Part shown: piece by piece, positions 1 to 37,933 of the stretch
How the letters are laid out: each line of letters opens with the position of its first letter
Position numbering within the stretch: the stretch's first letter is position 1
Virus record (IMG/VR): IMGVR_UViG_3300045988_053041
Coordinates: 1 to 37,933 of that record
Length of the DNA stretch: 37,933 bases
Direction: 5' to 3' (one strand)
Origin: a virus
Made by a program: the position numbers and the translations under genes
The notes under the pieces: generated by a model
What the model was told of the DNA's origin: nothing
Database searches by the model: none
What the model saw: the letters and a program-made list of their open reading frames with translations, nothing else

Positions 1-55
1 CGTGCCGCCTCCCATCTTCTGCTGCGCAAGCTTGTCGTTGAGCATCCGTCGCAGA
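1..55. repeat. 55-bp terminal overlap, identical to 37879-37933 (circular assembly closure)
   Basis: cgtgccgcctcccatcttctgctgcgcaagcttgtcgttgagcatccgtcgcaga occurs at both ends. An ORF reads seamlessly across the junction. Confidence 0.95.
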
Positions 56-288
56 TACGTCGGCAGCTGCTTTTCCTCGGCGTTTGCCCGCGCCTTGTAC
101 ATCCAGCCGCCGACCATCGCCGTCAGCATGTCGTCCGCGTCGCAGTCCGGCTGGAGCGCAACGCCGCGCGTCGTGATAAAATCAGCGGCCTGCGTCAGGA
201 TACCCCGCAGATACGTCTCCTGCTGCTCGGTTGCGCGCAGGATACCGAGATCCACCATCATGTAGGCCAGCTGGGCGTCCAGTGACAT
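1..288 (-). CDS. Head-tail connector / gp6-like DNA-packaging protein (N-terminal 96 codons; continues across the circular junction)
   Basis: ATG at 288-286, 6 nt after AGGAGG (295-300). Translation is MSLDAQLAYMMVDLGILRATEQQETYLRGILTQAADFITTRG.... It sits directly downstream of the capsid gene. Through the overlap it ends at TGA 37873-37875. Confidence 0.75.
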   Translation of the reverse strand, partial: MSLDAQLAYMMVDLGILRATEQQETYLRGILTQAADFITTRGVALQPDCDADDMLTAMVGGWMYKARANAEEKQLPTYLRRMLNDKLAQQKMGGGT

Positions 289-304
289 AGGCCGCCTCCT
301 TTCC

Positions 305-2005
305 TTAGCCCGCCTTCGCGGTCACGCTGCCGGAGCCGACCGCAACCGCGCGGCCGTTGCCGTCGACCTCAACCACGGTAATGGTCTGGCCGGTCGTGCC
401 GTCGACGGTCTTATTCGCGGGCAGGTCTGTCCAGAGCTTATCAAGCGTCTCGCCGTTTGCGACTGCGATCGCCTGCCCGGCAGTCTGGTACTTGAGCTTG
501 CCGGAGCCGTTGCCCGCGACGGTCACGACGCTCTTGCCGTTGGCAGAGCCCGCAGCGGTGGTAACAATCAGCGTGCCGATGGCGGAGTTTGCAAGGTCCT
601 TGCCGAAGGTCGTTGTCTTGGTGGGCTCGACGTTGCCATAGTTTACAAGGACAAACGCCTCGCCGATGGCGGGCTTGCCGTCGCGGCGCTGGAGGCCCTT
701 GAAGCAGGTCTGGTTCTGAAGCCAGCGCACGTTGGTGTTGGAGTCGATGACCGTGCCCTCGCGCTCGACCGAACGGTACAGGCTAAGGAAGCCGCCCGCG
801 ATCTCGTTGTCCGGCATGACTTCCCACTCGACGATCTGACCGCCGACGACCGGCATAATGTCGCCAACGCCAGGGACCATCGCCGCAGCGGAATTGTAAG
901 CCAGCGCGCGGGACTTGATGTCCATGTGTGTCTTGCGGTTCATCGTCCAGATAACCGTGCCGTTGGAGTAGTCGGGCTTTGCAACAGCCAGTGCCGCAAC
1001 AAGCGCCTGGAAGAACTCCGTACTTGTCTTTGCGGCAAGATCAAGTTTCAGAATATGGCTGGTATGTAGGTCGGTGAATTCGCCCTGCTGCGCGCCCCAC
1101 CATGCGGGCTTCGTCGTTGCAGCCAGGCGCGTGATAATGCCGACCGGCATTTTTTCGCCCGTACCGAACCAGATAGACTTGTCGATTGCCTTGGCAAGGG
1201 AGGATGCAAGCGCCTGAAGGATGCTCGTCGCGAGCTGAAGGTCGCTGTCGTCCATCAAAACGGCGTTAGGAACGGCCATATAGCCGCCGACCATGTAGCC
1301 GTCCATGGTGAGCTGCCAGAAGTTGATGTCGAGTTCGTTGAGCGCGTCGGTCATTTCCGTCCAGATGGCTTCCGGCGCAACGCCTGCGACGTTCTGACGG
1401 GTCGTGCCGCGGAAGGTCGTCGTAAAGCAGTAGCGCAGGAACTTCGATTCCTGATACGTCAGGTCCCGCAAAATCGGCAGGAAGCCGTCCGGAATACCCA
1501 GCTCGCCGCCGGTGACGCTGCGCTGCTGGGCGCGTGCCTCGCGGACATTCTGAAGGAAAGTGCGGACCTGCTCGGACTGCATGAGCGCGTCGCGCTCGGA
1601 GTAGGTGAGGCCGAACCAACGGCGCTCGGTGGGATTGCTCATAGGTACAAAGCTCCTTTCGTGGTGATCGTTGTTTCTGGTGTCAGAGTTGGACACCGCG
1701 GGTGCTGCCGGGGGCGGGGTCTGCTCGGCTTCCAGCCGGGCAATTTCCGCGCTGCGGGTGTCGATCTCGCCCTGGATACGGGCAATCTCGGCGGCGTTCG
1801 CGCTGCGCTCCTGCTCAAAGGTATCCACAGCCGAGGATACAGCGTTGCGCTCCTCGTCGGTGCTCGTCTCAGTGATCTCGCCGAGCGCCTGGCGAAGCTG
1901 CTCTTCTCTCGCGGCAAAGCCGTCTCTCGTCTGCTCCAGCGGTCTCAGCTGCGCACGAAGCGCGGTGATCTCGCTGTTCAGGACTAAAACTCTAAGTGCT
2001 GCCAT
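305..2005 (-). CDS. Major capsid protein, HK97 family, with N-terminal coiled-coil (delta/scaffold-like) region and C-terminal Ig-like extension
   Basis: Track ORF 305..2047. I place the start at ATG 2005 (MAALRVLVLN...), 9 nt after AGGAGG and overlapping the protease TAA (TAATG). The order portal-protease-capsid and the HK97-like core support the call. Confidence 0.9.
   Translation of the reverse strand: MAALRVLVLNSEITALRAQLRPLEQTRDGFAAREEQLRQALGEITETSTDEERNAVSSAVDTFEQERSANAAEIARIQGEIDTRSAEIARLEAEQTPPPAAPAVSNSDTRNNDHHERSFVPMSNPTERRWFGLTYSERDALMQSEQVRTFLQNVREARAQQRSVTGGELGIPDGFLPILRDLTYQESKFLRYCFTTTFRGTTRQNVAGVAPEAIWTEMTDALNELDINFWQLTMDGYMVGGYMAVPNAVLMDDSDLQLATSILQALASSLAKAIDKSIWFGTGEKMPVGIITRLAATTKPAWWGAQQGEFTDLHTSHILKLDLAAKTSTEFFQALVAALAVAKPDYSNGTVIWTMNRKTHMDIKSRALAYNSAAAMVPGVGDIMPVVGGQIVEWEVMPDNEIAGGFLSLYRSVEREGTVIDSNTNVRWLQNQTCFKGLQRRDGKPAIGEAFVLVNYGNVEPTKTTTFGKDLANSAIGTLIVTTAAGSANGKSVVTVAGNGSGKLKYQTAGQAIAVANGETLDKLWTDLPANKTVDGTTGQTITVVEVDGNGRAVAVGSGSVTAKAG
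1680..1696 (-). repeat. 17-bp element copy 1 (plus strand GTGTCAGAGTTGGACAC), in the capsid gene linker
   Basis: Read directly. The gene strand gives GTG TCC AAC TCT GAC AC = VSNSDT. Confidence 0.9.
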
Positions 2006-2598
2006 TACGGGTTTCCTCCTAACTTCTTGTTCATTTCTGCGCGCCACGTTTCCAGGCGGCGCTTTTCGATTGCCTCAAAATCCCGCTTCCGGGCGCTGAC
2101 CGAGGTCTGCTCGTAAGCCGGGAAGGTGCAGACGCTGACCTCATACAGCGGGTCGATCTCTTCGATCTCCCAGCGGTATTTCCCATTGCCGAGGTCGCGG
2201 AAGGTCTCACTCTTGATGGCAAAGCCAAACGAGCACTGGTCGACGTCTCCGCGCTGGACTCTTGCATACAAGTTCATCGCGTCCACGTCGTCGCGGTTGA
2301 TACGGACGCTGCCCCAGAGGCCGCGCTCGTCCTGTTTGAGCGTCAGCGTGCCGGATTTCGTCCGGCCGAGAACTAAGCTCGTGTCGTGGTTGATGAGAGC
2401 TCGAACGTCGCCCGAGATCGAATTTGTGAAAGCGCCGGGCTTGATAATCTCGCTCACATCGTCCCACAGGGGATACTCCGAGTTAAAGACCGCAAAGTAG
2501 CCCTCAATGTAGAGGTCGCTCTCGGCTTCGCGCGTCTGAAACGCCTGCGGGATGCAGCGCACCTGACGCTGCTGTCTATTCTGTTCCACCGTCTCCAC
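2005..2598 (-). CDS. Prohead (HK97-family, S78-like) maturation protease
   Basis: Translation ...DLYIEGYFAVFNSEY...ALINHDTSLVLGRT...GDVDQCSFGF... is typical of HK97 prohead proteases. The gene lies between portal and capsid. The start may be GTG 2598 or GTG 2589. Confidence 0.88.
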   Translation of the reverse strand: METVEQNRQQRQVRCIPQAFQTREAESDLYIEGYFAVFNSEYPLWDDVSEIIKPGAFTNSISGDVRALINHDTSLVLGRTKSGTLTLKQDERGLWGSVRINRDDVDAMNLYARVQRGDVDQCSFGFAIKSETFRDLGNGKYRWEIEEIDPLYEVSVCTFPAYEQTSVSARKRDFEAIEKRRLETWRAEMNKKLGGNP

Positions 2599-3769
2599 CT
2601 CCTCCTTGTGTAAGCTTTTTCTGGTCTGCGATCATGTCGCGCGGGATGTAGTTTTCCAAAATGACGAGCTCGTTGAGCCCTTCCTTCGGACTGAGGCCGA
2701 CCCAGTCGCGCACCTCGTTGCCGGTCATAAGTCCGCGCACGTAGAGGTTGGATGCTACGTCCGCGAGCTCCTTTGTGCTGTAGCTGTAGAGCCTGCGCGT
2801 CGACATCGTAAAATAGAGGTCGGTCGCATAGAGGAGCTTGCGCGTCAATTCCTGGCAAATGATGTTTGCGATTGTCGTGGCGGTCGTCTTGATCATGTGG
2901 TTGTGCTCGCTGTCCGAGTACGTCCCCACGCCCAGCATGAAAGGGGTCACGCCGACGAGCGCGGCCACGGCCTTTTTGTCGAGTTCCACGCCGTCCTTGA
3001 TGGCCAAGTCCGAGAGACTCAGCGGCTTGACCTGCTGCACGTCCATGAGGTCGGCCGGGACGATCCACGGCTCGCCCGCGCTCGAGCCCGTGATGTAGTC
3101 GTCGATCAGACGGCGGCGGCCTGCCGGGTCGGAAAATTCATCGGCCAGCGCGTCGACCTTGACAATGACGCTGGGCTTCCATTTGTCCGACATAAAGCCC
3201 TTCTTCGTCGCCTGCTCCTGCCGGAGCGAGTTGACCACGTCAAGCAGGCTCATCCGGAGCCCGAGCCCCTGCCACGGGTGGTCGGGGTCGACCCAGCGCC
3301 GGAACTGGAGGACGGTCTCGGGGTCGTACTGATGGCCGCGCCAGCTGATGTAGACTGTCTGGCCTTCGTCCGGGCTCATCGCCTGCGCGCCCGGCATGGG
3401 GATAAGGTCGCGAAGCAGCCCGTCCCGCGTGACCGGAAGGATGAAGGCCGTACCGCTGGCGCTTGTGAGCATTGCCCAGACGATGGCAGAAATCAAATCC
3501 TTGCGCGTGCCGAAGTTCCACGGCGAGATGTCCATAAACCGGGAAAGCGCGTTCCGCACGCGCACATCGCCGTCCGGCGTATTCTGCATGAGCTGAATGG
3601 TCGCGTTCGACACGATGTCGGCAAGGCCGCCGACCGCGGCCAACACGTCCGGACTGTCAGCGAGCCTGCAATAGCCCGGCACGCCAAGCGTGTCCTGATC
3701 GACCGCGCCGATCACAAATTTTCGCAGCGCGTCGTCCTGCGCGGATCTGCGCTGCACCTTTACTTTCAA
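2576..3769 (-). CDS. Portal protein (HK97 family)
   Basis: 397-aa ORF with a TTG start at 3769, 7 nt after GGAGGTG. It has a portal-like sequence and sits upstream of the protease. It ends in TAG. Confidence 0.88.
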   Translation of the reverse strand: MKVKVQRRSAQDDALRKFVIGAVDQDTLGVPGYCRLADSPDVLAAVGGLADIVSNATIQLMQNTPDGDVRVRNALSRFMDISPWNFGTRKDLISAIVWAMLTSASGTAFILPVTRDGLLRDLIPMPGAQAMSPDEGQTVYISWRGHQYDPETVLQFRRWVDPDHPWQGLGLRMSLLDVVNSLRQEQATKKGFMSDKWKPSVIVKVDALADEFSDPAGRRRLIDDYITGSSAGEPWIVPADLMDVQQVKPLSLSDLAIKDGVELDKKAVAALVGVTPFMLGVGTYSDSEHNHMIKTTATTIANIICQELTRKLLYATDLYFTMSTRRLYSYSTKELADVASNLYVRGLMTGNEVRDWVGLSPKEGLNELVILENYIPRDMIADQKKLTQGGGGDGGTE

Positions 3770-4414
3770 GTGGCATCACCTCCAAACAGCGACAGCTGCG
3801 CTGTGTATCGTTCAAAACGGTCTTCTTCCGCGGCAAAATAGTCTGCGTCCAGCTCGCACCCCACGAAATCAAGCCCCGCGTCATATGCCGCAATCCGACT
3901 TGAGCCGCTACCAAGGTGCGTATCAAGGATTCTGTCGCCCGGCTTTGCGTATCTGGCAAAAATCCAAGCATAGAGGGCGACAGGTTTCTGCGTTGGGTGG
4001 ATCGTCCATTCGCCGTTGCGCGCACCTCCGGCCGCACCGTTCCACGGGATGTCGGCAATCAAAGTTTTTCGGTCAAAGGATGTCCAGCACATTTCCGCGC
4101 TGGCAAAAGTCAAGCATTCCGGGACATGTTTGTCCCATATCACCCATGACCGCGTCAGCGGGAGCTGGAAGTAATTACCCCCCCCAGATGCATTGATTCT
4201 TGCTTACGCGGAAGAGTTCCTCAAAGTATGCTGGGGGCGGGACAGCCGCATCCCACGTTTTCTTTTGCCGCCGTGGGTTCTTTGCGTTAGCCCGTCGTCC
4301 GGCGTTGCAGTTGATGTTAATCCCGTAAGGTGGGTCGACAACGGCGAGGTCAAATGCCTTGTCAGAGAGCGTGCGCATGTACTCCATGCAGTCCATGTTG
4401 TATGCGACGTTCAC
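3766..4414 (-). pseudogene. Beta-class (DPPY ... TQKP ... DxxxGSGS) DNA N6-adenine/N4-cytosine methyltransferase split by a frameshift in a G8 tract
   Basis: Track ORFs 4175..4414 (…VVDPPYGI…NQCIWGG*) and 3766..4143 (…IWDKHV…HPTQKPVALY…DTHLGSGSS…) are the two halves. Removing one G from the run gives the continuous IWGGNYFQLPLTRSWVIWDKH. Confidence 0.85.
4178..4185. repeat. C8/G8 homopolymer at the methyltransferase frameshift point
   Basis: gtaattaCCCCCCCCagatg. The premature TAA (4175-4177) follows immediately on the minus strand. Confidence 0.95.
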
Positions 4415-6534
4415 GCCTTTGCCTCCTCCCGTGTTTCATACCAGCCTGCGCCCTTGGCGCTGGCGGTCAGGTCCTCCAGATATGCGCACGCGGCAAAGAC
4501 CGAACAGTCAAAAACATCGATGCGCAGGTTTGGAGCTATTTTTTCGTACATCACCATATCGTCGGCCTTTTCAATGCCGGCAACGTTTTGCACGCAGTAC
4601 TCATAGGGCTCTGCGTGCAGGTAATAGAGCGTGCCCTGCTTCGCGCTCTTTTCCAGGTACCGGAAGCCCTCGGACTTGAGCGTAAAGCGCTGAATCTGCG
4701 CCTTGATGGGGAAGCGCTCTTTCTGCATCTCCACAAAATACTCGCGGCAGAACTTCGGGTCGTGCCCGACGCGGCGGATTTTGAAGCCCTCGGCGCGGCG
4801 TTTTTTGAACCAGCGCACAACGTCGGAGTGGTTTGTCACCTTGTCGTTCGTCATGTCGAGCCAGCCGTCTTCCATCCAGCCAAAGAGCGGTATCTGGTCT
4901 TGCGTCGCTTTGACCACGGCGGCCGGCCGCGGGAACCAGCAGTGCGGGATGATGATGTCCACGCCCTTGTAGTGCCCAAACAGGCAGCAGGCCGTGAGGT
5001 CGTGCATCTTGGAAAGATCCGCGCCGCCGTACCAGCGGATGGGGAGCTTCGCGAGCTCCTGGAGCGTCCAGTTGTACTTCTCGTCCGACCGCCGGAACTC
5101 CTGGATGTCAAACCAGGCTTTGACGGCGTTCGTCGTGACGTTGAGGCTCTTGTTGAGATATTCCGGCCGGAGCATCGGGTTCTCGGCCGCGATGGCCGCG
5201 TCGTTGATCATGTCCTGCGGCCGGATGGAGTAGCCCCAGCCGGGGCTTGCGGCCTTGAGGACCGCCGGGTCATGGAGATCCACATCGCCGTTTTCCATCG
5301 TCGGCGCGGAGCACAAAAAGCAAAAGATCGTGTCGGCGTAGTCACCTGTGACCGTTCCGCGCAGAATTTTCCGGCAGAGTTCCAGATGCCCAAGCAAGAA
5401 GCCGCGCGCGTTGGGGCCGTTGGATGAAATGATAATGACAAGCTTATTTGTGTACGCCTTTGTCGCGTCCTTGAGGATCTGGTACTGCTGCGGGCTCTTA
5501 TAGGTGTGCGCTTCGTCGGCGATGACGATGTTGCAGTTAAAAGAGTCCTGCTTGTCGGGGTTGGCTGCCAGGGCGTTGATGGAGATCATGCCGTCGCCGA
5601 CATCGCCGGAGATCGACCGCTCCATGTTGTTGTCGATGATCCGCAGGCCCGTCTCCGGCTCATCCTTGACGGTCACGCCCAAGCGCGTGCAGTTGTACTT
5701 CAAAAAGTCAAAGCCCTCGAGTGCCTGCTTTAGCGCGCCGCCGACCTCGTACACCTTCGAGCCGGACGCTCGCTCATAAAGTGCCAGGGCAAAGGCCAGC
5801 GCGGCCGCAAACGTCGTCTTGACGTTTTTTCGCGGGATGAAGTCCACAGCTTCCTTGAAGCGCCGGATCTTCGTGCCGGGAAGGTAGAACCCCATGATGT
5901 TGTAGACAATGAACTTGTGGTACGGCAGGAGCAGGAACGGTGTGCCGCGCAGGGGCGTCGCGTCCAGGAACTCGCCCTGCTGGTGGCAGATCATCGTCTC
6001 GATGATGGCGATGATCTCGTTCGCGGGCTCCGTCCGGAATTCCCACTTGCCGGTGTCCAAGTCTGACACGTACCGTTTGCAGGCAAGCACCGCGTCCTCG
6101 CAGAGGCCGTTTTCTCCGGAGAGCGTCGCTTCGACAAAGCTGTCGACCTCGCGCTGGTACTGCGCGGCGTGCTCTTCGGCGTGGCTCTTGGACTCGGAGA
6201 GCAGCTGCTCAAGTTTGCTCGCGCCGCCCATCGGGACGCTCTTGGCGCGCGCCTTGTTAAGCCCCGTCGGCGTGAGGCCGAGCTGGTTGCGCAGGCCCTG
6301 CACCGTCGCGCGAAGATCCTCGACCGCTGTCCAGTACGGGCTCTTGGCTGTGTACTCCGCGCCGGTCTTGTTGACCATCGTACAGATGCGCTGCCCGCCC
6401 TGCTTCTTCCACTCTTTCTCGGCGCGGGAGAGCTCGCGCTCCGTCTTGGCCAGCTGCTTGATCGTCGGCTCGAATATTGCGTTGTAGGTGCCGACAAGCT
6501 GCATGTCCTGCCGGATCATGTCCTCTCGCGCCAT
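4411..6534 (-). CDS. terL: Terminase: small-subunit-like (P27/Terminase_4-like) N-terminal ~140 aa fused in frame to a large subunit (Terminase_1-like)
   Basis: Track ORF 4411..6627. The likely start is ATG 6534 (MAREDMIRQD...). The N-terminus ...NKTGAEYTAKSPYWTAVEDL...QLGLTPTGLNKARAK resembles small terminases. The remaining ~565 aa is TerL-like, and no stop separates the two parts. Confidence 0.85.
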   Translation of the reverse strand: MAREDMIRQDMQLVGTYNAIFEPTIKQLAKTERELSRAEKEWKKQGGQRICTMVNKTGAEYTAKSPYWTAVEDLRATVQGLRNQLGLTPTGLNKARAKSVPMGGASKLEQLLSESKSHAEEHAAQYQREVDSFVEATLSGENGLCEDAVLACKRYVSDLDTGKWEFRTEPANEIIAIIETMICHQQGEFLDATPLRGTPFLLLPYHKFIVYNIMGFYLPGTKIRRFKEAVDFIPRKNVKTTFAAALAFALALYERASGSKVYEVGGALKQALEGFDFLKYNCTRLGVTVKDEPETGLRIIDNNMERSISGDVGDGMISINALAANPDKQDSFNCNIVIADEAHTYKSPQQYQILKDATKAYTNKLVIIISSNGPNARGFLLGHLELCRKILRGTVTGDYADTIFCFLCSAPTMENGDVDLHDPAVLKAASPGWGYSIRPQDMINDAAIAAENPMLRPEYLNKSLNVTTNAVKAWFDIQEFRRSDEKYNWTLQELAKLPIRWYGGADLSKMHDLTACCLFGHYKGVDIIIPHCWFPRPAAVVKATQDQIPLFGWMEDGWLDMTNDKVTNHSDVVRWFKKRRAEGFKIRRVGHDPKFCREYFVEMQKERFPIKAQIQRFTLKSEGFRYLEKSAKQGTLYYLHAEPYEYCVQNVAGIEKADDMVMYEKIAPNLRIDVFDCSVFAACAYLEDLTASAKGAGWYETREEAKA
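6053..6069 (+). repeat. 17-bp element copy 2 (GTGTCCAAGTCTGACAC), in the terminase gene
   Basis: Read directly. The gene strand gives VSDLDT. Confidence 0.95.
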
Positions 6535-6827
6535 GCTTAGATTTCCTTTCTCTGAGACTCTGCCAGACGCAGCGCGCGAACGCCGCGTCCAGTCAAAAAA
6601 GGAGGATGATGAGATGACTCCGGGCACCGGCGGTGGTTCCCAATGCCGCCGAGCTGAACTGCGCCCGGCAGAGCCTCAGATGGTTTGCGTCTTTGCGCGC
6701 CCGCGTCGTTTGCGCCCGCGCCGCGCGATTCGAGATTTTCGCGCGTGTGCGCGCCTGGCGGTCTCGTCTGAACCCCCTCCCGCGGTTTTCCCGCCGTCGG
6801 AAAGAGGGCCCCACTCCGGTGCTCCGA
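6535..6827. other. Non-coding gap between HNH and terminase; candidate cos / terminase-recognition region
   Basis: ~290 bp with no credible ORF; the only translations are Arg/Ala/Pro-rich. It contains short direct repeats such as TTTGCGCGCCCGCG / TTTGCGCCCGCGCC. The HNH-cos-terminase layout is typical of HK97-like cos phages. Confidence 0.45.
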
Positions 6828-7118
6828 TCAGAACGGCGGCGGCGCGTTTCGAGGGGGGGATACCCGCCGCTGCCAGGCGAGACCGCGCTCGGTCAGCTTT
6901 CCGGTCACGCGATCGTGGAAGCTGTTGTGCGCGTCAGCGCTTACCGCGATGAGATTCCAGCGGCAGAAGCGCCAGCCCGGGAAATCCTCGACTGGGTAGA
7001 CGTGGTGGGCAACGGTCGCAGGCTCCCGCCTGCCGTATCGCAGCGCCTCCTGGCAAAGCGGCTGCTCGCGAAGGACGCGAGCGCGTAAGTGTTTCCAACG
7101 TTTGCTTGTGTAATCCAT
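6828..7118 (-). CDS. HNH endonuclease (terminase-associated type)
   Basis: Inside track ORF 6828..7199, starting at ATG 7118 (MDYTSKRWKHLRARVL...). Motif ...VAHHVYPVEDFP...NLIAVSADAHNSFH. It lies immediately upstream of the terminase. There is no obvious SD. Confidence 0.8.
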   Translation of the reverse strand: MDYTSKRWKHLRARVLREQPLCQEALRYGRREPATVAHHVYPVEDFPGWRFCRWNLIAVSADAHNSFHDRVTGKLTERGLAWQRRVSPPRNAPPPF

Positions 7119-7122
7119 GGGC

Positions 7123-7162
7123 AATAAAAAAATGCCGAGCCTCCCGGTATGGGAGACTCGGC
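7123..7162 (-). terminator. Rho-independent terminator (T2) directly upstream of the HNH start
   Basis: Minus strand reads GCCGAGTCTCCC-ATACC-GGGAGGCTCGGC followed by ATTTTTTTATT. This is a 12-bp stem with one G-U pair. Confidence 0.75.
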
Positions 7163-7192
7163 ATCTTGCCGTCCGGCTATCACCTCGGATGT

Positions 7193-7239
7193 AAAACAAA
7201 AACGCCGATCGACTCCCACACTGTGAGATATCAATCGGC
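7193..7239 (-). terminator. Possible first terminator (T1) overlapping the KTR gene stop
   Basis: Minus strand reads GCCGATTGA-(18 nt)-TCGATCGGC followed by GTTTTTGTTTTAC. The large loop lowers confidence. Confidence 0.4.
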
Positions 7240-7458
7240 GCTGACTCTGGCTCTGGCCTGACGGCACTGGCTCTGGTTCTGGCTCATATTCACGATCGTT
7301 TCGCGCCTGCAATGCTTGCAGTACAGAGGGAAATCAACGAGCGCGGTCGTCGGTAAAATCTTGACCTGCGTCGCGTGCCCGCATTTCGGACAAACGATCT
7401 TGTTCCCCTGTAAGTCAAGTTTAGCACAAGGCTGCCCGGTATGCAACTGTTTTTGCAA
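7231..7458 (-). CDS. Cysteine-rich KTR-like zinc-ribbon protein
   Basis: ...IVCPKCGHATQVKILPTTALVDFPLYCKHCRRETIV... matches the Cys-rich KTR pattern. I place the start at TTG 7458, about 10 nt after GAGAGGAG. The start is uncertain. Confidence 0.6.
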   Translation of the reverse strand: MQKQLHTGQPCAKLDLQGNKIVCPKCGHATQVKILPTTALVDFPLYCKHCRRETIVNMSQNQSQCRQARARVSAD

Positions 7459-7510
7459 AAAAAGTTCGCTCCTCTCGTAAGATATAGTAAAGACCCAAGT
7501 TATTAAAGGC

Positions 7511-8227
7511 TTACGCCTTTCGCTTTTCCCTGTTTCGCCAGGGAAGCTTGTAGTCCACATAATAATAGCTGCCGAACTTGTTTTCCTTCGCCTCGGGCTC
7601 TACGTCAAAGGCCTCTTTCGGTGGCACAGGCCGGTAGTTGTCCGGGACTTTTTCGACAGTGATGCGTGGTTTTTCAAGGTTCCGTGATGGCGTCCACAAT
7701 CGGTCGCCCACATATTCCCGTCCGTGCTGCATCGGCTCTTTGGTCAGATACTTTGCCAAGCCAACAAAGCCGAGCTTCCCGACGGGCTCCCAGTTGATAT
7801 CGCCGTCCGGCCAGAGCTTGCGGAGCACTTCCGTCTCGCCGGGATAATGGTTGAGGATGATGTGGTGATGCAAACGCTTGTCTCCGTGCCGGCCTTCGGT
7901 GGTGTACAGATATTTGTAAGGCCGACCGAAGGCTTTGCGGCTCTCGCGCAGCTGACGGTTAAAAAGCTTCACCCGCTTCTGCGCGGCGAAGGTGTTCGGC
8001 GGCTTGTGCGCCTCGTCGTAGGTGAGCGTGAGCAGCCAGTCCGAATACGTAAAGTTTGCGGCGATCAGAAACGCAAGCCGCTCATAGGCGTGGCGAATGT
8101 TGAGCTTTTCGCGGATGGTTGTCTGCGGCAGGCTCTTCGGCGCTCTGCCTCGTCGCTTGGCCAGCGGCTCGGTGAACACGCACTCGCGGCATAAGACGGA
8201 TGTTTTCATGGATACAAGATAGCTCAC
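7511..8227 (-). CDS. HUH-superfamily rolling-circle replication initiator (Rep)
   Basis: Three RCR motifs are visible: WLLTLTYDE (motif 1), RLHHHIILN (HUH) and GLAKYLTKE (catalytic Tyr). GTG start at 8227 after AGGAGG. Confidence 0.75.
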   Translation of the reverse strand: MSYLVSMKTSVLCRECVFTEPLAKRRGRAPKSLPQTTIREKLNIRHAYERLAFLIAANFTYSDWLLTLTYDEAHKPPNTFAAQKRVKLFNRQLRESRKAFGRPYKYLYTTEGRHGDKRLHHHIILNHYPGETEVLRKLWPDGDINWEPVGKLGFVGLAKYLTKEPMQHGREYVGDRLWTPSRNLEKPRITVEKVPDNYRPVPPKEAFDVEPEAKENKFGSYYYVDYKLPWRNREKRKA

Positions 8228-8258
8228 TTGCTTATAGCCTCCTTATTCTGTTATCGTC

Positions 8259-8280
8259 GGGGCTCGGGAGCCCGAGCCCC
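8259..8280. repeat. GC-rich perfect hairpin/palindrome upstream of the Rep gene
   Basis: GGGGCTCGGG-AG-CCCGAGCCCC. No good T-tract follows on either strand. Confidence 0.8.
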
Positions 8281-8343
8281 TTATATCTTCCCGGCGTTCC
8301 CCGCGCAGCCCGTCATGGCAGCAGGCCGCGCCACAAGTCCAGA

Positions 8344-8682
8344 TCATTTTTTCTTGCGCCGGGTGGATACCTTTTTGTAATTAAATTCCCGGATGTGCGG
8401 GTTGCGCTCGCGGAACGGGACAAAATGCGCGCCGCAGGCCTTGCGGAGGATCGCGTCCAGCCGTTCTTGCAGCCAGTCGGCTTCCGGGCCGCAGCCGTAT
8501 GCGCCGTCAAATTCCGTGTCCAACTCGGACACGCGGCACGCCAGCCGGTAAAGCCGCTCTTCGCCGAAGCCCTCCTGCGCGAGCGCTGCGAGAAACATGT
8601 CGGAGACTTTCTGCATACCTGCCTCCACGCCGATCTCCATCGCCGCCCGCCCAACCGCGTCCAGCTGGTCAACGTATTTCAA
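8344..8682 (-). CDS. Hypothetical early protein (contains 17-bp element copy 3)
   Basis: C-terminal part of track ORF 8344..8835. Possible starts are TTG 8682 after AAGGAGGGGG, or ATG 8640. No recognisable family. Confidence 0.55.
   Translation of the reverse strand: MKYVDQLDAVGRAAMEIGVEAGMQKVSDMFLAALAQEGFGEERLYRLACRVSELDTEFDGAYGCGPEADWLQERLDAILRKACGAHFVPFRERNPHIREFNYKKVSTRRKKK
8516..8532 (+). repeat. 17-bp element copy 3 (variant GTGTCCAACTCGGACAC), in an early hypothetical gene
   Basis: Read directly. The gene strand gives VSELDT. Confidence 0.85.
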
Positions 8683-8851
8683 CGCGCGTCTTCCCCCTCC
8701 TTGCGTGCACGGCCAACTCCTGATAAATGCCAATCTTGAACAAAGTCCACCGGCCAAAGTAGGAGTTCCGATTCTGCGCAATGTGGTTTGCCTCGTTGCG
8801 GGGCATCCCCAGCACGCCCATGCAGAGCTTTGCAAATCGTTTTCGTGTCAT
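8669..8851 (-). CDS. Hypothetical small early protein
   Basis: ATG 8851 lies 6 nt after AGGAGG (MTRKRFAKLCMGVLGMPRNE...). It is part of track ORF 8669..8953. Confidence 0.6.
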   Translation of the reverse strand: MTRKRFAKLCMGVLGMPRNEANHIAQNRNSYFGRWTLFKIGIYQELAVHARRGKTRVEIR

Positions 8852-9246
8852 TCTGCGCCTCCTGTTTCCATCGGGAAAATGAACTGCTTGTTGAGATAGG
8901 ACTCCGCGGGCGGATAATACGGCTTGCACCAATCCATTGGCGTCCACTGCCAAGCATCGTCCTTGTAGATCAAAAAGTCGCTTGTTCCTGCGTCGACGGC
9001 GTATACCCAGAAAACGCCGCCGGATAAAAGCTCAATCTGAAACATTGTCGTTACCTCCTGTATTTGTCTGATACTCGCCGTAGCTGCAAGCTTGCAGTCC
9101 TTGCAGCGCATATTTGTTTCGACGTTAAGGGTAGGTGCCCCATCCAAATAATTGATGATCAAGTCAAACTCCCAGTCTTCGATTTCGCCTTTTTGGTGGT
9201 TCTCCAGTGCCTCTTTGTAGATTGCATCCGCGTCAACTGGTCGCAT
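8848..9246 (-). CDS. Hypothetical early protein (with a strong in-frame internal SD+ATG)
   Basis: ATG 9246 follows GGAGGA (MRPVDADAIYKEALENHQ...). An internal CAGGAGGTAACGACA-ATG (MFQIELLSGG...) is in frame with no intervening stop. Confidence 0.65.
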   Translation of the reverse strand: MRPVDADAIYKEALENHQKGEIEDWEFDLIINYLDGAPTLNVETNMRCKDCKLAATASIRQIQEVTTMFQIELLSGGVFWVYAVDAGTSDFLIYKDDAWQWTPMDWCKPYYPPAESYLNKQFIFPMETGGAE

Positions 9247-9607
9247 CGTCAAATCCTCCATCCATCTTCGCCCCGCACTTACCGCAGAAGTTGTGCCACC
9301 GTGAGCACAGCGTTGCGCCGCATATTGGGCAGTTGTCATACGGGATGTCCGCATGCACCATATTCCTGCGGTAAAGTGTAGAGCGGTCTCCCGCTAAAAC
9401 CCCGATCTCCTCATGGTATCCCACAATCGTCCTCGTGCGCACTTCCGTCACCGGCGTTCCATGCACCACCTCCGCAACGTCGGCGGCGGGCATTCCCCGA
9501 ATTTCGGCATATGCGCGTTCCAACCGTGTTAGTGCCGTCATACTTCCACCGCGTTCTGCTTTCCGTAACGCAAATAGCGCCGCCTCGCGGCTGATATAAT
9601 CAGTCAT
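9233..9607 (-). CDS. Hypothetical protein with C-terminal zinc ribbon
   Basis: Track ORF with the pattern ...CPICGATLCSRWHNFCGKCGAKM.... It is translationally coupled to its neighbours. Confidence 0.65.
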   Translation of the reverse strand: MTDYISREAALFALRKAERGGSMTALTRLERAYAEIRGMPAADVAEVVHGTPVTEVRTRTIVGYHEEIGVLAGDRSTLYRRNMVHADIPYDNCPICGATLCSRWHNFCGKCGAKMDGGFDDATS

Positions 9608-9803
9608 AATCCATATACTCCCTTCTGATTCTGCTTTGCATTTCCGGGCTAAAGACGTAAAGCGGTGTGCATCTACTCAGGATCTCTGCTTTCAAAAGCC
9701 GTTCACGCTGGCGTTTGGTCAGCCGCCGCTCTCGCTTCTTCGGCGGCAGCTCGCCCTTTGCCGCCGCAATAGCGGTCGGGTTGTGCTTATGTTGACCCAT
9801 CAT
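9600..9803 (-). CDS. Hypothetical basic small protein
   Basis: 67-aa ORF overlapping both neighbours by a few nt within the operon. Confidence 0.55.
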   Translation of the reverse strand: MMGQHKHNPTAIAAAKGELPPKKRERRLTKRQRERLLKAEILSRCTPLYVFSPEMQSRIRREYMDYD

Positions 9804-10203
9804 TTACCCTCCGGTTCCACGCAGCCGCGGTTTCCATCCTTGTCATAACAGGATTTGTGGCGATAAATGCCCCTCCGCACTGTTTACACTTTATCGTACA
9901 GGTTGTGCCCAAAAACGCTGCCTCTCCGCCGCAAAACGGGCACGGTTTCAGTTCAGCCATCTTCGTCCCTCCAAATCTTTCGTCATACTCGGCAGGCGTA
10001 ATAAACTCGATATCCTCGCCTGTATAGCCGAGACGGTCGAGGCACATCAGCTCCACCAGTGTATCTTTGTTTACACACTTTACCAGATCTTCATATTGGA
10101 TAGTGTTGTTCGCCTCAAAGCTCATCTGAGCGCCAAACTCGCCACGTACGGTAAAGCACACACGGTTTTCAACCATCCTTCTTTCCATCCTACGGCTTGA
10201 CAT
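9787..10203 (-). CDS. Lar-like restriction-alleviation domain protein with an N-terminal extension
   Basis: C-terminal MAELKPCPFCGGEAAF...CKQCGGAF...AAAWNRRV matches the Lar family pattern. That part has its own GGAGGG-6nt-ATG but is in frame with an upstream ~80-aa segment. The 5' start is uncertain. Confidence 0.7.
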   Translation of the reverse strand: MSSRRMERRMVENRVCFTVRGEFGAQMSFEANNTIQYEDLVKCVNKDTLVELMCLDRLGYTGEDIEFITPAEYDERFGGTKMAELKPCPFCGGEAAFLGTTCTIKCKQCGGAFIATNPVMTRMETAAAWNRRVNDGST

Positions 10204-10579
10204 CCACGTTTACCGGGAACTCGGTGTGGAACTCGATCAAATAATGGTACGGGTCGGCGTGCGTGCCGGTGATGTCCTCGACCACGTATAACGTGTAGTC
10301 GTTGAGGTAAATGTAATTCTTCTTGTACTCGTTTGCACCGACCTTGCACGTTACGACCAGCTCCGAAGAGGAGTTGTTGCTGATGGACATATAGCCCTCG
10401 GCGTAGAGGATGATTTTGTCAGTTCTCGCGTTGTAGACCGTGATCCGGCGCTCACAGCTGAAATTATCAGCGGCGACGTTCATGTTGTGGTTTACCTTGT
10501 CCGCTTCCCTCGTCATGCATCCTGCGAGACTTGCAATAAGCATGATAGCCGCCAGAAGCAAAGCCATTCGTTTTTTCAT
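10190..10579 (-). CDS. Lipoprotein (signal peptide + lipobox LAGC)
   Basis: MKKRMALLLAAIMLIASLAGC... is a classic lipoprotein signal sequence. Confidence 0.8.
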   Translation of the reverse strand: MKKRMALLLAAIMLIASLAGCMTREADKVNHNMNVAADNFSCERRITVYNARTDKIILYAEGYMSISNNSSSELVVTCKVGANEYKKNYIYLNDYTLYVVEDITGTHADPYHYLIEFHTEFPVNVDVKP

Positions 10580-11055
10580 TTTTCAGTTTCTCCTTTCATT
10601 GCCTTCTCGGCTTCCTCGCTGCTCAAAAATACGGTCTTGCCAAATGAGCTAGGATTGACTCCGTACTGTTCTCTCAATCCATCTACTGTGGAAAATACAA
10701 TGGTCGTAACGCAGCTTCCAATATTTGCAAATTCCATCACGCATTTGCGGGTGTTCCGCATCCCGTCAAGATTCGCCCACACCGTATCGCCCACCCTGCA
10801 CGGCAGCACCACCACGCGCCCCTCAACATCCGCTTTCACCAGCTCCACCATTCGTGAGATGGAGTAATCACAGCCGGAAAGCGTTTCTTCTATCTCCCGT
10901 GCCTCGGCGCACGCCTGCGGAGAAAGCCCCGTGTCTTCGTAGCCTCTCAGCCGTTCCCACACTTGCTTCTGCATACAGTTGTTTCCATATGGGCACGGCA
11001 GCTCGCGGCACTACGCGATGTCGCAGAAGTTTCCTTCAAACGTCAGTCGTTCCAT
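10576..11055 (-). pseudogene. Conserved phage early protein interrupted by an in-frame TAG (11011-11013); the downstream ATG 10974 opens track ORF 10576..10974
   Basis: AGGAGGGGCT-ATG at 11055 gives MERLTFEGNFCDIA-TAG-CRELPCPYGNNC-MQKQVWERLRGYEDTGLSP..., all in one frame. Confidence 0.6.
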
Positions 11056-11063
11056 AGCCCCTC

Positions 11064-11744
11064 CTATTCCAGCCACGCACGGTCTGGGAGCGCCTCAATT
11101 AGCCGGTCAAAACGCTTCGTGCTTGCTGCCCATTCGTGAAATCCGTCTGCATCCATGTCATCGTAAGCCTTTTCAATCTCTTTGATGGTATTTAGAAGCG
11201 ATGTGTTTTCATCGCGCAGGATATCAAATGTTGCCTTGAGGTAATCGTACTGTTGGCGCAAATCAAAAAAAGCAAGCAAAATGCCAAATGCCCAGCCGAT
11301 GCGTTCGATCATCTGAGACTTCGTCAGTCTGCAAAGCCTCTTCCCAGCCTCCGTCTGTGCGAGTCCTTCTTCGTAGCTCGTAAGCGAAAAATAATCTTCC
11401 TCTTCACTGTCATAGCCTACCAGATCATAGCGGTTGCCAATCAGGGCAACGGTCGCATCATCAAAGTCTCGGTAAAAGTCCTCGAAATCCTGCTCATACA
11501 GCCTCATTTGCAGCTCGTCGGCTTTGGCGGATAAATCTGCGAAAGCCATGCGGAATTCCCATTCCGCTTCCTCGTCGCCATCGAGTGCATTGAGAAGCGT
11601 CTCGTCGTTGTCTGCCTGCTCAATGTAGTACCGCACGCCATTGCAAGCCTCTACGATGTCGTCGAGTTCAGCCATAATATTGTACGCGCCCATCGAGGCA
11701 AGCGCCGGTCGTTTGTACCGGAGGGCTCTGATTCGGTCGCTCAT
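11064..11744 (-). CDS. Hypothetical, strongly acidic protein
   Basis: 226-aa ORF rich in D/E (…DGDEEAEWEF…YDSEEEDYF…). It ends in TAG. Confidence 0.7.
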   Translation of the reverse strand: MSDRIRALRYKRPALASMGAYNIMAELDDIVEACNGVRYYIEQADNDETLLNALDGDEEAEWEFRMAFADLSAKADELQMRLYEQDFEDFYRDFDDATVALIGNRYDLVGYDSEEEDYFSLTSYEEGLAQTEAGKRLCRLTKSQMIERIGWAFGILLAFFDLRQQYDYLKATFDILRDENTSLLNTIKEIEKAYDDMDADGFHEWAASTKRFDRLIEALPDRAWLE

Positions 11745-12277
11745 GTTTTTTCTCCCTCCGGCGCTTCCGGCAGCGGCATCCAGTGGGTAACTGCGCAGTC
11801 TACCGGATTGTTGTACACATCGTCCGGATTAAACTGTCTGTTCTCCCACCAACCCTCCGGGATGTAGTAATCATCCGCCTCCTCGTCGTACAGGCCATAG
11901 CAGTAGATGTCGCTCCAGTTCCACGCACTGTCCCGCGTCAGCATCTTCCCGGCCTCGTAGATAGCCGGTATCACGAAAATGTATCCGTTTCGATTGCAAA
12001 CTGCCAAAACATCTGTCTCGGGTTCCGGCAGCCGCTCCGCCACTGGAATCCACCTCTGTTTCTCCCGCAGCGCGTCCCTCTCGGCCTGCGCTTGTGCACA
12101 CCGCCTTTTGGCGGCGTCAATGCCTGCCAAAAGATCTATGATTGCAGTCTTGGATTCTTTCAGGAGCGTCGCGACACAAAAGGCGCGTTGCTCGATACCC
12201 GCACGCATCGGGCAGGTATCGCAGCCCAGATCCGACGTGCAATGCCGCAGAGCGCTAAGAATTTCAACGATCTCCAT
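11741..12277 (-). CDS. DUF551-like domain protein
   Basis: ATG 12277 after GGAGGTG (MEIVEILSALRHC...). The C-terminus ...WIPVAERLPE...VTHWMPLPEAP shows the DUF551 pattern. Confidence 0.7.
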   Translation of the reverse strand: MEIVEILSALRHCTSDLGCDTCPMRAGIEQRAFCVATLLKESKTAIIDLLAGIDAAKRRCAQAQAERDALREKQRWIPVAERLPEPETDVLAVCNRNGYIFVIPAIYEAGKMLTRDSAWNWSDIYCYGLYDEEADDYYIPEGWWENRQFNPDDVYNNPVDCAVTHWMPLPEAPEGEKT

Positions 12278-12545
12278 CGCCGTACACCTCCACGATTGTT
12301 TTCCCGCAGAACTTCCACTCCGGGCAGGGGAAGCATAGGACGTCTTTTTTGCACGATGCGCTCCAGGCGCACGTCCGGCAGATTTCCGGGACGTAGGTAA
12401 GCGCGGCGTCGCGCTCTTTTTCAAGCTTCTCGGCCTTGCGAATGCTAAACAGCGTCAGCGTCACGCGCAAAATGGCGTACACGCACACCGCGCGGAGGAC
12501 AAATTCGACGGCGATGACAATAGCGGAAATGGTGCTGCTACTCAT
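12264..12545 (-). CDS. Hypothetical membrane-anchored Cys-rich protein
   Basis: 93-aa ORF with a hydrophobic N-terminus followed by CRTCAWSASCKKDVLCFPCPEWKFC. Confidence 0.6.
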   Translation of the reverse strand: MSSSTISAIVIAVEFVLRAVCVYAILRVTLTLFSIRKAEKLEKERDAALTYVPEICRTCAWSASCKKDVLCFPCPEWKFCGKTIVEVYGDGDR

Positions 12546-12759
12546 GGATGCGTACCTCCTTTTTCAGCTCAAAAAAATCAGAAAACTTTGCGCCGAACAG
12601 ATCGCAGATCTTTCTTGCCGTGCTGATGGTGCACGGCTCGCCCCGCAGCGCGCGGGATACGGTCGGCGCGGACAGGCCGGTCTTCCGGGCGATGGCGACA
12701 AAATCGCCGTATCGGTAAAGCCCATAGACCGCCTCGCGCCGGGCGACAATTTTACTCAT
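12538..12759 (-). CDS. Small helix-turn-helix DNA-binding protein
   Basis: ...IARKTGLSAPTVSRALRGE... is an HTH. ATG follows AGGAGG. Confidence 0.7.
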   Translation of the reverse strand: MSKIVARREAVYGLYRYGDFVAIARKTGLSAPTVSRALRGEPCTISTARKICDLFGAKFSDFFELKKEVRIHE

Positions 12760-13090
12760 CAGCTACCTCCTCGCATTCTTCCTGCCGGACGATCGTCCGG
12801 TGCTTTTCATCGAGCGTCACAATGTAAGTCGCGCGGATGCCGTCGCAGCATTGCTGCTTTTGCGCCTTGTAGACCTTCCCGGGCTTGAGCTGGAATTCCG
12901 GGAAGACCGGCAGCGGCTTTGCCACGCGGATGCATACCGGGACGGCCTCCTTCTTGCGGTACTGCGCCGGGATGTAATTTACATTCTTCGCCCGCCGGTA
13001 GCACTCCCGGCAGCAGTAGACCTGATCGGTCCGGTACGTCGTGAAGAGGTTGCCGCAGCCACGGCATTGCCGGAACAGCTGCCTGCTCAT
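12752..13090 (-). CDS. Zinc-ribbon protein
   Basis: MSRQLFRQCRGCGNLF...YCCRECYRRA.... ATGA overlap with the parB stop. Confidence 0.65.
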   Translation of the reverse strand: MSRQLFRQCRGCGNLFTTYRTDQVYCCRECYRRAKNVNYIPAQYRKKEAVPVCIRVAKPLPVFPEFQLKPGKVYKAQKQQCCDGIRATYIVTLDEKHRTIVRQEECEEVADE

Positions 13091-14598
13091 ATCGAGCCCT
13101 CCTCTTCCGGCGGCAAATGCAGCCAGCGCAGGATATTCGGGCCGTTGTCCGTCAAAAGTTCTGCGCTATATAGCTCCAGCTCCCCGCAGTGCGCGGTATC
13201 AACGTCATAGATCCGCATGCCCTCGGTTTCAAGCAGCAACAGGACCGGCCCGTCCGGGAAATCGCGGTCTGTGCGCCAGGCCATCCGAAAAGCGCCTTCC
13301 GGCAGCGCCGCCGTGTCAGACTTGGACACCGGCTGAAGCTCGTCCGTCAGCCCCAGCAGATAGTCTGCCGAGCAGTGTAGCTCTGCACAAAGTGTCGGGA
13401 TGGCGCGCGAACTTGGAAGTAAAAACTCGTTGTTCCAAAGGCTCCTTGCGCCAAATTCGCCTTCTGCAAAATTCCGGATATCTGCGGCGGTTTTCATGCC
13501 GACGGTGTCGTTGATTATAAGGATCGTGCCGTCCGCCAGACCTGCCGCATCAATGGCTCTCACAATTCGTTGCGCATATTGCTGGGCTGCCGCATGGAAG
13601 ACACGCTGTTTATTCTCCTTTTCGGTTTCCTCTTTCTGCTTTTCGGCGGCGTTTTTGTCCGTGCGGTACTGCTTGGCCTTGGAGCACATCTGATCGCAGA
13701 CGTCATAGCAGCCACGCGCTTTCGCGCCATACTTGCAGTCCATGCAGCACATTTCGCCCTTGCACTGCGGCGTCCACGAGCCGCACGTGGCGTCATGCCG
13801 AAGCGTTGCGTCGTCTCTGGAATTCGGGCACCACTTACCATCCGGGCAGCGGAAGCGATTGCTCGGGTGCCAGGTCGCGCCCTTCTCGGCGAGTTCCCGC
13901 ACCTGCACAATTCCGGCAGATGTGGGAAATTCTTTCGTCCGGGCAAATGCATCGTATAGCCGCTGTTGCAAGGTAAAATCACACCGGGCAAGTTCCAAAG
14001 CCGTCGCATCGGGAAGCTTCCCAGCCGCCCACTGTGCCTTAAAATCGCTGGTGAGGTTCTCCTCGATCATGTGCAGGTTCGCAAGCTTCGTCTTGCTCAC
14101 ATTGCACGCCTCGGCCACATGGTCGCGCATCCGGCCGGGGAACTCCACGCCTTGCTCCTTAAGGTCATAAAGCAGACGCTCCACGCGCTGCGCCGCCTGG
14201 CTGATCTCCGCGCTCGTGAGCACTCTGGCCGTGGAGTTTGCCATGATGAGCTCCAGTTCTTCCATGGCCGCGCTTTTGGGGCTCCGGACGAAAACCGGCA
14301 CTTTGCGAAGATCCTCGCGCCCTTCTGCGACCAAAGCCCGAACCGCAGCCGTGCGCCGGTGGCCGGAAATAAGGCGGTACTTGCCGTCCTCCGTGCGCGT
14401 GACCGTCGGCGGGTCCATAATGCCGGAGAGCGCAATGGAGTTTTTGAGCTCTTCGAGTTTGTCCTCGTCAACGGCGTAAAAGTTCGCGTCGTTGCTGACT
14501 AAATCGTCAATGTCGACCTGCGTGAGCTCGCGTCCGGTGTCAGACTTGGACACCGCCTGCACCTGCTTAGCAAAAATGCTTGAAACGTCAAATGCCAT
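13087..14598 (-). CDS. parB: Atypical ParB/Spo0J-family protein: ParB N-domain, HTH, Cys-rich insert, XRE-like helix and DUF551-like C-terminus
   Basis: ...YRLISGHRRTAAVRAL... is the ParB GxxRxxA box. ATG 14598 overlaps the parA TGA (TGATG). The gene carries two copies of the 17-bp element, each encoding VSKSDT. Confidence 0.8.
   Translation of the reverse strand: MAFDVSSIFAKQVQAVSKSDTGRELTQVDIDDLVSNDANFYAVDEDKLEELKNSIALSGIMDPPTVTRTEDGKYRLISGHRRTAAVRALVAEGREDLRKVPVFVRSPKSAAMEELELIMANSTARVLTSAEISQAAQRVERLLYDLKEQGVEFPGRMRDHVAEACNVSKTKLANLHMIEENLTSDFKAQWAAGKLPDATALELARCDFTLQQRLYDAFARTKEFPTSAGIVQVRELAEKGATWHPSNRFRCPDGKWCPNSRDDATLRHDATCGSWTPQCKGEMCCMDCKYGAKARGCYDVCDQMCSKAKQYRTDKNAAEKQKEETEKENKQRVFHAAAQQYAQRIVRAIDAAGLADGTILIINDTVGMKTAADIRNFAEGEFGARSLWNNEFLLPSSRAIPTLCAELHCSADYLLGLTDELQPVSKSDTAALPEGAFRMAWRTDRDFPDGPVLLLLETEGMRIYDVDTAHCGELELYSAELLTDNGPNILRWLHLPPEEEGSI
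13313..13329 (-). repeat. 17-bp element copy 4 (GTGTCAGACTTGGACAC, reverse complement of the main form), in the parB 3' third
   Basis: Read directly. The gene strand gives VSKSDT. Confidence 0.95.
14537..14553 (-). repeat. 17-bp element copy 5 (GTGTCAGACTTGGACAC), in parB codons ~16-21
   Basis: Read directly. The gene strand gives VSKSDT. Confidence 0.95.
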
Positions 14599-15395
14599 CA
14601 CCAAAGCCCCCCCCTCAGAATCTCGTCCATGGTCACGGGCGGCTGGATGTACTCCTGCACGAATGCCCGGTAATCATATCCGGCTGCCGAGTACGGCGAG
14701 TAGACCGTGATCGGCTTGCGCTCGAAGGTCATTTCGTCAATTTTGTCGGTGCGGCGGATATGCTGCTCGAAGACCGGCAGGATGCCGCACTCCCGGAGGC
14801 TGCCCTCCGCCTCAAGTACGACCGGCGTATTGCGCCACATGGTGATAAGCGCCCCGGCGATCTTGAGGCTCGGGTTGATCTTGTGCATGTTGTCGATCTG
14901 GCGCGAGACATTGGCCAAACCGCGCAGGCTGAACGCGTCGAGCTTGATGGGGATAATGACCTCGTCGGAGGCCAGAAGCGCCGCGGCGCTGGCGGCGTTG
15001 AATGCCGGCGGGCAGTCGAAAATAACGTAGTCATACGCATCGTCCTCGCGGATGGCGTTGCAGAAGCCTTTGAGGCAGCTGCCGTTCACGCGATCTCCGA
15101 TGGACGATAGATCTAAGTCCATCAGCGCATCGGACGCCGGGAGCATGTCCACGCCGTAGACCGTCTCAGAGATATTGTCGGCGTAATATGACTCGCATGT
15201 TCCAAGCATTACGTCTGCCACGCCGTAGAGCCCCGGCTCGGTGAGCCCGTAGAACTCCGTCGCGTTGCACTGGCTGTCGCAGTCGGCGAGCAGCACGCGC
15301 TTTTTGTGATCAGCGGCCAGAATATAGGCCATATTCACGGCGGTCACGGTCTTCCCGACGCCGCCTTTGAGATTCAAAATCGAAATTGCCTTCAT
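14598..15395 (-). CDS. parA: ParA/Soj-type partition ATPase
   Basis: MKAISILNLKGGVGKTVTAVN... shows the deviant Walker A motif. ATG 15395 lies 8 nt after AAGGAG. This is the inner part of track ORF 14598..15527. Confidence 0.88.
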   Translation of the reverse strand: MKAISILNLKGGVGKTVTAVNMAYILAADHKKRVLLADCDSQCNATEFYGLTEPGLYGVADVMLGTCESYYADNISETVYGVDMLPASDALMDLDLSSIGDRVNGSCLKGFCNAIREDDAYDYVIFDCPPAFNAASAAALLASDEVIIPIKLDAFSLRGLANVSRQIDNMHKINPSLKIAGALITMWRNTPVVLEAEGSLRECGILPVFEQHIRRTDKIDEMTFERKPITVYSPYSAAGYDYRAFVQEYIQPPVTMDEILRGGLW

Positions 15396-15408
15396 GGTGT
15401 TTTCTCCT

Positions 15409-16731
15409 TCAGTCCGGCAGCTTGAACTGCTCGGGCACATCGTCGTTACATGGCTTCCAGCGCTTGTCCGGCTCCGGGCGCGGCGCCTGGGAAGCTGATT
15501 TTTTGAATGTCTGCGTCTGGCCGTCAAAGGCCAGCATCAGCGCGATATTTGCCTCGCCCTCTTTGTTCTTTGCGATGTTGAGGATGCGGCGGCTCCGGCT
15601 GTTGTCCGGCTCTTCGCGATAGAGCAGCATGACCACGTCCGCGTCCTGCTCGATCTGGCCGGAGGAGCGGAGCGAGGCCAGCGTCGGGGGCGGGATCTTG
15701 CCGCCCTTGGTCTTCTCGGGGCGCGAGAGCTGCGAGAGCGCGATGACGGGCGTGCCGGTCTGCCTGCCGAACTGCTGCAAGTCGCTCGAAATTTTCGAGA
15801 CGACCTGAAACTGGTCGGCTGCGCCGCGGCCTGTAATATCGCTCTTGATCTTTTGCAGGTAGTCGATGAAGATCACGTCGTAGCGCTTGGACAGGCTGTG
15901 CGCCCGGATGTCCTGGACGGTCATGCCGCTGGCCTCGACGAGCTCCAGCTTTAGCCCACCCAGCCGCTCGGAGAGCACTGCGACGGTTTCCCAGTCGGTC
16001 GCGTTCATGGCGTTGAGTTTCAGCTTCGGCAGGCCAATTTGTGCGGTCATGGCGATGATGCGGTCGAAGAGCTTGTCGCAGTCGGTCTCGTAGCTGTAAA
16101 AGCCGACGCGCATCGTCTTGGCCATCCGCACGGCGAGCGTCAGAGCGAGGCTCGTCTTGCCGTCCGACGGGTAGCCGCCGAGGACGACCATATCGCCCCG
16201 GGAGGCATAGACGTTTTCGTTGATATCCTCCATGCCAAAGTCCAGATAGACGGGCTTTGCGTCCGGGTCGTGCCGCTGATAAAACTGCGTCAGTGCGGCG
16301 GACATGTCCACCACGCGCAGCCCCGGCCGCTCGACCAGCTGGGCGTTTGCCTCATTGACCAGCCCGCGCAGATCGTCCTCGTCGTCCGTGTCCTGCATCC
16401 GCTGGGCAATACCTTGCAGACGGCTGACTCTGGCCTGCTGCTTTAAAAGCTGCATGTAGCTCTTGACGTTGGCCGCCGTCGGCGTGACCTGGATCAGCTC
16501 CATGAGAAGCTTGTCATACTTGCCGCCGAGCCGCGCGTTGATCGTCACCGCGTCGCAGGGCTCGCCGCTCGAAAACTGCGCCCGGAAGGCGAGGAACACT
16601 TGCCGGTAAGCGCCGGTCGTGAAGTCATCCGGGACGATCTCCTGAAGCACAAGGCCGACGGTTTTCTCGTCAATGAGCATCGCGCCGAGGACGGCCTGCT
16701 GGGCTTCCAACAGCTTTTTTTCGTCCGTCAC
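15409..16731 (-). CDS. dnaB: Replicative DNA helicase (DnaB family)
   Basis: 440 aa with a DnaB N-domain (…QQAVLGAMLIDE…) and a RecA-like core (…VLGGYPSDGKTSLAL…). GTG start overlaps the upstream TGA. Confidence 0.9.
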   Translation of the reverse strand: MTDEKKLLEAQQAVLGAMLIDEKTVGLVLQEIVPDDFTTGAYRQVFLAFRAQFSSGEPCDAVTINARLGGKYDKLLMELIQVTPTAANVKSYMQLLKQQARVSRLQGIAQRMQDTDDEDDLRGLVNEANAQLVERPGLRVVDMSAALTQFYQRHDPDAKPVYLDFGMEDINENVYASRGDMVVLGGYPSDGKTSLALTLAVRMAKTMRVGFYSYETDCDKLFDRIIAMTAQIGLPKLKLNAMNATDWETVAVLSERLGGLKLELVEASGMTVQDIRAHSLSKRYDVIFIDYLQKIKSDITGRGAADQFQVVSKISSDLQQFGRQTGTPVIALSQLSRPEKTKGGKIPPPTLASLRSSGQIEQDADVVMLLYREEPDNSRSRRILNIAKNKEGEANIALMLAFDGQTQTFKKSASQAPRPEPDKRWKPCNDDVPEQFKLPD

Positions 16732-17480
16732 AGGAACCTCACACCTCCCGTATCAACCTCGCGCTTCTGCGCCTTCGGCAGCTCGTCGTCCTTCAGCGGG
16801 AAGACGCTCAGCCACTGCCGCTCCGTTGCGAGGTCAAGCAGCGCGGCCATGTTTGCCGAGTCACCGTCGGACAGGCTCATGAGCTTGTTCCAAAGCAGCG
16901 TGGCAGCCTGCTTGGACTTGACCGGCTTTTTGATCTCGACCCGCATTTTCAAGAACCGCCCCATCGCCTCGGTGGCAGACGGACCGTAAAGCGCGCACTT
17001 GGCAAGGAGGGAGGCGGCGACGTCGCCAGACGGCGCACTTTCTTTTTCCTTTTTCTTTTTATTATCTTTTTTATATCCATCCTTATATAACGACCGGGAA
17101 GTTTGTCCCGGTACCCCGGGATTTTTGTCCCGGTACGTACCGGGACGTTCGTCCCGGTACCCCTCATCCTCGTCGAGGATGACCGGCGCGGCGACCACGG
17201 GGGAAATGTAGCGGATGGAGCCGCCCGTCTTGCGGTTCGGCACGACCCGGACTTGGATGTGTCCGTCATGCTGCAAGGCCGCGAGCCAGCGCCGGATCAC
17301 GTCCTCCGAGCAGTGCATGGCGGCGGCCAGCTGGGCGTTACTCGGCCAGCAATAGCCCTCGCGCCGCATGAGAGACGAGAGCACGCCGTACAAAATCTTT
17401 GCATTGGCTTGCAGCTGCATATCGTCTAAGACGGTTGCGGGGATCACGGACCAAAACGCCCGAAAATCTTGATTTTCCAA
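16728..17480 (-). CDS. Replisome organiser / replication initiator (winged-HTH N-domain, DnaD-like C-terminal region)
   Basis: ...IPATVLDDMQLQANAKILYGVLSSLMRREGYCWPSNAQLAAAMHCSEDVIRRWL... Start placed at TTG 17480, 5 nt after GGAGGTG. The gene contains the iteron/AT-rich block. Confidence 0.75.
   Translation of the reverse strand: MENQDFRAFWSVIPATVLDDMQLQANAKILYGVLSSLMRREGYCWPSNAQLAAAMHCSEDVIRRWLAALQHDGHIQVRVVPNRKTGGSIRYISPVVAAPVILDEDEGYRDERPGTYRDKNPGVPGQTSRSLYKDGYKKDNKKKKEKESAPSGDVAASLLAKCALYGPSATEAMGRFLKMRVEIKKPVKSKQAATLLWNKLMSLSDGDSANMAALLDLATERQWLSVFPLKDDELPKAQKREVDTGGVRFL
17041..17165. promoter_or_regulatory. Candidate replication origin: AT-rich tract plus GTCCCGGTAC iterons inside the organiser gene
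   Basis: AT-rich tract at 17041-17090. GTCCCGGTAC occurs at 17105-17114, 17127-17136 and 17151-17160. An inverted copy GTACCGGGAC at 17137-17146 forms a 20-bp palindrome with the second repeat. Confidence 0.65.
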
Positions 17481-17499
17481 AAAATCACCTCCCCCACAC

Positions 17500-17528
17500 T
17501 TGCAATTGGCAGCAAACCGTGATAAACT
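17500..17528 (+). promoter_or_regulatory. Candidate plus-strand promoter (TTGCAA-17 nt-TAAACT)
   Basis: -35 TTGCAA at 17500-17505 and -10 TAAACT at 17523-17528, with a 17-nt spacer. Confidence 0.35.
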
Positions 17529-17534
17529 AAAGAT

Positions 17535-17600
17535 GCCTTCATGGTGTTGCAAAACACCGTTCCCGTGCAGTCGTTCGCAGCGGCTGTGCGGGATTTTTTT
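17535..17600 (+). ncRNA. Candidate ~65-nt antisense small RNA
   Basis: Downstream of the candidate promoter lies hairpin GGTGTT-GCAA-AACACC (17543-17558). It is followed by CCCGTGCAG-(13 nt)-CTGTGCGGG plus ATTTTTTT (17562-17600), a plus-strand terminator in a region with no plus-strand gene. Confidence 0.35.
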
Positions 17601-17624
17601 ACGCTCTTTCCCATCGTCCGCACC

Positions 17625-17726
17625 TCAGATCATGCTGTAATTCGCGGCAAGCCACGGGAAGGCCACGAAGGCGACGACAATCGAGCTCCACATGAGCTTC
17701 TCGGCCAGTTTGTAAAATTTGCGCAT
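17625..17726 (-). CDS. 33-aa hydrophobic peptide (MRKFYKLAEKLMWSSIVVAFVAFPWLAANYSMI)
   Basis: Too short for the ORF track. ATG 17726 lies 6 nt after GGAGGA and overlaps the upstream TAA context. It has a basic N-terminus, one TM-like stretch and a short polar tail. Confidence 0.5.
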   Translation of the reverse strand: MRKFYKLAEKLMWSSIVVAFVAFPWLAANYSMI

Positions 17727-17728
17727 AG

Positions 17729-18163
17729 TTATCCTCCTTTGTTGTAAGCGACGGCCAGCGCGCTTTGGACGATCTCGTCGAGCTTGGAGACGATCCGGTC
17801 GAACTCCGGCCGCTCCGTGTCGTCGATCACGCCGTCTTTTGCAATCGTAATCAGGCGACGGTCTTCGCGCGCGTCGGCAAAGTCATAAATTTGGTCAATG
17901 AGCCGCAAGACGGCCTCCGGCAGATCGCACTCCCGCACATCGGGAATGAGCCGCTGGGCGATCTCGCTCGTCTGGCGCAGGTGCTGGTAGCACAGATACT
18001 GCGCGTCGTAAATTTCCGCCATCCGCACAACCGTCTCCGACGGCGGGATGCGTACGCCGCTCTCATAATCGGCGAGGCTCCGCACCGAGCACGGAATCGC
18101 GTCGGCTGCGCGCTCCTGCGTGATGCCCTTGGCAATGCGGGCGGCTCCGTAGATATTTGGCAT
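17729..18163 (-). CDS. XRE-family HTH protein with a ~80-aa C-terminal domain
   Basis: ATG 18163 after GGAGG (MPNIYGAARIAKGITQERAADAIPCSVRSLADYESG...). Inner part of track ORF 17729..18376. Confidence 0.75.
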   Translation of the reverse strand: MPNIYGAARIAKGITQERAADAIPCSVRSLADYESGVRIPPSETVVRMAEIYDAQYLCYQHLRQTSEIAQRLIPDVRECDLPEAVLRLIDQIYDFADAREDRRLITIAKDGVIDDTERPEFDRIVSKLDEIVQSALAVAYNKGG

Positions 18164-18246
18164 GTGTCCTCCAATCCGGCAGCAAGTCTGCAAGCCGCCT
18201 TTGCCCTTCGGCAGGTATTTCGCGTGGGAATGCTGGGTAAACTTTG

Positions 18247-18459
18247 CTATGATTTTCGCGTCAGCCAGCGAGCCAGCTCCGTCAGCGGCACGGCGTACTT
18301 GTTGCCGACCTTCCGCGCGGGGAACTCCCGGTCGGCCAAAAGCGTCCGCCGGTCGAGCCCGAGCGCCGCCTGGCACTCCGTGACCGTGATCGCCGCCCGC
18401 GCCGGAAACATGTCCGTCAAAAGCTCCAGCTGCGGCCTGTAGCCTTCCGTCTCACGCAT
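18247..18459 (-). CDS. Excisionase-like / MerR-type small HTH protein
   Basis: 70 aa, ...ITVTECQAALGLDRRTLLADREFPARKVGNKYAVPLTELARWL.... AGGAGG-7nt-ATG. Its position in the early lysogeny-switch operon fits. Confidence 0.6.
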   Translation of the reverse strand: MRETEGYRPQLELLTDMFPARAAITVTECQAALGLDRRTLLADREFPARKVGNKYAVPLTELARWLTRKS

Positions 18460-18474
18460 GTTGCTTCCTCCTTT

Positions 18475-18678
18475 CTAAATCGATTCTTCCGGCGGCTGGT
18501 AGAGCTCGTCGATCGTGCAGTGCAGCGCCGCCGCCAGCTCCGGCAGCTGCGCCGCCCGCGGCATTTTCTCGCCGGACTCCCACGCCGAAATCGCAGATTG
18601 AACGGTTCCAAGAGCGGTTGCAAGCTCCGTTTGCGTAAGCCCAGCCTCTAAACGTTTTTTCTTCAACCCGTTCGTCAT
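18475..18678 (-). CDS. Cro-like XRE-family HTH regulator
   Basis: ATG 18678 after GGAGGTG (MTNGLKKKRLEAGLTQTELATALGTVQSAISAWESG...). It is the first gene of the minus-strand early operon and is divergent from the CI-like gene. Confidence 0.8.
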   Translation of the reverse strand: MTNGLKKKRLEAGLTQTELATALGTVQSAISAWESGEKMPRAAQLPELAAALHCTIDELYQPPEESI

Positions 18679-18706
18679 GAACACCTCCCTTAAAATATCT
18701 TGTATG

Positions 18707-18719
18707 GTGATATTATCAC
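18707..18719. promoter_or_regulatory. Candidate operator palindrome GTGATATTATCAC overlapping the early -10
   Basis: Perfect 6+1+6 inverted repeat. A related ATTATC-N9-GATAAT lies at 18776-18797 over the divergent promoter. Confidence 0.55.
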
Positions 18720-18738
18720 GTGATGCATTATTTGTCAA
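18710..18738 (-). promoter_or_regulatory. Early (PR-like) promoter TTGACA-17 nt-TAATAT
   Basis: Minus strand: -35 TTGACA (18738-18733) and -10 TAATAT (18715-18710), with a 17-nt spacer. Confidence 0.7.
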
Positions 18739-18768
18739 TCCTAATTTAAGATATTTTTCAAAAAATGA

Positions 18769-18797
18769 TTTACTTTATTATCTCCGTGGGGGATAAT
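18769..18797 (+). promoter_or_regulatory. Candidate repressor-side promoter TTTACT-17 nt-GATAAT
   Basis: -35 at 18769-18774 and -10 at 18792-18797, just upstream of the CI-like gene. Confidence 0.5.
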
Positions 18798-18814
18798 GTT
18801 AGCAGGTGATAGCT

Positions 18815-19126
18815 ATGCGACTGCGGGAATTACGCAAAGAGGCCAAGTTAACACAGGCACAATTCGCAAAAGAAATTGGCTATGCGCAAAACACCGTATC
18901 GCAATGGGAAACCGGTGCGAATGGCATAGACGATGAAATACTTCGCAAACTTGCGGCATATTTCGGCGTAAGCGTCGATTATCTGCTCGGGCTTTCGGAC
19001 GAAAAGAAGAGCCCCGCCGAAAATCTCAGCGAGGCAAAACGGGAAATGATTGAATTGGTCGATCAGCTTTCAGACGAGCAGGTCAGCAAGCTCCTTCAGA
19101 TAGCAAAAGCTGCGCTTGCTCTATAA
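18815..19126 (+). CDS. CI-like XRE-family repressor
   Basis: MRLRELRKEAKLTQAQFAKEIGYAQNTVSQWETG...VDYLLGLSDE.... It is divergent from the Cro-like gene. ATG 18815 follows AGGTGA. Confidence 0.85.
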   Translation: MRLRELRKEAKLTQAQFAKEIGYAQNTVSQWETGANGIDDEILRKLAAYFGVSVDYLLGLSDEKKSPAENLSEAKREMIELVDQLSDEQVSKLLQIAKAALAL

Positions 19127-19298
19127 ACCATTGGAACTGCTCGTCGGTCATAGCCGCGATTGCCTGTTTTAACTCTTCTCTTTCGTTGTCCATCCCGGCG
19201 ACACCCTTTCATTTTAGTTGTTATCTAATTTTACAGTATTTTCTAGTGAAGCGCAATGCAACACTTTTCGCAAAACAAAAAGAAGCGAGGAGATCACG

Positions 19299-19649
19299 AT
19301 GTATTGTTCAAAATGTGGCGCACAAATTGACGATGAAGCTATCGTCTGTCCGAAGTGCGGCTGTCCGACGAAGAATTACAATCAGGCGCAAACTCAGCCC
19401 CAGCAGGTGACACAGTACGTCGTCCGTGACGACGCGAGCCCGAAGAGTCGGACGGTTGCGCTTGTGCTGGCGATTTTTCTCGGAGGCCTCGGTGTGCATC
19501 GCTTTTATCTTGGCAAGATCGGCACAGGTATTCTGTGGCTGTTTACGGCCGGGTGCTTCGGCATTGGATGGATTATTGACATTATCTTAATTGCCTGCGG
19601 TTCCATGCGCGACGCTTACGGTGCGCCCGTGCTTTACTGGGACGAGTAA
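19299..19649 (+). CDS. Zinc-ribbon + TM2-domain membrane protein
   Basis: MYCSKCGAQIDDEAIVCPKCG... followed by ...LAIFLGGLGVHRFYLGKIGTGILWLFT..., the TM2 pattern. GAGGAG SD. Confidence 0.8.
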   Translation: MYCSKCGAQIDDEAIVCPKCGCPTKNYNQAQTQPQQVTQYVVRDDASPKSRTVALVLAIFLGGLGVHRFYLGKIGTGILWLFTAGCFGIGWIIDIILIACGSMRDAYGAPVLYWDE

Positions 19650-19661
19650 GGAGAGAGCAAT

Positions 19662-20021
19662 ATGTATTGCACAAAGTGCGGCGAATGCATCCCTGATGAT
19701 GCGATTGCCTGCCCACAGTGCGGATGCGCAACGAAAAACTATCGCCCGGAGCCGCATTACCAGCGAAGCACGCCGCGGCGCGGGGCAAGGCAGGAAGACC
19801 GAAGACGGAGCGCTGACACGGGGAAAATCGTCGTTGGCGTGTTTCTGATGCTGATCGGGGCGAGTTGGTTCTGTACCGGGATTGTATCCGGGAGGGTCTG
19901 GGCGCTTGCCGCCGGCCTTGTTATGCTGCTTGTCGCGTCTTCCCTCATTGCGTGGGGCGCAGTCAACCGGAAAGAGGCCGCAGCGAAGCAACCCGATACA
20001 GAAGAATTCACGAGGGAGTGA
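19662..20021 (+). CDS. Zinc-ribbon membrane protein
   Basis: MYCTKCGECIPDDAIACPQCG... plus two hydrophobic helices. Its N-terminal ribbon is paralogous to that of the preceding gene. Confidence 0.75.
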   Translation: MYCTKCGECIPDDAIACPQCGCATKNYRPEPHYQRSTPRRGARQEDRRRSADTGKIVVGVFLMLIGASWFCTGIVSGRVWALAAGLVMLLVASSLIAWGAVNRKEAAAKQPDTEEFTRE

Positions 20022-20026
20022 TTTCT

Positions 20027-20611
20027 ATGGCTACACAAAGGCGCATCCGGCGGCTTGTGGTCGGCGCGCTCTTCCTTTGCCTGACCATTTGCACGCTGGT
20101 TGTCAAACAGTACATCTTTGCGTTGCTGCTCGGCTCGGTGACGTACTGGCTGATTCTAAGCGGCATCTTCGAGGCGTTCTCGGACGAGCCGGACCCGGAG
20201 ACAGGCCGCCCTGCCATGTCAAAAGCATGGGTGCTTGCGGGGCTGGCTTTTTTTATCGCCATTGCCGGGCTATTCGCCTGGCTGAGCCCAGTGCGTGGCC
20301 AGACGCACAAAACCGCCGAGGATATCCAGCTGAAGGTCGACCGCTCTGGAGACCCGGACGCAGGACTGCATCAGCAATACGTATCGGAGCTGGTCACGCC
20401 CGATGATGAGGCGGAGGCTAAGACGGACGAGCTTCAGCAGCCCGTCGACCGCTCCCGCGAGTACGTGCTCAACACGAACACAAACGTTTTTCACCTGCCC
20501 GAGTGCAGTTATGTAGGATCCATATTGGATGAAAACAAAGAAGTATACACTGGCACGCGCGACTCCGTGGCTGACATGGGGTATGAACCTTGCGGGCATT
20601 GTAATCCTTAG
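20027..20611 (+). CDS. Membrane protein with C-terminal Ada-like Cys/His metal-binding motif
   Basis: ATG 20027 after GAGGGAG. It has 3-4 TM segments and a C-terminus ...VFHLPECSYV...GYEPCGHCNP. Confidence 0.7.
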   Translation: MATQRRIRRLVVGALFLCLTICTLVVKQYIFALLLGSVTYWLILSGIFEAFSDEPDPETGRPAMSKAWVLAGLAFFIAIAGLFAWLSPVRGQTHKTAEDIQLKVDRSGDPDAGLHQQYVSELVTPDDEAEAKTDELQQPVDRSREYVLNTNTNVFHLPECSYVGSILDENKEVYTGTRDSVADMGYEPCGHCNP

Positions 20612-20620
20612 TTTTGTTCG

Positions 20621-20657
20621 CCCCGCCGTCGTGCCACTGACGGCGGGGCTTTTGGTT
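20621..20657 (+). terminator. Rho-independent terminator
   Basis: CCCCGCCGTC-gtgccact-GACGGCGGGG followed by CTTTTGGTTTG. Confidence 0.85.
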
Positions 20658-20782
20658 TGCTGCAAGCAGTGTGGGAGCCGCCTGTGAGTATAGCTTACAA
20701 CGCGGCAAGCGGGAATGTCGAGAAAGCATCATTGTAAATTGTACCCAGAATCGCATTATTTAGGAAAGGAATCTTGCTGAGA

Positions 20783-21256
20783 ATGTCGGAATTATACGAA
20801 ATCTGTCGAGAAAAAAAGGAAAACACGGCGCCGCGTATCACAAACCAGGATCTTGCCGAAGCAATCGGCAAATCAACAACCACTGTTGCGCAGTTCCTGC
20901 GCGGAGATGCCCCAAACGCGTCCTACGACACAGTGCTTGCGCTGTGCCGTGAGCTTGGGGTGTCAGTAGACGAATACAATGGACTGCCGCATGAGGTTCC
21001 GGACCCGAACCCCGCGCTGCTGGAGCGGATACACAGTCTGGAGTCAGAGCGCAAGGCATTGGCCGATGCGTTAGAACGGATGAATGAGCATCTGGTGACT
21101 TGCAAGAAATCGCTGAAAATGCACCGTTTCGTAACAACTGTCCTGCTGTCCATGTTTTGCCTTGTGCTTCTCGCGATCATCATCGACCTGCTGGACCCGA
21201 ATGTCGGCTGGATTCGCCGCGTGTCCCATATCGGCATGCAGTGGCTGAATCTGTAA
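20783..21256 (+). CDS. Membrane-anchored XRE-type HTH protein (HTH, coiled coil, C-terminal TM)
   Basis: ...ITNQDLAEAIGKSTTTVAQFLRG... followed by ...FVTTVLLSMFCLVLLAIIIDLL.... The start is ATG 20783 or TTG 20774. Confidence 0.7.
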   Translation: MSELYEICREKKENTAPRITNQDLAEAIGKSTTTVAQFLRGDAPNASYDTVLALCRELGVSVDEYNGLPHEVPDPNPALLERIHSLESERKALADALERMNEHLVTCKKSLKMHRFVTTVLLSMFCLVLLAIIIDLLDPNVGWIRRVSHIGMQWLNL

Positions 21257-21258
21257 CG

Positions 21259-21275
21259 GTGTCCAAGTCTGACAC
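21259..21275 (+). repeat. 17-bp element copy 6 (GTGTCCAAGTCTGACAC), intergenic and abutting the integrase SD
   Basis: TAAcgGTGTCCAAGTCTGACACGGGAGGtttgtATG. Confidence 0.95.
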
Positions 21276-21286
21276 GGGAGGTTTGT

Positions 21287-22309
21287 ATGGCGATCCCCAA
21301 GTACTACGTGCGCCCGGATGGGCTGCATGAGACGATCATCAAAATAAACGGCAAGCGCAAGGCCTTCCGGGGGAAGACTGACCGCGAGGTCTGGGAGAAG
21401 GTCAAAAGCTATCGCGCCGACGTGGCCGCTGGGAAGACCGAGACATTTGAGAACGTAGCGCACGCCTGGTGGAACGAGATCGAGCCGACGCTCGCCGCAA
21501 ACACACACCGGGGCTATAACCCGGCCTATGAGCGCGCCGTGGCCGAGTTCGGGGAAATGGACGTGGCCTCGATCACAGCCAGAGATATTGAGCGCTATAT
21601 CAACCAGTTTGCGAAGACCTACGCCAAAAAGACCGTCGTCACACAGCGGCAGATCATCCGCCAGATCTTAAACAAAGCCCAGCGCGAGGGTTATATCGCC
21701 TACAATCCGGCGGAGGCCGTCCTGCTCCCCAAAAACCTGCCGCAGAAAAAGCGCCGCGCGCCAAGCCCTGATCAAATAAAAAAAATAAAAGCCGGCCTTT
21801 CGGACGACTTTGGGCTCTTTGCCTTTTTGATCTACTATACTGGGTGTCGCCGCGGCGAGGTGGAGGGGCTCAAGTACGAGGACATCGACCGCAAGGCAAA
21901 GCGCATCCGTATCCAGCGCAGCGTCTACAATGTCAGCACCAAGCCGGAGATCAAGGGGCCAAAGACCGAGGCCGGTATCCGCTCCGTGCCGCTGCTGGAC
22001 GCGTTGGCCGCTGCCCTGCCAGATAAAAAACACGGTTTTATATTTTCTGACGACGGCGGCAAAACCCCGACGCCGGACTGGAGGATCACCCGGCAGTACG
22101 AGGACTACCAGAAGCGCACCGGCGTCACCGTCACGCCGCATGAGATCCGACACGGCTACGCGACGGCCCTGCACGAGGCGGGCGTGGATTATAAAACTGC
22201 CCAGCAGCTGCTTGGCCACGCCCAGCTCTCGACCACGATGGACATTTACACGGATATTTTGGACAATACCATCGACGATGCAGCCGCAAAAATGGGCAAG
22301 TCCTTTTGA
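21287..22309 (+). CDS. int: Tyrosine site-specific integrase
   Basis: 340 aa with a SAM-like N-domain and a catalytic region ...TGCRRGEV...HEIRHGYAT...LLGHAQLSTTMDIYTD.... GGGAGG SD. Confidence 0.92.
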   Translation: MAIPKYYVRPDGLHETIIKINGKRKAFRGKTDREVWEKVKSYRADVAAGKTETFENVAHAWWNEIEPTLAANTHRGYNPAYERAVAEFGEMDVASITARDIERYINQFAKTYAKKTVVTQRQIIRQILNKAQREGYIAYNPAEAVLLPKNLPQKKRRAPSPDQIKKIKAGLSDDFGLFAFLIYYTGCRRGEVEGLKYEDIDRKAKRIRIQRSVYNVSTKPEIKGPKTEAGIRSVPLLDALAAALPDKKHGFIFSDDGGKTPTPDWRITRQYEDYQKRTGVTVTPHEIRHGYATALHEAGVDYKTAQQLLGHAQLSTTMDIYTDILDNTIDDAAAKMGKSF

Positions 22310-22317
22310 CCCTGATT

Positions 22318-22338
22318 TACTGTGTTCATTCTGTGTTC
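22318..22338 (+). repeat. Arm-type repeat pair TACTGTGTTCA tt CTGTGTTC
   Basis: The same TACTGTGTTCA recurs at 22571-22581, preceded by CTGTGTTTA (22562-22570). Confidence 0.7.
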
Positions 22339-22462
22339 GCAGGCGTGTATTTTGGCGCTAGGATATGCTAGGCTTTGCCATGCTGGTGCAAGCCAGAAAG
22401 CAAAACATTTTTGATATAAAGTTCCGTGTTCGGCTGATAAAATCAGAAAATATACAAACAAA

Positions 22463-22491
22463 AGCGCCCGAGAATCAAATTCTCGGGCGCT
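22463..22491. terminator. Hairpin terminator (13-bp stem), better T-tract on the minus strand
   Basis: AGCGCCCGAGAAT-caa-ATTCTCGGGCGCT. The minus strand continues TTTTGTTTGTATATTTT and the plus strand TTTCATCTT. Confidence 0.75.
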
Positions 22492-22498
22492 TTCATCT

Positions 22499-22521
22499 TG
22501 GCGGAGTGGGAGGGATTCGAA
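22499..22521 (-). other. tRNA 3'-end fragment (T-loop, T-stem 3' arm, acceptor 3' arm, CCA); candidate attP core
   Basis: Minus strand reads TTCGAAT-CCCTC-CCACTCC-G-CCA. The matching 5' T-stem (GAGGG) and the rest of a tRNA are absent. Confidence 0.65.
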
Positions 22522-22561
22522 GCATATAAATCCAAAGTAATACCAATGTAAAATCAGATTG

Positions 22562-22581
22562 CTGTGTTTATACTGTGTTCA
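22562..22581 (+). repeat. Arm-type repeat pair CTGTGTTTA TACTGTGTTCA
   Basis: Direct repeat of 22318-22338, on the other side of the tRNA-like core. Confidence 0.7.
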
Positions 22582-23076
22582 ATCTCTTTCGAGCCTTGGC
22601 TCTACGATACCGTGATAATACCCGGCGATTTTCGTCTCGGGGCCACCGCCGTCCTTGTCGAAGAGAAACGCCTTCGCTAGGTCTGCGTAGTATTCCGGCC
22701 GGTCGAGGCCGTATTTCTGCGCGACGTCGAAGTTGTCCGAGTACTCCATATTGAGTGCCGCGAACCAGATCCACGGGTCGACGTGCACGCCGATGCTGTT
22801 GGCCACAGCCGTGGTCTGCTCGAGCGTCCAGTGCGCGCCCATCGAGCCGTCGTCGTTTTCCATGTGCTCCGTCCAGCGCTTGGCATCGGCCTCGGTAAAG
22901 CCAGCTGTCTTCGTGCCCTCATGGGCAGGCTCTTCGCCGCCCAGCTTTTTGAGCGCGCAGATCGCGTCGGCGTATGCGCAGATTTCCTCCGCCCTCCCGA
23001 GCAACACAGGGCGCTCCATCAGGGCGGCGATTTCGTCGCGCAGATGTTGCATGTATTTGCTCTTGTCCATACTCAA
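22579..23076 (-). CDS. Hypothetical protein (att-proximal cargo)
   Basis: 165-aa ORF. It is the last gene before attP on the minus strand. No family recognised. Confidence 0.65.
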   Translation of the reverse strand: MSMDKSKYMQHLRDEIAALMERPVLLGRAEEICAYADAICALKKLGGEEPAHEGTKTAGFTEADAKRWTEHMENDDGSMGAHWTLEQTTAVANSIGVHVDPWIWFAALNMEYSDNFDVAQKYGLDRPEYYADLAKAFLFDKDGGGPETKIAGYYHGIVEPRLERD

Positions 23077-23411
23077 GCCTCCTGTATGTATTTGTACAGA
23101 CTATCAAGATCATCCGCAGCAAAAGTCAACTTTCCAATGAATGGGATTCTTATCGGGAGTTTTCGCCCGTCGAGCCGCGGTCTTGCCTTATTATAGAGTC
23201 TGTCAATGTCGATATTCCCTTGTTCGTCCATAACACGCATTGCTTTTACCCACGGATTATCTCTCAACACAAGCAGTTGCTCCTTGCTGCCGTCTGCCAG
23301 TAGCGACAACCCAACGCCTGCCACAAAGGACCGCACCTCGTCCATATGCGGAGATGCTACTGTGTCAAAAAAACGCACAGCGCCGCGCATTGCCTGATCA
23401 ATCGTAACCAT
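23073..23411 (-). CDS. Hypothetical protein
   Basis: 112-aa ORF with AGGAGG SD and an ATGA-type overlap with the next gene. Confidence 0.65.
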   Translation of the reverse strand: MVTIDQAMRGAVRFFDTVASPHMDEVRSFVAGVGLSLLADGSKEQLLVLRDNPWVKAMRVMDEQGNIDIDRLYNKARPRLDGRKLPIRIPFIGKLTFAADDLDSLYKYIQEA

Positions 23412-23432
23412 GTCATTTCCTCCTTAAAGGGC

Positions 23433-23460
23433 GGGGCGGCTATTGCCGCCCCTTTTGCTT
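23433..23460. terminator. Intercistronic GC hairpin; a terminator-like T-tract exists only on the plus strand
   Basis: GGGGCGGC-tatt-GCCGCCCC followed by TTTTGCTT on the plus strand. Confidence 0.45.
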
Positions 23461-24088
23461 AGTTCTTGCAGCAGCCGCACTTCGGGAGCGGATTGTAGAG
23501 CGTCTGCGCAGTGGTCGCGGTTCCGGTGGTGACGTCTGCAACCTGCTTCGGATAAAAGGTGGCGTTGGCATAAGTCACGATGGCGTTGTCGCCGCAGCAG
23601 CGCCGCTCTGCCTCCATCTCGATCTCGCGGTGCAGCTCGGACTTGACCGACGCGATGTCCTGGCGCGCCAGCACAAAGCTGTCTTCGGTGCGCTGGTTGT
23701 GGACCGCCTGATCGCACAGCGTCTTGCGCACGTCCTTGAGCTGACCGTCGATGTAGGCGTACACCTCCAGCATCTTCTGGTCGTTGTAGGTGTTCGCCTT
23801 GAGCAGGGCAATCTCAGAGTCCTTCGCCGCCAGCTGCTGCTCGCGGTCGAGCTCGTAGCGCGTCACAGTGACGTTTTCGCTGCAAACGGGATGTTCCTGA
23901 CGGCCGGCCAGAACGCCTGCCAGCGCTGTCATAACCGGCACAGCCGCCTCTGCGGCAGCGTCCTTGCGGGTATTTCCGCCAAGGCCGCCGAGCAGGTTAT
24001 TGAGCCCTCCGTTTGCCAAACCGAGCGCAGCGCCGCCGATACCAAAGCCCAGCGCCGTTCCGGCAAGGCCTTTGCTTGCATATTCCAT
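23459..24088 (-). CDS. Hypothetical protein: Gly-rich N-terminus, coiled coil, C-terminal CGCC motif
   Basis: ATG 24088 (MEYASKGLAGTALGFGIGGAALGLANGG...), ending ...NPLPKCGCCKN. Inner part of track ORF 23459..24151. Confidence 0.65.
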   Translation of the reverse strand: MEYASKGLAGTALGFGIGGAALGLANGGLNNLLGGLGGNTRKDAAAEAAVPVMTALAGVLAGRQEHPVCSENVTVTRYELDREQQLAAKDSEIALLKANTYNDQKMLEVYAYIDGQLKDVRKTLCDQAVHNQRTEDSFVLARQDIASVKSELHREIEMEAERRCCGDNAIVTYANATFYPKQVADVTTGTATTAQTLYNPLPKCGCCKN

Positions 24089-24215
24089 GTGTTGATCTCC
24101 TTTGCAAAAAGTAAGCTGGCCAGCTCCTAGCATCAGTGTACCGGAGATCAAATTTTCGGGGGTGGCGTGAGCGTGATTTTATGTGCGAAATAATTTGATT
24201 TTTTAAAAATAATGC

Positions 24216-24244
24216 TTGACATATACGGGCAAACCGTATATAAT
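24216..24244 (+). promoter_or_regulatory. Perfect consensus sigma-A/sigma-70 promoter TTGACA-17 nt-TATAAT with A/T-rich upstream element
   Basis: TTGACA at 24216-24221 and TATAAT at 24239-24244. The upstream sequence is aaataatttgattttttaaaaataatg. Confidence 0.85.
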
Positions 24245-24301
24245 AAAACCATAGAGATAAACAAAAAAACAAACCCCAACACGGGGCAGGAGGAAATAAA
24301 A

Positions 24302-24571
24302 ATGAAAGCTACTATTTATGCAAACTACGGAATGCTCGCAGCTGAAAAGCGCTGCATCTACACCACGGCCGAAACCGACGCCACCGTCTCCGAGCCGCTT
24401 GACGTCATCATCCCCGAGAAATTCGCCCCGGCGAAAAACGCTGCTGACGAGATCGTCGTCACGCTGAACGGTTACAATTATCGCTTGCAGGATGTCCTGT
24501 GCGGCGACGAACAGCCCTGCATCATGGTCCCGGGATACACCACCAGATACGAGCGGCTCGCTCGTGCCTAA
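24302..24571 (+). CDS. Moron gene A, hypothetical 89-aa protein
   Basis: AGGAGG-8nt-ATG (MKATIYANYGMLAAEKRCIYTT...). Inner part of track ORF 24212..24571. Confidence 0.7.
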   Translation: MKATIYANYGMLAAEKRCIYTTAETDATVSEPLDVIIPEKFAPAKNAADEIVVTLNGYNYRLQDVLCGDEQPCIMVPGYTTRYERLARA

Positions 24572-24591
24572 GCCAAAGCGAGGGAATCCAA

Positions 24592-25071
24592 ATGCCAACT
24601 GAGGCACAAAAACGCGCCCGGAACAAGTGGGACGCGGAGAACCGCACCGTGATCGGGTGCAAGATGCGGCGAGAAGACGCGGAAGCGTTTAAGGCCGCCG
24701 CGCAGGAAGACGGAACAAACCCCAACGAGCTCTTGCGCGGCTGGATCGGGGACTACATGAGCAGGGAGGAATCAGACATGACGAATGACCAAATTCAGGC
24801 GCTGGCGACGATCTTTGCGATTTGCCGCAAGGCCACGAAAACACAGATCCAGAGCGACATTGACAACGCGCAACGTTACCCCATCAAATGGGCGACCATT
24901 ATGGTGCGCAAACTCCACGCGATGGGCAAGGCAACGGACGATATCGACCGCGCAATCGCCGAGCAGTACGGCAAAATCGACATCGATACGTTTACGGCCA
25001 ACTTTGACAAATGCCTCACGCTCGAGCAGCAAGGCGTTTGGAGCCTTGCATTTTATAAGGCAATGCAATAA
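24592..25071 (+). CDS. Moron gene B: ribbon-helix-helix-like N-domain plus unknown C-domain
   Basis: MPTEAQKRARNKWDAENRTVIGCKMRREDAEAFKAAAQEDGTNPNELLRGWIGDYM has a strand-helix-helix pattern. An in-frame internal GGGAGGA-7nt-ATG lies at 24778. Confidence 0.7.
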   Translation: MPTEAQKRARNKWDAENRTVIGCKMRREDAEAFKAAAQEDGTNPNELLRGWIGDYMSREESDMTNDQIQALATIFAICRKATKTQIQSDIDNAQRYPIKWATIMVRKLHAMGKATDDIDRAIAEQYGKIDIDTFTANFDKCLTLEQQGVWSLAFYKAMQ

Positions 25072-25115
25072 AGCACGCTTTGGGCGCGCTGGGACACTTT
25101 AATAGGAGGGACATT

Positions 25116-25487
25116 ATGACGGCAGATGAGTACATAGCCAAACTGGAGAGCCGCTGGCCAAAAAACATCCCGCTGGGGATGCTGCGCGACGCAGTGATCG
25201 TCGTCTCCAGCCAGAAGTTGCAGGAGATTAAAGCCGAGCTGCATGGGACGGATCAATCGCATAACCTTTACGCTGGGCGCCTTTGTGAGTACAAAATAGG
25301 GACTGTCGACATGGCAAGCTTTGAGGCGCTCGTCCCGAGCTTTGACGCAATCCATTTCGTGGAGGGCGGGGACTACCTTGTCCATCAAGGCAAACTATCG
25401 CAAGTCACACGTGTCAACCGTAGCTCAACCGGGCGTGAGGCCTTTGTTGATATCACGCCAGTCGCTGACATTACATACCTTGGATAA
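25116..25487 (+). CDS. Moron gene C, hypothetical 123-aa protein
   Basis: AGGAGG-6nt-ATG (MTADEYIAKLESRWPKNIPLGML...). Inner part of track ORF 25080..25487. Confidence 0.7.
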   Translation: MTADEYIAKLESRWPKNIPLGMLRDAVIVVSSQKLQEIKAELHGTDQSHNLYAGRLCEYKIGTVDMASFEALVPSFDAIHFVEGGDYLVHQGKLSQVTRVNRSSTGREAFVDITPVADITYLG

Positions 25488-25492
25488 AAACA

Positions 25493-25524
25493 CCCGGTGT
25501 CCAACTTGGACACCGGGTATTTTA
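25493..25524. terminator. Bidirectional rho-independent terminator built from 17-bp element copy 7
   Basis: CCCGGTGTCCAA-C-TTGGACACCGGG. The plus strand continues TATTTTATAT and the minus strand TGTTTTTATCC. It lies between convergent genes. Confidence 0.8.
25497..25513. repeat. 17-bp element copy 7 (perfect palindrome GTGTCCAACTTGGACAC), core of the bidirectional terminator
   Basis: Read directly. Confidence 0.9.
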
Positions 25525-25770
25525 TATCATGTTGAGCCTTTGCGCTGTCTGCCGCGCCCTCGTATAAATCCCGGGCAGCCGCCTCGAAAGCGTGCTTCGC
25601 TCCATGCACAGCTCGACGGCCACGTCGATCTGGGGCGCTTTGCCCACGATGTAGCGGCGCACGATCTCGGCGTCCTGCCTGCTGTATCCGGCCTCGCGTA
25701 TGACGCGCTCCCACTCGCTTTGCAGCAAACCGGATAAGTCGTCTGGGATATGGACTCTTGCGCTTGCCAA
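25522..25770 (-). CDS. Small sigma-70 region-4-like HTH protein
   Basis: 82 aa, ...QDAEIVRRYIVGKAPQIDVAVELCMERSTLSRRL.... TTG start at 25770, 7 nt after AGGAGG. Confidence 0.6.
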   Translation of the reverse strand: MASARVHIPDDLSGLLQSEWERVIREAGYSRQDAEIVRRYIVGKAPQIDVAVELCMERSTLSRRLPGIYTRARQTAQRLNMI

Positions 25771-25806
25771 TGGCGTCCCTCCTTCCGGGAGGGCGCGGCG
25801 GACGGC

Positions 25807-26508
25807 TTACTTGTGATTCAGCACGGCAATATTGCCCTTGTTGGATACCTCCAGATCAAGGGCGGCGGCGAGGTCGCGCACCTTGACGTAATTCGTGCCG
25901 TCCTTCAGGATGCGCTCCACGGAAACCTCTTTGCCGTCGACGATGATTTTGCTTTTTTCTACCACTTCGCGTTCCTCCTCTCCAAGTTTTCCGTCCTCGA
26001 GCACCATGACCGTGTGGCCGCTGGAAACCAGCACGTCGCCGCGCAGCAGCCTTGCGTCCGAAGTTAGGTACTCGCCGTGCAGGAGCTCAAAATCGCCGGT
26101 CTTCGGCCAATCGTTGAGCATACAGTAGGTCGTGCAGCTGTTGCCCTGCTTCCTGTAGAGCTCTTCTACGCCCTTGCACCCGGCGGCTACCGCGCAGAGC
26201 GTCTGGAGCCCCGAACAATCCGTCTCGACCGGTTTTGTGATCTTGCTCACGTCCCAGCCAACGACTCTCGCGGCTTCATACGCCGTGTTTCGGTCGGACA
26301 TGTCATAACCGATGTTCCGGTTTTTAATCGCCGCCTCGCACGTCTTGGCGGCTCTCTCGGCCTTTCTCGGGTCTTTGTAGCGCAGCAGGCCAAGCCAGTG
26401 GCCATTGTACCAGTACGAGATATTGAGCTCCTGCCCGGTCTGGTTGCCGGGCTTCTGGTCCCAGCCGCCGGTCTCGCCGAGGCTGGCCTGTCCGATTTTA
26501 ACGGCCAT
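25807..26508 (-). CDS. Endolysin: NlpC/P60- or CHAP-like cysteine peptidase with C-terminal Cu-amine-oxidase-N-like wall-binding domain
   Basis: ...VETDCSGLQTL... and ...SSGHTVMV... look like a Cys/His catalytic pair. The C-terminus reads ...VDGKEVSVERILKDGTNYVKVRDLAAALDLEV.... It follows the holin with a TGATG overlap. Confidence 0.75.
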   Translation of the reverse strand: MAVKIGQASLGETGGWDQKPGNQTGQELNISYWYNGHWLGLLRYKDPRKAERAAKTCEAAIKNRNIGYDMSDRNTAYEAARVVGWDVSKITKPVETDCSGLQTLCAVAAGCKGVEELYRKQGNSCTTYCMLNDWPKTGDFELLHGEYLTSDARLLRGDVLVSSGHTVMVLEDGKLGEEEREVVEKSKIIVDGKEVSVERILKDGTNYVKVRDLAAALDLEVSNKGNIAVLNHK

Positions 26509-26717
26509 CACTTGCCCTCCGTTGTGCCGTCCAGCACATCCTGCGTCTTCTGGGACTGGGTCCCGAAATAAAACGCGATGATCACGGCGTAGATCGTCAT
26601 AAAGTCCTGCGAGATCTTACCGGCTACAGACATGTACGCAAACACACCCGTCAGGACCAGTGTGACCAGAGATTTGACGCTGAGCAAATTGCCCAGCCGC
26701 TTTTTGATATTATCCAT
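26508..26717 (-). CDS. Holin (two-TM small membrane protein)
   Basis: 69 aa, ...SLVTLVLTGVFAYMSVAG...IYAVIIAFYFG.... It lies directly upstream of the endolysin. Confidence 0.75.
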   Translation of the reverse strand: MDNIKKRLGNLLSVKSLVTLVLTGVFAYMSVAGKISQDFMTIYAVIIAFYFGTQSQKTQDVLDGTTEGK

Positions 26718-26971
26718 TATGTACCTCCATCGTCATTTGGTTTTGCAAATACTCTCTTGCACAGCAGGAGCAGCAGCTCCCCGCCGAACGCCGCCGCCGC
26801 GAAGATCAGCACGTCGGAGAGGTCGGACGGGCGGTCTAGGATGACCGCGACCGTCTTGACGACCACTGCCCACGCGAGCGTAAGCGTCAGGGCGTAAATG
26901 CAGTAGTAGACCAACTCCCGCGCCATGCGCCCCCTCGTCTTCCGCTGCGGCTTTTTCTGCCCGTCCGCCAT
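26717..26971 (-). CDS. Small membrane protein (second holin or holin-associated)
   Basis: 84 aa with two hydrophobic helices, coupled to the holin (TAATG). Confidence 0.6.
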   Translation of the reverse strand: MADGQKKPQRKTRGRMARELVYYCIYALTLTLAWAVVVKTVAVILDRPSDLSDVLIFAAAAFGGELLLLLCKRVFAKPNDDGGT

Positions 26972-26972
26972 A

Positions 26973-27272
26973 CTAGCCTCCCAGCCCCGCCAGGGCCAGC
27001 GCGTAGCCGACCAGCCCCGCGACGATCGCTGTCACGGCTGCCTTGATAAGCCCCTCCCAGCGGCTGCCGGGGAGCGCCTTGAGGGCTTTCACGTCGGTCT
27101 TGATCTCGTTCACGTTCGACTCGATCGTCTCCTGCTTCGTCGCCAGCACTTCTACGGAGGTGGCCAGCTGGTGAAGCGCCTTGTTGTCCGCCTCGAGCTC
27201 GTCGATGCGGTGCTGGTTGGATTTGCAGCGCGCGTCGATCGCTGTGACCTGCGCCTGAATTCCGTCGTCCAT
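26973..27272 (-). CDS. xhlA: XhlA-like lysis-associated protein (coiled coil + C-terminal TM)
   Basis: ...NQHRIDELEADNKALHQL... followed by ...AAVTAIVAGLVGYALALAGL. Confidence 0.7.
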   Translation of the reverse strand: MDDGIQAQVTAIDARCKSNQHRIDELEADNKALHQLATSVEVLATKQETIESNVNEIKTDVKALKALPGSRWEGLIKAAVTAIVAGLVGYALALAGLGG

Positions 27273-27302
27273 ATCTGTCTCCTTTCTCGCCCGGAGGCGG
27301 CG

Positions 27303-27704
27303 TTATACTTTCTTCCAGACCGTCGGGGCGACCGTCGGGGTAAACACATTCCCGTCCATGAGCGACTCATAGAGGTTGCCGCCCCACCATCCCTTCTCGC
27401 CCTTTGCGAAGGCCAGTGTGGAGGTAATTACTTCGGGGATGATTCTGTATCCGCCCCGGTACTGCACGTCCTCCCAGAGCGTAGACGCTTCGTCGGGCGT
27501 GTTCTGTGCGGTGTCCCAGAGGTCGACGGCGGCTTTTTTGATCTTGCCGTGCCAGTTGATGCGCGTGCCCGCTTTGACGAGGCTGCCGTCGCCGGTCAGC
27601 GTCCCCAGCAGCTCCGGCGCGAGGCTGACAGTCTTGTCATCCAAAGCGCTTGCCGCCTGCTCGATGTACGGGCGCATTTTCTTCGCCCTCTCCGTGTACG
27701 TCAT
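27303..27704 (-). CDS. Hypothetical tail-module protein
   Basis: 133-aa ORF with a strong SD, between the fibre genes and the lysis cassette. Confidence 0.6.
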   Translation of the reverse strand: MTYTERAKKMRPYIEQAASALDDKTVSLAPELLGTLTGDGSLVKAGTRINWHGKIKKAAVDLWDTAQNTPDEASTLWEDVQYRGGYRIIPEVITSTLAFAKGEKGWWGGNLYESLMDGNVFTPTVAPTVWKKV

Positions 27705-27973
27705 GCCTTGACCTCCCCAAGCAAGATCTTCGCTGCCGTCTCGGTATCTGTTAGCCGCTCACGCAGCTGCTCCGGGTTTGCCGTCTCGATGTCAAAATCG
27801 TCTGTGACGAGTTTGCTGGTTTCCTTGTAGGTGTACGGCGCGCCGTCAACGTCGATGGCCTCGGCGTATTCAACGCCCGTCTCCACCTGCCGGATGAGAT
27901 AGCCCGCATCCGAGTACGTTTTGTACAGCTCCACGCCGTCCGTGCGCGTTTTGTAGTGCTCTTTTACGATCAT
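27701..27973 (-). CDS. Hypothetical tail-module protein
   Basis: ATG 27973 (MIVKEHYKTRTDGVELYK...). Inner part of track ORF 27701..28030. Confidence 0.6.
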   Translation of the reverse strand: MIVKEHYKTRTDGVELYKTYSDAGYLIRQVETGVEYAEAIDVDGAPYTYKETSKLVTDDFDIETANPEQLRERLTDTETAAKILLGEVKA

Positions 27974-27975
27974 CT

Positions 27976-29334
27976 TTACACCCCCACAATATGGTCTGCC
28001 AACGAGCTCCAGTTTGTTGCCGCTTTCCACGCATCCGCCAGAGACGCGGGCACTCGGATCTCCAGCTGCGGGTGCGTCTCATTGAACGCGTTGACGTTGG
28101 CCAGCGTGGGAACGGCCGTACAGTGGGTAAAGTCCACAAACCGCAGCGTATAGCATCGCAGGAACACCTGCGCCGGGATGCTCGCGATGTCCCCGAGGCA
28201 CGTCACCCTGCGCAGCGCGTGGTCGCCCCGAAAAGCGGAAGCGACAAAGGTTGTAGCGTCCGCCGGGATGGTGACTTCCAGCAGAGACACGCAGGAATAA
28301 AAAGTTCCGACTTGACCGTCGACAGCCTTGATGTTGACGCGCTCGAGGCATTGTGCCATGTAGGCAGCAGTCATATCAAAATTTACCAGCCGGACTGCTG
28401 TATATGCGATGTCGTAATTATTACCATTTCTTTGCGTCATCCCTTTCGGTGTTGCGATTGCGCGGAGATTGACGCAATTATAAAATGTTTGGATGATCGC
28501 AGAACTAAAAGCCACTGTTACGGCGCGTATACTTGTAGCTTCTTCAAACGTTCTCCCCGGTTCGAAAAGCACGCCAGCGGGGACAGATATGCTCTCGAGC
28601 CGGGTGGCGGCAAGAAACGCCCGTTGCGTAACGTCGGTCATTCTTTCACCGATTTCCACCTTTGCAAGCATCGAGCAGCGGCCACTATCTGCTGTGCTGT
28701 TTGCAATCAGCATTCGATCATTTGAGCCATTTCCAAGCTTCATCTCCGCACCCTCTTTGACGCTCATAGTGATCACGTATGAGCCGCTGGATGCGTACAC
28801 ATGCCGATGTTCAATCCAAGAATCGGCATTTTTTGATTCCGGGGTCGTTCCGTCGCCCCAGTCAACAGTCGTGGCGTTTCTTGTGCTCTGCCAGTAATTC
28901 AAGACAAAATCGTCCCACGTCTCGGTATCCACGTCGACGTAGAGCCTTGTCTTGCCGTCATCGGTAATATACAGCGCGCCGATATCGAGCTCACGGCCTG
29001 CGTCCTTGATGTCTTGGAGCGTCCAGTTCCATCCCTGACAGACCAGTCCATCGTGCGACGGAAGGGGCGGCAGCTCGGTCTTTGTGGCCAGCTCGGCGAG
29101 TGTCCAGCTGTAGAGCAAAGTGCCGTCATAGTCCCAGAAATTGATGTCCGACTCCTCGGGCGGGGTGGTATCTAACGTGCCGGTGATCTTCGCGCCCGAA
29201 GCGTCGTGCGCCGTCACGCCGGATTTGAGCGTCGCAGGAGTGACGGTATCCTCGGTCAGGTCGATGAGTGTTTTTCCGGCGTAGACCACCTTGTTTCTCG
29301 GGGTTTCACCCCCAGATACTTCCGGTGCCGCCAT
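27976..29334 (-). CDS. Tail fibre / receptor-binding protein with BspA-type leucine-rich repeats
   Basis: 452 aa. The C-terminal half has repeated ...AF..C..L..V.IP... units. The N-terminus GKTLIDLTEDTVTPATL...GT is paralogous to that of the next gene. Confidence 0.75.
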   Translation of the reverse strand: MAAPEVSGGETPRNKVVYAGKTLIDLTEDTVTPATLKSGVTAHDASGAKITGTLDTTPPEESDINFWDYDGTLLYSWTLAELATKTELPPLPSHDGLVCQGWNWTLQDIKDAGRELDIGALYITDDGKTRLYVDVDTETWDDFVLNYWQSTRNATTVDWGDGTTPESKNADSWIEHRHVYASSGSYVITMSVKEGAEMKLGNGSNDRMLIANSTADSGRCSMLAKVEIGERMTDVTQRAFLAATRLESISVPAGVLFEPGRTFEEATSIRAVTVAFSSAIIQTFYNCVNLRAIATPKGMTQRNGNNYDIAYTAVRLVNFDMTAAYMAQCLERVNIKAVDGQVGTFYSCVSLLEVTIPADATTFVASAFRGDHALRRVTCLGDIASIPAQVFLRCYTLRFVDFTHCTAVPTLANVNAFNETHPQLEIRVPASLADAWKAATNWSSLADHIVGV

Positions 29335-29338
29335 ACGC

Positions 29339-29926
29339 TCACGCTCCTGCCTTCTTGCCGATGGTGACAGTCACGCCGCCGGCGGCATTGGGCGTTTCGT
29401 TGTAGTAGATGGCCGCCACGTCGACCTGCGACATGTAGTCATACCCTTCGTCCGGCAAGATCGTCTGCGCGGTCGTCAGCGGCTCGACGGATTTCGTCTG
29501 CGCCTTGATGGCCTCGCCGCTGTACGTGCCCGTCACACCGAGAATCGTCACGCCCGCCTTGATGTTCCCGGCAATGATCTTTGCAGCCTCTGTGGGGTCG
29601 ATGGCGACCTTACCGCTTCCGTCGTGGTAGCCGATGGGGACGATGTACTCGCCCTTGACCGTCGTGATCTTCGCGGCCACCGCGCCGTTGTTCGGCATTT
29701 CGCCCGTGATCATCGAGCCTCTTGCGCCTGCCGTCTTGCCGAAGAGGATTTCCGAAGCCTTGACGGTCGCGCCTGACGTGTCGAGGTCAAATTCACACGT
29801 GCCGGTATGCAGCTCGCCGTCCGAGCCGTGATACTTAAAGCCAAGCAGGACTTTGCCCGGCTCTACCGTGTCGGCGGTCAGGTCTAACAGCACCTCGCCG
29901 CCATAGATAAATTTACTTCTGCCCAA
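29339..29926 (-). CDS. Tail fibre-like protein (shares an N-terminal module with 27976..29334)
   Basis: TTG start at 29926 after GGAGGTG. GGEVLLDLTADTVEPGKVLLGFKYHGSDGELHTGT parallels the neighbouring gene. Confidence 0.65.
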   Translation of the reverse strand: MGRSKFIYGGEVLLDLTADTVEPGKVLLGFKYHGSDGELHTGTCEFDLDTSGATVKASEILFGKTAGARGSMITGEMPNNGAVAAKITTVKGEYIVPIGYHDGSGKVAIDPTEAAKIIAGNIKAGVTILGVTGTYSGEAIKAQTKSVEPLTTAQTILPDEGYDYMSQVDVAAIYYNETPNAAGGVTVTIGKKAGA

Positions 29927-29929
29927 AAT

Positions 29930-30169
29930 TTACACCTCCGATGCAATGTAGACCGTCGTGCCGGTCTCGTTGGATACCTCATAGTATGGGACTTTTGTGA
30001 CGGTCACATCGTCCGCCAGCAGCTTGTTTTTCGTCGGCAAAACAACCGGCTCAAATGCCTTCGGCACGACCTCGTAGTCCCCTTCATACGCCTCTCCGCC
30101 CTGATAGACCACCTTCGCGGGCTCGATCCGCATCCGAATCTCCGGCTGCGAAAGCACCATTTTAAGCAT
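29930..30169 (-). CDS. Hypothetical small tail protein
   Basis: ATG 30169, 6 nt after AGGAGG (MLKMVLSQPEIRM...). Inner part of track ORF 29930..30355. Confidence 0.6.
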   Translation of the reverse strand: MLKMVLSQPEIRMRIEPAKVVYQGGEAYEGDYEVVPKAFEPVVLPTKNKLLADDVTVTKVPYYEVSNETGTTVYIASEV

Positions 30170-30461
30170 AGCCCGCCTCCTTGAGAAGCTCCTTGACCGG
30201 CTGCGAGACGATATCCGCGGCCTGCGGGTTTCCGTCCCCGTCCGTGAGCGCCAGCTGGAGGCGCGCGCTCTTGCCCGTGTCCAGCTGCATCGCGTCGGCA
30301 AGGGGGATCGTGACGAGCAGGTGCGTCTCGTCGACGACCGCCGGCACGTACTCAAAAAACAACGCGCCCTGCCGCAGCCAGAACTGGAGGTTCGTCGCCT
30401 TGGTCAGGTCCGCGCCGACCACCTCGACCGATAAAGCATTTTTGATCTTTTCGCGCATCAT
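30162..30461 (-). CDS. Hypothetical small tail protein
   Basis: 99-aa ORF (MMREKIKNALSVEVVGADL...) within the tail operon. Confidence 0.6.
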   Translation of the reverse strand: MMREKIKNALSVEVVGADLTKATNLQFWLRQGALFFEYVPAVVDETHLLVTIPLADAMQLDTGKSARLQLALTDGDGNPQAADIVSQPVKELLKEAGYA

Positions 30462-30467
30462 ATCACC

Positions 30468-30689
30468 TCACTTTGGATTTCCCACGACGTACTCGACGAC
30501 GTAGGTGCCGCTGATGCGGCAGATTTTCACGCGGTCACCCGCCTTGAATGTAACGTTGGTATTGCATTTGTAATGCTTTGCTGTGGCGGCGGTCTGGCCG
30601 TCGAAGATCAGGCTCAAGCCGTCCGTGTATTTCGCGCCGACGGTGGCAAGCTCCGCCGCGGTCGGCTCCGTGTTTTGCTGCCCGCTCAT
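30468..30689 (-). CDS. Hypothetical small tail/baseplate protein
   Basis: ATG 30689 with an ATGA overlap to the upstream gene (MSGQQNTEPTAAELATVGAKY...). Confidence 0.6.
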   Translation of the reverse strand: MSGQQNTEPTAAELATVGAKYTDGLSLIFDGQTAATAKHYKCNTNVTFKAGDRVKICRISGTYVVEYVVGNPK

Positions 30690-31729
30690 GCAATCACCGT
30701 CCTTTTTGCGGTATGGGTCATGAGCTCTCCGGGGCTGAGCCGCAGCTGCCAGCCGGTCTCCTCGTAGATGCCGCCGAATTCCGACGCGTCGATGCTCAGA
30801 ACGTCGCCCACGCCGTGCCCACCCTCCGGCAGGCCGTAGAATGTGATCGTCCGGGTACCGAGCTGGGACTGGAAGCAAAGATCGTCCACGTAGGCTTGCA
30901 GCGCCTCCTGCGAGGCGATATTGTCCACTTTGACCACCTGCGTGATGCGTTGGCCGCGCTTAAAAATGGAGATGGAGCTGGACGGGCTGTTGTTCTCTGC
31001 GCGCGCTACCAGCGGCGTCTCCAAGTCCGGATTGCTGCAAATGGCGACAAAGACATTCGGCGCGTCGAAGATGTCCTGCTCCTGCGACATATCGCGCGAG
31101 ACGGGAGCCAGCAGCCGGATATCCGTGCTCGAGTAGCGCCAGCGGATATTTGCCGCATTTGGTGTTGCCTTTGGCTCCAGGTGCCCGATGCCGCTGCCGT
31201 CGAACCACACGGGCTTGTAGTTTATCTCGCCCAGCAGCTGGTTGCAGATCGTGAGATAGTCCGTGCCCTCCTGCCAGTCCTCTCGGTCGGTCTGCAAGGT
31301 CTCGCTCGTGGGTGTGGCGATCACGAGGCCGATCCCGGCCTGCGTCATGAGCTGCTGCACCGCCGTCAGATAGTTCGTGCCGGCGGCCAGATGCAAAATG
31401 CCCTCCGTCTTGATCGTCTGGATCATCCAACTGCGGTCGTACGCGTCGAGCCGGAGGAAGTGCCCCTGCGCGCTGACGGTGTCCGAGTACGTCGTGATGC
31501 GGTACACGCCCAAGGGGTACTCTTGCCCGTCAAGCTCCAGCACAGGCTGGAGCTCGTCGGAAAGATATTCGATATCGGGGTTGTGCATAAATGTTCCGCC
31601 GAGGCTTCCCATGATGTCTCCGGACGCGTCGACGAGCACGTCGGGCGCGGAATCTTTGAGCCATCTCAGCTCTGAGAACTTCGCGCCGTGCCGGAGCACG
31701 TCCACGCGGTAAGATATCCTGTGCGTCAT
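30686..31729 (-). CDS. Tail-associated (Tal-like) minor structural protein
   Basis: 347 aa. It is the second gene after the tape measure, the expected position for Tal. Confidence 0.65.
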   Translation of the reverse strand: MTHRISYRVDVLRHGAKFSELRWLKDSAPDVLVDASGDIMGSLGGTFMHNPDIEYLSDELQPVLELDGQEYPLGVYRITTYSDTVSAQGHFLRLDAYDRSWMIQTIKTEGILHLAAGTNYLTAVQQLMTQAGIGLVIATPTSETLQTDREDWQEGTDYLTICNQLLGEINYKPVWFDGSGIGHLEPKATPNAANIRWRYSSTDIRLLAPVSRDMSQEQDIFDAPNVFVAICSNPDLETPLVARAENNSPSSSISIFKRGQRITQVVKVDNIASQEALQAYVDDLCFQSQLGTRTITFYGLPEGGHGVGDVLSIDASEFGGIYEETGWQLRLSPGELMTHTAKRTVIA

Positions 31730-33699
31730 AGCCTCACCTCGTCGTCAAAGTCGATCTGCTCGATGGTAAAATTAAAAACATTGAGGAAGCCGTCGTGTTG
31801 CTTGGGTAGGCTCGTGATGTAGCCGATGACCATATCGCCCTGCGGCGTTTTGGCGCAGACAAGCTTTCCCACAAGTCCCATGAGCTGCCTGATCTCGCTC
31901 TCATCGAGCAGCACCGCCGTGATGCTGAGCGAATCCGTGCCGGAGTCGACCTCGACCGCGACGGGATAATACGCGCCGGAGAGCTGCAAGAGCTCGACCT
32001 GCCGGGAAAGTGTCCGTGTGGTCTGCCGGTGCTGGCTGTCGGAGTATGGGAGTCTCAAGGTCTGGCCGGTGTCCAAGTCTGACACCTGATGCACCTCCGC
32101 GCGAACGTCGACCGTGACCGCCGAAGACAGGCCGTAGTTGCCGGAATCGTTGTAGCAGCCGCGCACCTGGTACGTTGTGCTGCCGGAGGACAGCTCGTCG
32201 GTGTACTGCGTCTGGGTGAGCTTTGCAATCGGCTTTTCGTTTCGGTACACGAGATAGAAATCATAGCTCCCGGTCGTCTGCCAGCTGAGCTCTGCGACGC
32301 TCGATGCCTCGACGTTCAGCGAGATTGCCGCGCCCGGCGTGTTGGTGACAGGCAGCGCCGCCGCGCCCCAGTTGGACCACATGCCATATTGATTTTGCAC
32401 GCGCACGCGCACCGTGTGGCTGCCGTCCGAAAGATACGCGGGGCTCGTCCATGTCTTCTCCGTGCCGTAGTGCGTGCCGCCGGAAAGCTTCCCGTCCAGC
32501 TCCACCTGGTACGCCTCCTGCTCGGAGGTCTGCCAGCTGATGGACGGGCGCGGACCCGTGCTCTTGATCTGGATACTCGGAGCCGTCGGCGCGGCAATCA
32601 CAACGATCTGTGCCGCATCACTCCATTCTCCCGCAATGCCGTCGGCGTTGTAGGTGCGCACGCGCCAGTATTTGATGCTGGATGTGAGCGTCCCGGCAGG
32701 GCACGTCCACTGCCGCGCAGCGCCGGTGACGGTTGCAAGCGTCGTCCATGTCTGCCCATCCGTGCTTTTTTGCAGGTCTGCCTTGCTCTGCGCTGTCCCG
32801 GTTGAGATCGAGTGCTGCCACTGGAACAGTACATCCTTCGAGCCATCAATCACCGTGTCGACCGGGCTCAGAGGCGCGGCGGTCGGCGTTGCATCGGCGG
32901 TTGAGAGCGTCACCCAGTCGGATGTTGTGACCACGCCGCTGTTTGCCGTGACCGCGACCTGCCACTGGATGCTCGTCGTGCCAGTGAAGGTGTTGGCGGG
33001 TACCGTGACGCTTTGTGCGCTGCCGGAGACGGAGATCGTGTGGATCGTGCCGCTCGTGCCGGAGCGCCAGCGGAAAACGGCAGATGTCTGTTCCAGTACA
33101 GCGATACATTTTAACGCGGGGTCTGTACCCCATGCGAAGGTGTTTGGCTCTGTTTTTACAATAGACCCCGAACTCGGCGTTGTCTCGAATATTTTTAGCC
33201 CACAGGTTATCGTATCGTCCACAGTCACTGGAATATATGGCCGGTTTGCGCCTGCTGTAACGATTGACGCAAAATCCATAGATACCGATATATCGATAAA
33301 CACGCCCTTTTGCACCGCGTCAGGAATCGGGAGCCCATATGTCGACTCACACAGTTTCGGGAGGTCTTCAGCGTAAACGTTTTTCGTCTCGACTTTGCTC
33401 ACGTGGAAACGCTGCTTGGTAGCATAGGTAGCGGTAAGAGGGTCGAAGCGCTCAGTCAAGGTACCTATTTTTAGGTTGACTGTGTCGTTTTCGCCTGCTG
33501 CCTGCACATATACGTTGATTTTTGTCCAATCGTCAACAAGCTTTTTGTACTGCTTCCCGTCGCTAGGCGACTGGAATTGCAAGTACAGTAAATCGCGATA
33601 GTAGAGCTTTGCTGGGGAGGTTGTGTGGTCGTTGACGTTTTGCGCGTCATTTTTCAAGATCGCAAATGCCGAACAGTACAGATTAAAACTCGTTGCCAC
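31726..33699 (-). CDS. Distal tail protein (Dit-like) with fibronectin-III-like repeat insertions
   Basis: 657 aa, immediately downstream of the tape measure. It has repeated ~90-aa segments ending ...W..V.T.N..G..GEWS.. (FN3-like). GTG start. Confidence 0.7.
   Translation of the reverse strand: MATSFNLYCSAFAILKNDAQNVNDHTTSPAKLYYRDLLYLQFQSPSDGKQYKKLVDDWTKINVYVQAAGENDTVNLKIGTLTERFDPLTATYATKQRFHVSKVETKNVYAEDLPKLCESTYGLPIPDAVQKGVFIDISVSMDFASIVTAGANRPYIPVTVDDTITCGLKIFETTPSSGSIVKTEPNTFAWGTDPALKCIAVLEQTSAVFRWRSGTSGTIHTISVSGSAQSVTVPANTFTGTTSIQWQVAVTANSGVVTTSDWVTLSTADATPTAAPLSPVDTVIDGSKDVLFQWQHSISTGTAQSKADLQKSTDGQTWTTLATVTGAARQWTCPAGTLTSSIKYWRVRTYNADGIAGEWSDAAQIVVIAAPTAPSIQIKSTGPRPSISWQTSEQEAYQVELDGKLSGGTHYGTEKTWTSPAYLSDGSHTVRVRVQNQYGMWSNWGAAALPVTNTPGAAISLNVEASSVAELSWQTTGSYDFYLVYRNEKPIAKLTQTQYTDELSSGSTTYQVRGCYNDSGNYGLSSAVTVDVRAEVHQVSDLDTGQTLRLPYSDSQHRQTTRTLSRQVELLQLSGAYYPVAVEVDSGTDSLSITAVLLDESEIRQLMGLVGKLVCAKTPQGDMVIGYITSLPKQHDGFLNVFNFTIEQIDFDDEVRL
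32069..32085 (+). repeat. 17-bp element copy 8 (GTGTCCAAGTCTGACAC), in the Dit-like tail gene
   Basis: Read directly. The gene strand gives VSDLDT. Confidence 0.95.
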
Positions 33700-33700
33700 C

Positions 33701-35572
33701 TCACGTCACCCCCATTCTGGCCACTCGTCTCTGGTTTTTCATGCGGCGGATAAAGTCGTCGATCTCGCGGATTTCATTCGCCTGCACATAAAAGTTGTAG
33801 GTATCGCCGCCGGAGAGGCTGCGCCCTTCCTGGTTCGTGCCGATGCGCGAGCCCTGCGGCAGCCAGACAGGCTCCGGCCCATTCTCGCCGACCCACGTCA
33901 CGCCGCCAATGAAGTTGTCCGTGCCGGCTGCGTTCTGGTGCCACTTGCCGTCGGCTCCCATGTAGCCGCCTGTGCCGGTGTAGCCCATGCCGGAAACGTA
34001 GCTCGAGCCGCTGGACAGTGCGCCTTTGTATTGCAGCTGCTGCATGTTGCTTAACTGCCCGCTGGACATGTTAAGACCCAGCGCCGTCTTGATCTTGTCA
34101 CCGTTAAACGTCAGCAAGCCGACAAGCAGATTTGTGGTGTCCGCGATCAGCGCCATCGTCGTTGCAATCGGCTTGAGCGCCGCGTCGAGCGCCGGGAGAA
34201 CCGCGACCGTCAGATCGCCCAGCGGCTCCAAGATCTGCGTGGTAGAGCTCAGAATGCTGCCAAATTTGTCCACAACGCCAGACTCCACGAAAGCCTTGCC
34301 GATCTTCTGGATAAAGTCCGCCGTGTCGCCCAGCGCCTCGGTCATATACGGCGCGTACTCGGCGGAGATCTGCTTCGTGACGGCTTCCTGTGTCTTGAGG
34401 AGTTTCTGCTGTGCAGCGTCCGTTGCTGCGAGCGCTTCGACTGCCTCGTTATCCAGCACGTAGCCCATCTCATGCGCTTCGTCGGTGTACTTTTTGAGTC
34501 CTTCGCTGCCCACCTCAATCAGAGGGTTCAGCTCCTGCGCGGACTCTGACATGAGATCCATCGCCAGCGCGTCGCGCTGCGCCTGGTTGTGCATGTTTCC
34601 GAGCGAGTCAATGACGTCATAAAAAACTGCATCGGCGCTGCGCAGGTTGCCATCTGTGCCCTCGATCTTGACACCGAGCGTTTCAAACGCCTTTGCCGTG
34701 TCCTCCGAGCCGTTCTGCGCCTCCTGCATCTTGTTCGTGATCTCCTTGAGGGAGTCCTTCACGCGGTCATAGGTGACGCCGAGCATGTCGGAGGCATACT
34801 GCCATTCCTGGACTTCCTCCACGCTCTGGCCGGTCACGCTTGCGAGCGTCTTGACCTCCTTCGCGTACTCGGCGGACTCCTTGGTGATGCTCATCAGCTG
34901 CTTTTCGACCTTGACGCCTGCCGCAACCAGGGCAGCAAAACCACCGACTGCCGCAGCTGTCCCGGCGTTGATTCCGTTCAGGGAGTTCAGCGCCTTCGTC
35001 GCGCCCTCGGGCAGGTTGATACCCAACTTATCCGCCGCGCCGCCGATCGCGTCGCCAAGGCCGACGGCCTCGCCCTTGCCGTCCGCAAAGGATTCCTTGA
35101 GGTTGGCAAAAACGCCCTTTGCGCCCGTGCCCTCCTCCTTGGCCTTCGCGACGGAATCCTTGACCTTATCCATCGCCTGCTGGAATTTCGAGCCGCTCGC
35201 GCCCGCCTTGTCGAGCTCGGCGTTGTTTTCTTCCAGCGCCTCCTGCATCTGCTTGAGTTTGGTCTCCGCGTCAATGAGGCTTGTCGACCAGTCAATGGTG
35301 CGCTTGTCGGCCTCGCCGTAGGTTTCGCCCGCGCGCTGGAGGACTTCTCGCAGCGTGTCGACCTTCTCCTGCTGCGTCTGCATCTGCCGGGCGAGGACGT
35401 CGCCCTTGGCCGTCAGCGCCTCGACGCTATCGGCGTTGTCTGCAAAATCCTGCTCCGTGGCGCGCATCTCCGCGCCTAAGTTTTTAAGTCCTGCGTTGAT
35501 TTGGGCAAGGGCGGCGCGATACTCTTTCTCGCCGTCCATTTTGACTTTTGTGTTAATGCCGGGCGTTGCCAT
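33701..35572 (-). CDS. Tape measure protein
   Basis: 623 aa, Ala/Gly/Lys-rich and coiled-coil. It follows the G/GT chaperone pair. Confidence 0.88.
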   Translation of the reverse strand: MATPGINTKVKMDGEKEYRAALAQINAGLKNLGAEMRATEQDFADNADSVEALTAKGDVLARQMQTQQEKVDTLREVLQRAGETYGEADKRTIDWSTSLIDAETKLKQMQEALEENNAELDKAGASGSKFQQAMDKVKDSVAKAKEEGTGAKGVFANLKESFADGKGEAVGLGDAIGGAADKLGINLPEGATKALNSLNGINAGTAAAVGGFAALVAAGVKVEKQLMSITKESAEYAKEVKTLASVTGQSVEEVQEWQYASDMLGVTYDRVKDSLKEITNKMQEAQNGSEDTAKAFETLGVKIEGTDGNLRSADAVFYDVIDSLGNMHNQAQRDALAMDLMSESAQELNPLIEVGSEGLKKYTDEAHEMGYVLDNEAVEALAATDAAQQKLLKTQEAVTKQISAEYAPYMTEALGDTADFIQKIGKAFVESGVVDKFGSILSSTTQILEPLGDLTVAVLPALDAALKPIATTMALIADTTNLLVGLLTFNGDKIKTALGLNMSSGQLSNMQQLQYKGALSSGSSYVSGMGYTGTGGYMGADGKWHQNAAGTDNFIGGVTWVGENGPEPVWLPQGSRIGTNQEGRSLSGGDTYNFYVQANEIREIDDFIRRMKNQRRVARMGVT

Positions 35573-36152
35573 CAGCCGCCACCTCCCATCAGGTACTGTG
35601 CCAGCGACAAGCGCGCAGGCTGCTCCGGCGCATTATGCGCACACCGGCTCGGCGTGGCCATGGAGAAGTACTCTCTGTAGATAGCCATGCACCGCGCCGG
35701 TGTCATCCTGCGCCAAAAGACGGTCTCGTCGTTTTTCAGCACATTTACCCAGATATTCAGGTACCAGGCGAAGTTGATACCGCCGCTTCTTCCTGCCTGG
35801 TCTCCGCGTTTTTTTCGTCGTCTGTTTCGTTGACGGCCAGAATCGTCATACGCATAATGTCCGGCGCGAGCCGATCCACCGTGTCATAGGACAGCCGTCT
35901 ACCGATCTGCTTTTCGGTGTACCGGATAGCGAAGCCCTTTTCGTCCACCCATTTCTGCTCATCAGCGTAGTCGTTGAGCATCGCGGCCAGCAGCTGCAAG
36001 ACCGACTTGAGCGTCCGCTTAAGGGAGAGGACGGGGCTAAAGTCGCCGCCGTTGATCTCCTGCACCTCGGCCAGCACGTTGTTGTTGCACCGAAGCACCC
36101 AGTCGCGCCCGTCAAAGCGCCACGCGACCTCGCGCGGCTTGATATCTTCCAT
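35572..36152 (-). CDS. Tail assembly chaperone frameshift product (GT-like, -1 slip at A_AAA_AAC)
   Basis: The -1 frame is open from the slippery site through ...INFAWYLNIWVNVLKNDETVFWRRMTPARCMAIYREYF... to a TGA that overlaps the tape-measure ATG. Confidence 0.7.
35757..36152 (-). CDS. Tail assembly chaperone (G-like)
   Basis: ATG 36152, 6 nt after AGGAGG (MEDIKPREVAWRFDGRDWVLRCNN...). It lies between the major tail and tape measure genes. Confidence 0.8.
   Translation of the reverse strand: MEDIKPREVAWRFDGRDWVLRCNNNVLAEVQEINGGDFSPVLSLKRTLKSVLQLLAAMLNDYADEQKWVDEKGFAIRYTEKQIGRRLSYDTVDRLAPDIMRMTILAVNETDDEKNAETRQEEAAVSTSPGT
35808..35814 (-). other. Slippery heptamer A AAA AAC for the programmed -1 frameshift
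   Basis: Minus strand reads GAC GAA AAA AAC GCG, i.e. the plus-strand T7 run at 35809-35815. Confidence 0.7.
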
Positions 36153-36154
36153 GC

Positions 36155-36754
36155 TTAACCTCCTGCCACGTCTGTGGCTGCCGTCTGAAAGACCTCGTCG
36201 CACCAGGCCTTGGCGTCAGCCTCCGAGTCAAGCGTTGCGACTTCGAGCAGATCGCCGAGATCGTCGACCAGGAACTCACCGGTCGTGGTCGGGGTCTGGA
36301 AGGCGATGCTGTCGCCCATTGTCTGTCCGTTTGTTGCAGGCGGGCCAAAAAGCACCTTCCGGGCGAATATCGCCGTGAATTTCTCCACGCCGTCGATCAT
36401 GTCGGGCATGTAAAAACTCCACCCGACGTACTTGCCGGTCGACTTCTTGCCAAAGGTCAGACTCTTGACGGTGGAACTAGCCACGGTGCGCTGTTTTTCG
36501 TACGCGCCGTACATAAGCTTCTGCGCTTCAGTCGGGATATACTTGACGCCGGCGGTCGCCGTGCCGCCCGTGGCCTTTTTCATGTACTCCGCCAGAACGG
36601 ACTCGGCGTAAATCCGGCCTTCGGCAAAGCGCATCTCAAGGCCTACGGTCATCGCGTCGCCCATGGAAACGGGCGTGCCGTACTCCGTGCCTTTGCCGGT
36701 TGTTTTTTTCTTATACTCTGCGACTTGCAGGTATCTCAAATCAAATGCAGGCAT
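36155..36754 (-). CDS. Major tail protein
   Basis: 199 aa with AGGAGG SD, upstream of the chaperones. Confidence 0.8.
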   Translation of the reverse strand: MPAFDLRYLQVAEYKKKTTGKGTEYGTPVSMGDAMTVGLEMRFAEGRIYAESVLAEYMKKATGGTATAGVKYIPTEAQKLMYGAYEKQRTVASSTVKSLTFGKKSTGKYVGWSFYMPDMIDGVEKFTAIFARKVLFGPPATNGQTMGDSIAFQTPTTTGEFLVDDLGDLLEVATLDSEADAKAWCDEVFQTAATDVAGG

Positions 36755-36766
36755 GATTGCCTCCTT

Positions 36767-37219
36767 TCATCGATTGCTGTTGATAATTTCTGCTGCCTTG
36801 TCGGTCATGGCCTTATTGGCGCGGTCCCACGTGGATTTGACCGCGTTAGACCAATAGTAGTCGGCCTTGATTTTGCCGCCCGTGCGGCGGCCGTAGTTGA
36901 GGACAAAGCCCTTGACCGCATATTTCTGCTGCCGCGAATCCTTGCCGGAGATCGTGACGTACATGTACGGCACGCCCTTTTTGTCACGGGAGACCTTGCG
37001 CGCCTTTGTAAAGTGCCGCAAGGTCTCGCCGGTCCGGCGGGGTTTGGTATTCTGGTGCCCGGCCTCGATAAAGGCGGAGTGGACGCTTTTATACATCTCA
37101 TCCACGCCGACCGACAAAATCGCCTGAAGGTTGTCGTCGGTAAAAAGGTTGGCTTGGTTCAGCTGCCGGATAGCTTCCTGGATGCCGTCCAGCGCGATTT
37201 TCGTATCGAGCTGCGCCAT
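36767..37219 (-). CDS. HK97 gp10-like tail-completion / head-tail joining protein
   Basis: 150 aa, ...ETLRHFTKARKVSRDKKGVPYMYVTISGKD...FVLNYGRR... Its position in the neck module supports the call. Confidence 0.65.
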   Translation of the reverse strand: MAQLDTKIALDGIQEAIRQLNQANLFTDDNLQAILSVGVDEMYKSVHSAFIEAGHQNTKPRRTGETLRHFTKARKVSRDKKGVPYMYVTISGKDSRQQKYAVKGFVLNYGRRTGGKIKADYYWSNAVKSTWDRANKAMTDKAAEIINSNR

Positions 37220-37554
37220 CAGATCACCTCGCAGGGGATGTCTGAGTAATACGTCATGGTCTCCTCGTCAAAGGACTGCTCGCTTTGGCCGATGGCGATG
37301 TGCGCCGCCGCCAGCGCTTGCAGCACCTCCGCGGTCAGCGTGTCGCCCTCGGCCTGCGTGGCCACGGTGACAACACACAGGCCGACCGTTGCAAAGGGTA
37401 TCCCGTCTGCGTTCACGCTGCGCACGCCGGTCGGCGTCCAGACGAGGTAGCGCGTGAGCGGCGAGCCGTCCGGCGCGTGCTCCGGAGCCTGCACCTTATA
37501 CACAGCGCCGGGGAGCACGGTCTCGAGCGCCTGCTCAATCTTGGAGTATTTCAT
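37219..37554 (-). CDS. Neck / tail-terminator-like structural protein
   Basis: 111-aa ORF coupled by TGATG in the connector cluster. Confidence 0.6.
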   Translation of the reverse strand: MKYSKIEQALETVLPGAVYKVQAPEHAPDGSPLTRYLVWTPTGVRSVNADGIPFATVGLCVVTVATQAEGDTLTAEVLQALAAAHIAIGQSEQSFDEETMTYYSDIPCEVI

Positions 37555-37876
37555 ACTTGCCCTCCGGTTCTGCCAAGCTCAGCGTCGTGATCGGCAGGCC
37601 GTCGGAGTCATAGCCCCGCTGCGCCTGGTCGATGCGGTAAATGTGGTCGTCCTCGAGCAGCACGAACTGCTCGGCCTTGATATCCTCGCCGCCGAAGACG
37701 CGGGGGATGCTGACCATCCGGGTAAGCTGCACACCGGCTTGCTTCCCGGCATAAAATCGGGCAGCGTAGACCTCCCGCTCGCAGTAAAAGTGGCTCGAGG
37801 CGATACGCAGGCGGCGCTGGAGTGGGGAGGCTGCGGGCAGCAGGTCGCAGACCGTGCACACTTTGTCGTAGATCAT
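37535..37876 (-). CDS. Head-closure / head-tail adaptor protein
   Basis: 113 aa. ATGA overlap with the gp6-like connector gene that crosses the junction. Confidence 0.65.
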   Translation of the reverse strand: MIYDKVCTVCDLLPAASPLQRRLRIASSHFYCEREVYAARFYAGKQAGVQLTRMVSIPRVFGGEDIKAEQFVLLEDDHIYRIDQAQRGYDSDGLPITTLSLAEPEGKYEILQD

Positions 37877-37933
37877 CCCGTGCCGCCTCCCATCTTCTGC
37901 TGCGCAAGCTTGTCGTTGAGCATCCGTCGCAGA
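37873..37933 (-). CDS. 3' end of the gp6-like connector gene (same gene as 1..288)
   Basis: Reading from 288 through base 1 (= 37879) continues GGA TGA, ending at 37873-37875. Confidence 0.75.
   Translation of the reverse strand, partial: LRRMLNDKLAQQKMGGGTG
37879..37933. repeat. Second copy of the 55-bp terminal overlap
   Basis: Identical to bases 1-55. Confidence 0.95.

Follow-up and report, generated by a model that had tools for sequence, protein, structure and literature searches.

Bacillus subtilis carries several parS sites, one of them inside spo0J, and plasmid RK2 carries 12 copies of the OB site, whose 13-bp palindrome is built around a central base. On RK2, KorB combines partition with regulation at long range (PMC11790492). 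The IR of phage N15 takes the form GTGCGACC-NN-GGTCGCAC, an 8+2+8 arrangement (PMC7205306). In ICEclc, the ParB-like CTP clamp BisD uses parS-like loading sites, slides over tens of kilobases and contains an extra domain absent from ParB (PMC12409273). The locus described here resembles these examples in combining a ParB-family protein with parS-like sites; although this kind of system is already known, the site sequence and the phage family are unreported.

The window, that is, the whole stretch of viral DNA analyzed (37,933 nt), shares a 55-bp repeat between its two ends and is thus a circular assembly, 37,878 bp in length. Its G+C content of 58.1% agrees with the ~60% first judged by eye. 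It is a temperate siphovirus of gut Clostridia whose gene content includes repI-dnaB-parA-parB together with an integrase and an attP. The attP, at ~22497-22520, is a copy of a tRNA-Ser 3′ end, and its core matches the integration junction of a relative (L200) integrated at tRNA-Ser(GGA), adjoining the host FtsW and transpeptidase (PBP) genes. The Flavonifractor phage Cormatin, a distant relative, has likewise been given coordinates within the F. plautii YL31 genome (PMC10197239). The integrase, the attP and these integrated relatives do not fit the exclusively extrachromosomal lifestyle of plasmid prophages such as N15 or P1. Many relatives, the window included, were assembled as stand-alone contigs of ~38 kb, and an extra episomal phase beside integration is possible in this family.

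A search for GTGTCNNNNNNNGACAC (GTGTC-N7-GACAC) returns exactly eight matches in the window (Table 1), the same copies that the initial annotation had picked out, in the genes and intergenic positions it had named. Five are identical to GTGTCCAAGTCTGACAC, three in the forward direction and two as its reverse complement, and three are variants. The pattern had been predicted to occur by chance about 0.05 times in 38 kb, and 100 dinucleotide-preserving shuffles gave a mean of 0.07 and a maximum of 1. Allowing up to three mismatches across the window reveals no place beyond the same eight, so that the family has no degenerate halo. The CG said usually to precede the element does so in seven of the eight copies once all are read in the same orientation, and no conserved flank was found outside CG...SG across the window's copies. 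The family consensus is CG-GTGYCMRA-N-TYKGRCAC, an imperfect 17-bp palindrome with half-sites in an 8+1+8 format. The copies are spread round the circle as described, ~4.7 kb apart with gaps of 1.2-7.5 kb, and the largest gap is smaller than that for eight random points (P ~0.013); even spacing is absent in Cormatin and MT835558, the two distant relatives compared. The motif is not a repeat found throughout host genomes, as a search of 596 Gb of genomes gives 14 exact matches.

The initial annotation had linked the element to ParB and pointed to phages with homologous parB as the place to look for it; all the comparisons made bear this link out. Among 78 ParB-anchored loci picked without regard to the motif (1.19 Mb, ParB identity 36-90%), 216 sites were found and 76 loci had at least one; in most of these loci a site lies at, or within ~30 nt of, the position of the 14537 copy (parB 5′ end, first ~20 codons). 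The motif is found in genomes with ParB family members down to ~30% identity. For instance, Cormatin and MT835558 have no nucleotide similarity to the window and encode ParBs 37-42% identical to its own, and each has four copies, one of them in the parB 5′ end. A natural replacement is provided by sister phages that encode a DUF3102 protein where ParB stood. Their terminase (TerL) is 85-87% and their ParA 72% identical, and they retain the regulators and the integrase. According to the initial annotation, relatives lacking parAB that kept the element at the same density would point to another binder; in the DUF3102-type loci, where ParB is replaced, zero sites were found in 19 of 21 (333 kb). 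The clearest exception, L290, has four sites; to either side of the swapped cassette it matches a ParB+ phage at 97.5% identity, and it is evidently a recent recombinant. In close relatives whose ParB has been swapped for the DUF3102 protein, the motif is either missing or in decay. The distant loci that bear the motif all encode ParB (12/12) and the DUF3102-type loci never do (0/27); among the proteins compared, ParB alone tracks the presence or absence of the motif. The comparison shows strict co-occurrence of sites and ParB, with the sites lost when ParB is replaced.

Table 1. Sites and partition genes of the window, with the conservation of each site among relatives.
Feature	Position	Strand	Context	Conservation
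parS-like site GTGTCCAACTCTGACAC (minus-strand reading)	1680..1696	-	major head protein ORF, aa 118-123, VSNSDT	intact in 25/25 ParB+ and 7/33 DUF3102-type relatives
parS-like site GTGTCCAAGTCTGACAC	6053..6069	+	terminase ORF, between TerS-like and TerL domains, aa 187-192, VSDLDT on the coding strand of the ORF	intact in 29/31 ParB+ and 3/33 DUF3102-type relatives
parS-like variant GTGTCCAACTCGGACAC	8516..8532	+	small early ORF (8344-8835, minus strand), VSELDT	intact in 16/26 ParB+ relatives; this copy therefore turns over
parS-like exact 17-mer	13313..13329	-	3′ part of parB, aa 424-429, VSKSDT	intact in 12/24 ParB+ relatives; peptide absent from two distant ParBs aligned
parS-like exact 17-mer	14537..14553	-	parB codons 16-21, VSKSDT, between N-terminal peptide and ParB N-domain	
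parS-like exact 17-mer	21259..21275	+	intergenic; 2 nt past stop of HTH gene 20774-21256, 11 nt before integrase ATG, abutting GGGAGG ribosome-binding site	intact in 11/15 ParB+ relatives
parS-like site GTGTCCAACTTGGACAC (25497-25513)	25492..25518	.	intergenic; extended to a perfect 27-bp palindrome	
parS-like exact 17-mer	32069..32085	+	tail protein ORF 31726-33699 (minus strand), aa 539-544, VSDLDT	intact in 4/4 relatives covering it
parB, 503 aa	13087..14598	-	proposed binder of the sites; Pfam ParB_N	
parA, 265 aa	14598..15395	-	Walker-type ParA/Soj-like ATPase without N-terminal HTH; AAA_31/CbiA, phrog_164	

The six coding sites share a single reading frame and encode the peptide V-S-x-x-D-T at linker positions, which shows a reconciliation of DNA-level and protein-level constraints. 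Conservation at synonymous positions, a check named in the initial annotation, is also seen: wobble positions are fixed within the sites and synonymous positions vary in the flanks. At two homologous sites, identity in ParB+ lineages is higher in the site than in its flanks (0.998 vs 0.918; 0.991 vs 0.906), and in DUF3102 lineages it is lower (0.519 vs 0.705; 0.683 vs 0.800). In DUF3102-type terminases, the codons homologous to the 6053 site read VADLGS or VADLDR, and the bases differ. Variation in the arms can be symmetric, as in relatives in which GTGTC...GACAC has become GTGCC...GGCAC and VSKSDT has become VPESGT. The GTGTC and GTGCC forms are mixed inside single genomes, so motif position 4 is probably just degenerate. 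No ParB residue was found that separates GTGTC-preferring from GTGCC-preferring genomes, which leaves no covariation between protein and DNA specificity to cite. The sites are real, non-random and more conserved than their flanks.

ParB is composed of an N-terminal peptide (MAFDVSSIF), a ParB/Srx N-domain with GHRR, a helix-turn-helix domain, a central region with eight invariant Cys, a long helix and a C-terminal beta domain. The N-domain matches Pfam ParB_N (E 7.8e-10) and has the GxxR nucleotide-binding motif expected of ParABS systems; all 34 homologs compared, the most distant of them 33% identical, retain G79, H80, R81, R82, N121 and R125. Sequence matches in the PDB are ParB, Noc and Spo0J (Myxococcus, Caulobacter, Bacillus), and the Caulobacter ParB alignment reaches query residue 205. 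In an AF2 model (pLDDT 78), residues ~25-240 form the N-terminal domain and helix-turn-helix of ParB/Noc/KorB, and Foldseek matches to these proteins (CTP-bound ParB, Noc and KorB among them) reach TMt 0.65-0.73. Against Noc (7nfu) and ParB-parS (6t1f), the NTD and DBD of the model score 0.72-0.73 over 204-231 alignment columns. A helix-turn-helix following the N-domain, as in ParABS, is supported by both sequence alignment and model; the Pfam HTH_ParB model gives no match on this protein. Modeling thus shows a predicted ParB-clamp fold with the motifs of such clamps. ANSTAR stands at the box of the canonical ENLQR, so nucleotide hydrolysis may differ from that of canonical ParB. The canonical ParA-stimulating peptide LG[KR]GL is absent from the N-terminus. 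The conserved MAFDVSSIFAK found there is common to the DUF3102 replacement, which stands beside a 72%-identical ParA, and this suggests that the peptide is a ParA-contact element. Shared with ParABS systems are an adjacent ParA in the same operon, its stop codon overlapping the parB start (translational coupling), and cognate palindromic sites on the same replicon that are co-inherited with ParB.

The eight 17-bp palindromes are probably parS-type sites at which the ParB encoded by the phage itself loads. The link between sites and protein is correlative, and it is from this correlation that we infer binding. A ParB dimer would recognize both 8-bp half-sites with its helix-turn-helix domain, after which the ParB/Srx N-domain, with its invariant GxxR, would shut as a nucleotide-dependent (possibly CTP-dependent) clamp, leave the site and spread. 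Loaded at eight sites ~4.7 kb apart, ParB could coat the entire 38-kb genome. The N-terminal peptide would engage the adjacent ParA ATPase, which could then position or segregate extrachromosomal phage DNA after infection, after excision or in episomal carriage. The placement of parAB within the repI-dnaB early operon, with no separate lysogenic unit, counts against this reading. Partition does not explain the dispersal of the sites, because one parS is normally enough for a 38-kb replicon.

It is possible, though not the reading we favor, that the main role of ParB at the dispersed sites is to regulate transcription at long range or to organize the genome, with partition secondary or absent. 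It would then silence promoters as KorB does on RK2, or turn on late genes, as BisD does for ICEclc and as N15 Sop contributes to doing. Because the phage family integrates (int, tRNA-Ser attP, L200), a plasmid-style centromere is not obviously needed. Multiple scattered sites are typical of KorB, which is among the structural matches to ParB (8qa9, TMt 0.65), and BisD works on an integrated element with two bisS sites, ~50 kb of sliding and 11 promoters (PMC11790492, PMC12409273). One site abuts the integrase ribosome-binding site, and the palindrome at 25492 has T-runs on either side and forms a terminator-like hairpin. The large extra domains of ParB (Cys-rich region, long helix, beta domain) are absent from canonical ParB, and BisD likewise has an extra activator domain. 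However, translational coupling to ParA and the N-terminal peptide shared with the DUF3102 protein (MAFDVS...) point to ParA interplay and partition-type mechanics. KorB-type regulation would call for promoter-near sites and a KorA/TrbA co-repressor, whereas six of the eight sites lie within ORFs at linker codons, away from promoters. A KorA- or BisC-like partner was not identified; for KorA the Pfam and PHROG scans give a weak negative, as many small ORFs are unannotated. The DUF3102-type sister phages, moreover, have no such sites and yet manage to run these late genes. A broader proposal, which we consider rather doubtful, is that the ParB-type nucleotide clamp of an integrating temperate phage, loaded at genome-wide sites within its own ORFs, coats, compacts or positions the viral chromosome and/or gates late transcription while extrachromosomal. 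If true, the system would parallel KorB or BisD on a phage, and would not be a plain plasmid centromere. ParB might, through its conserved 8-Cys domain, also sense metal or redox state.

A binder other than ParB is unlikely. Such a protein would travel with the parB cassette or derive from the host (a small phage regulator, a nucleoid protein, or a restriction/modification or defense-related reader), making the link to ParB indirect. The correlative nature of the evidence and the want of a discriminating ParB residue for the T/C variant leave room for it, as does the exchange cassette: ~4 kb in length, it takes along ~2.5 kb of neighboring small ORFs besides parB. These neighbors are excluded only because no homolog of the genes downstream of parB was detected in Cormatin, MT835558 and other distant motif-bearing genomes. 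The non-ParB regulator raised as an alternative in the initial annotation fares poorly, as every switch-region HTH regulator is also found in motif-free genomes; homologs among the motif-free loci include Cro/CI-type regulators, an int-adjacent repressor-like protein, Int, RepI, DnaB and Rep2. Host-type genomes show no enrichment of the motif, a site lies inside parB itself across a family whose ParBs are 36-90% identical, and a 16-17-bp palindrome is the typical parS format. Least probable by far are recombination sites, whether tyrosine-recombinase cores, also suggested initially, or footprints of a small mobile repeat. The 5-bp inverted arms and 7-bp spacer are superficially like recombinase cores and one copy sits directly beside int, but the attP core lies elsewhere, at the tRNA-Ser 3′-end copy that matches the L200 junction, and some genomes without the motif encode integrases as much as 71% identical. 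Only the CG...SG flank is conserved, which argues against a mobile repeat, and sites evolve in situ through point changes in codons already there (in TerL, for example, VADLDS became VSDLDT).

Compared with the systems described above, the parS-type reading has one of its closest precedents in N15 Sop (SopA/SopB), in which a temperate phage likewise pairs a ParA-type ATPase with an HTH ParB-family protein and scatters single palindromes (four IR centromere sites) over its genome with no clustered centromere. The 8+2+8 format of the IR is similar to GTGYCMRA-N-TYKGRCAC. However, N15 is a linear, non-integrating enterobacterial plasmid prophage that must be partitioned, whereas the family described here integrates at tRNA-Ser. 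Its ParB is no SopB relative, being nearest in sequence and fold to chromosomal ParB and Noc, and has a Cys-rich insertion and extra C-terminal domains; its 4-8 sites lie mostly within ORFs in a fixed reading frame. RK2 KorB-OB shares a ParB-family CTP clamp and multiple odd-length palindromes dispersed round a mobile replicon, and KorB matches the NTD and HTH of the window's ParB structurally, with only ~16% identity over the aligned fold. RK2 is a Gram-negative plasmid with promoter-associated sites, whereas the window is a Firmicute phage with mostly intragenic ones, in which a KorA/TrbA-like clamp-locking partner was not identified. In both sequence and fold, the window's ParB is matched best by chromosomal ParABS (Spo0J/ParB) and Noc/NBS (the ParBs of Myxococcus, Caulobacter and Bacillus, together with Noc), which share its GxxR motif; chromosomal ParABS also has a short Soj-like ParA that lacks an N-terminal HTH, and a palindromic site within the parB gene. 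The phage site, in contrast, is unrelated to TGTTNCACGTGAAACA and of odd length, its ParB is ~220 aa longer with a Cys-rich region, and its sites cover the whole replicon of a phage without clustering near the origin. BisD/bisS is alike in placing a ParB-like clamp on an integrating mobile element. BisD has two sites, acts as an activator with BisC and has no ParA partner described in PMC12409273, whereas the phage family combines 4-8 sites with an adjacent, translationally coupled ParA.

The GTGTC-N7-GACAC element occurs eight times in the window by motif search, at the same coordinates as those in the initial annotation, whereas 100 dinucleotide-preserving shuffles of the window, a check which that annotation had proposed, contained a mean of 0.07 copies and a maximum of one. 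Five of the eight copies share one 17-mer, GTGTCCAAGTCTGACAC, read on one strand or the other, as had been claimed, and with the copies oriented alike, the reported tendency for CG to precede the element holds directly in seven of eight, while C or G follows it in all eight. With as many as three mismatches tolerated, the search returned no degenerate copies in the window beyond the same eight places; the site family is therefore sharply bounded. The copy at 25497 is part of a longer, perfect palindrome of 27 bp (25492-25518), and the most fitting description of the element is a pair of 8-bp half-sites (GTGTCCAA, GTGTCAGA or GTGTCCGA) flanking a single central base.

The window has a G+C content of 58%, and most of its genes lie on the minus strand. 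The 55-bp exact direct repeat at its ends is assembler overlap rather than the real terminal repeats of known function of a linear genome, and the window is therefore a circular assembly of 37,878 bp. A REP_ORF2/G2P-type protein is encoded between the early genes and the terminase and is 28-42% conserved in all relatives, including the Flavonifractor phage Cormatin; beside the replication initiator, the phage thus has two different initiator-like proteins. The terminase ORF combines a Terminase_4 small-terminase domain (aa 41-125) with TerL ATPase and nuclease domains, and either represents a fused TerS-TerL or contains an uncalled internal start. One 17-mer falls in the linker joining its two parts. 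The terminase of L200, a related prophage, was likewise called as one ORF (710 aa).

Features of the window and of related loci (coordinates refer to the window unless a locus is named)
Feature	Position	Strand	Remarks
End repeat	1-55 and 37879-37933		55-bp exact direct repeat
Portal, protease		minus	
Major head protein	305-2047	minus	
Terminase ORF	4411-6627	minus	738 aa; TerS-like and TerL domains
REP_ORF2/G2P-type protein	7511-8227	minus	rolling-circle Rep-like domain; PHROG 'replication initiation protein'
Small early genes		minus	
ParB	13087-14598	minus	
ParA	14598-15395	minus	
DnaB	15409-16731	minus	
Replication initiator	16728-17552	minus	
HTH regulator	17729-18376	minus	
CI-type HTH gene		plus	
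Repressor-like gene	20774-21256	plus	
Tyrosine integrase	21287-22309	plus	
Tape measure and tail proteins		minus	
Site in head protein	1680		VSNSDT; just upstream of Phage_capsid-domain part
Site in terminase	6053		VSDLDT; between TerS-like and TerL domains
Site in small early ORF	8516		VSELDT
Site in ParB	13313-13329		VSKSDT; C-terminal linker
Site in ParB	14537		VSKSDT; between N-peptide and N-domain
Intergenic site	21259		abuts integrase ribosome-binding site
Intergenic site	25497		terminator-like hairpin, T-runs either side
Site in tail protein	32069		VSDLDT
Copy of tRNA-Ser 3′ end	~22497-22520	minus	TTCGAATCCCTCCCACTCCGCCA; downstream of int
tRNA-Ser(GGA), intact	L200 2407-2498		beside host FtsW and transpeptidase genes
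DUF3102 protein	L229 2519-3667		
DUF3102 protein	L240 3380-4462		

All six coding copies start at codon position 1 and encode V-S-x-x-D-T, at positions that are linker-like. This fixed frame provides a clean case of a DNA signal laid over coding sequence. Individual copies turn over in ParB-type lineages, with intact sites at 8516 in 16 of 26 relatives, at 13313 in 12 of 24 and at 21259 in 11 of 15. The VSKSDT encoded by the downstream ParB site (13313-13329) is absent from two distant ParBs in the ParB alignment (A1), and only half of the close relatives have this site intact, a pattern that resembles recent acquisition of the DNA element, in frame, within a linker.

The motif extends far beyond the nucleotide-level relatives of the window. 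Cormatin and phage MT835558, whose ParBs are 42% and 37% identical to that of the window and which share no nucleotide similarity with it, carry four copies each (GTGTCCAASTTGGACAC and CGGTGTCCAATTCGGACACCG, respectively), one of them within the first codons of parB. An unbiased sample of 80 loci was retrieved with ParB peptide patterns, independently of the motif, and spans ParB identities from 36% to 90%. At least one site is present in 76 of the 78 newly fetched loci, which together contain 216 sites over 1.19 Mb; in most of the 80, parB carries a site at a shared position or no more than about 30 nt from it. Some clades prefer an arm variant, GTGCCCGA-N-TCGGGCAC, and one clade retains only the core GTCCAATTTGGAC. 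In the variant, both arms are altered symmetrically and the encoded VSKSDT becomes VPESGT, which argues that selection acts on the DNA palindrome rather than on the peptide. GTGTC and GTGCC forms are mixed within genomes, so position 4 is treated as degenerate; specificity covariation was rejected, as no ParB alignment column separating GTGTC-type from GTGCC-type genomes was found. In a few ParB-type relatives, L135 (IMGVR_UViG_3300045988_051687) and L143/L144, the site near the 5′ end of parB carries mutations (GTATCTAAGTCCGACAC; GTGTCCAAGTCGGACGC). In 16.6 kb of L135, whose ParB is nevertheless 74% identical, no intact site occurs; this lineage may be on its way to losing the system, or its specificity may have changed.

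Sister phages, found via loci anchored on the terminase, offer a natural experiment. Their TerL is 85-87% and their ParA about 72% identical to those of the window, and the gene after parA encodes a 360-382-aa DUF3102 protein in place of ParB. The DUF3102 protein begins M[AP]FDVSRILQ and ParB begins MAFDVSSIFAK; this shared start indicates that the peptide next to ParA was kept while the DNA-binding body was exchanged. It looks as if centromere-binding proteins are swapped as modules while ParA stays constant. Retention of the element by ParB-lacking relatives, which would have pointed to another binder, was not observed in 19 of the 21 loci retrieved with the DUF3102 protein as anchor (371 kb in all); these 19, together 333 kb, have no site. 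Present among the 21 DUF3102-anchored loci are homologs of the switch-region HTH regulators, the repressor-like protein, Int (up to 71%), RepI, DnaB and Rep2.

The same loss is visible within essential genes. The head protein site (1680) is intact in 25/25 ParB-type versus 7/33 DUF3102-type phages, and identity at the site versus its flank is 0.998 versus 0.918 in the former and 0.519 versus 0.705 in the latter. For the terminase site (6053), the counts are 29/31 and 3/33, and the identities 0.991 versus 0.906 and 0.683 versus 0.800, respectively. The terminase peptide in DUF3102 lineages is VADLGS, VADLDS or VADLDR, with codons that differ even for shared residues. A first conservation pass that mixed ParB-type and DUF3102-type phages gave misleadingly low site conservation, and the signal emerged after the lineages were split. 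The clearest exception among DUF3102-type loci is L290, which has four sites. Either side of an exchanged cassette of ~4 kb, it is 97.5% identical to the ParB-type L143; the cassette starts at the shared N-terminal peptide, where the crossover lies. L290 is a recent recombinant with sites yet to decay, and related contigs already hold broken copies (e.g., GGCCAC in the terminase site). Together, the two sister lineages and this recombinant show the upkeep, then the decay, of sites within essential genes along with the binder.

ParB occurs in all 12 distant motif-bearing loci and in none of the 27 DUF3102-type loci, and no other protein matches the phyletic distribution of the motif perfectly; in the distant motif-bearing genomes, no homologs were detected of the small genes exchanged together with parB in the cassette. 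This tracking favors the leading hypothesis of the initial annotation, a family of ParB-loading sites, and the 17-mers are very probably bound by ParB. De novo k-mer and palindrome counts in DUF3102-type phages revealed no second dispersed motif comparable to this one.

ParB itself matches Pfam ParB_N and, in sequence, the ParB and Noc proteins of Myxococcus, Caulobacter and Bacillus, the Caulobacter alignment reaching the HTH region. In an AF2 model built on 34 homologs (mean pLDDT 78), residues 1 to ~240 correspond to the paired NTD and HTH domains of Noc (7nfu), of KorB (8qa9) and of a Caulobacter ParB truncated at its C terminus (6t1f), with target-normalised TM of 0.65-0.73. All 34 homologs share GHRR, which is the GxxR motif, as well as N121/R125. 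Three further parts without a PDB match follow this core: an eight-cysteine region (about aa 251-305), a 47-residue helix and a C-terminal beta domain. The cysteines (C251, C257, C279, C284, C285, C288, C301 and C305) are invariant; their region is not usual in a ParB, was modeled with lower confidence (pLDDT averaging about 50-80 per block) and may be an insertion that binds a metal or an Fe-S cluster. More than 3,700 homologs of this family, from gut Clostridia phages, were retrieved at E<=1e-10; a site sequence and a likely binder are now defined for this large, uncharacterised ParB family.

Several other readings of the repeats were considered. A mobile repeat was rejected, the conserved flanks being only CG/SG. 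An operator at the lysis-lysogeny switch, already discounted in the initial annotation, does not fit the absence of sites between the divergent HTH genes (17.7-19.1 kb). A host-wide repeat or uptake sequence was rejected, as the exact 17-mer has only 14 matches in 596 Gb of genomes, mostly in unrelated taxa; in IMG/VR it occurs in 105 stretches of contigs, mostly from human-gut samples and many of 37-38 kb, which are 66-96% identical to the window. The sites of the window are spaced more evenly than random (P about 0.013), a property absent from Cormatin and MT835558 in the spacing test and rejected as a conserved feature. No close known phage or plasmid emerged: megablast against INPHARED found no nucleotide-level relative of the window, the nearest named phage by ParB being Cormatin, and plasmids showed nothing of this ParB family beyond N-domain similarity.

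What ParB does at these sites is a separate matter. The phage family integrates, as shown by the attP core, which copies the 3′ end of tRNA-Ser, and by the junction of the L200 prophage at tRNA-Ser(GGA). One study lists Cormatin, with its position in the genome of F. plautii YL31, as one of the induced prophages (PMC10197239). Cormatin-clade ParBs are often on contigs of 57-120 kb, and window-clade contigs are mostly stand-alone (~38 kb). parAB belongs to a repI-dnaB-parA-parB block, a complete plasmid-like maintenance module, which suggests that ParABS would act when the phage genome is extrachromosomal. The full explanation, in which ParB binds the sites and then works with ParA, is probable, if somewhat less so than binding itself. 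Whether the main job of the sites would be partition rather than regulation or organization is about evenly balanced. Partition alone leaves the need for four to eight sites unexplained, and KorB of RK2 and BisD of ICEclc are precedents for regulating ParB clamps (PMC11790492, PMC12409273); by analogy, a KorB-like or BisD-like regulatory or organizing role via the same ParB is a live alternative. The system thus raises the question of what use a multi-site ParABS is to a phage that integrates, and Cormatin in Flavonifractor plautii YL31, of the OMM12 consortium, is a cultivable model in which the prediction is directly testable.

The nearest functional precedent is phage N15, whose SopB uses four separate, scattered palindromic IR sites, GTGCGACC-NN-GGTCGCAC (PMC7205306). 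Its half-site GTGCGACC (Table 4 of that study) and the variant half-site GTGCCCGA of L160/L162/L188-type phages have in common an outer GTGC and the 8-bp arm format, a likeness that may be coincidence because the N15 and phage proteins are not close relatives. RK2 KorB and ICEclc BisD are likewise ParB clamps with several loading sites, capable of long-range regulation. The site sequence was not found in the literature searched. The present system differs from those of N15, KorB and BisD in site sequence, ParB architecture and integrating phage carrier, and further in its fixed-frame intragenic embedding and in the ParB/DUF3102 cassette swap with site decay.

Follow-up and report, generated by a model that had tools for sequence, protein, structure and literature searches.

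The window, i.e., the whole stretch of gut phage DNA analyzed here (37,933 nt), was searched with the pattern GTGTCMRASTYKGACAC, with up to 2 mismatches permitted. Exactly eight copies of GTGTC-N7-GACAC were detected, compared with 0.03 expected from shuffled sequences, and they start at positions 1680, 6053, 8516, 13313, 14537, 21259, 25497 and 32069. Five of the eight are the identical 17-mer GTGTCAGACTTGGACAC or its reverse complement; the dominant variant of the window, GTGTCCAAGTCTGACAC, is unchanged in five copies and pairs only at its 5-bp arms, with two internal mismatches. The sites are ~1–7.5 kb apart along the 38-kb genome, and their spacing in the circular window is more even than random (P = 0.014). 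Six copies are intragenic and lie in frame in minus-strand ORFs, whereas two are intergenic. The copies and the genes around them are as follows (the element itself carries no strand assignment):

305–2047, minus strand: capsid gene, hosts VSNSDT
1680–1696: element copy GTGTCAGAGTTGGACAC; minus-strand reading VSNSDT, capsid codons 118–123
4411–6627, minus strand: TerS-TerL terminase gene, hosts VSDLDT
6053–6069: element copy GTGTCCAAGTCTGACAC; minus-strand reading VSDLDT, terminase codons 187–192
8344–8835, minus strand: ORF, hosts VSELDT
8516–8532: element copy GTGTCCAACTCGGACAC; minus-strand reading VSELDT, ORF 8344–8835
13087–14604, minus strand: parB; ParB_N with GHRR motif, HTH, Cys-rich region, variable C-terminal domain
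13313–13329: element copy GTGTCAGACTTGGACAC; minus-strand reading VSKSDT, ParB codons 426–431
14537–14553: element copy GTGTCAGACTTGGACAC; minus-strand reading VSKSDT, ParB codons 18–23
14598–15527, minus strand: parA; Walker-type ParA ATPase, stop codon overlaps the parB ATG
21259–21275: element copy GTGTCCAAGTCTGACAC, intergenic, between the TAA stop of the cI-like repressor gene and the integrase RBS GGGAGG
25492–25518: intergenic, between two convergent genes; contains the perfect palindrome GTGTCCAACTTGGACAC (25497–25513)
31726–33699, minus strand: tail protein gene, hosts VSDLDT
32069–32085: element copy GTGTCCAAGTCTGACAC; minus-strand reading VSDLDT, tail protein codons 539–544

The host ORFs of the six intragenic copies are genuine genes. 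Pfam or PHROG matches were obtained for four of them, and ORF 8344–8835 shows conservation at the protein level (translated homologues 39–44% identical). ParB matched PF02195 (residues 26–120, E = 7.8e-10) and the PHROG ParB profile, and resembled, by profile and by sequence, Noc, ParB and Spo0J proteins of solved structure. Within its SGHRR segment, G81, R83 and R84 (the GxxR nucleotide-binding motif) are invariant in 80 family members. The structure model has a mean pLDDT of 89, and a Foldseek search with it assigned the N-terminal half to the ParB/Noc/KorB fold, with target-normalised TM-scores of 0.75–0.78 for the C. crescentus ParB-parS complex (6t1f), 0.74 for Noc (7nfu) and 0.67 for KorB (8qa9). 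The parA product matched AAA_31 (E = 3.9e-39), CbiA and the NCBIfam family ParA_partition. With a ParB_N domain containing GxxR, an HTH/ParB fold, an adjacent ParA and a repeated palindrome near the par operon, the module matches the ParABS systems in composition, for which a site of ~16 bp is the norm; the element here has 17 bp, and 2 of its 8 copies lie inside parB. Besides its tyrosine integrase, the phage carries DnaB and initiator-like genes of its own, and the chromosomal contigs that contain its relatives are as long as 4.4 Mb.

Conservation of the site in the ParB family

The phage protein belongs to a family of large ParB proteins (~500 residues) in Oscillospiraceae prophages, which carry the palindrome at parB codons ~12–25. 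A V-S-x-x-D-T stretch at ParB N-termini, which the original prediction had suggested, was indeed present near residues 11–30 in 72 of 150 family representatives (33–67% identical to the query), and V-[SP]-x-x-[DG]-T variants occurred in a further 37. Among 25 parB genes retrieved through the similarity of their proteins, codons 18–23 are nearly fixed (GTG in 24/25, TCC in 22/25, AAG in 21/25, TCT in 21/25 and GAC in 25/25). Synonymous positions are frozen across these codons, with a single codon kept at each, while the adjoining Ser, Gly and Arg codons vary freely. This comparison with neighboring codons upholds the earlier proposal that a DNA-level site is being tolerated as a hexapeptide.

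The site was also expected to be conserved well beyond this phage, and this proved to be the case: 80 Oscillospiraceae loci contained 258 matches to GTG[TC]C-N7-G[AG]CAC versus ~4.5 expected, usually with one copy at the N-terminal parB position. These loci were fetched only through ParB (30–74% identity), so that ParB is present in all of them by construction. In the reverse test, in which IMG/VR stretches were found by the palindrome (at least 3 copies), a ParB homologue was detected in 15 of 20. The family consensus of the 17-bp quasi-palindrome is GTGyCCrA-N-TyGGrCAC, and asymmetric variants, e.g. GTGCCC...GGACAC, are common in ParB loci. The second ParB copy (codons 426–431) was found in about half of the close ParB homologues, in an indel-rich linker that follows YLLGLTDEL. 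Flavonifractor phage Cormatin, whose ParB is 42.5% identical and whose annotated genes do not include an integrase, has four copies, one of them at the same N-terminal place. In five loci, the region downstream of parB contains tandem arrays that repeat every 37 bp and may by analogy be likened to a classical centromere. Many intergenic copies in relatives occupy the gap from a stop codon to the following RBS, as at 21259.

Outside parB, the capsid copy was unbroken in 13/16 relatives (chosen independently of this variant), the copy in ORF 8344–8835 in 9/12, having decayed to VSELDA or AAELGA in some, and the intergenic copy at 25492–25518 in 7/7; these counts refer to copies other than the search query. 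The tail protein copy was exactly retained in a homologue that is only 50% identical (L023). Terminase homologues have a conserved x-R-D-L-x-N, mostly [LR]RDLxN, at the position of the copy, and a distant one (L195) has an independent copy ~4 codons away. The suggestion that the copies fall in linkers held for ParB, in which the only segments with pLDDT below 50 are residues 18–22 and 430–436, and for the capsid, where the copy lies within a Pro/Ala-rich stretch whose residues are gained and lost among relatives. It failed for the terminase, where the copy forms the end of a confidently modeled helix (residues 150–165, pLDDT 91–94). The capsid copy and the ParB copy at codons 426–431 are in indel-prone regions; the sites in the terminase, ORF 8344–8835 and the tail protein arose by substitution within gap-free segments and not by insertion.

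Reading phase of the intragenic copies

Six-frame translation with the ORF coordinates confirmed that all six intragenic copies are read in one phase, as V-S-x-x-D-T. It is also correct that, for the major variant, five of the six orientation/phase combinations are free of stop codons. However, the further claims that nothing forces this choice and that six concordant phases have a probability of (1/3)^5 did not stand. In an independent-codon model with the phage codon frequencies, P(phase 0) was 0.936–0.998 per variant and the six-copy product was ~0.87. Near-matches in the confident genes of the phage were similarly biased, with phase 0 in 23/27 (up to 6 mismatches) and in 10/12 of those with no more than 2 mismatches in the arms. 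Because codon usage favors phase 0 to this extent, the probability of six of six is ~0.4–0.9. The alternatives require a TGA stop or the codons TGT (Cys), TGG, ACA, AGA or GGA. Given how GC3-rich this genome is, the sole cheap reading is GTG TCN NNN NNN GAC ACN, and therefore every intragenic copy is V-S-x-x-D-T. Furthermore, since the genome is tightly packed, sites can persist only in short intergenic gaps or where their translation is harmless.

Across the fetched loci we detected 131 deep intragenic copies in 31 sequence contexts, 30 of which were in phase 0; the exceptions to this phase were one artefact and one genuine case, the L195 terminase copy, which is in phase 2 and is read VCPTWTH. 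A nearly constant phase and a peptide that is nearly universal at the ParB N-terminus would also be expected if the phase itself were selected, either because V-S-x-x-D-T has a protein role (contact with ParA, or a modification motif) or because the site needs translation in that phase. However, the codon null alone predicts 94–99.8% phase 0, the phase 2 copy does not fit such selection, and 2/8 copies in the window and about half of those in relatives are untranslated. In addition, the structure models place the peptide in unrelated settings, disordered in ParB and at a helix end in the terminase. Protein-level selection would leave the frozen synonymous positions unexplained, and the co-variation of S/P with D/G at mirror positions (odds ratio 13, p = 4.5e-7) obeys the mirror symmetry of DNA. 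Selection on the phase is therefore quite unlikely. Instead, the constancy of the phase follows from codon usage and from amino-acid tolerance; the phase is not itself a selected property.

A candidate binding site of the phage ParB

The 17-bp quasi-palindrome is probably a parS-type site of the ParB encoded in the parA-parB operon of this temperate phage. The proposed link between ParB and the site comes from co-occurrence and co-variation, both computed without phylogenetic correction, and from these sequence comparisons we infer the predicted binding. ParA is encoded directly upstream of ParB in 73/80 loci, and ParA, DnaB and a Rep-like protein share a module with ParB across loci. Since these proteins travel with ParB, co-occurrence alone does not single it out. 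Residues 171–172 of the ParB recognition helix track site position 7: where the helix reads S-A-P-K-L, this position tends to be A (mean G fraction 0.14, n = 19), and where it reads S-[KR]-[ST]-K-L, it tends to be G (mean 0.55, n = 32; Mann-Whitney p = 3e-6). For site positions 4/14, no clear HTH determinant was seen in ParB. A second pair of mirror positions, KN-L with DE-S, also co-varies (odds ratio 4.3).

Palindromic co-variation would equally fit a stem, and the element might function as a hairpin in RNA or DNA (terminating transcription, marking a site of RNase processing or modulating translation near the RBS) rather than as a protein-binding site. The copy at 25492–25518, between convergent genes, has arms extended by ACCCGG...CCGGGT plus a T-run and looks like an intrinsic terminator; in a scan with the terminator consensus it was the only copy that scored, and the T-run is absent from the other copies whose flanks were read. 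Its double character counts against reading it as a ParB site. Many intergenic copies are also situated 0–10 nt upstream of a GGAGG ribosome-binding site, and such RBS-adjoining copies would fit an RNA-level or translational role. However, GTGTCCAAGTCTGACAC pairs so poorly and is nevertheless identical in five copies, the sequence itself and not only its pairing is retained in loci whose ParB is as little as 30% identical, stem-breaking asymmetric variants are frequent, and copies face either way with respect to transcription. A search for known RNA families in the window (Rfam) found none, which also counts against a hairpin. We consider this explanation unlikely.

Any dimeric HTH protein would suit a 17-bp palindrome, and the element might thus be the operator of another regulator, such as the cI-like HTH protein (20774–21256), the RstR-like repressor (18475–18738) or the HTH_36 replication initiator, with ParB merely co-traveling. 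One copy is placed immediately after the cI-like gene and ahead of the integrase gene, one relative (L100) has copies in and beside its repressor gene, and sites are concentrated in the regulatory region, 6–10 kb upstream of parB. Nevertheless, repressor or initiator homologues were detected in only 25–29 of the 80 ParB loci while nearly all loci carry sites, the best-conserved copy is inside parB itself, the site variant is tracked by residues of the ParB recognition helix, and the 37-bp tandem arrays and the copies across structural genes are unlike operators. An operator appears to be as improbable as a hairpin.

A role in packaging (a pac-like site for the TerS-TerL fusion terminase), or as a restriction-modification or recombination target, is the least probable of these explanations and may be regarded as very remote. 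One copy does lie in the terminase gene just past its TerS-like part, and L195 gained its own copy close by. Eight dispersed copies are, however, unlike pac, and loci with the site in common have very dissimilar structural genes and terminases (median terminase identity 24%). The protein scans turned up no methyltransferase or restriction enzyme, which counts against a restriction-modification target, and phages usually lose, rather than conserve, such targets.

Comparison with known systems and possible functions

The IR sites of the N15 prophage, to which its ParB-family protein SopB binds, are reportedly dispersed and located in or near genes. Both N15 (SopB/IR1–IR4) and the present phage are temperate phages with a ParA/ParB pair. 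In N15 the centromere consists of single inverted repeats found at several distinct locations rather than of one array, and the same arrangement is proposed here. The four natural N15 IR sites and their sequences have been described (PMC7205306). However, N15 is a linear plasmid prophage without an integrase and needs partition, whereas this phage has a tyrosine integrase and relatives integrated in chromosomes; the sites also differ (GTGCGACCnnGGTCGCAC in N15 versus GTGTCCAAnTTGGACAC here), and SopB is a type Ia ParB, whereas our ParB, with its Cys-rich region and additional C-terminal domain, is closer to chromosomal ParB/Noc.

KorB of plasmid RK2, a CTPase of the ParB family, has a similar fold. 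Its operators (OB) are about a dozen short, odd-length palindromes scattered over the replicon, near to or far from promoters, and its binding to them serves both partition and global repression. Its site sequence is unrelated to the present one, its host and element type differ, and we identified no KorA-like or other partner protein for the phage ParB. BisD of ICEclc is a ParB-like CTP clamp of an integrated element, which loads at parS-like bisS, slides over tens of kilobases and controls genes (PMC12409273). It resembles what is predicted for the phage protein, a ParB-like clamp on an integrated mobile element with parS-like sites, a comparison made at the ParB core only, but it has an activator domain, a partner (BisC) and only two bisS sites, whereas eight sites occur in the phage.

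The closest match by both sequence and fold is chromosomal ParB/Spo0J, which shares ParB_N plus HTH, an adjacent ParA and palindromic sites. Its sites often lie inside genes, and B. subtilis has a parS inside spo0J, its own parB gene. No match to the canonical 16-bp parS consensus, tGTTNCACGTGAAACa, was found in GTGTCCAAnTTGGACAC and its close variants beyond their being palindromic. The phage ParB is twice as long, and the copy embedded in its gene sits at the 5' end, where the encoded N-terminal linker is disordered. It should be noted that a 17-bp, odd-centered site differs from the canonical 16-bp parS, which counts against a parS reading.

By analogy with solved ParB, Noc and KorB, a ParB dimer would recognize the two half-sites through its helix-turn-helix and then load as a CTP-dependent clamp. 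Since this phage has a tyrosine integrase and chromosomal relatives, classical plasmid-type partition is not obviously needed. It is possible, though doubtful, that the evenly spaced sites and the parB-embedded copy, which is fixed throughout a family of integrated Oscillospiraceae prophages, form a ParB-CTP loading grid from which clamps cover the prophage to silence, activate or fold it (KorB/BisD-like, or through SMC recruitment) rather than for plasmid partition; the copy in parB would then provide feedback on its own expression, and the site itself may have been shaped to be codon-friendly and thus to colonize coding DNA. As parS-type sites of the phage ParB, the eight copies may enable ParB to mark or cover all 38 kb of the genome. 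With ParA, ParB may use them to segregate the phage genome once it is excised or replicating, or it may control neighboring genes in the manner of KorB/BisD, and the sites may also serve both purposes.

Copies of the element in the phage genome

A scan of the window allowing up to 2 mismatches detected exactly eight copies of the 17-bp quasi-palindrome GTGTC-MRASTYK-GACAC and no degenerate ones, compared with 0.03 copies in shuffled sequence. A single 17-mer, GTGTCAGACTTGGACAC or its reverse complement, makes up five of the eight; written out, the candidate ParB-site DNAs are GTGTCCAAGTCTGACAC and GTGTCCAACTTGGACAC. The 16-bp pattern GTGTC-N6-GACAC had no match in the window, consistent with an element length of 17 bp. 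The eight sites were distributed around the circular genome more evenly than expected by chance (P = 0.014; largest gap 7.5 kb). Six copies were placed in frame by six-frame translation and ORF arithmetic within long minus-strand ORFs, and the original observation that all intragenic copies are read as V-S-x-x-D-T agreed with both the translation and the ORF coordinates. Four of the five host ORFs had Pfam or PHROG support, and the fifth (8344-8835) had translated homologues with 39–44% identity.

Copies of the element in the window, by start position
1680: minus strand, capsid gene 305-2047, VSNSDT, codons 118-123
6053: minus strand, terminase gene 4411-6627, VSDLDT, codons 187-192
8516: minus strand, ORF 8344-8835, VSELDT, codons 102-107
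13313: minus strand, parB 13087-14604, second copy, VSKSDT, codons 426-431
14537: minus strand, parB 13087-14604, N-terminal copy, VSKSDT, codons 18-23
21259: intergenic, following the TAA that closes the cI-like gene and preceding the integrase gene's GGGAGG ribosome-binding site
25497: intergenic, between two convergent genes
32069: minus strand, tail-protein gene 31726-33699, VSDLDT, codons 539-544

The window (G+C ~59%) encodes a temperate siphophage with most genes on the minus strand. It is a closed circular genome; at least 50 nt are common to its two ends, and relatives run without a break across the junction of end and start. A Megablast search with 25 kb of it against INPHARED gave no matches, and relatives among named phages were found by protein-level search only.

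Genes of the phage and the basis of their assignment
Head and packaging: TerS-TerL fusion terminase and capsid, Pfam and PHROG matches
2005-2598: likely protease, gene order alone
2576-3769: likely portal, gene order alone
31726-33699: tail protein, Ig-like domains and a PHROG virion-structural match; other tail genes by position only
Lysogeny: cI-like repressor and tyrosine integrase, Pfam/PHROG
Replication module: HTH_36 initiator-like protein, DnaB helicase, ParA ATPase and ParB-family protein

Several of these genes had additional features. The terminase (4411-6627, minus strand) combines a small-subunit domain in its N-terminal part (Terminase_4, residues 41-125) with the large-subunit ATPase and nuclease domains, a fusion architecture common to homologues of ~711 residues, and its translation probably starts ~27 codons after the first GTG. 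Residues 499-577 of the major capsid protein (305-2047, minus strand) form a C-terminal domain resembling that of the S-layer protein SbsC, possibly a fused surface decoration. The gene at 7511-8227 (minus strand) encodes a protein whose REP_ORF2-G2P domain is related to rolling-circle replication proteins; in 43 of 47 large loci it is conserved along with DnaB, ParA and ParB, and with the HTH_36 initiator it gives the phage two distinct proteins of initiator type. The plus-strand gene 24499-25071, coding for a ribbon-helix-helix-like protein, is preceded by a promoter that matches the sigma-70 consensus perfectly (TTGACA, 17 nt, TATAAT; 24216-24244, plus strand).

Reading phase and codon usage

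The common phase of the six intragenic copies had been assigned a chance probability of about (1/3)^5. We recalculated the expected share of phase 0, the reading that gives V-S-x-x-D-T, from a table of 7,200 codons in the confident genes of the window.

Probability of phase 0 for each form of the element
VSDLDT form: 0.936
VSKSDT form: 0.998
Capsid variant: 0.997
ORF 8344 variant: 0.994

The product over the six copies was ~0.87 under this codon-table model. The values are high because of what the other frames demand: phase 2 requires TGT (Cys), TGG or ACT, and ACA, and phase 1 requires AGA, CTT and GGA one way round and a TGA stop the other. In a model-free count with the elements masked, near-matches in phage genes were in phase 0 in 23 of 27 cases (up to 6 mismatches) and in 10 of 12 cases (up to 2 arm mismatches); near-matches to the full 17-mer were used, as counts of 5-mer half-sites were too small after masking. 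The model and these counts together place the probability of six of six in phase 0 at roughly 0.4–0.9. The coincidence is thus ordinary, being explained by codon usage, and the improbability first attached to it does not hold. A null of 1/3 per phase is badly wrong for a specific oligomer in a GC3-rich genome.

Relatives were consistent with this calculation. All fetched loci pooled contained 407 distinct copies, 131 of them deep inside ORFs, and these 131 represent 31 unrelated sequence contexts, 30 of which are in phase 0; other phases were therefore far from similarly frequent in related genomes, and the family census matches the codon null. The sole genuine exception is a phase-2 copy (V-C-P-T-W-T-H) at 8292-8308 of L195, one of the relatives' loci, in a terminase homologue. 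It lies four codons from the place of the terminase site in the window and was acquired independently. That copies were gained twice at nearly one spot in distant homologues hints at either a predisposing sequence or a preferred position there. Supposed phase-1 intragenic copies in relatives (G-V-R-L-G-H-R) all sit between an upstream stop and the ribosome-binding site of the next gene and are thus not intragenic; in the phase-1 and phase-2 candidates that were inspected, a stop codon was followed by the site, a ribosome-binding site and a start codon. The constant phase is thus attributable to codon usage together with amino-acid tolerance.

Conservation of the element as DNA and the setting of its copies

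An exact IMG/VR scan for the 17-mer returned 105 stretches, mostly 70–95% identical relatives on contigs of ~37–38 kb. All eight positions of the window were orthologously conserved in these relatives, each with its own central variant, and non-query copies were intact in 13/16, 9/12 and 7/7 relatives at a flanking identity of ~0.88–0.95. Codons 18-23 were nearly fixed across 25 parB genes retrieved through the similarity of their proteins, without reference to the element (GTG 24/25, TCC 22/25, AAG 21/25, TCT 21/25, GAC 25/25 and ACC 23/23), whereas Ser8, Gly24 and Arg25 of the same set each used three or four synonymous codons. The exact 18 nucleotides of the tail-protein site were kept in a homologue only 50% identical. 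Judged by these sequence comparisons, the element is selected as DNA, and its description as a DNA-level site tolerated as a hexapeptide was borne out.

Among 150 representatives of the ~500-residue ParB family (33–67% identical to the query), 72 had V-S-x-x-D-T near residues 11-30 and 37 more had V-P-x-x-G-T, V-P-x-x-D-T or V-S-x-x-G-T, which confirms that this peptide is frequent at the N-termini of such ParB proteins; some representatives had tandem copies. The change from S to P corresponds to T to C at arm position 4, and D to G to A to G at position 14, which are mirror positions. In these 150 proteins, with kinship ignored, S/P co-varied with D/G (odds ratio 13, Fisher p = 4.5e-7), and so did the inner pair, K/N with L and D/E with S (odds ratio 4.3). 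It is very unlikely that the peptide or the reading phase is itself under selection, as untranslated copies and the phase-2 exception in L195 exist, synonymous sites are frozen and the co-variation follows DNA symmetry.

The copies had been thought to fall in linkers, which was only partly the case. The ParB structure model has a mean pLDDT of 89 and drops below 50 only at residues 18-22 and 430-436, i.e., at the two hexapeptides, and the Pro/Ala-rich stretch that contains the capsid copy varies by indels among relatives. The terminase copy, however, forms the end of a helix modelled with confidence (pLDDT 91–94; residues 150-165 of the trimmed protein), and the real low-confidence linkers in that model are residues 101-110 and 192-196. 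Terminase homologues with 67–96% identity mostly have [LR]-R-D-L-x-N, and VSDLDT was found in only 14 of 120, so that this site came about through replacement of several amino acids flanking a conserved D-L. In ORF 8344 and the tail protein, the copies are in gap-free alignable segments. The capsid and tail-protein settings were derived from alignments together with Pfam coordinates.

About half of the copies in relatives could not be placed inside a confident ORF, and many genic ones were a few codons before the stop. Copies around parB peaked at 0, +1 to +2 kb and -6 to -10 kb; the initiator-DnaB-ParA stretch had none, and 33 relatives were without a site 2–5 kb upstream of parB. An RNA hairpin is an improbable explanation of the element: the copy at 25492-25518, and only that copy, looks like a terminator, but base pairing is poor in the dominant variant, conservation is of the sequence itself and not of the pairing, and an Rfam scan of the window found no known RNA families.

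The ParB family and its candidate sites

ParA is encoded directly upstream of ParB, its stop codon overlapping the parB start, and ParB itself shows the ParB/Noc/KorB fold, with a GHRR motif, in its N-terminal half. The family has a cysteine cluster (ParB residues ~253-303) that separates the HTH region from a long helix (residues 308-354), with invariant C259, C281, C286, C287, C290 and C303 and a nearly invariant C253, which suggests a metal-binding module absent from canonical ParB.

We fetched 80 Oscillospiraceae loci (L131-L210) via ParB alignment, with ParB 30–74% identical to the query. In most of them the best palindrome of the parB 5' region was the element in phase 0, and GTG[TC]C-N7-G[AG]CAC had 258 matches versus about 4.5 expected. 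Variants were locus-specific, for example GTGCCCGAnTCGGGCAC throughout L165 and GTGTCCAATTTGGACAC throughout L175. Downstream of parB, five loci had tandem arrays in which the unit recurs every 37 bp, a layout that resembles a classical centromere or operator array. The arrays comprise 2–4 units (L146:12832-12959, L142:12489-12579, L139:7183-7236, L151:2623-2676 and L160:2124-2177), and the two that were read, in L146 and L142, end right at the ribosome-binding site of the next gene.

Site variants also followed the recognition helix. ParBs with S-A-P-K-L tended to occur with A at position 7 of the site (G fraction 0.14 on average) and those with S-[KR]-[ST]-K-L with G (0.55 on average; p = 3e-6, uncorrected); the two forms differ at HTH residues 171-172, and contact of a Lys or Arg with this guanine would be physically sensible. 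For T:A versus C:G at positions 4/14, no convincing determinant was found in the ParB HTH; many loci mix the two, so these positions are probably degenerate (Y/R).

In a reverse test, 15 of 20 IMG/VR stretches that had been located with the perfect palindrome and had at least 3 copies contained a ParB homologue. An operator of another regulator is unlikely, as it is a poorer fit to this co-occurrence and to the copy embedded in parB. The most economical reading is that the element is a parS-type candidate site for the ParB of the phage, kept wherever the packed genome would tolerate it; ParB binding, CTP clamping and the biological role are what we infer. Dispersed parS-like candidate sites with a ParB on a phage are a system of a kind already known, the closest phage precedent being N15 with four separate SopB sites (PMC7205306). 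The phage has an integrase, and its relatives are chromosomal, one of them residing in the complete Oscillibacter valericigenes genome; stabilization of the excised or replicating form may therefore be the role. Alternatively, the system may exert KorB/BisD-like control of element genes (PMC12409273).

A cultured phage, Cormatin of Flavonifractor, is a prophage of F. plautii YL31, an OMM12 strain, that has been induced (PMC10197239). It encodes a ParB (WAK79880) with 42.5% identity to that of the window and has four copies of the element (at 15329, 21480, 23600 and 28505), one of them at the same N-terminal place in parB. In its record (L130, ON453905.1), the ParB homologue (27019-28569) is annotated as a hypothetical protein and no integrase is listed.

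As far as we could trace, this prophage ParA-ParB/17-bp-site system has not been described. It constitutes a large family in gut Oscillospiraceae (Flavonifractor, Oscillibacter, Intestinimonas and others), with a site that can be read directly from the genomes and a copy inside the parB 5' end that is conserved down to ~30% ParB identity. With site variants that track the recognition helix, the family is a natural series for how ParB specificity evolves, and Cormatin in F. plautii YL31 provides a cultured test case. It is likewise a means of asking what an integrating prophage gains from a putative ParB/parS grid.

Follow-up and report, generated by a model that had tools for sequence, protein, structure and literature searches.

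A Soj-type ParA and a divergent, multi-domain ParB in the replication operon of a temperate phage genome with eight dispersed palindromes

The window analyzed here is the whole of a 37,933-nt stretch, positions 1 to 37,933 of IMG/VR virus record IMGVR_UViG_3300045988_053041. Its bases 1-55 are identical to bases 37879-37933, which bears out the closed-circle assembly that a preliminary description of this DNA reported, with attP intact. The virus is best read as an integrating temperate siphovirus of Oscillospiraceae with a gut-bacterium host. The genes and protein modules considered are the following (basis in brackets).

12752-13090, minus strand: 112-aa zinc-ribbon-like ORF, joined to the parB stop by an ATGA overlap, present in close relatives only
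13087-14598, minus strand: parB, 503 aa, divergent ParB family, coupled to parA (TGATG) and to the next ORF (ATGA)
14227-14529, minus strand: ParB residues 24-124, N-terminal NTPase (CTPase-type) fold (Pfam, Foldseek, conservation)
13885-14214, minus strand: ParB residues about 129-238, ParB-type helical HTH DNA-binding domain (Foldseek, phmmer)
13684-13866, minus strand: ParB residues 245-305, Cys-rich module (conservation, AF2)
13543-13683, minus strand: ParB residues 306-352, single K/E-rich helix of 47 residues (AF2, pLDDT above 92)
13324-13536, minus strand: ParB residues 355-425, small α/β domain ending in ...CSADYLLGLTDE (profile and BFVD comparison)
13108-13281, minus strand: ParB residues 440-497, β-rich tail, W441...P446...W492-x-x-x-P496 (BFVD)
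14598-15395, minus strand: parA, 265 aa, Soj-type deviant Walker-A ATPase, KGGVGKT
15409-17552, minus strand: replication genes, tightly coupled, in the same operon as parAB
15409-16731, minus strand: dnaB, DnaB helicase (Pfam and ORF list)
16728-17552, minus strand: HTH_36/RepC-like initiator (Pfam and ORF list)
17093-17163: three iterons within the rep initiator gene
21287-22309, plus strand: int, tyrosine integrase (Pfam Phage_integrase, 2.8e-21)
22499-22521, plus strand: attP core TGGCGGAGTGGGAGGGATTCGAA, the 3' end of tRNA-Ser(GGA)

The rep initiator gene with its iterons, dnaB, parA and parB form one coupled operon, a self-contained replicon module in which plasmid-type replication and partition genes are carried by a phage genome. 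As first described, the KGGVGKT-bearing parA lies downstream of dnaB and is translationally coupled to parB: parA (N-terminal sequence MKAISILNLKGGVGKT) has a GGAG ribosome-binding site and starts 13 nt after the dnaB stop, and its TGA overlaps the ATG of the co-oriented parB as TGATG (cTTTGGTGATGGCA). The pair belongs to the early lytic operon, downstream of the divergent promoter at 18738-18710. The genes leave no space between them in which parAB could have their own promoter, and the only match, inside dnaB, is a weak one (9/12); expression of parAB in a stable lysogen is therefore doubtful.

ParA has no N-terminal HTH. It matches the Pfam families AAA_31 (2.6e-39) and CbiA (1.2e-18), and its best PHROG is 164, 'ParA-like partition protein' (2e-55). 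The best solved relatives are Soj of T. thermophilus (PDB 1wcv; 1.7e-25) and then Soj of H. pylori; against the NCBIfam model ParA_partition it scored 78.5 bits, below the cut-off of 180.

ParB contains, in order, LISGHRRTAAVRAL, a Cys-rich stretch and the motifs ADYLLGLTDE and ILRWLHLPPEE. AlphaFold and Foldseek comparison, the check proposed at the outset for this protein, gave a model (pLDDT 89.7, pTM 0.73) in which residues 1-240 are a genuine ParB NTPase fold followed by a ParB-type HTH domain. The N-domain that had been called canonical is recognized by Pfam as ParB_N (PF02195; residues 24-118, E 7.7e-10, 39.1 bits against a cut-off of 26.3). The top Foldseek matches to the NTPase fold were ParB-CTPgS (7bnr; 1.4e-9), ParB-CDP (6sdk), Noc (7nfu) and KorB (8qa9; TMt 0.66), and alignments of 213-231 columns took in both the NTPase fold and the HTH of C. 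crescentus ParB-parS (6t1f; TMt 0.78) and Noc (7nfu; TMt 0.75). The phmmer alignment against the PDB likewise extends to residue 220, and no Pfam HTH model matched the ParB-type HTH region. Over the N-domain and HTH, the protein is 30-33% identical to ParBs at clostridial plasmid partition loci; its score of 41.6 bits against TIGR00180, which with PF02195, PF17762 and PF23552 marks canonical ParB/Spo0J partition proteins, is below the curated cut-off of 58.45.

Conservation was counted over 64 diverse homologues of 30-62% identity. The invariant residues include N39-F40-Y41, G79-H80-R81-R82 and N121, and R125 is near-invariant. The motif at 79-82 is thus GHRR rather than GERR, its GxRR/GxxRR pattern being invariant in the 64. 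The invariant N39-F40-Y41 stands where canonical ParBs have the 'QPR' phosphate motif, and Y/M occupies the position of the Glu in ENLQR; given these two changes, CTP is at most a putative ligand. The canonical ParA-activating peptide LG(R/K)GL is absent from the N-terminus (MAFDVSSIFAKQVQAVSKSDTGRELTQ), for which the family consensus is VSxxDT(R).

No canonical ParB C-terminal dimerization domain was found by Pfam in 30 members, and the C-terminal half had no significant match in the PDB or BFVD. About 260 extra residues instead comprise the Cys-rich module, the long helix, the XRE-like domain and the DUF551-like tail, none of which was matched by Pfam. The dense Cys cluster of the preliminary description proved to be a family trait, with C257, C279, C284, C285, C288 and C301 invariant in the 64 homologues and C251 (60/64) and C305 (44/64) near-invariant; distant members read CC-x2-C-x5-C-x3-C-P. 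This module has little secondary structure in the AF2 model (pLDDT 77-93) and no match in Pfam, PDB or BFVD, and is probably a metal site, Zn or Fe-S. The modeled 47-residue helix is a likely candidate for a coiled-coil dimerizer in place of the canonical C-terminal domain.

The two assignments that had been made at the end of the protein, an XRE-like last helix (ADYLLGLTDE) and a DUF551-like tail (ILRWLHLPPEE), hold at the level of the sequence, and the support from structure and profile is weak but consistent. Residues 355-425 weakly resemble a degenerate XRE/Cro-C1-like fold: the family profile matched the N-domain of the P22 C2 repressor (E 0.01) and an Xre-family regulator of ICEBs1 (E 0.1) in the PDB, the top Foldseek match in BFVD was an 'HTH XRE-family like protein' (prob 0.95, E 0.08), and no Pfam HTH (PF01381 clan) matched this domain in 30 members. 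The tail is likewise weakly DUF551-like, with BFVD matches to DUF551 proteins at probabilities of 0.99, 0.98 and 0.87 (TMt up to 0.57, E 0.15-0.4) and an hhalign match to the neighboring DUF551 protein over the last 22 columns only (the terminal W-x-PLP motif; prob 43%); Pfam DUF551 (PF04448) gave no match above its gathering score.

The ParB family comprises 412 clusters below 1e-30, and the species-genome set includes 118 relatives, nearly all in Oscillospiraceae. In about 74 of the 80 loci kept from these 118, parA immediately precedes the parB homologue, usually after DnaB. Many members are chromosomal prophages, in contigs of 100-370 kb or a complete chromosome. The coexistence of a tyrosine integrase and a tRNA-derived attP with ParAB was correctly seen in the preliminary description, but rather than an anomaly it is the normal arrangement in a large clade of Oscillospiraceae prophages. 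The multi-domain ParB architecture is undescribed and the family uncharacterized, in keeping with the earlier remark that it was not recognized from described partition proteins: Pfam sees ParB_N alone, the best PHROG is 27290, 'unknown function' (4.5e-92, residues 6-432), and the homologue in Flavonifractor phage Cormatin (ON453905; WAK79880.1) is annotated 'hypothetical protein'. Cormatin is the closest cultured relative, its ParB being 42% identical over 85% of the length, with the tail after about residue 431 unaligned; there too parA immediately precedes parB, and DnaB is encoded farther upstream. The Cormatin version of the palindrome, TGTGTCCAACTTGGACACA, is found at four scattered positions, one of them the parB 5' end, compared with eight here. 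Cormatin resides at 1.13 Mb of the F. plautii YL31 chromosome as an inducible prophage and produces virions (PMC10197239); no integrase was recognizable within its published borders.

The palindrome GGTGTCCAAGTCTGACAC, allowing up to 3 mismatches, occurs at 8 places in the window against 0.01 expected, which upholds the eight sites first reported. The bare pattern GTGTC-N7-GACAC finds exactly the same 8 places, and half-sites never occur alone. The consensus is a 17-bp, odd-centered palindrome, GTGTCC(A/G)A-N-T(Y)(K)GACAC.

1680-1696: site 1, in the capsid gene (305-2047, minus strand), encoding AVSNSDT
6053-6069: site 2, in the terminase gene (4411-6627, minus strand), TerS-like/TerL linker, encoding VSDLDT
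8516-8532: site 3, in a small ORF upstream of the REP_ORF2-G2P gene, encoding VSELDT
13313-13329: site 4, in parB, linker between XRE-like domain and tail, encoding V424-S-K-S-D-T429
14537-14553: site 5 (GTGTCAGACTTGGACAC), parB 5' end, encoding V16-S-K-S-D-T21, a family hallmark
21259-21275: site 6, intergenic, ending 11 nt before the int ATG and abutting its GGGAGG ribosome-binding site
25497-25513: site 7, in a perfect 25-bp palindrome CCCGGTGTCCAAcTTGGACACCGGG followed by a T-run
32069-32085: site 8, in the 657-aa tail gene (31726-33699, minus strand), encoding VSDLDT

The sites are more evenly spaced than random, with a largest gap of 7.5 kb (P=0.012). Six of the eight are coding, and all six are read in frame as V-S-x-x-D-T within linkers. 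The linker holding site 4 is of low confidence in the AF2 model, and residues 16-19 at site 5 have pLDDT below 50; the location of the coding copies in linkers, with both parB copies over low-pLDDT segments, argues for selection on the DNA rather than on the peptide. The positions of sites 2 and 3 are kept in two related loci (L002 and L003). Of 84 homologues, 76 have a palindrome within the first ~25 codons of parB; a second one is located 1.1-1.6 kb into the gene in 17 of 86 loci, and 12 of the 23 loci with a detectable integrase have one 0-160 nt upstream of int. The dispersed copies match each genome's own in-gene variant (for example GTGCCCGAnTCGGGCAC in L042, L071, L077 and L085), and the sequences of the two arms are correlated (odds ratio 5.6, P=0.009, without phylogenetic correction). 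Over 1.36 Mb, 309 sites were found where about 30 were expected. The eight palindromes are probably binding sites of ParB.

Alongside the observed gene pair, its folds, the site set with its statistics, the family synteny and the conservation of the in-gene site, we infer a partition role for ParAB, and we put at about 55% the probability that these elements constitute a divergent ParABS-type module in the replication operon that acts on phage genomes outside the chromosome and may in addition be linked to the regulation of int. ParB dimers would recognize the 17-bp palindrome at eight roughly even places on the 37.9-kb circle, two of them within parB, and would probably spread from there as an NTP-gated clamp. 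The Soj-type ParA would use the resulting complexes to position and distribute phage genomes while these are extrachromosomal. Such periods would fall between infection and integration, follow excision, coincide with theta replication or belong to a carrier state. The abutment of site 6 on the int ribosome-binding site suggests that ParB occupancy there may also damp int expression. Several points count against this explanation. Where relatives occur in isolate genomes they are chromosomal (in the complete O. valericigenes genome, on contigs of 172-368 kb and, for Cormatin, in the YL31 chromosome), no full-length family member was found on PLSDB plasmids, and expression of parAB in a stable lysogen is doubtful. 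LG(R/K)GL is absent, the TIGR00180 score falls short of its cut-off, the QPR and ENLQR motifs are altered, the second, XRE-like domain could be the reader of the palindrome, and virion DNA could equally account for the excess of attP contigs described below.

Like chromosomal ParB/Spo0J and Noc, CTP-dependent DNA clamps with a Soj-type ParA, the phage protein has an N-terminal NTPase fold with GxxRR followed by a ParB-type HTH, a small Soj-like ParA partner and a putative palindromic binding site with a copy inside parB; the B. subtilis spo0J gene also carries a copy of its binding site. Unlike ParB/Spo0J and Noc, it lacks the C-terminal dimerization domain and LG(R/K)GL, its QPR and ENLQR motifs are altered, and the module sits in an integrating prophage. 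It further differs from them in falling below the TIGR00180 cut-off, in its ~260 extra residues and in an odd-centered 17-bp site that is unrelated to TGTTNCACGTGAAACA. In Cluster A mycobacteriophages, parABS replaces the integrase, whereas here integrase and parAB are kept together across a large clade, and the ParB architecture differs. The likeness to actinobacteriophage parABS and to other dual-state temperate phages lies in the partition functions or in the alternation between integrated and episomal states (PMC7969092; see also PMC7157519).

SopAB of phage N15 resembles the present system as a ParB-family protein of a temperate phage with several single palindromic sites. According to Ravin and Lane, the N15 sites are reportedly scattered in the genome and the Sop system is said also to influence late gene expression. 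N15 is a linear phage-plasmid of Enterobacteria that never integrates and has no integrase, unlike the present phage; its SopA/SopB system is of type Ia, with a large, HTH-bearing ParA where a small Soj-type ParA is found here, and SopB has no Cys-rich, XRE-like or DUF551-like module. Its centromere consists of the several single palindromic sites IR1-4, not of a single tandem array (PMC7205306).

The dispersal of the sites also bears on an unlikely but serious alternative, that the main function of ParB is to regulate or silence the whole genome, as KorB does for RK2 or BisD for ICEclc. It would load at the dispersed palindromes and slide from them, repressing or activating phage promoters including that of int, or would instead compact or mark the phage genome, with ParA an accessory as IncC is to KorB. 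Evenly dispersed sites covering the whole genome rather than one centromere cluster, the sites close upstream of int here and in 12/23 loci, the two sites that bracket parB and would permit autoregulation, the extra XRE-like domain and co-expression with early lytic genes, which fits a timing regulator, would all suit such a role. KorB, which is among the structural matches (8qa9), is a ParB-family clamp that with the ParA IncC combines partition and global repression through about a dozen operators spread round the replicon. The KorB operators, however, lie at or near promoters and work with KorA, whereas six of our eight sites are in coding regions away from plausible promoters, and neither a KorA-like partner nor an operator-at-promoter pattern was seen; KorB also has a different C-terminal architecture and is borne by a plasmid rather than a phage. 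DNA movement is the simplest explanation for the near-universal coupling of this ParB family to a Soj-type ParA. KorB, P1 ParB and N15 SopB each combine partition with regulation, so a regulatory role is compatible with partition.

More speculative, and to be given little weight, is the proposal that this ParB family is a novel type of NTP-gated DNA clamp encoded by phages. Its Cys-rich module, sensitive to metal or redox state, and the XRE-like domain as a second, built-in DNA-binding domain would link genome-wide loading, at evenly spaced in-frame linker sites of structural genes, to the lysis-lysogeny machinery. Control of int through the conserved ribosome-binding-site palindrome would be one output, and the module would both segregate and program the unintegrated prophage genome in strictly anaerobic gut Firmicutes.

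It is improbable that the phage is a true phage-plasmid, its usual lysogen a low-copy circular episome kept by rep-dnaB-parAB with only occasional integration at tRNA-Ser. Both integrated and excised forms exist in public assemblies. The intact attP junction was found in 10 public contigs besides the window and the phage-arm/tRNA-Ser junction in 2 contigs (L002, beside FtsW/PBP genes, and L095); homology to the integrated L002 ends exactly at the attP core. At least 25 of the 120 closest ParB homologues are on 36-40 kb contigs, about unit length, and replicon and partition functions are united in a single module. The surplus of contigs with attP could equally reflect virion DNA, which, like strain-variable flanks, also yields unit-length contigs. 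Phage-plasmids of the P1/N15/SSU5 type are prophages that are extrachromosomal without integration, whereas a conserved integrase, attP and arm-type repeats are present here, and L002 and L095 are integrated at tRNA-Ser; ARAGORN found no complete tRNA in the window. The more distant members known from isolates lie in chromosomes, PLSDB plasmids carry no full-length member, and parAB belong to an operon whose silencing by a CI-type repressor would be expected. The dual integrative/episomal lifestyle raised in the preliminary description is supported in that both forms are found and falls short in novelty, since phages with both states are known (phi80b/84b, phiC725A and P88; PMC7969092).

Finally, it is highly improbable that ParB is a ParB/Srx-fold enzyme (a nuclease, kinase or anti-defense factor) and that the palindromes belong to another regulator such as a phage XRE repressor. 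In favor of this reading are the wide repurposing of the ParB fold in phages (PMC12704722), the motif GHRR rather than GERR, the altered phosphate motifs and the presence in the window of at least four separate genes for XRE-type HTH proteins. Against it, Pfam detected no enzymatic domain in ParB, such as a nuclease or methylase, and PADLOC gave nothing; the protein also has a full ParB-type HTH domain, a tightly coupled parA and a palindrome that lies within its own gene in 76/84 homologues, with variants that follow the parB lineage.

The window carries a temperate siphovirus with capsid, portal, fused small and large terminase subunit (TerS-TerL), tail and tyrosine integrase (int; 21287-22309) genes, and its circular assembly was confirmed by the identity of bases 1-55 with 37879-37933. 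The two partition-type genes are as follows.

14598-15395, minus strand: parA, 265 aa, start MKAISILNLKGGVGKT, with a GGAG ribosome-binding site
13087-14598, minus strand: parB, 503 aa

The gene coordinates agree with the coupling through TGATG directly after dnaB that had been proposed for parA and parB: the parA start lies 13 nt from the dnaB stop, and the TGA of parA and the ATG of parB have an A in common. parB overlaps the next ORF by ATGA, and the initiator gene overlaps dnaB. Because of these overlaps and short spacings, we consider rep-dnaB-parA-parB-orf112-HTH26, in which orf112 is a zinc-ribbon-like ORF, to be a single tightly coupled operon. A scan for a dedicated parAB promoter returned one weak 9/12 match inside dnaB and was unconvincing overall. 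The initiator gene (HTH_36/RepC-like) contains three direct repeats, ACCGGGAnGTTyGTCCCGGTACCCC, at 17093-17163 with a spacing of 22-24 nt, which are probably origin iterons. Analogous triplets occur in the Flavonifractor phage Cormatin (31451-31520), within its annotated replication initiation gene, and in MT835558 (9482-9550).

All strings quoted for ParB in the preliminary description are present in the 503-aa product. Pfam recognized ParB_N alone (residues 24-118), and the best PHROG match was phrog_27290, of 'unknown function' (4.5e-92, residues 6-432), followed by ParB-like families. When we compared an AlphaFold2 model (pLDDT 89.7, pTM 0.73; input alignment of 64 homologues, 30-62% identity) with the PDB using Foldseek, about 215 N-terminal residues aligned, with matches to ParB-CTPγS (7bnr, 1.4e-9) and ParB-CDP (6sdk) and TMt values of 0.78 for C. 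crescentus ParB-parS (6t1f), 0.75 for Noc (7nfu) and 0.66 for KorB (8qa9). The ParB NTPase fold and the ParB-type helix-turn-helix (HTH) of the N-terminal part are therefore genuine, which answers the call for a structural check of this protein. Across the aligned family, G79-H80-R81-R82 and N121 never vary and R125 rarely does; where canonical ParBs have 'QPR', all members have N39-F40-Y41, and ENLQR has lost its Glu. Binding of a nucleotide, be it CTP or another, is plausible; according to a 2025 survey (PMC12704722), the ParB fold can accommodate CTP, ATP or GTP. A canonical ParB was ruled out by a TIGR00180 score below the cut-off (41.6 vs 58.45 bits) and by the absence of both a C-terminal dimerisation domain and the LG(R/K)GL peptide.

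The AlphaFold2 model divides the C-terminal half (residues 240-503) into five segments.

Segments of the C-terminal half of ParB in the AlphaFold2 model
Residues 245-305: Cys-rich region, little secondary structure
Residues 306-352: single 47-residue helix
Residues 355-425: small alpha/beta domain
Between the alpha/beta domain and the tail: disordered linker
Residues 450-494: beta-rich tail

Six cysteines (C257, C279, C284, C285, C288 and C301) are invariant among the 64 homologues, C251 is kept in 60 and C305 in 44, and distant members have the pattern CC-x2-C-x5-C-x3-C-P; the region likely holds a metal site, Zn or Fe-S. None of 30 family members has a Pfam match in the C-terminal half, and Foldseek found no significant structural neighbor for it (best E 0.28 in the PDB, 0.077 in BFVD), so a structure-based assignment was set aside and the matches give only themes (XRE, DUF551). 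These themes are the labels first given to the last helix and the tail, and support for them is weak but consistent: the family profile matches the P22 C2 N-domain (E 0.01) and an ICEBs1 Xre-family regulator (E 0.1), and in BFVD the highest-ranked matches are by turns XRE-family HTH proteins (prob 0.95) and proteins with DUF551 (prob 0.99 and 0.98, with TMt reaching 0.57). Alignment to the neighboring DUF551 protein by hhalign recovered the final W-x-PLP motif only. The tail is variable across the family, most members matching residues 1 to ~430.

The palindrome GTGTC-N7-GACAC occurs exactly eight times in the window (at 1680, 6053, 8516, 13313, 14537, 21259, 25497 and 32069) against a chance expectation of 0.01, in line with the eight sites initially counted, and the half-sites GTGTCCAA and GTGTCAGA are found in the window solely within these palindromes. 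No gap between neighboring sites on the circle exceeds 7.5 kb, where random placement gives a mean largest gap of 12.9 kb (P=0.012). Six sites are intragenic and are all read in one frame, as V-S-x-x-D-T.

Peptides encoded at the six intragenic sites
1680: capsid gene, AVSNSDT
6053: TerS-TerL linker, VSDLDT
8516: small ORF, VSELDT
13313 and 14537: parB, twice, VSKSDT
32069: tail gene, VSDLDT

One alternative frame gives a TGA stop in one orientation, and the polar V-S-x-x-D-T may be the sole peptide that linkers tolerate. Both parB sites coincide with the lowest-confidence segments of the model (residues 16-19 and 427-433). It looks as though selection acts on the DNA of the sites, with tolerant protein linkers accommodating them. 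As for the remaining two, site 21259 abuts the int ribosome-binding site and ends 11 nt upstream of the int ATG, and site 25497 (site 7) is palindromic without a mismatch over 25 bp, with a T-run after it. Over 25485-25530, TATTTTAT follows this palindrome and an A-run precedes it; site 7 might also serve as an intrinsic terminator in both directions.

When 1.84 billion cluster representatives were searched exhaustively, 3125 related proteins emerged at E up to 1e-3, 412 of them below 1e-30 (clusters at 50% identity), most of 470-620 aa, and hundreds of human-gut contigs encode the family. Scanning the one-genome-per-species GTDB set with a 10-sequence ParB alignment located relatives in 118 stretches, of which 80 were kept. 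The hosts are nearly all Oscillospiraceae (Oscillibacter, Flavonifractor, Pseudoflavonifractor, Intestinimonas, Colidextribacter and Faecousia), and among the kept loci are those in the complete chromosome of O. valericigenes and in contigs 140-370 kb long, where the relatives are integrated prophages.

Conservation of gene order and sites across the family
ParA directly upstream of the ParB homologue: about 74/80 loci
DnaB upstream of ParA: about 65/80 loci
Related tyrosine integrase detectable: 22 fetched loci and the window
Palindrome of the same type within the first ~25 parB codons: 76/84 homologues
Second site 1.1-1.6 kb into parB: 17/86 loci
Site 0-160 nt upstream of int: 12/23 loci with a detectable integrase
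Sites over 1.36 Mb: 309, about 30 expected

The coexistence of an integrase with ParAB, at first regarded as an anomaly, is thus the norm in this prophage clade. A few homologues lacking a detectable ParA upstream (L066, L069 and L084) come from bins labelled Bacteroides/Bacteroidales or unnamed, those of L066 and L069 not being labelled Oscillospiraceae; these may be mis-binned phage contigs or a ParA-less subfamily. The in-gene palindrome varies by lineage (GTGTCCAAnTTGGACAC, GTGCCCAAnTTGGGCAC, GTGCCCGAnTCGGGCAC), and each variant recurs 3-8 times within +/-10 kb in the same genome. Mirrored arm positions co-vary (odds ratio 5.6, P=0.009, uncorrected for phylogeny), and hybrid sites GTGCCC...GGACAC in 14 loci suggest that the T/C position of the half-site is not strictly read.

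ARAGORN detected no tRNA gene in the window, which has only a 23-nt 3' fragment at attP. L002, a 50.6-kb gut contig whose ParB and Int are 82% and 98% identical to those of the window, has its phage adjoining FtsW and PBP genes and tRNA-Ser(GGA). Past int, the two align at high identity as far as TGGCGGAGTGGGAGGGATTCGAA (22499-22521), beyond which L002 continues into the tRNA and the window into phage DNA; the homology break identifies TGGCGGAGTGGGAGGGATTCGAA as the attP core. CTGTGTTY repeats on either attP arm (22319-22340, 22426-22433 and 22561-22580) are likely arm-type integrase binding sites. Searching public contigs for exact matches to the left arm plus core, we found the attP junction in six IMG/VR and four ENA gut contigs and the integrated junction in one contig (L095) besides L002, so that the integrated and excised forms it had been suggested to look for are both present in public assemblies. 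Virion DNA and episomes would explain the surplus of attP contigs equally well.

The simplest reading, to which we give a probability of roughly 0.55, is a divergent ParABS-type system that partitions extrachromosomal phage genomes: a Soj-type ParA is coupled to a ParB whose NTPase fold and HTH are intact, the palindrome set tracks lineage, and parAB lies in a replicon module with iterons. The system would act in non-integrated phases, whether following infection or excision, while the genome replicates or in a carrier state, rather than in a permanent plasmid prophage, because the element integrates and parAB sits in an early operon with no clear promoter of its own. An extra organisational or regulatory role is suggested by how evenly the sites tile the genome and by the conserved one at int. 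Site positions are syntenic between the window, L002 and L003, another locus of this family: upstream of int, within the 5' end of parB, inside the small ORF and inside the terminase gene. A mainly regulatory role of ParB, for which the same tiling and int-proximal site speak, is a less probable alternative. A true phage-plasmid lifestyle would accommodate the attP contigs and has precedent in documented dual-state phages (PMC7969092); it is improbable for an element that integrates, and PLSDB contains no family member, its matches being limited to the N-domain of ParBs from clostridial plasmids. A non-ParB-like enzyme with sites unrelated to the protein is very improbable, and a ParB-nuclease, methylase or defence protein was rejected, with no enzymatic Pfam domain, an empty PADLOC result and PHROG nuclease families matching weakly through the common N-domain alone.

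ParB-family clamps are an active topic, with CTP switches, KorB and BisD among the examples. The tiled sites and their possible extra role are reminiscent of KorB on plasmid RK2 and of SopB with its IR sites in N15. Both the ParB architecture, which had been put forward as unrecognised, and the layout of the sites (in-frame within genes, evenly dispersed, one next to int) are new, with no description in the literature searched or in Pfam, NCBIfam, PHROG or PADLOC annotations. The 2025 survey, built on Pfam domain fusions, does not mention this family in its searched text (PMC12704722). If the partition model is right, an active segregation system is routine in integrating prophages, centromere-like sites can be threaded in-frame through capsid, terminase and tail gene linkers to tile a whole genome, and a ParB can contain a conserved metal-binding module. 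The 17-bp site and its cognate ParB might also be turned into an orthogonal tool for labelling or segregating DNA in anaerobic Firmicutes.

Cormatin resides in the chromosome of F. plautii YL31 as a prophage that can be induced and yields virions (PMC10197239), and this cultured, inducible pair makes direct testing possible. Its ParB, annotated 'hypothetical protein', is 42% identical to that of the window, its synteny is the same, and it carries four copies of its own palindrome. Inside its published borders (ON453905, 1-35440) there is no recognisable integrase, and its first gene encodes a TetR-family regulator.

Between the window (12752-15395) and L002 (9205-11841), identity falls to 82-88% in the parA-parB-orf112 cassette, against 97-100% in the flanking dnaB, int, terL and HTH26. 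Either mosaicism or rapid evolution accounts for the divergence of the cassette, in which the 17-bp site nevertheless stays the same. In the terminase ORF (4411-6627, 738 aa), a small-subunit Terminase_4 domain (residues 41-125) is fused before the TerL ATPase and nuclease domains, a fusion also called in L002 and L003 (710 aa). In the capsid ORF (305-2047, 580 aa), the HK97-type capsid domain is followed by an S-layer SbsC C-terminal-like domain (residues 499-577, E 5.7e-6), perhaps serving as a decoration or an Ig-like appendage. At 7511-8227, between the early region and the terminase, there is a second replication-type gene (REP_ORF2-G2P family, 1.2e-12); it is kept in L002 and L003, and the small ORF immediately upstream of it contains site 3.

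Follow-up and report, generated by a model that had tools for sequence, protein, structure and literature searches.

Of the CRISPR subtypes that gut Firmicutes and Actinobacteria carry, type I-C is one of the most frequent, and most of its known inhibitors stem from Pseudomonas and Moraxella. In type I-C Cascade, the small subunit is Cas11c, which bacteria make by internal translation of cas8c. Some anti-CRISPRs (Acrs) combine a DNA-binding autorepressor and an inhibitor domain in one polypeptide; AcrIIA1 is reportedly such a repressor-inhibitor fusion, consisting of an HTH and a Cas9-binding domain, and AcrIF25 is said to contain a domain of the ribbon-helix-helix (RHH) type, with an HTH in a homolog.

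Mimicry of a Cascade subunit has been described for type I-B, which is inhibited by AcrIB4 of Listeria, a homolog of the Cas8b C terminus (Cas11b) (Katz et al., bioRxiv 10.1101/2023.06.24.545427). It has been proposed to act by replacing Cas11 in Cascade (10.1101/2025.06.06.658234). Among the anti-CRISPR-associated (Aca) regulators, Aca14 (founding member, WP_005725436.1) is of the RHH type, has a conserved inverted repeat that overlaps the −10 element, and is associated with several Acr families; its description comes from Pasteurella and other Proteobacteria, where the cargo includes AcrIF23, AcrIF6, AcrVA3, and csx20 (NAR 2026, PMC13551039). The inhibition of type I-C by AcrIC5 has been validated, and the Pseudomonas acrIC5 gene is linked to the HTH regulator gene aca1 (Leon et al. 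2021, PMC7913775).

Here, we compare these systems with a small gene cassette of a gut phage. The cassette is probably an autoregulated anti-CRISPR operon of the acr-aca type, in which the product of the second gene, B, would be both an Aca-like repressor and a candidate mimic of a type I-C Cascade subunit.

A mobile three-gene cassette in a temperate gut phage

The window, that is, the whole stretch of 37,933 nucleotides that was analyzed (positions 1 to 37,933 of the IMG/VR virus record IMGVR_UViG_3300045988_053041), belongs to a temperate phage of the human gut, roughly 38 kb in size. Clues to the host are the Firmicute-like structural genes and two MAG contigs obtained from a genome scan (“Clostridia bacterium” and “Collinsella sp.”). 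The cassette consists of three plus-strand genes located between one promoter and a terminator hairpin: gene A (24302-24571, 89 aa), an open reading frame with the SD sequence GGAGG at 24289-24293; gene B (24592-25071, 159 aa), in which an RHH domain is fused to a Cas11c-like domain; and gene C (25116-25487, 123 aa), with AGGAGG upstream. An earlier note, made from the sequence alone, had given the same three-gene arrangement and the same protein lengths, and the coordinates bear it out.

Both boundaries of the cassette can be placed. The left edge is formed by A/T-rich, UP-like sequence that precedes the −35 hexamer (24190-24215, plus strand), where homology with the cassettes of other phage backbones starts. 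The right boundary is an intrinsic terminator hairpin with its flanking tracts (25492-25524), comprising a 12-bp stem at 25492-25518 with an A-tract on the left and a T-tract on the right. This terminator is common to the cassette and a convergent minus-strand gene for an HTH-like protein of 82 aa (25522-25770); the terminator scan scored only the plus strand, and bidirectional function is plausible. Three phage backbones have the same hairpin, with compensatory variants, 3′ of the final gene of the cassette. Farther to the right lie the minus-strand lysis genes, an endolysin (25807-26511; ELLD domain, E = 1e-55) and a holin. On the left, the cassette is flanked by three minus-strand genes (22579-24088), beyond which is a plus-strand integrase gene (21287-22309).

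Across more than 100 related gut-phage loci, the cassette was found in three phage backbones, at two positions, and in both orientations. The cargo of the promoter-to-terminator unit varies and includes A, a 122-aa gene, X1, X2, C, AcrIC5, and AcrVA2. The loci comprise 31 with B only, 12 with A and B, 6 with B and C, 19 with all three genes, and 10 with the C-terminal domain of B alone. What the earlier note had called a self-contained moron is one in the structural sense, namely, a mobile transcription unit with its own promoter and terminator, and the comparison that it had proposed for the lysis-to-attR interval revealed cassette swapping in the region from the lysis genes to the integrase. 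The opposite orientation relative to the neighboring genes, also pointed out there, was confirmed for this window, but it is not conserved: most relatives have the cassette running in the same direction as the lysis genes. An invertible switch was considered as the cause of the inversion relative to other phages and rejected because no flanking inverted repeats were found; cassette-level insertion accounts for the difference instead. When the other cargo genes were searched against PHROGs, the only matches were zinc-ribbon/AP2-type modules shared with HNH-endonuclease families, and a scan for the type-2 operator added essentially no new cargo.

A putative operator in the promoter spacer and its RHH partner

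The cassette is preceded by a sigma-70-type consensus promoter, TTGACA-17-TATAAT (24216-24244, plus strand). As the earlier note had stated, the match is perfect (all 12 positions; spacer of 17 nt) and the sequence upstream is A/T rich; about 0.005 such matches would be expected in 76 kb of two-strand sequence. The hexamers are identical in more than 60 related loci. The spacer is filled by a perfect 8-bp inverted repeat, the candidate operator ATATACGG-N5-CCGTATAT (24221-24241), which shares one base with the −35 element (its last) and three with the −10 element (its first) and occurs once in the window, compared with 0.01 sites expected. In the 5′ untranslated region, by comparison with shuffled sequences, the hairpin CCCC-N5-GGGG before the SD of A showed no excess stability (z = −1.1).

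The N-terminal domain of B (24592-24768, plus strand; approximately residues 1 to 59) was assigned to the RHH fold by Pfam, AlphaFold2 (AF2), and BFVD. It matches Pfam RHH_10 (E = 0.007), and its homologs match PF10723; the AF2 model of B (pLDDT 88.8) places strands at residues 18 to 26, followed by two helices in this domain, and the BFVD matches are ParG-, AmrZ-, and Mnt-like RHH proteins. Sister cassettes encode stand-alone RHH homologs of 60 to 64 aa, and the gene for these overlaps the stop codon of the upstream gene.

The operator also exists as a variant, ATATAGTG-N5-CACTATAT, with compensatory changes in both arms. Similarly, the RHH ribbon comes in two variants, an xVIGCKM type and TNVAARV, and the operator variant tracks the ribbon variant in all 51 scorable loci (22 + 29), across phage backbones. 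Few independent evolutionary events lie behind the pairings in these loci. The cosegregation of the operator and ribbon variants points to autorepression, and the RHH domain of B can accordingly be described as the putative autorepressor of the cassette's own promoter. The RHH-like N-terminal domain with an autoregulator flavor that the earlier note had recognized is thereby borne out by Pfam, AF2, and the matched operator. The likeness to Aca14 lies in the fold, in the inverted repeat overlapping the −10 element, and in the association with several Acr families. Unlike in Aca14 loci, the repeat here fills the spacer, and the cargo consists of AcrIC5, an AcrVA2 homolog, the Cas11c-like domain, and other genes.

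The C-terminal domain of B and Cas11c

The C-terminal domain of B (residues 63 to 159; 24778-25068, plus strand) was compared with known proteins by sequence profile and by structure. In a profile search against the PDB, the best matches were all type I-C Cas11/Cas8 proteins (E = 0.004). Aligned with hhalign against 12 Cas8c C termini, the domain scored 95.7% (P = 9.7e-9, 90 columns), compared with at most 2.4% for the controls; the identity with the sampled Cas8c C termini is approximately 23% over 90 columns. Conversely, the top 62 of 6,449 ORFs in the reciprocal HMM search were all copies of this domain. The AF2 model of the domain is all-helical, and in Foldseek the top four hits are type I-C Cas11 (probability 0.84 to 0.99), with weak E values (0.05 to 0.17) and modest TM-scores (0.4 to 0.5, normalized by target). 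The C terminus of Pfam Cas_Csd1 was matched by 5 of 20 family members with E values of 0.002 to 0.01, below the gathering cutoff of 27 bits, and the window's own copy matched no Pfam family. By Pfam's rule, then, the domain is not a member of Cas_Csd1 but, judging from these profiles, a diverged relative. Four lines of evidence agree in identifying the domain as a homolog of Cas11c, that is, of the C terminus of Cas8c.

The relationship to the Cas11c/Cas8c (Csd1) C terminus (PDB 7KHA, 8G9S, and 9JHB) extends over the whole helical domain of about 95 residues and includes three colinear motifs, one of which is the C-terminal F-x-x-x-L-x-L-E/D-Q-Q-G-x-F/W-x-x-x-Y. The basic G-R-L-F motif of Cas11c, in contrast, is replaced by A-x-I-F-A in the phage copy, which, unlike Cas11c, is an orphan that is not located beside cas genes and scores below the Pfam threshold. 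Both are made from a start within a longer ORF, in the case of the phage copy apparently so. An internal SD, GGAGG (24765-24769), precedes the in-frame ATG of Met63 at 24778 (24765-24780 in all, plus strand). This element, which the earlier note had pointed out, is present as described and conserved in all fused homologs examined: none of the 56 fused copies (11 variants) has lost A[G/A]GGAGG-8 nt-ATG, the SD survives an Arg-to-Lys change (AGG to AAG), and stand-alone C-domain genes carry the same SD. Such conservation suggests two products from one gene, with the C-terminal domain independently translated from Met63.

The domain occurs by itself, with an RHH at its N terminus, or with either an RHH or an XRE-type HTH at its C terminus, and in every locus seen it is fused to or lies beside a DNA-binding domain. 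Occurrence both alone and joined to an RHH or HTH at either end is the pattern of Acr-Aca fusions. As in AcrIIA1 and AcrIF25, B unites a DNA-binding autorepressor with an inhibitor domain (in B, both putative) in a single polypeptide, the inhibitor domain is also found alone, and the DNA-binding domain is swapped among homologs. Unlike in those proteins, the putative effector of B is a homolog of a Cas subunit, the DNA-binding domain can be at either end, and there is an internal SD. More distant versions of the C-terminal domain are also found in small cassettes, under near-consensus promoters with inverted repeats in the spacer, and two of these cassettes are convergent with lysis or tail genes; single-protein scans of IMG/VR with the distant members found almost nothing.

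The closest parallel is AcrIB4. Both proteins are orphan viral homologs of a Cas8 C terminus/Cas11 that lie outside a cas operon in an anti-defense locus, and the mechanism proposed is the same. The C-terminal domain of B, however, is related to Cas8c/Cas11c of type I-C rather than to Cas8b of type I-B, and it is far more diverged (about 23% identity to Cas8c, versus 38% for AcrIB4 to Cas8b). Because AcrIB4 targets type I-B, close sequence similarity between the two is not to be expected. Further differences from AcrIB4 are the RHH fusion, the conserved internal start, and the occurrence in gut Clostridia-like phages. On these comparisons, we consider the domain a candidate mimic of a type I-C Cascade subunit.

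Anti-CRISPR homologs in sister cassettes and the cargo genes A and C

When IMG/VR was searched for the exact promoter/operator, 38 loci were obtained. In 17 loci with the same promoter, operator, and RHH, the first gene encodes a 66-aa protein that matches Pfam AcrIC5 (PF22147) over the full profile (E = 2.2e-25; 88.9 bits versus a cutoff of 27). Its translation is coupled to that of a stand-alone RHH, a homolog of the N-terminal domain of B. As in the acrIC5-aca operons described previously, AcrIC5 is placed directly upstream of a regulator, but here the regulator is of the RHH type. Another sister cassette, represented by L011 and L012, contains a homolog of A, a homolog of AcrVA2 (phmmer versus PDB 7ci1, E = 1.4e-7), and an RHH gene, in this order. 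In a further locus (L059), a stand-alone C-terminal domain lies 1.7 kb downstream of an AcrIC5 homolog on the same strand. In the window's own cassette, AcrIC5 is absent, and none of the genes belongs to a previously validated Acr family. For the host, the AcrIC5 carried by sister cassettes is the sole pointer to a type I-C system. Taken as a whole, the cassette shares with acr-aca loci the organization as a small-gene operon with a regulator, a matched operator, and a regulator family linked to validated Acrs.

The earlier note could not place A, C, or the C-terminal domain of B. The last of these is now recognized as a Cas11c homolog; A and C are still without a match. For A, 12 homologs were found, all in these phages, among them the gene that heads L011, the cassette with the AcrVA2 homolog, and no match was obtained in Pfam, PHROG, PADLOC, NCBIfam, or the PDB (searched with the family profile). 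The 93-aa product of the first gene of L066, encoded beside a distant C-domain-HTH protein, looked similar to A by eye and was dismissed, as the A-family HMM does not detect it. For C, the 27 homologs are likewise confined to these phages, and searches of Pfam, PHROGs, PADLOC, NCBIfam, and the PDB gave no match; the AF2 model is of low quality (pLDDT 64), and a Foldseek search with it returned noise. Many cassettes lack C, in which case the terminator directly follows B. Both A and C appear to be exchangeable small cargo and are candidates for further anti-defense proteins.

Alternative explanations

The earlier note had taken the cassette for a prophage-encoded defense or toxin-antitoxin (TA)-like system. 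A defense, superinfection-exclusion, or TA module, with B as an RHH antitoxin and C or A as the toxin, would fit the RHH domain and the apparently autorepressed strong promoter, both of which are common in type II TA loci, as well as the location, a classic moron site with the lysis genes on one side and the integrase on the other. In addition, PADLOC reports a weak AbiEii match (PDLC02301; 19.7 bits, E = 1.3e-4) for residues 68 to 143 of B, which fails on both fold and motif and was rejected: the region is all-helical and not a nucleotidyltransferase, and the Asp89/Asp91 D-x-D is not conserved. In place of the conserved adjacent cognate toxin of a type II TA locus, B is partnered by A, the 122-aa gene, X1, X2, C, or nothing at all. 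Most B cassettes lack C, the L001-type cassettes all lack A, the C-terminal domain of B occurs alone, and neither A nor C matches a toxin or defense family in Pfam, PADLOC, NCBIfam, or PHROGs. Moreover, the same regulatory module controls AcrIC5 and the AcrVA2 homolog. The lack of a fixed partner and of any toxin or defense family, the Acr cargo of the sister cassettes, and the Cas11c homology argue for counterdefense rather than defense, and we now consider the defense or TA interpretation quite improbable.

Two other explanations concern the function of B itself. B could be a transcription factor only, with a helical C-terminal domain, descended from Cas11 or merely similar to it, that serves oligomerization or corepression, and with cargo that acts in lysogenic conversion rather than against CRISPR. 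The RHH domain and the operator are indeed the best-supported parts of the locus, helical bundles score weakly in Foldseek, and the constant association of the C-terminal domain with DNA-binding domains is as this explanation would have it. However, the Cas11c homology comes from sequence profiles over the whole domain and not from the fold alone, and the sister cassettes carry anti-CRISPRs, including one with specificity for type I-C. A gene for the domain alone is likewise found, with an SD of its own that the fusion retains, and the stand-alone 60- to 64-aa RHH versions run the same operator without the domain. The attachment of the domain to unrelated DNA-binding folds at either end would be unexpected for a dedicated dimerization domain, given that RHH domains dimerize by themselves. 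On balance, a purely transcriptional role is unlikely. We give hardly any credence to the idea that the Cas11c-like domain aids a CRISPR complex, either by complementing or redirecting the Cascade of the host or the phage or by tethering Cascade to DNA through the RHH domain. A true Cas11c homolog would suit such a helper, and the fusion would physically link a Cascade-binding to a DNA-binding module, but no cas genes were found among the called genes and scanned proteins of the window and related loci, no CRISPR array was noticed in either, the operator is present once in the window, and CRISPR inhibitors are the sister cargo.

Proposed mode of action and implications

If the cassette is an anti-CRISPR operon, the following sequence of events can be envisaged. 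The consensus promoter would drive strong expression, either upon entry or from the prophage. As full-length B accumulates, its RHH domain would dimerize on the 8-bp repeat in the spacer and −10 element and shut the promoter, thus fulfilling the role of an Aca. The phage copy of Cas11c would probably be present in two forms, within B and alone from the Met63 start. We further infer that it may act by subunit poisoning, whereby it would occupy either the place of Cas11c or the Cas8c/Cas7 surface that Cas11c uses. A Cascade poisoned in this manner would neither hold an R-loop nor license Cas3, as proposed for AcrIB4 in type I-B.

With somewhat more doubt than conviction, we advance the further proposal that the C-terminal domain represents a hitherto undescribed family of viral mimics of Cas11c characterized by Cascade poisoning, a hard-wired repressor, and two products from one gene. 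If so, the free and DNA-bound forms would copy the internal-translation trick of cas8c/cas11c in the very system that is targeted, and titration of the protein by Cascade may be coupled to derepression of the operon. A Cas11c-derived inhibitor would, moreover, bring the cases of Cas11 mimicry to just two, with type I-C represented for the first time, and be an example of an anti-CRISPR that arose by capture of a cas gene fragment.

The exact promoter/operator combined with the RHH constitutes a short, searchable signature that links AcrIC5, the AcrVA2 homolog, and at least five unknown small-protein families and so supplies a list of anti-defense candidates from gut phages that are uncultured. 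If the anti-CRISPR assignment is correct, the operator and RHH would provide a guilt-by-association handle in gut Clostridia phages that leads to A, C, the 122-aa gene, X1, and the zinc-ribbon protein X2. Finally, the matched operator and ribbon variants represent a natural specificity swap for studies of DNA recognition by RHH proteins.

The cassette and its operator

The promoter of the cassette matches the consensus TTGACA-17-TATAAT at 12/12 positions (24216-24244) and is preceded by an A/T-rich stretch. Downstream of it, the plus strand carries three ORFs, each with a strong ribosome-binding site, namely, A (24302-24571; 89 aa), B (24592-25071; 159 aa), and C (25116-25487; 123 aa), and the unit ends at a terminator with a 12-bp-stem hairpin and a T-tract (25492-25524). 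All of the features listed in the earlier note are present. Within the 5′ UTR of A (24273-24287), the minus strand has a terminator-like hairpin with a T-run behind it; viewed on the plus strand, it is a CCCC-N5-GGGG hairpin before the SD of A, with a stability not above that of shuffled sequences.

The spacer of the promoter is a perfect palindrome, TTGAC[ATATACGG]GCAAA[CCGTATAT]AAT, found once in the window, where 0.01 sites are expected. A second repeat variant, typified by the related gut-phage locus L001, reads TTGAC[ATATAGTG]TTTAA[CACTATAT]AAT, with both arms changed in a compensating fashion. The N-terminal domain of B (residues 1 to 59), described earlier as ribbon-helix-helix (RHH)-like, indeed matches Pfam RHH_10 and PF10723, is modeled by AF2 as strand-helix-helix, and has ParG-, AmrZ-, and Mnt-like proteins among its BFVD matches. 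The window-type repeat always pairs with an RHH beta-strand of the form ...RTVIGCKM (or MAVVSCKM, MSVISCKL), and the L001-type repeat always pairs with ...MTN[V/I]AARV (22 + 29 loci, zero exceptions). This pairing tracks the cassette, not the phage backbone, and the operator-ribbon covariation rests on few independent events. On a plain reading, B would repress its own very strong promoter.

The C-terminal domain of B is very probably a Cas11c homolog

Residues 63 to 159 are the best-conserved portion of B. Four independent comparisons (PDB sequences, Pfam, structure, and profile-profile alignment) group this domain with Cas11c, the small subunit of type I-C Cascade, which corresponds to the C terminus of Cas8c. 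In a search of all PDB sequences with a profile of 20 diverse members, 9/10 matches were type I-C Cas11 or the Cas8c C terminus, with a best E value of 0.004 and two matches aligning with Cas11c end to end; 5/20 family members also show subthreshold matches to Pfam Cas_Csd1, within its C-terminal 70 positions. In an AF2 model of B, pLDDT is 88.8, with the C-terminal domain above 90; Foldseek ranks type I-C Cas11 chains as the first four PDB matches of this model (probability, 0.84 to 0.99), all later matches being below 0.1. Aligned by hhalign with the C termini encoded by 12 plasmid-borne, annotated cas8c genes spanning seven phyla, the domain reached 95.7% probability (P = 9.7e-9) over 90 columns across its whole length at ∼23% identity, compared with at most 2.4% for unrelated alignments and a reversed Cas11c alignment. 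Reciprocally, when an HMM of the Cas8c C terminus was searched against 6449 ORFs from all loci, the top 62 were all ORFs with this domain. The domain is very probably a true Cas11c homolog; judged by its sequence, it is a remote, diverged orphan relative that by the Pfam threshold is not a Cas11c. BFVD names members of the family as uncharacterized proteins or by their HTH domain only.

An exhaustive profile search recovered four versions of the domain: a stand-alone one (∼100 aa) and fusions in which it lies behind an RHH, before an RHH, or before an XRE-type HTH. The SD and ATG that had been noticed inside B (24765-24780) are conserved: A[G/A]GGAGG-8 nt-ATG is kept in 56/56 fused copies, an Arg-to-Lys substitution leaves the SD intact, and stand-alone genes for the domain use the same SD. 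The C-terminal domain is therefore likely to be translated independently from the internal start, mirroring the production of Cas11 subunits from within cas8 genes. In cas8b, the Cas11 subunit is made from within the gene, and in cas8c it is likewise made from inside.

Sister cassettes carry homologs of known anti-CRISPRs

In two related loci (L011 and L012), a promoter of the same class is followed by a homolog of A, a 347-aa homolog of AcrVA2 (E = 1.4e-7 against PDB 7ci1), and a stand-alone RHH homologous to the N-terminal domain of B. The exact promoter-operator string occurs at 38 loci in IMG/VR, where the commonest arrangement besides A-B(-C) pairs a 66-aa gene with a 60-aa RHH whose start it overlaps. 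The 66-aa protein matches the full Pfam AcrIC5 profile (E = 2.2e-25; 88.9 bits, cutoff 27). Experiments have validated AcrIC5 as an inhibitor of type I-C systems, that of the gut bacterium Eggerthella lenta among them (PMC7913775). At another locus (L059), 1.7 kb separates an AcrIC5 homolog from a stand-alone Cas11c-like domain encoded on the same strand. The distant fusions of this domain occupy small cassettes, three with near-consensus promoters and spacer inverted repeats and two convergent with lysis or tail genes.

The cassette changes site, orientation, and cargo

Homologs of A, B, and C were found only in human-gut metagenomic phage contigs. Gene contexts, 48 IMG/VR loci, and tblastn mapping of every neighbor reveal three settings for the unit between promoter and terminator. 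Window-type phages carry it convergent with the lysis genes. L001-type phages, which are more numerous, carry it at the same site but co-oriented with those genes, an inversion seen directly by blastn, and L006-type phages carry it elsewhere, adjoining the packaging genes. Thus, the opposite orientation reported earlier holds for the window but is not a conserved trait. No repeats that could account for the inversion were found flanking the cassette.

Cargo varies gene by gene among related cassettes. Either A or an unrelated 122-aa protein comes first, and two further genes, X1 (123 to 131 aa; MFKILSAWGWATNPAYD...) and X2 (194 aa), can sit between this first gene and B (L019, 2495-3450; L028, 5056-6011; also L029, L031 to L033, and L038). 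Several zinc ribbons of the CxxC kind (Pfam DZR_2) are present in X2, whose stop overlaps the start of B. Distant genes for the Cas11c-like domain (L059, L061, and L070) are also flanked by zinc-ribbon/AP2-type proteins, of 213 to 234 aa. C is optional, and where it is missing, the same terminator hairpin directly follows B. The sole constant part is B or its N-terminal half. Two loci (L092 and L108) combine AcrIC5, an RHH, a 177-aa uncharacterized protein, and C downstream of a promoter match, and a third (L116) combines AcrIC5, X1, an RHH, and a 127-aa protein sharing just 29% identity with C. Hence, C also accompanies a short RHH that lacks the Cas11c-like domain.

In L001-type phages, the cassette is followed by a 127-aa protein (L001, 6556-6939, and relatives) with a Cys...His arrangement (GDCTVRA ... 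SHVVCVEDG) that is reminiscent of a papain-like peptidase; this protein has no Pfam match. Just upstream of the L001 holin, a 68-aa protein (4101-4307) has a precomputed Pfam match to Acb2_Tad1_hairpin, which is the fold of sponges that counter CBASS and Thoeris; no counterpart exists in the window.

A probable counterdefense operon

The cassette is probably a counterdefense operon with an RHH resembling anti-CRISPR-associated (Aca) repressors. In such an acr-aca-type operon, the consensus promoter would yield a burst of expression, after which the RHH of B would shut the promoter down; repression of this kind has been demonstrated as essential at other acr loci. The Cas11c-like domain would be the candidate effector against type I-C Cascade, and the chance that it does inhibit type I-C may be put at even or slightly better. 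The likeliest route would be for the domain to occupy the Cas11c position or to block the surface bound by Cas11c. AcrIB4, which is homologous to the final 90 residues of Cas8b, has been shown or proposed to act by such Cas11 replacement or surface blocking. A and C, both unassigned, fit as candidate anti-defense cargo by narrow distribution, small size, and operon position; the AF2 model of C is poor.

The earlier note had seen in the cassette a candidate prophage defense or toxin-antitoxin-like moron, a reading that now appears very improbable because B has no constant partner, toxin or defense family matches are absent, and a weak AbiEii match on B is contradicted by fold and conservation. 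B might instead be a plain regulator with a helical oligomerization domain. This reading is harder to dismiss but still unlikely: it would leave unexplained the stand-alone genes for the C-terminal domain, the retained internal SD, the attachment of the domain to unrelated DNA-binding folds at either end, and how short RHH proteins lacking the domain run the same operator.

Every ingredient of the putative counterdefense operon has precedent: an RHH-type Aca in Aca14 (2026; PMC13551039), Acr-Aca fusions in AcrIIA1 and in AcrIF25 with an RHH, and Cas-derived Acrs in AcrIB3 and AcrIB4. The literature and libraries searched contain no Cas11c-derived viral family, no Cas11c-derived domain fused to a repressor with an internal start, and no use of this promoter-operator module as a marker of gut-phage anti-defense loci.

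The phage genome and the neighbors of the cassette

To the right of the cassette, the minus strand encodes an HTH-like 82-aa protein (25522-25770) directly after an ELLD-type endolysin (E = 1e-55), together with a holin. Phages of the window and L001 types all keep the 82-aa gene beside the cassette (44 to 100% identity); by eye, its C terminus resembles a sigma-70 region-4/LuxR-like HTH, and its scored matches are only weak HTH ones (PHROGs, NCBIfam). To the left, three minus-strand genes (22579-24088) encode a 209-aa protein with a Gly-rich N terminus, a coiled coil, and a Cys-rich C terminus (CGCCKN), a 112-aa protein, and a 165-aa DUF7841 protein. This trio is conserved in L011, L019, and L049 and, in the window, is stranded behind the inverted cassette; no promoter-like site for it was scored in 24089-24215.

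The window comprises the complete, circularly permuted genome, ∼38 kb long (G+C, ∼58%), of a temperate phage, with host clues from Firmicute-like structural genes and two MAG contigs. It encodes capsid, portal, and terminase (305-6627), early genes including DnaB and a ParA/ParB pair (13087-16731), a repressor-like HTH_3 protein (17732-18376), and, left of the trio, a plus-strand tyrosine integrase (21287-22309), so that integrase and partition system are both present. A 738-aa minus-strand ORF (4411-6627) joins a Terminase_4 small-terminase domain (residues 41 to 125) to large-terminase ATPase and nuclease domains; it represents a TerS-TerL fusion or, alternatively, two genes joined by the far-upstream GTG start of the ORF listing. 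The major capsid protein (305-2047, minus strand) ends in an S-layer SbsC-like domain (residues 499 to 577), possibly a capsid decoration.
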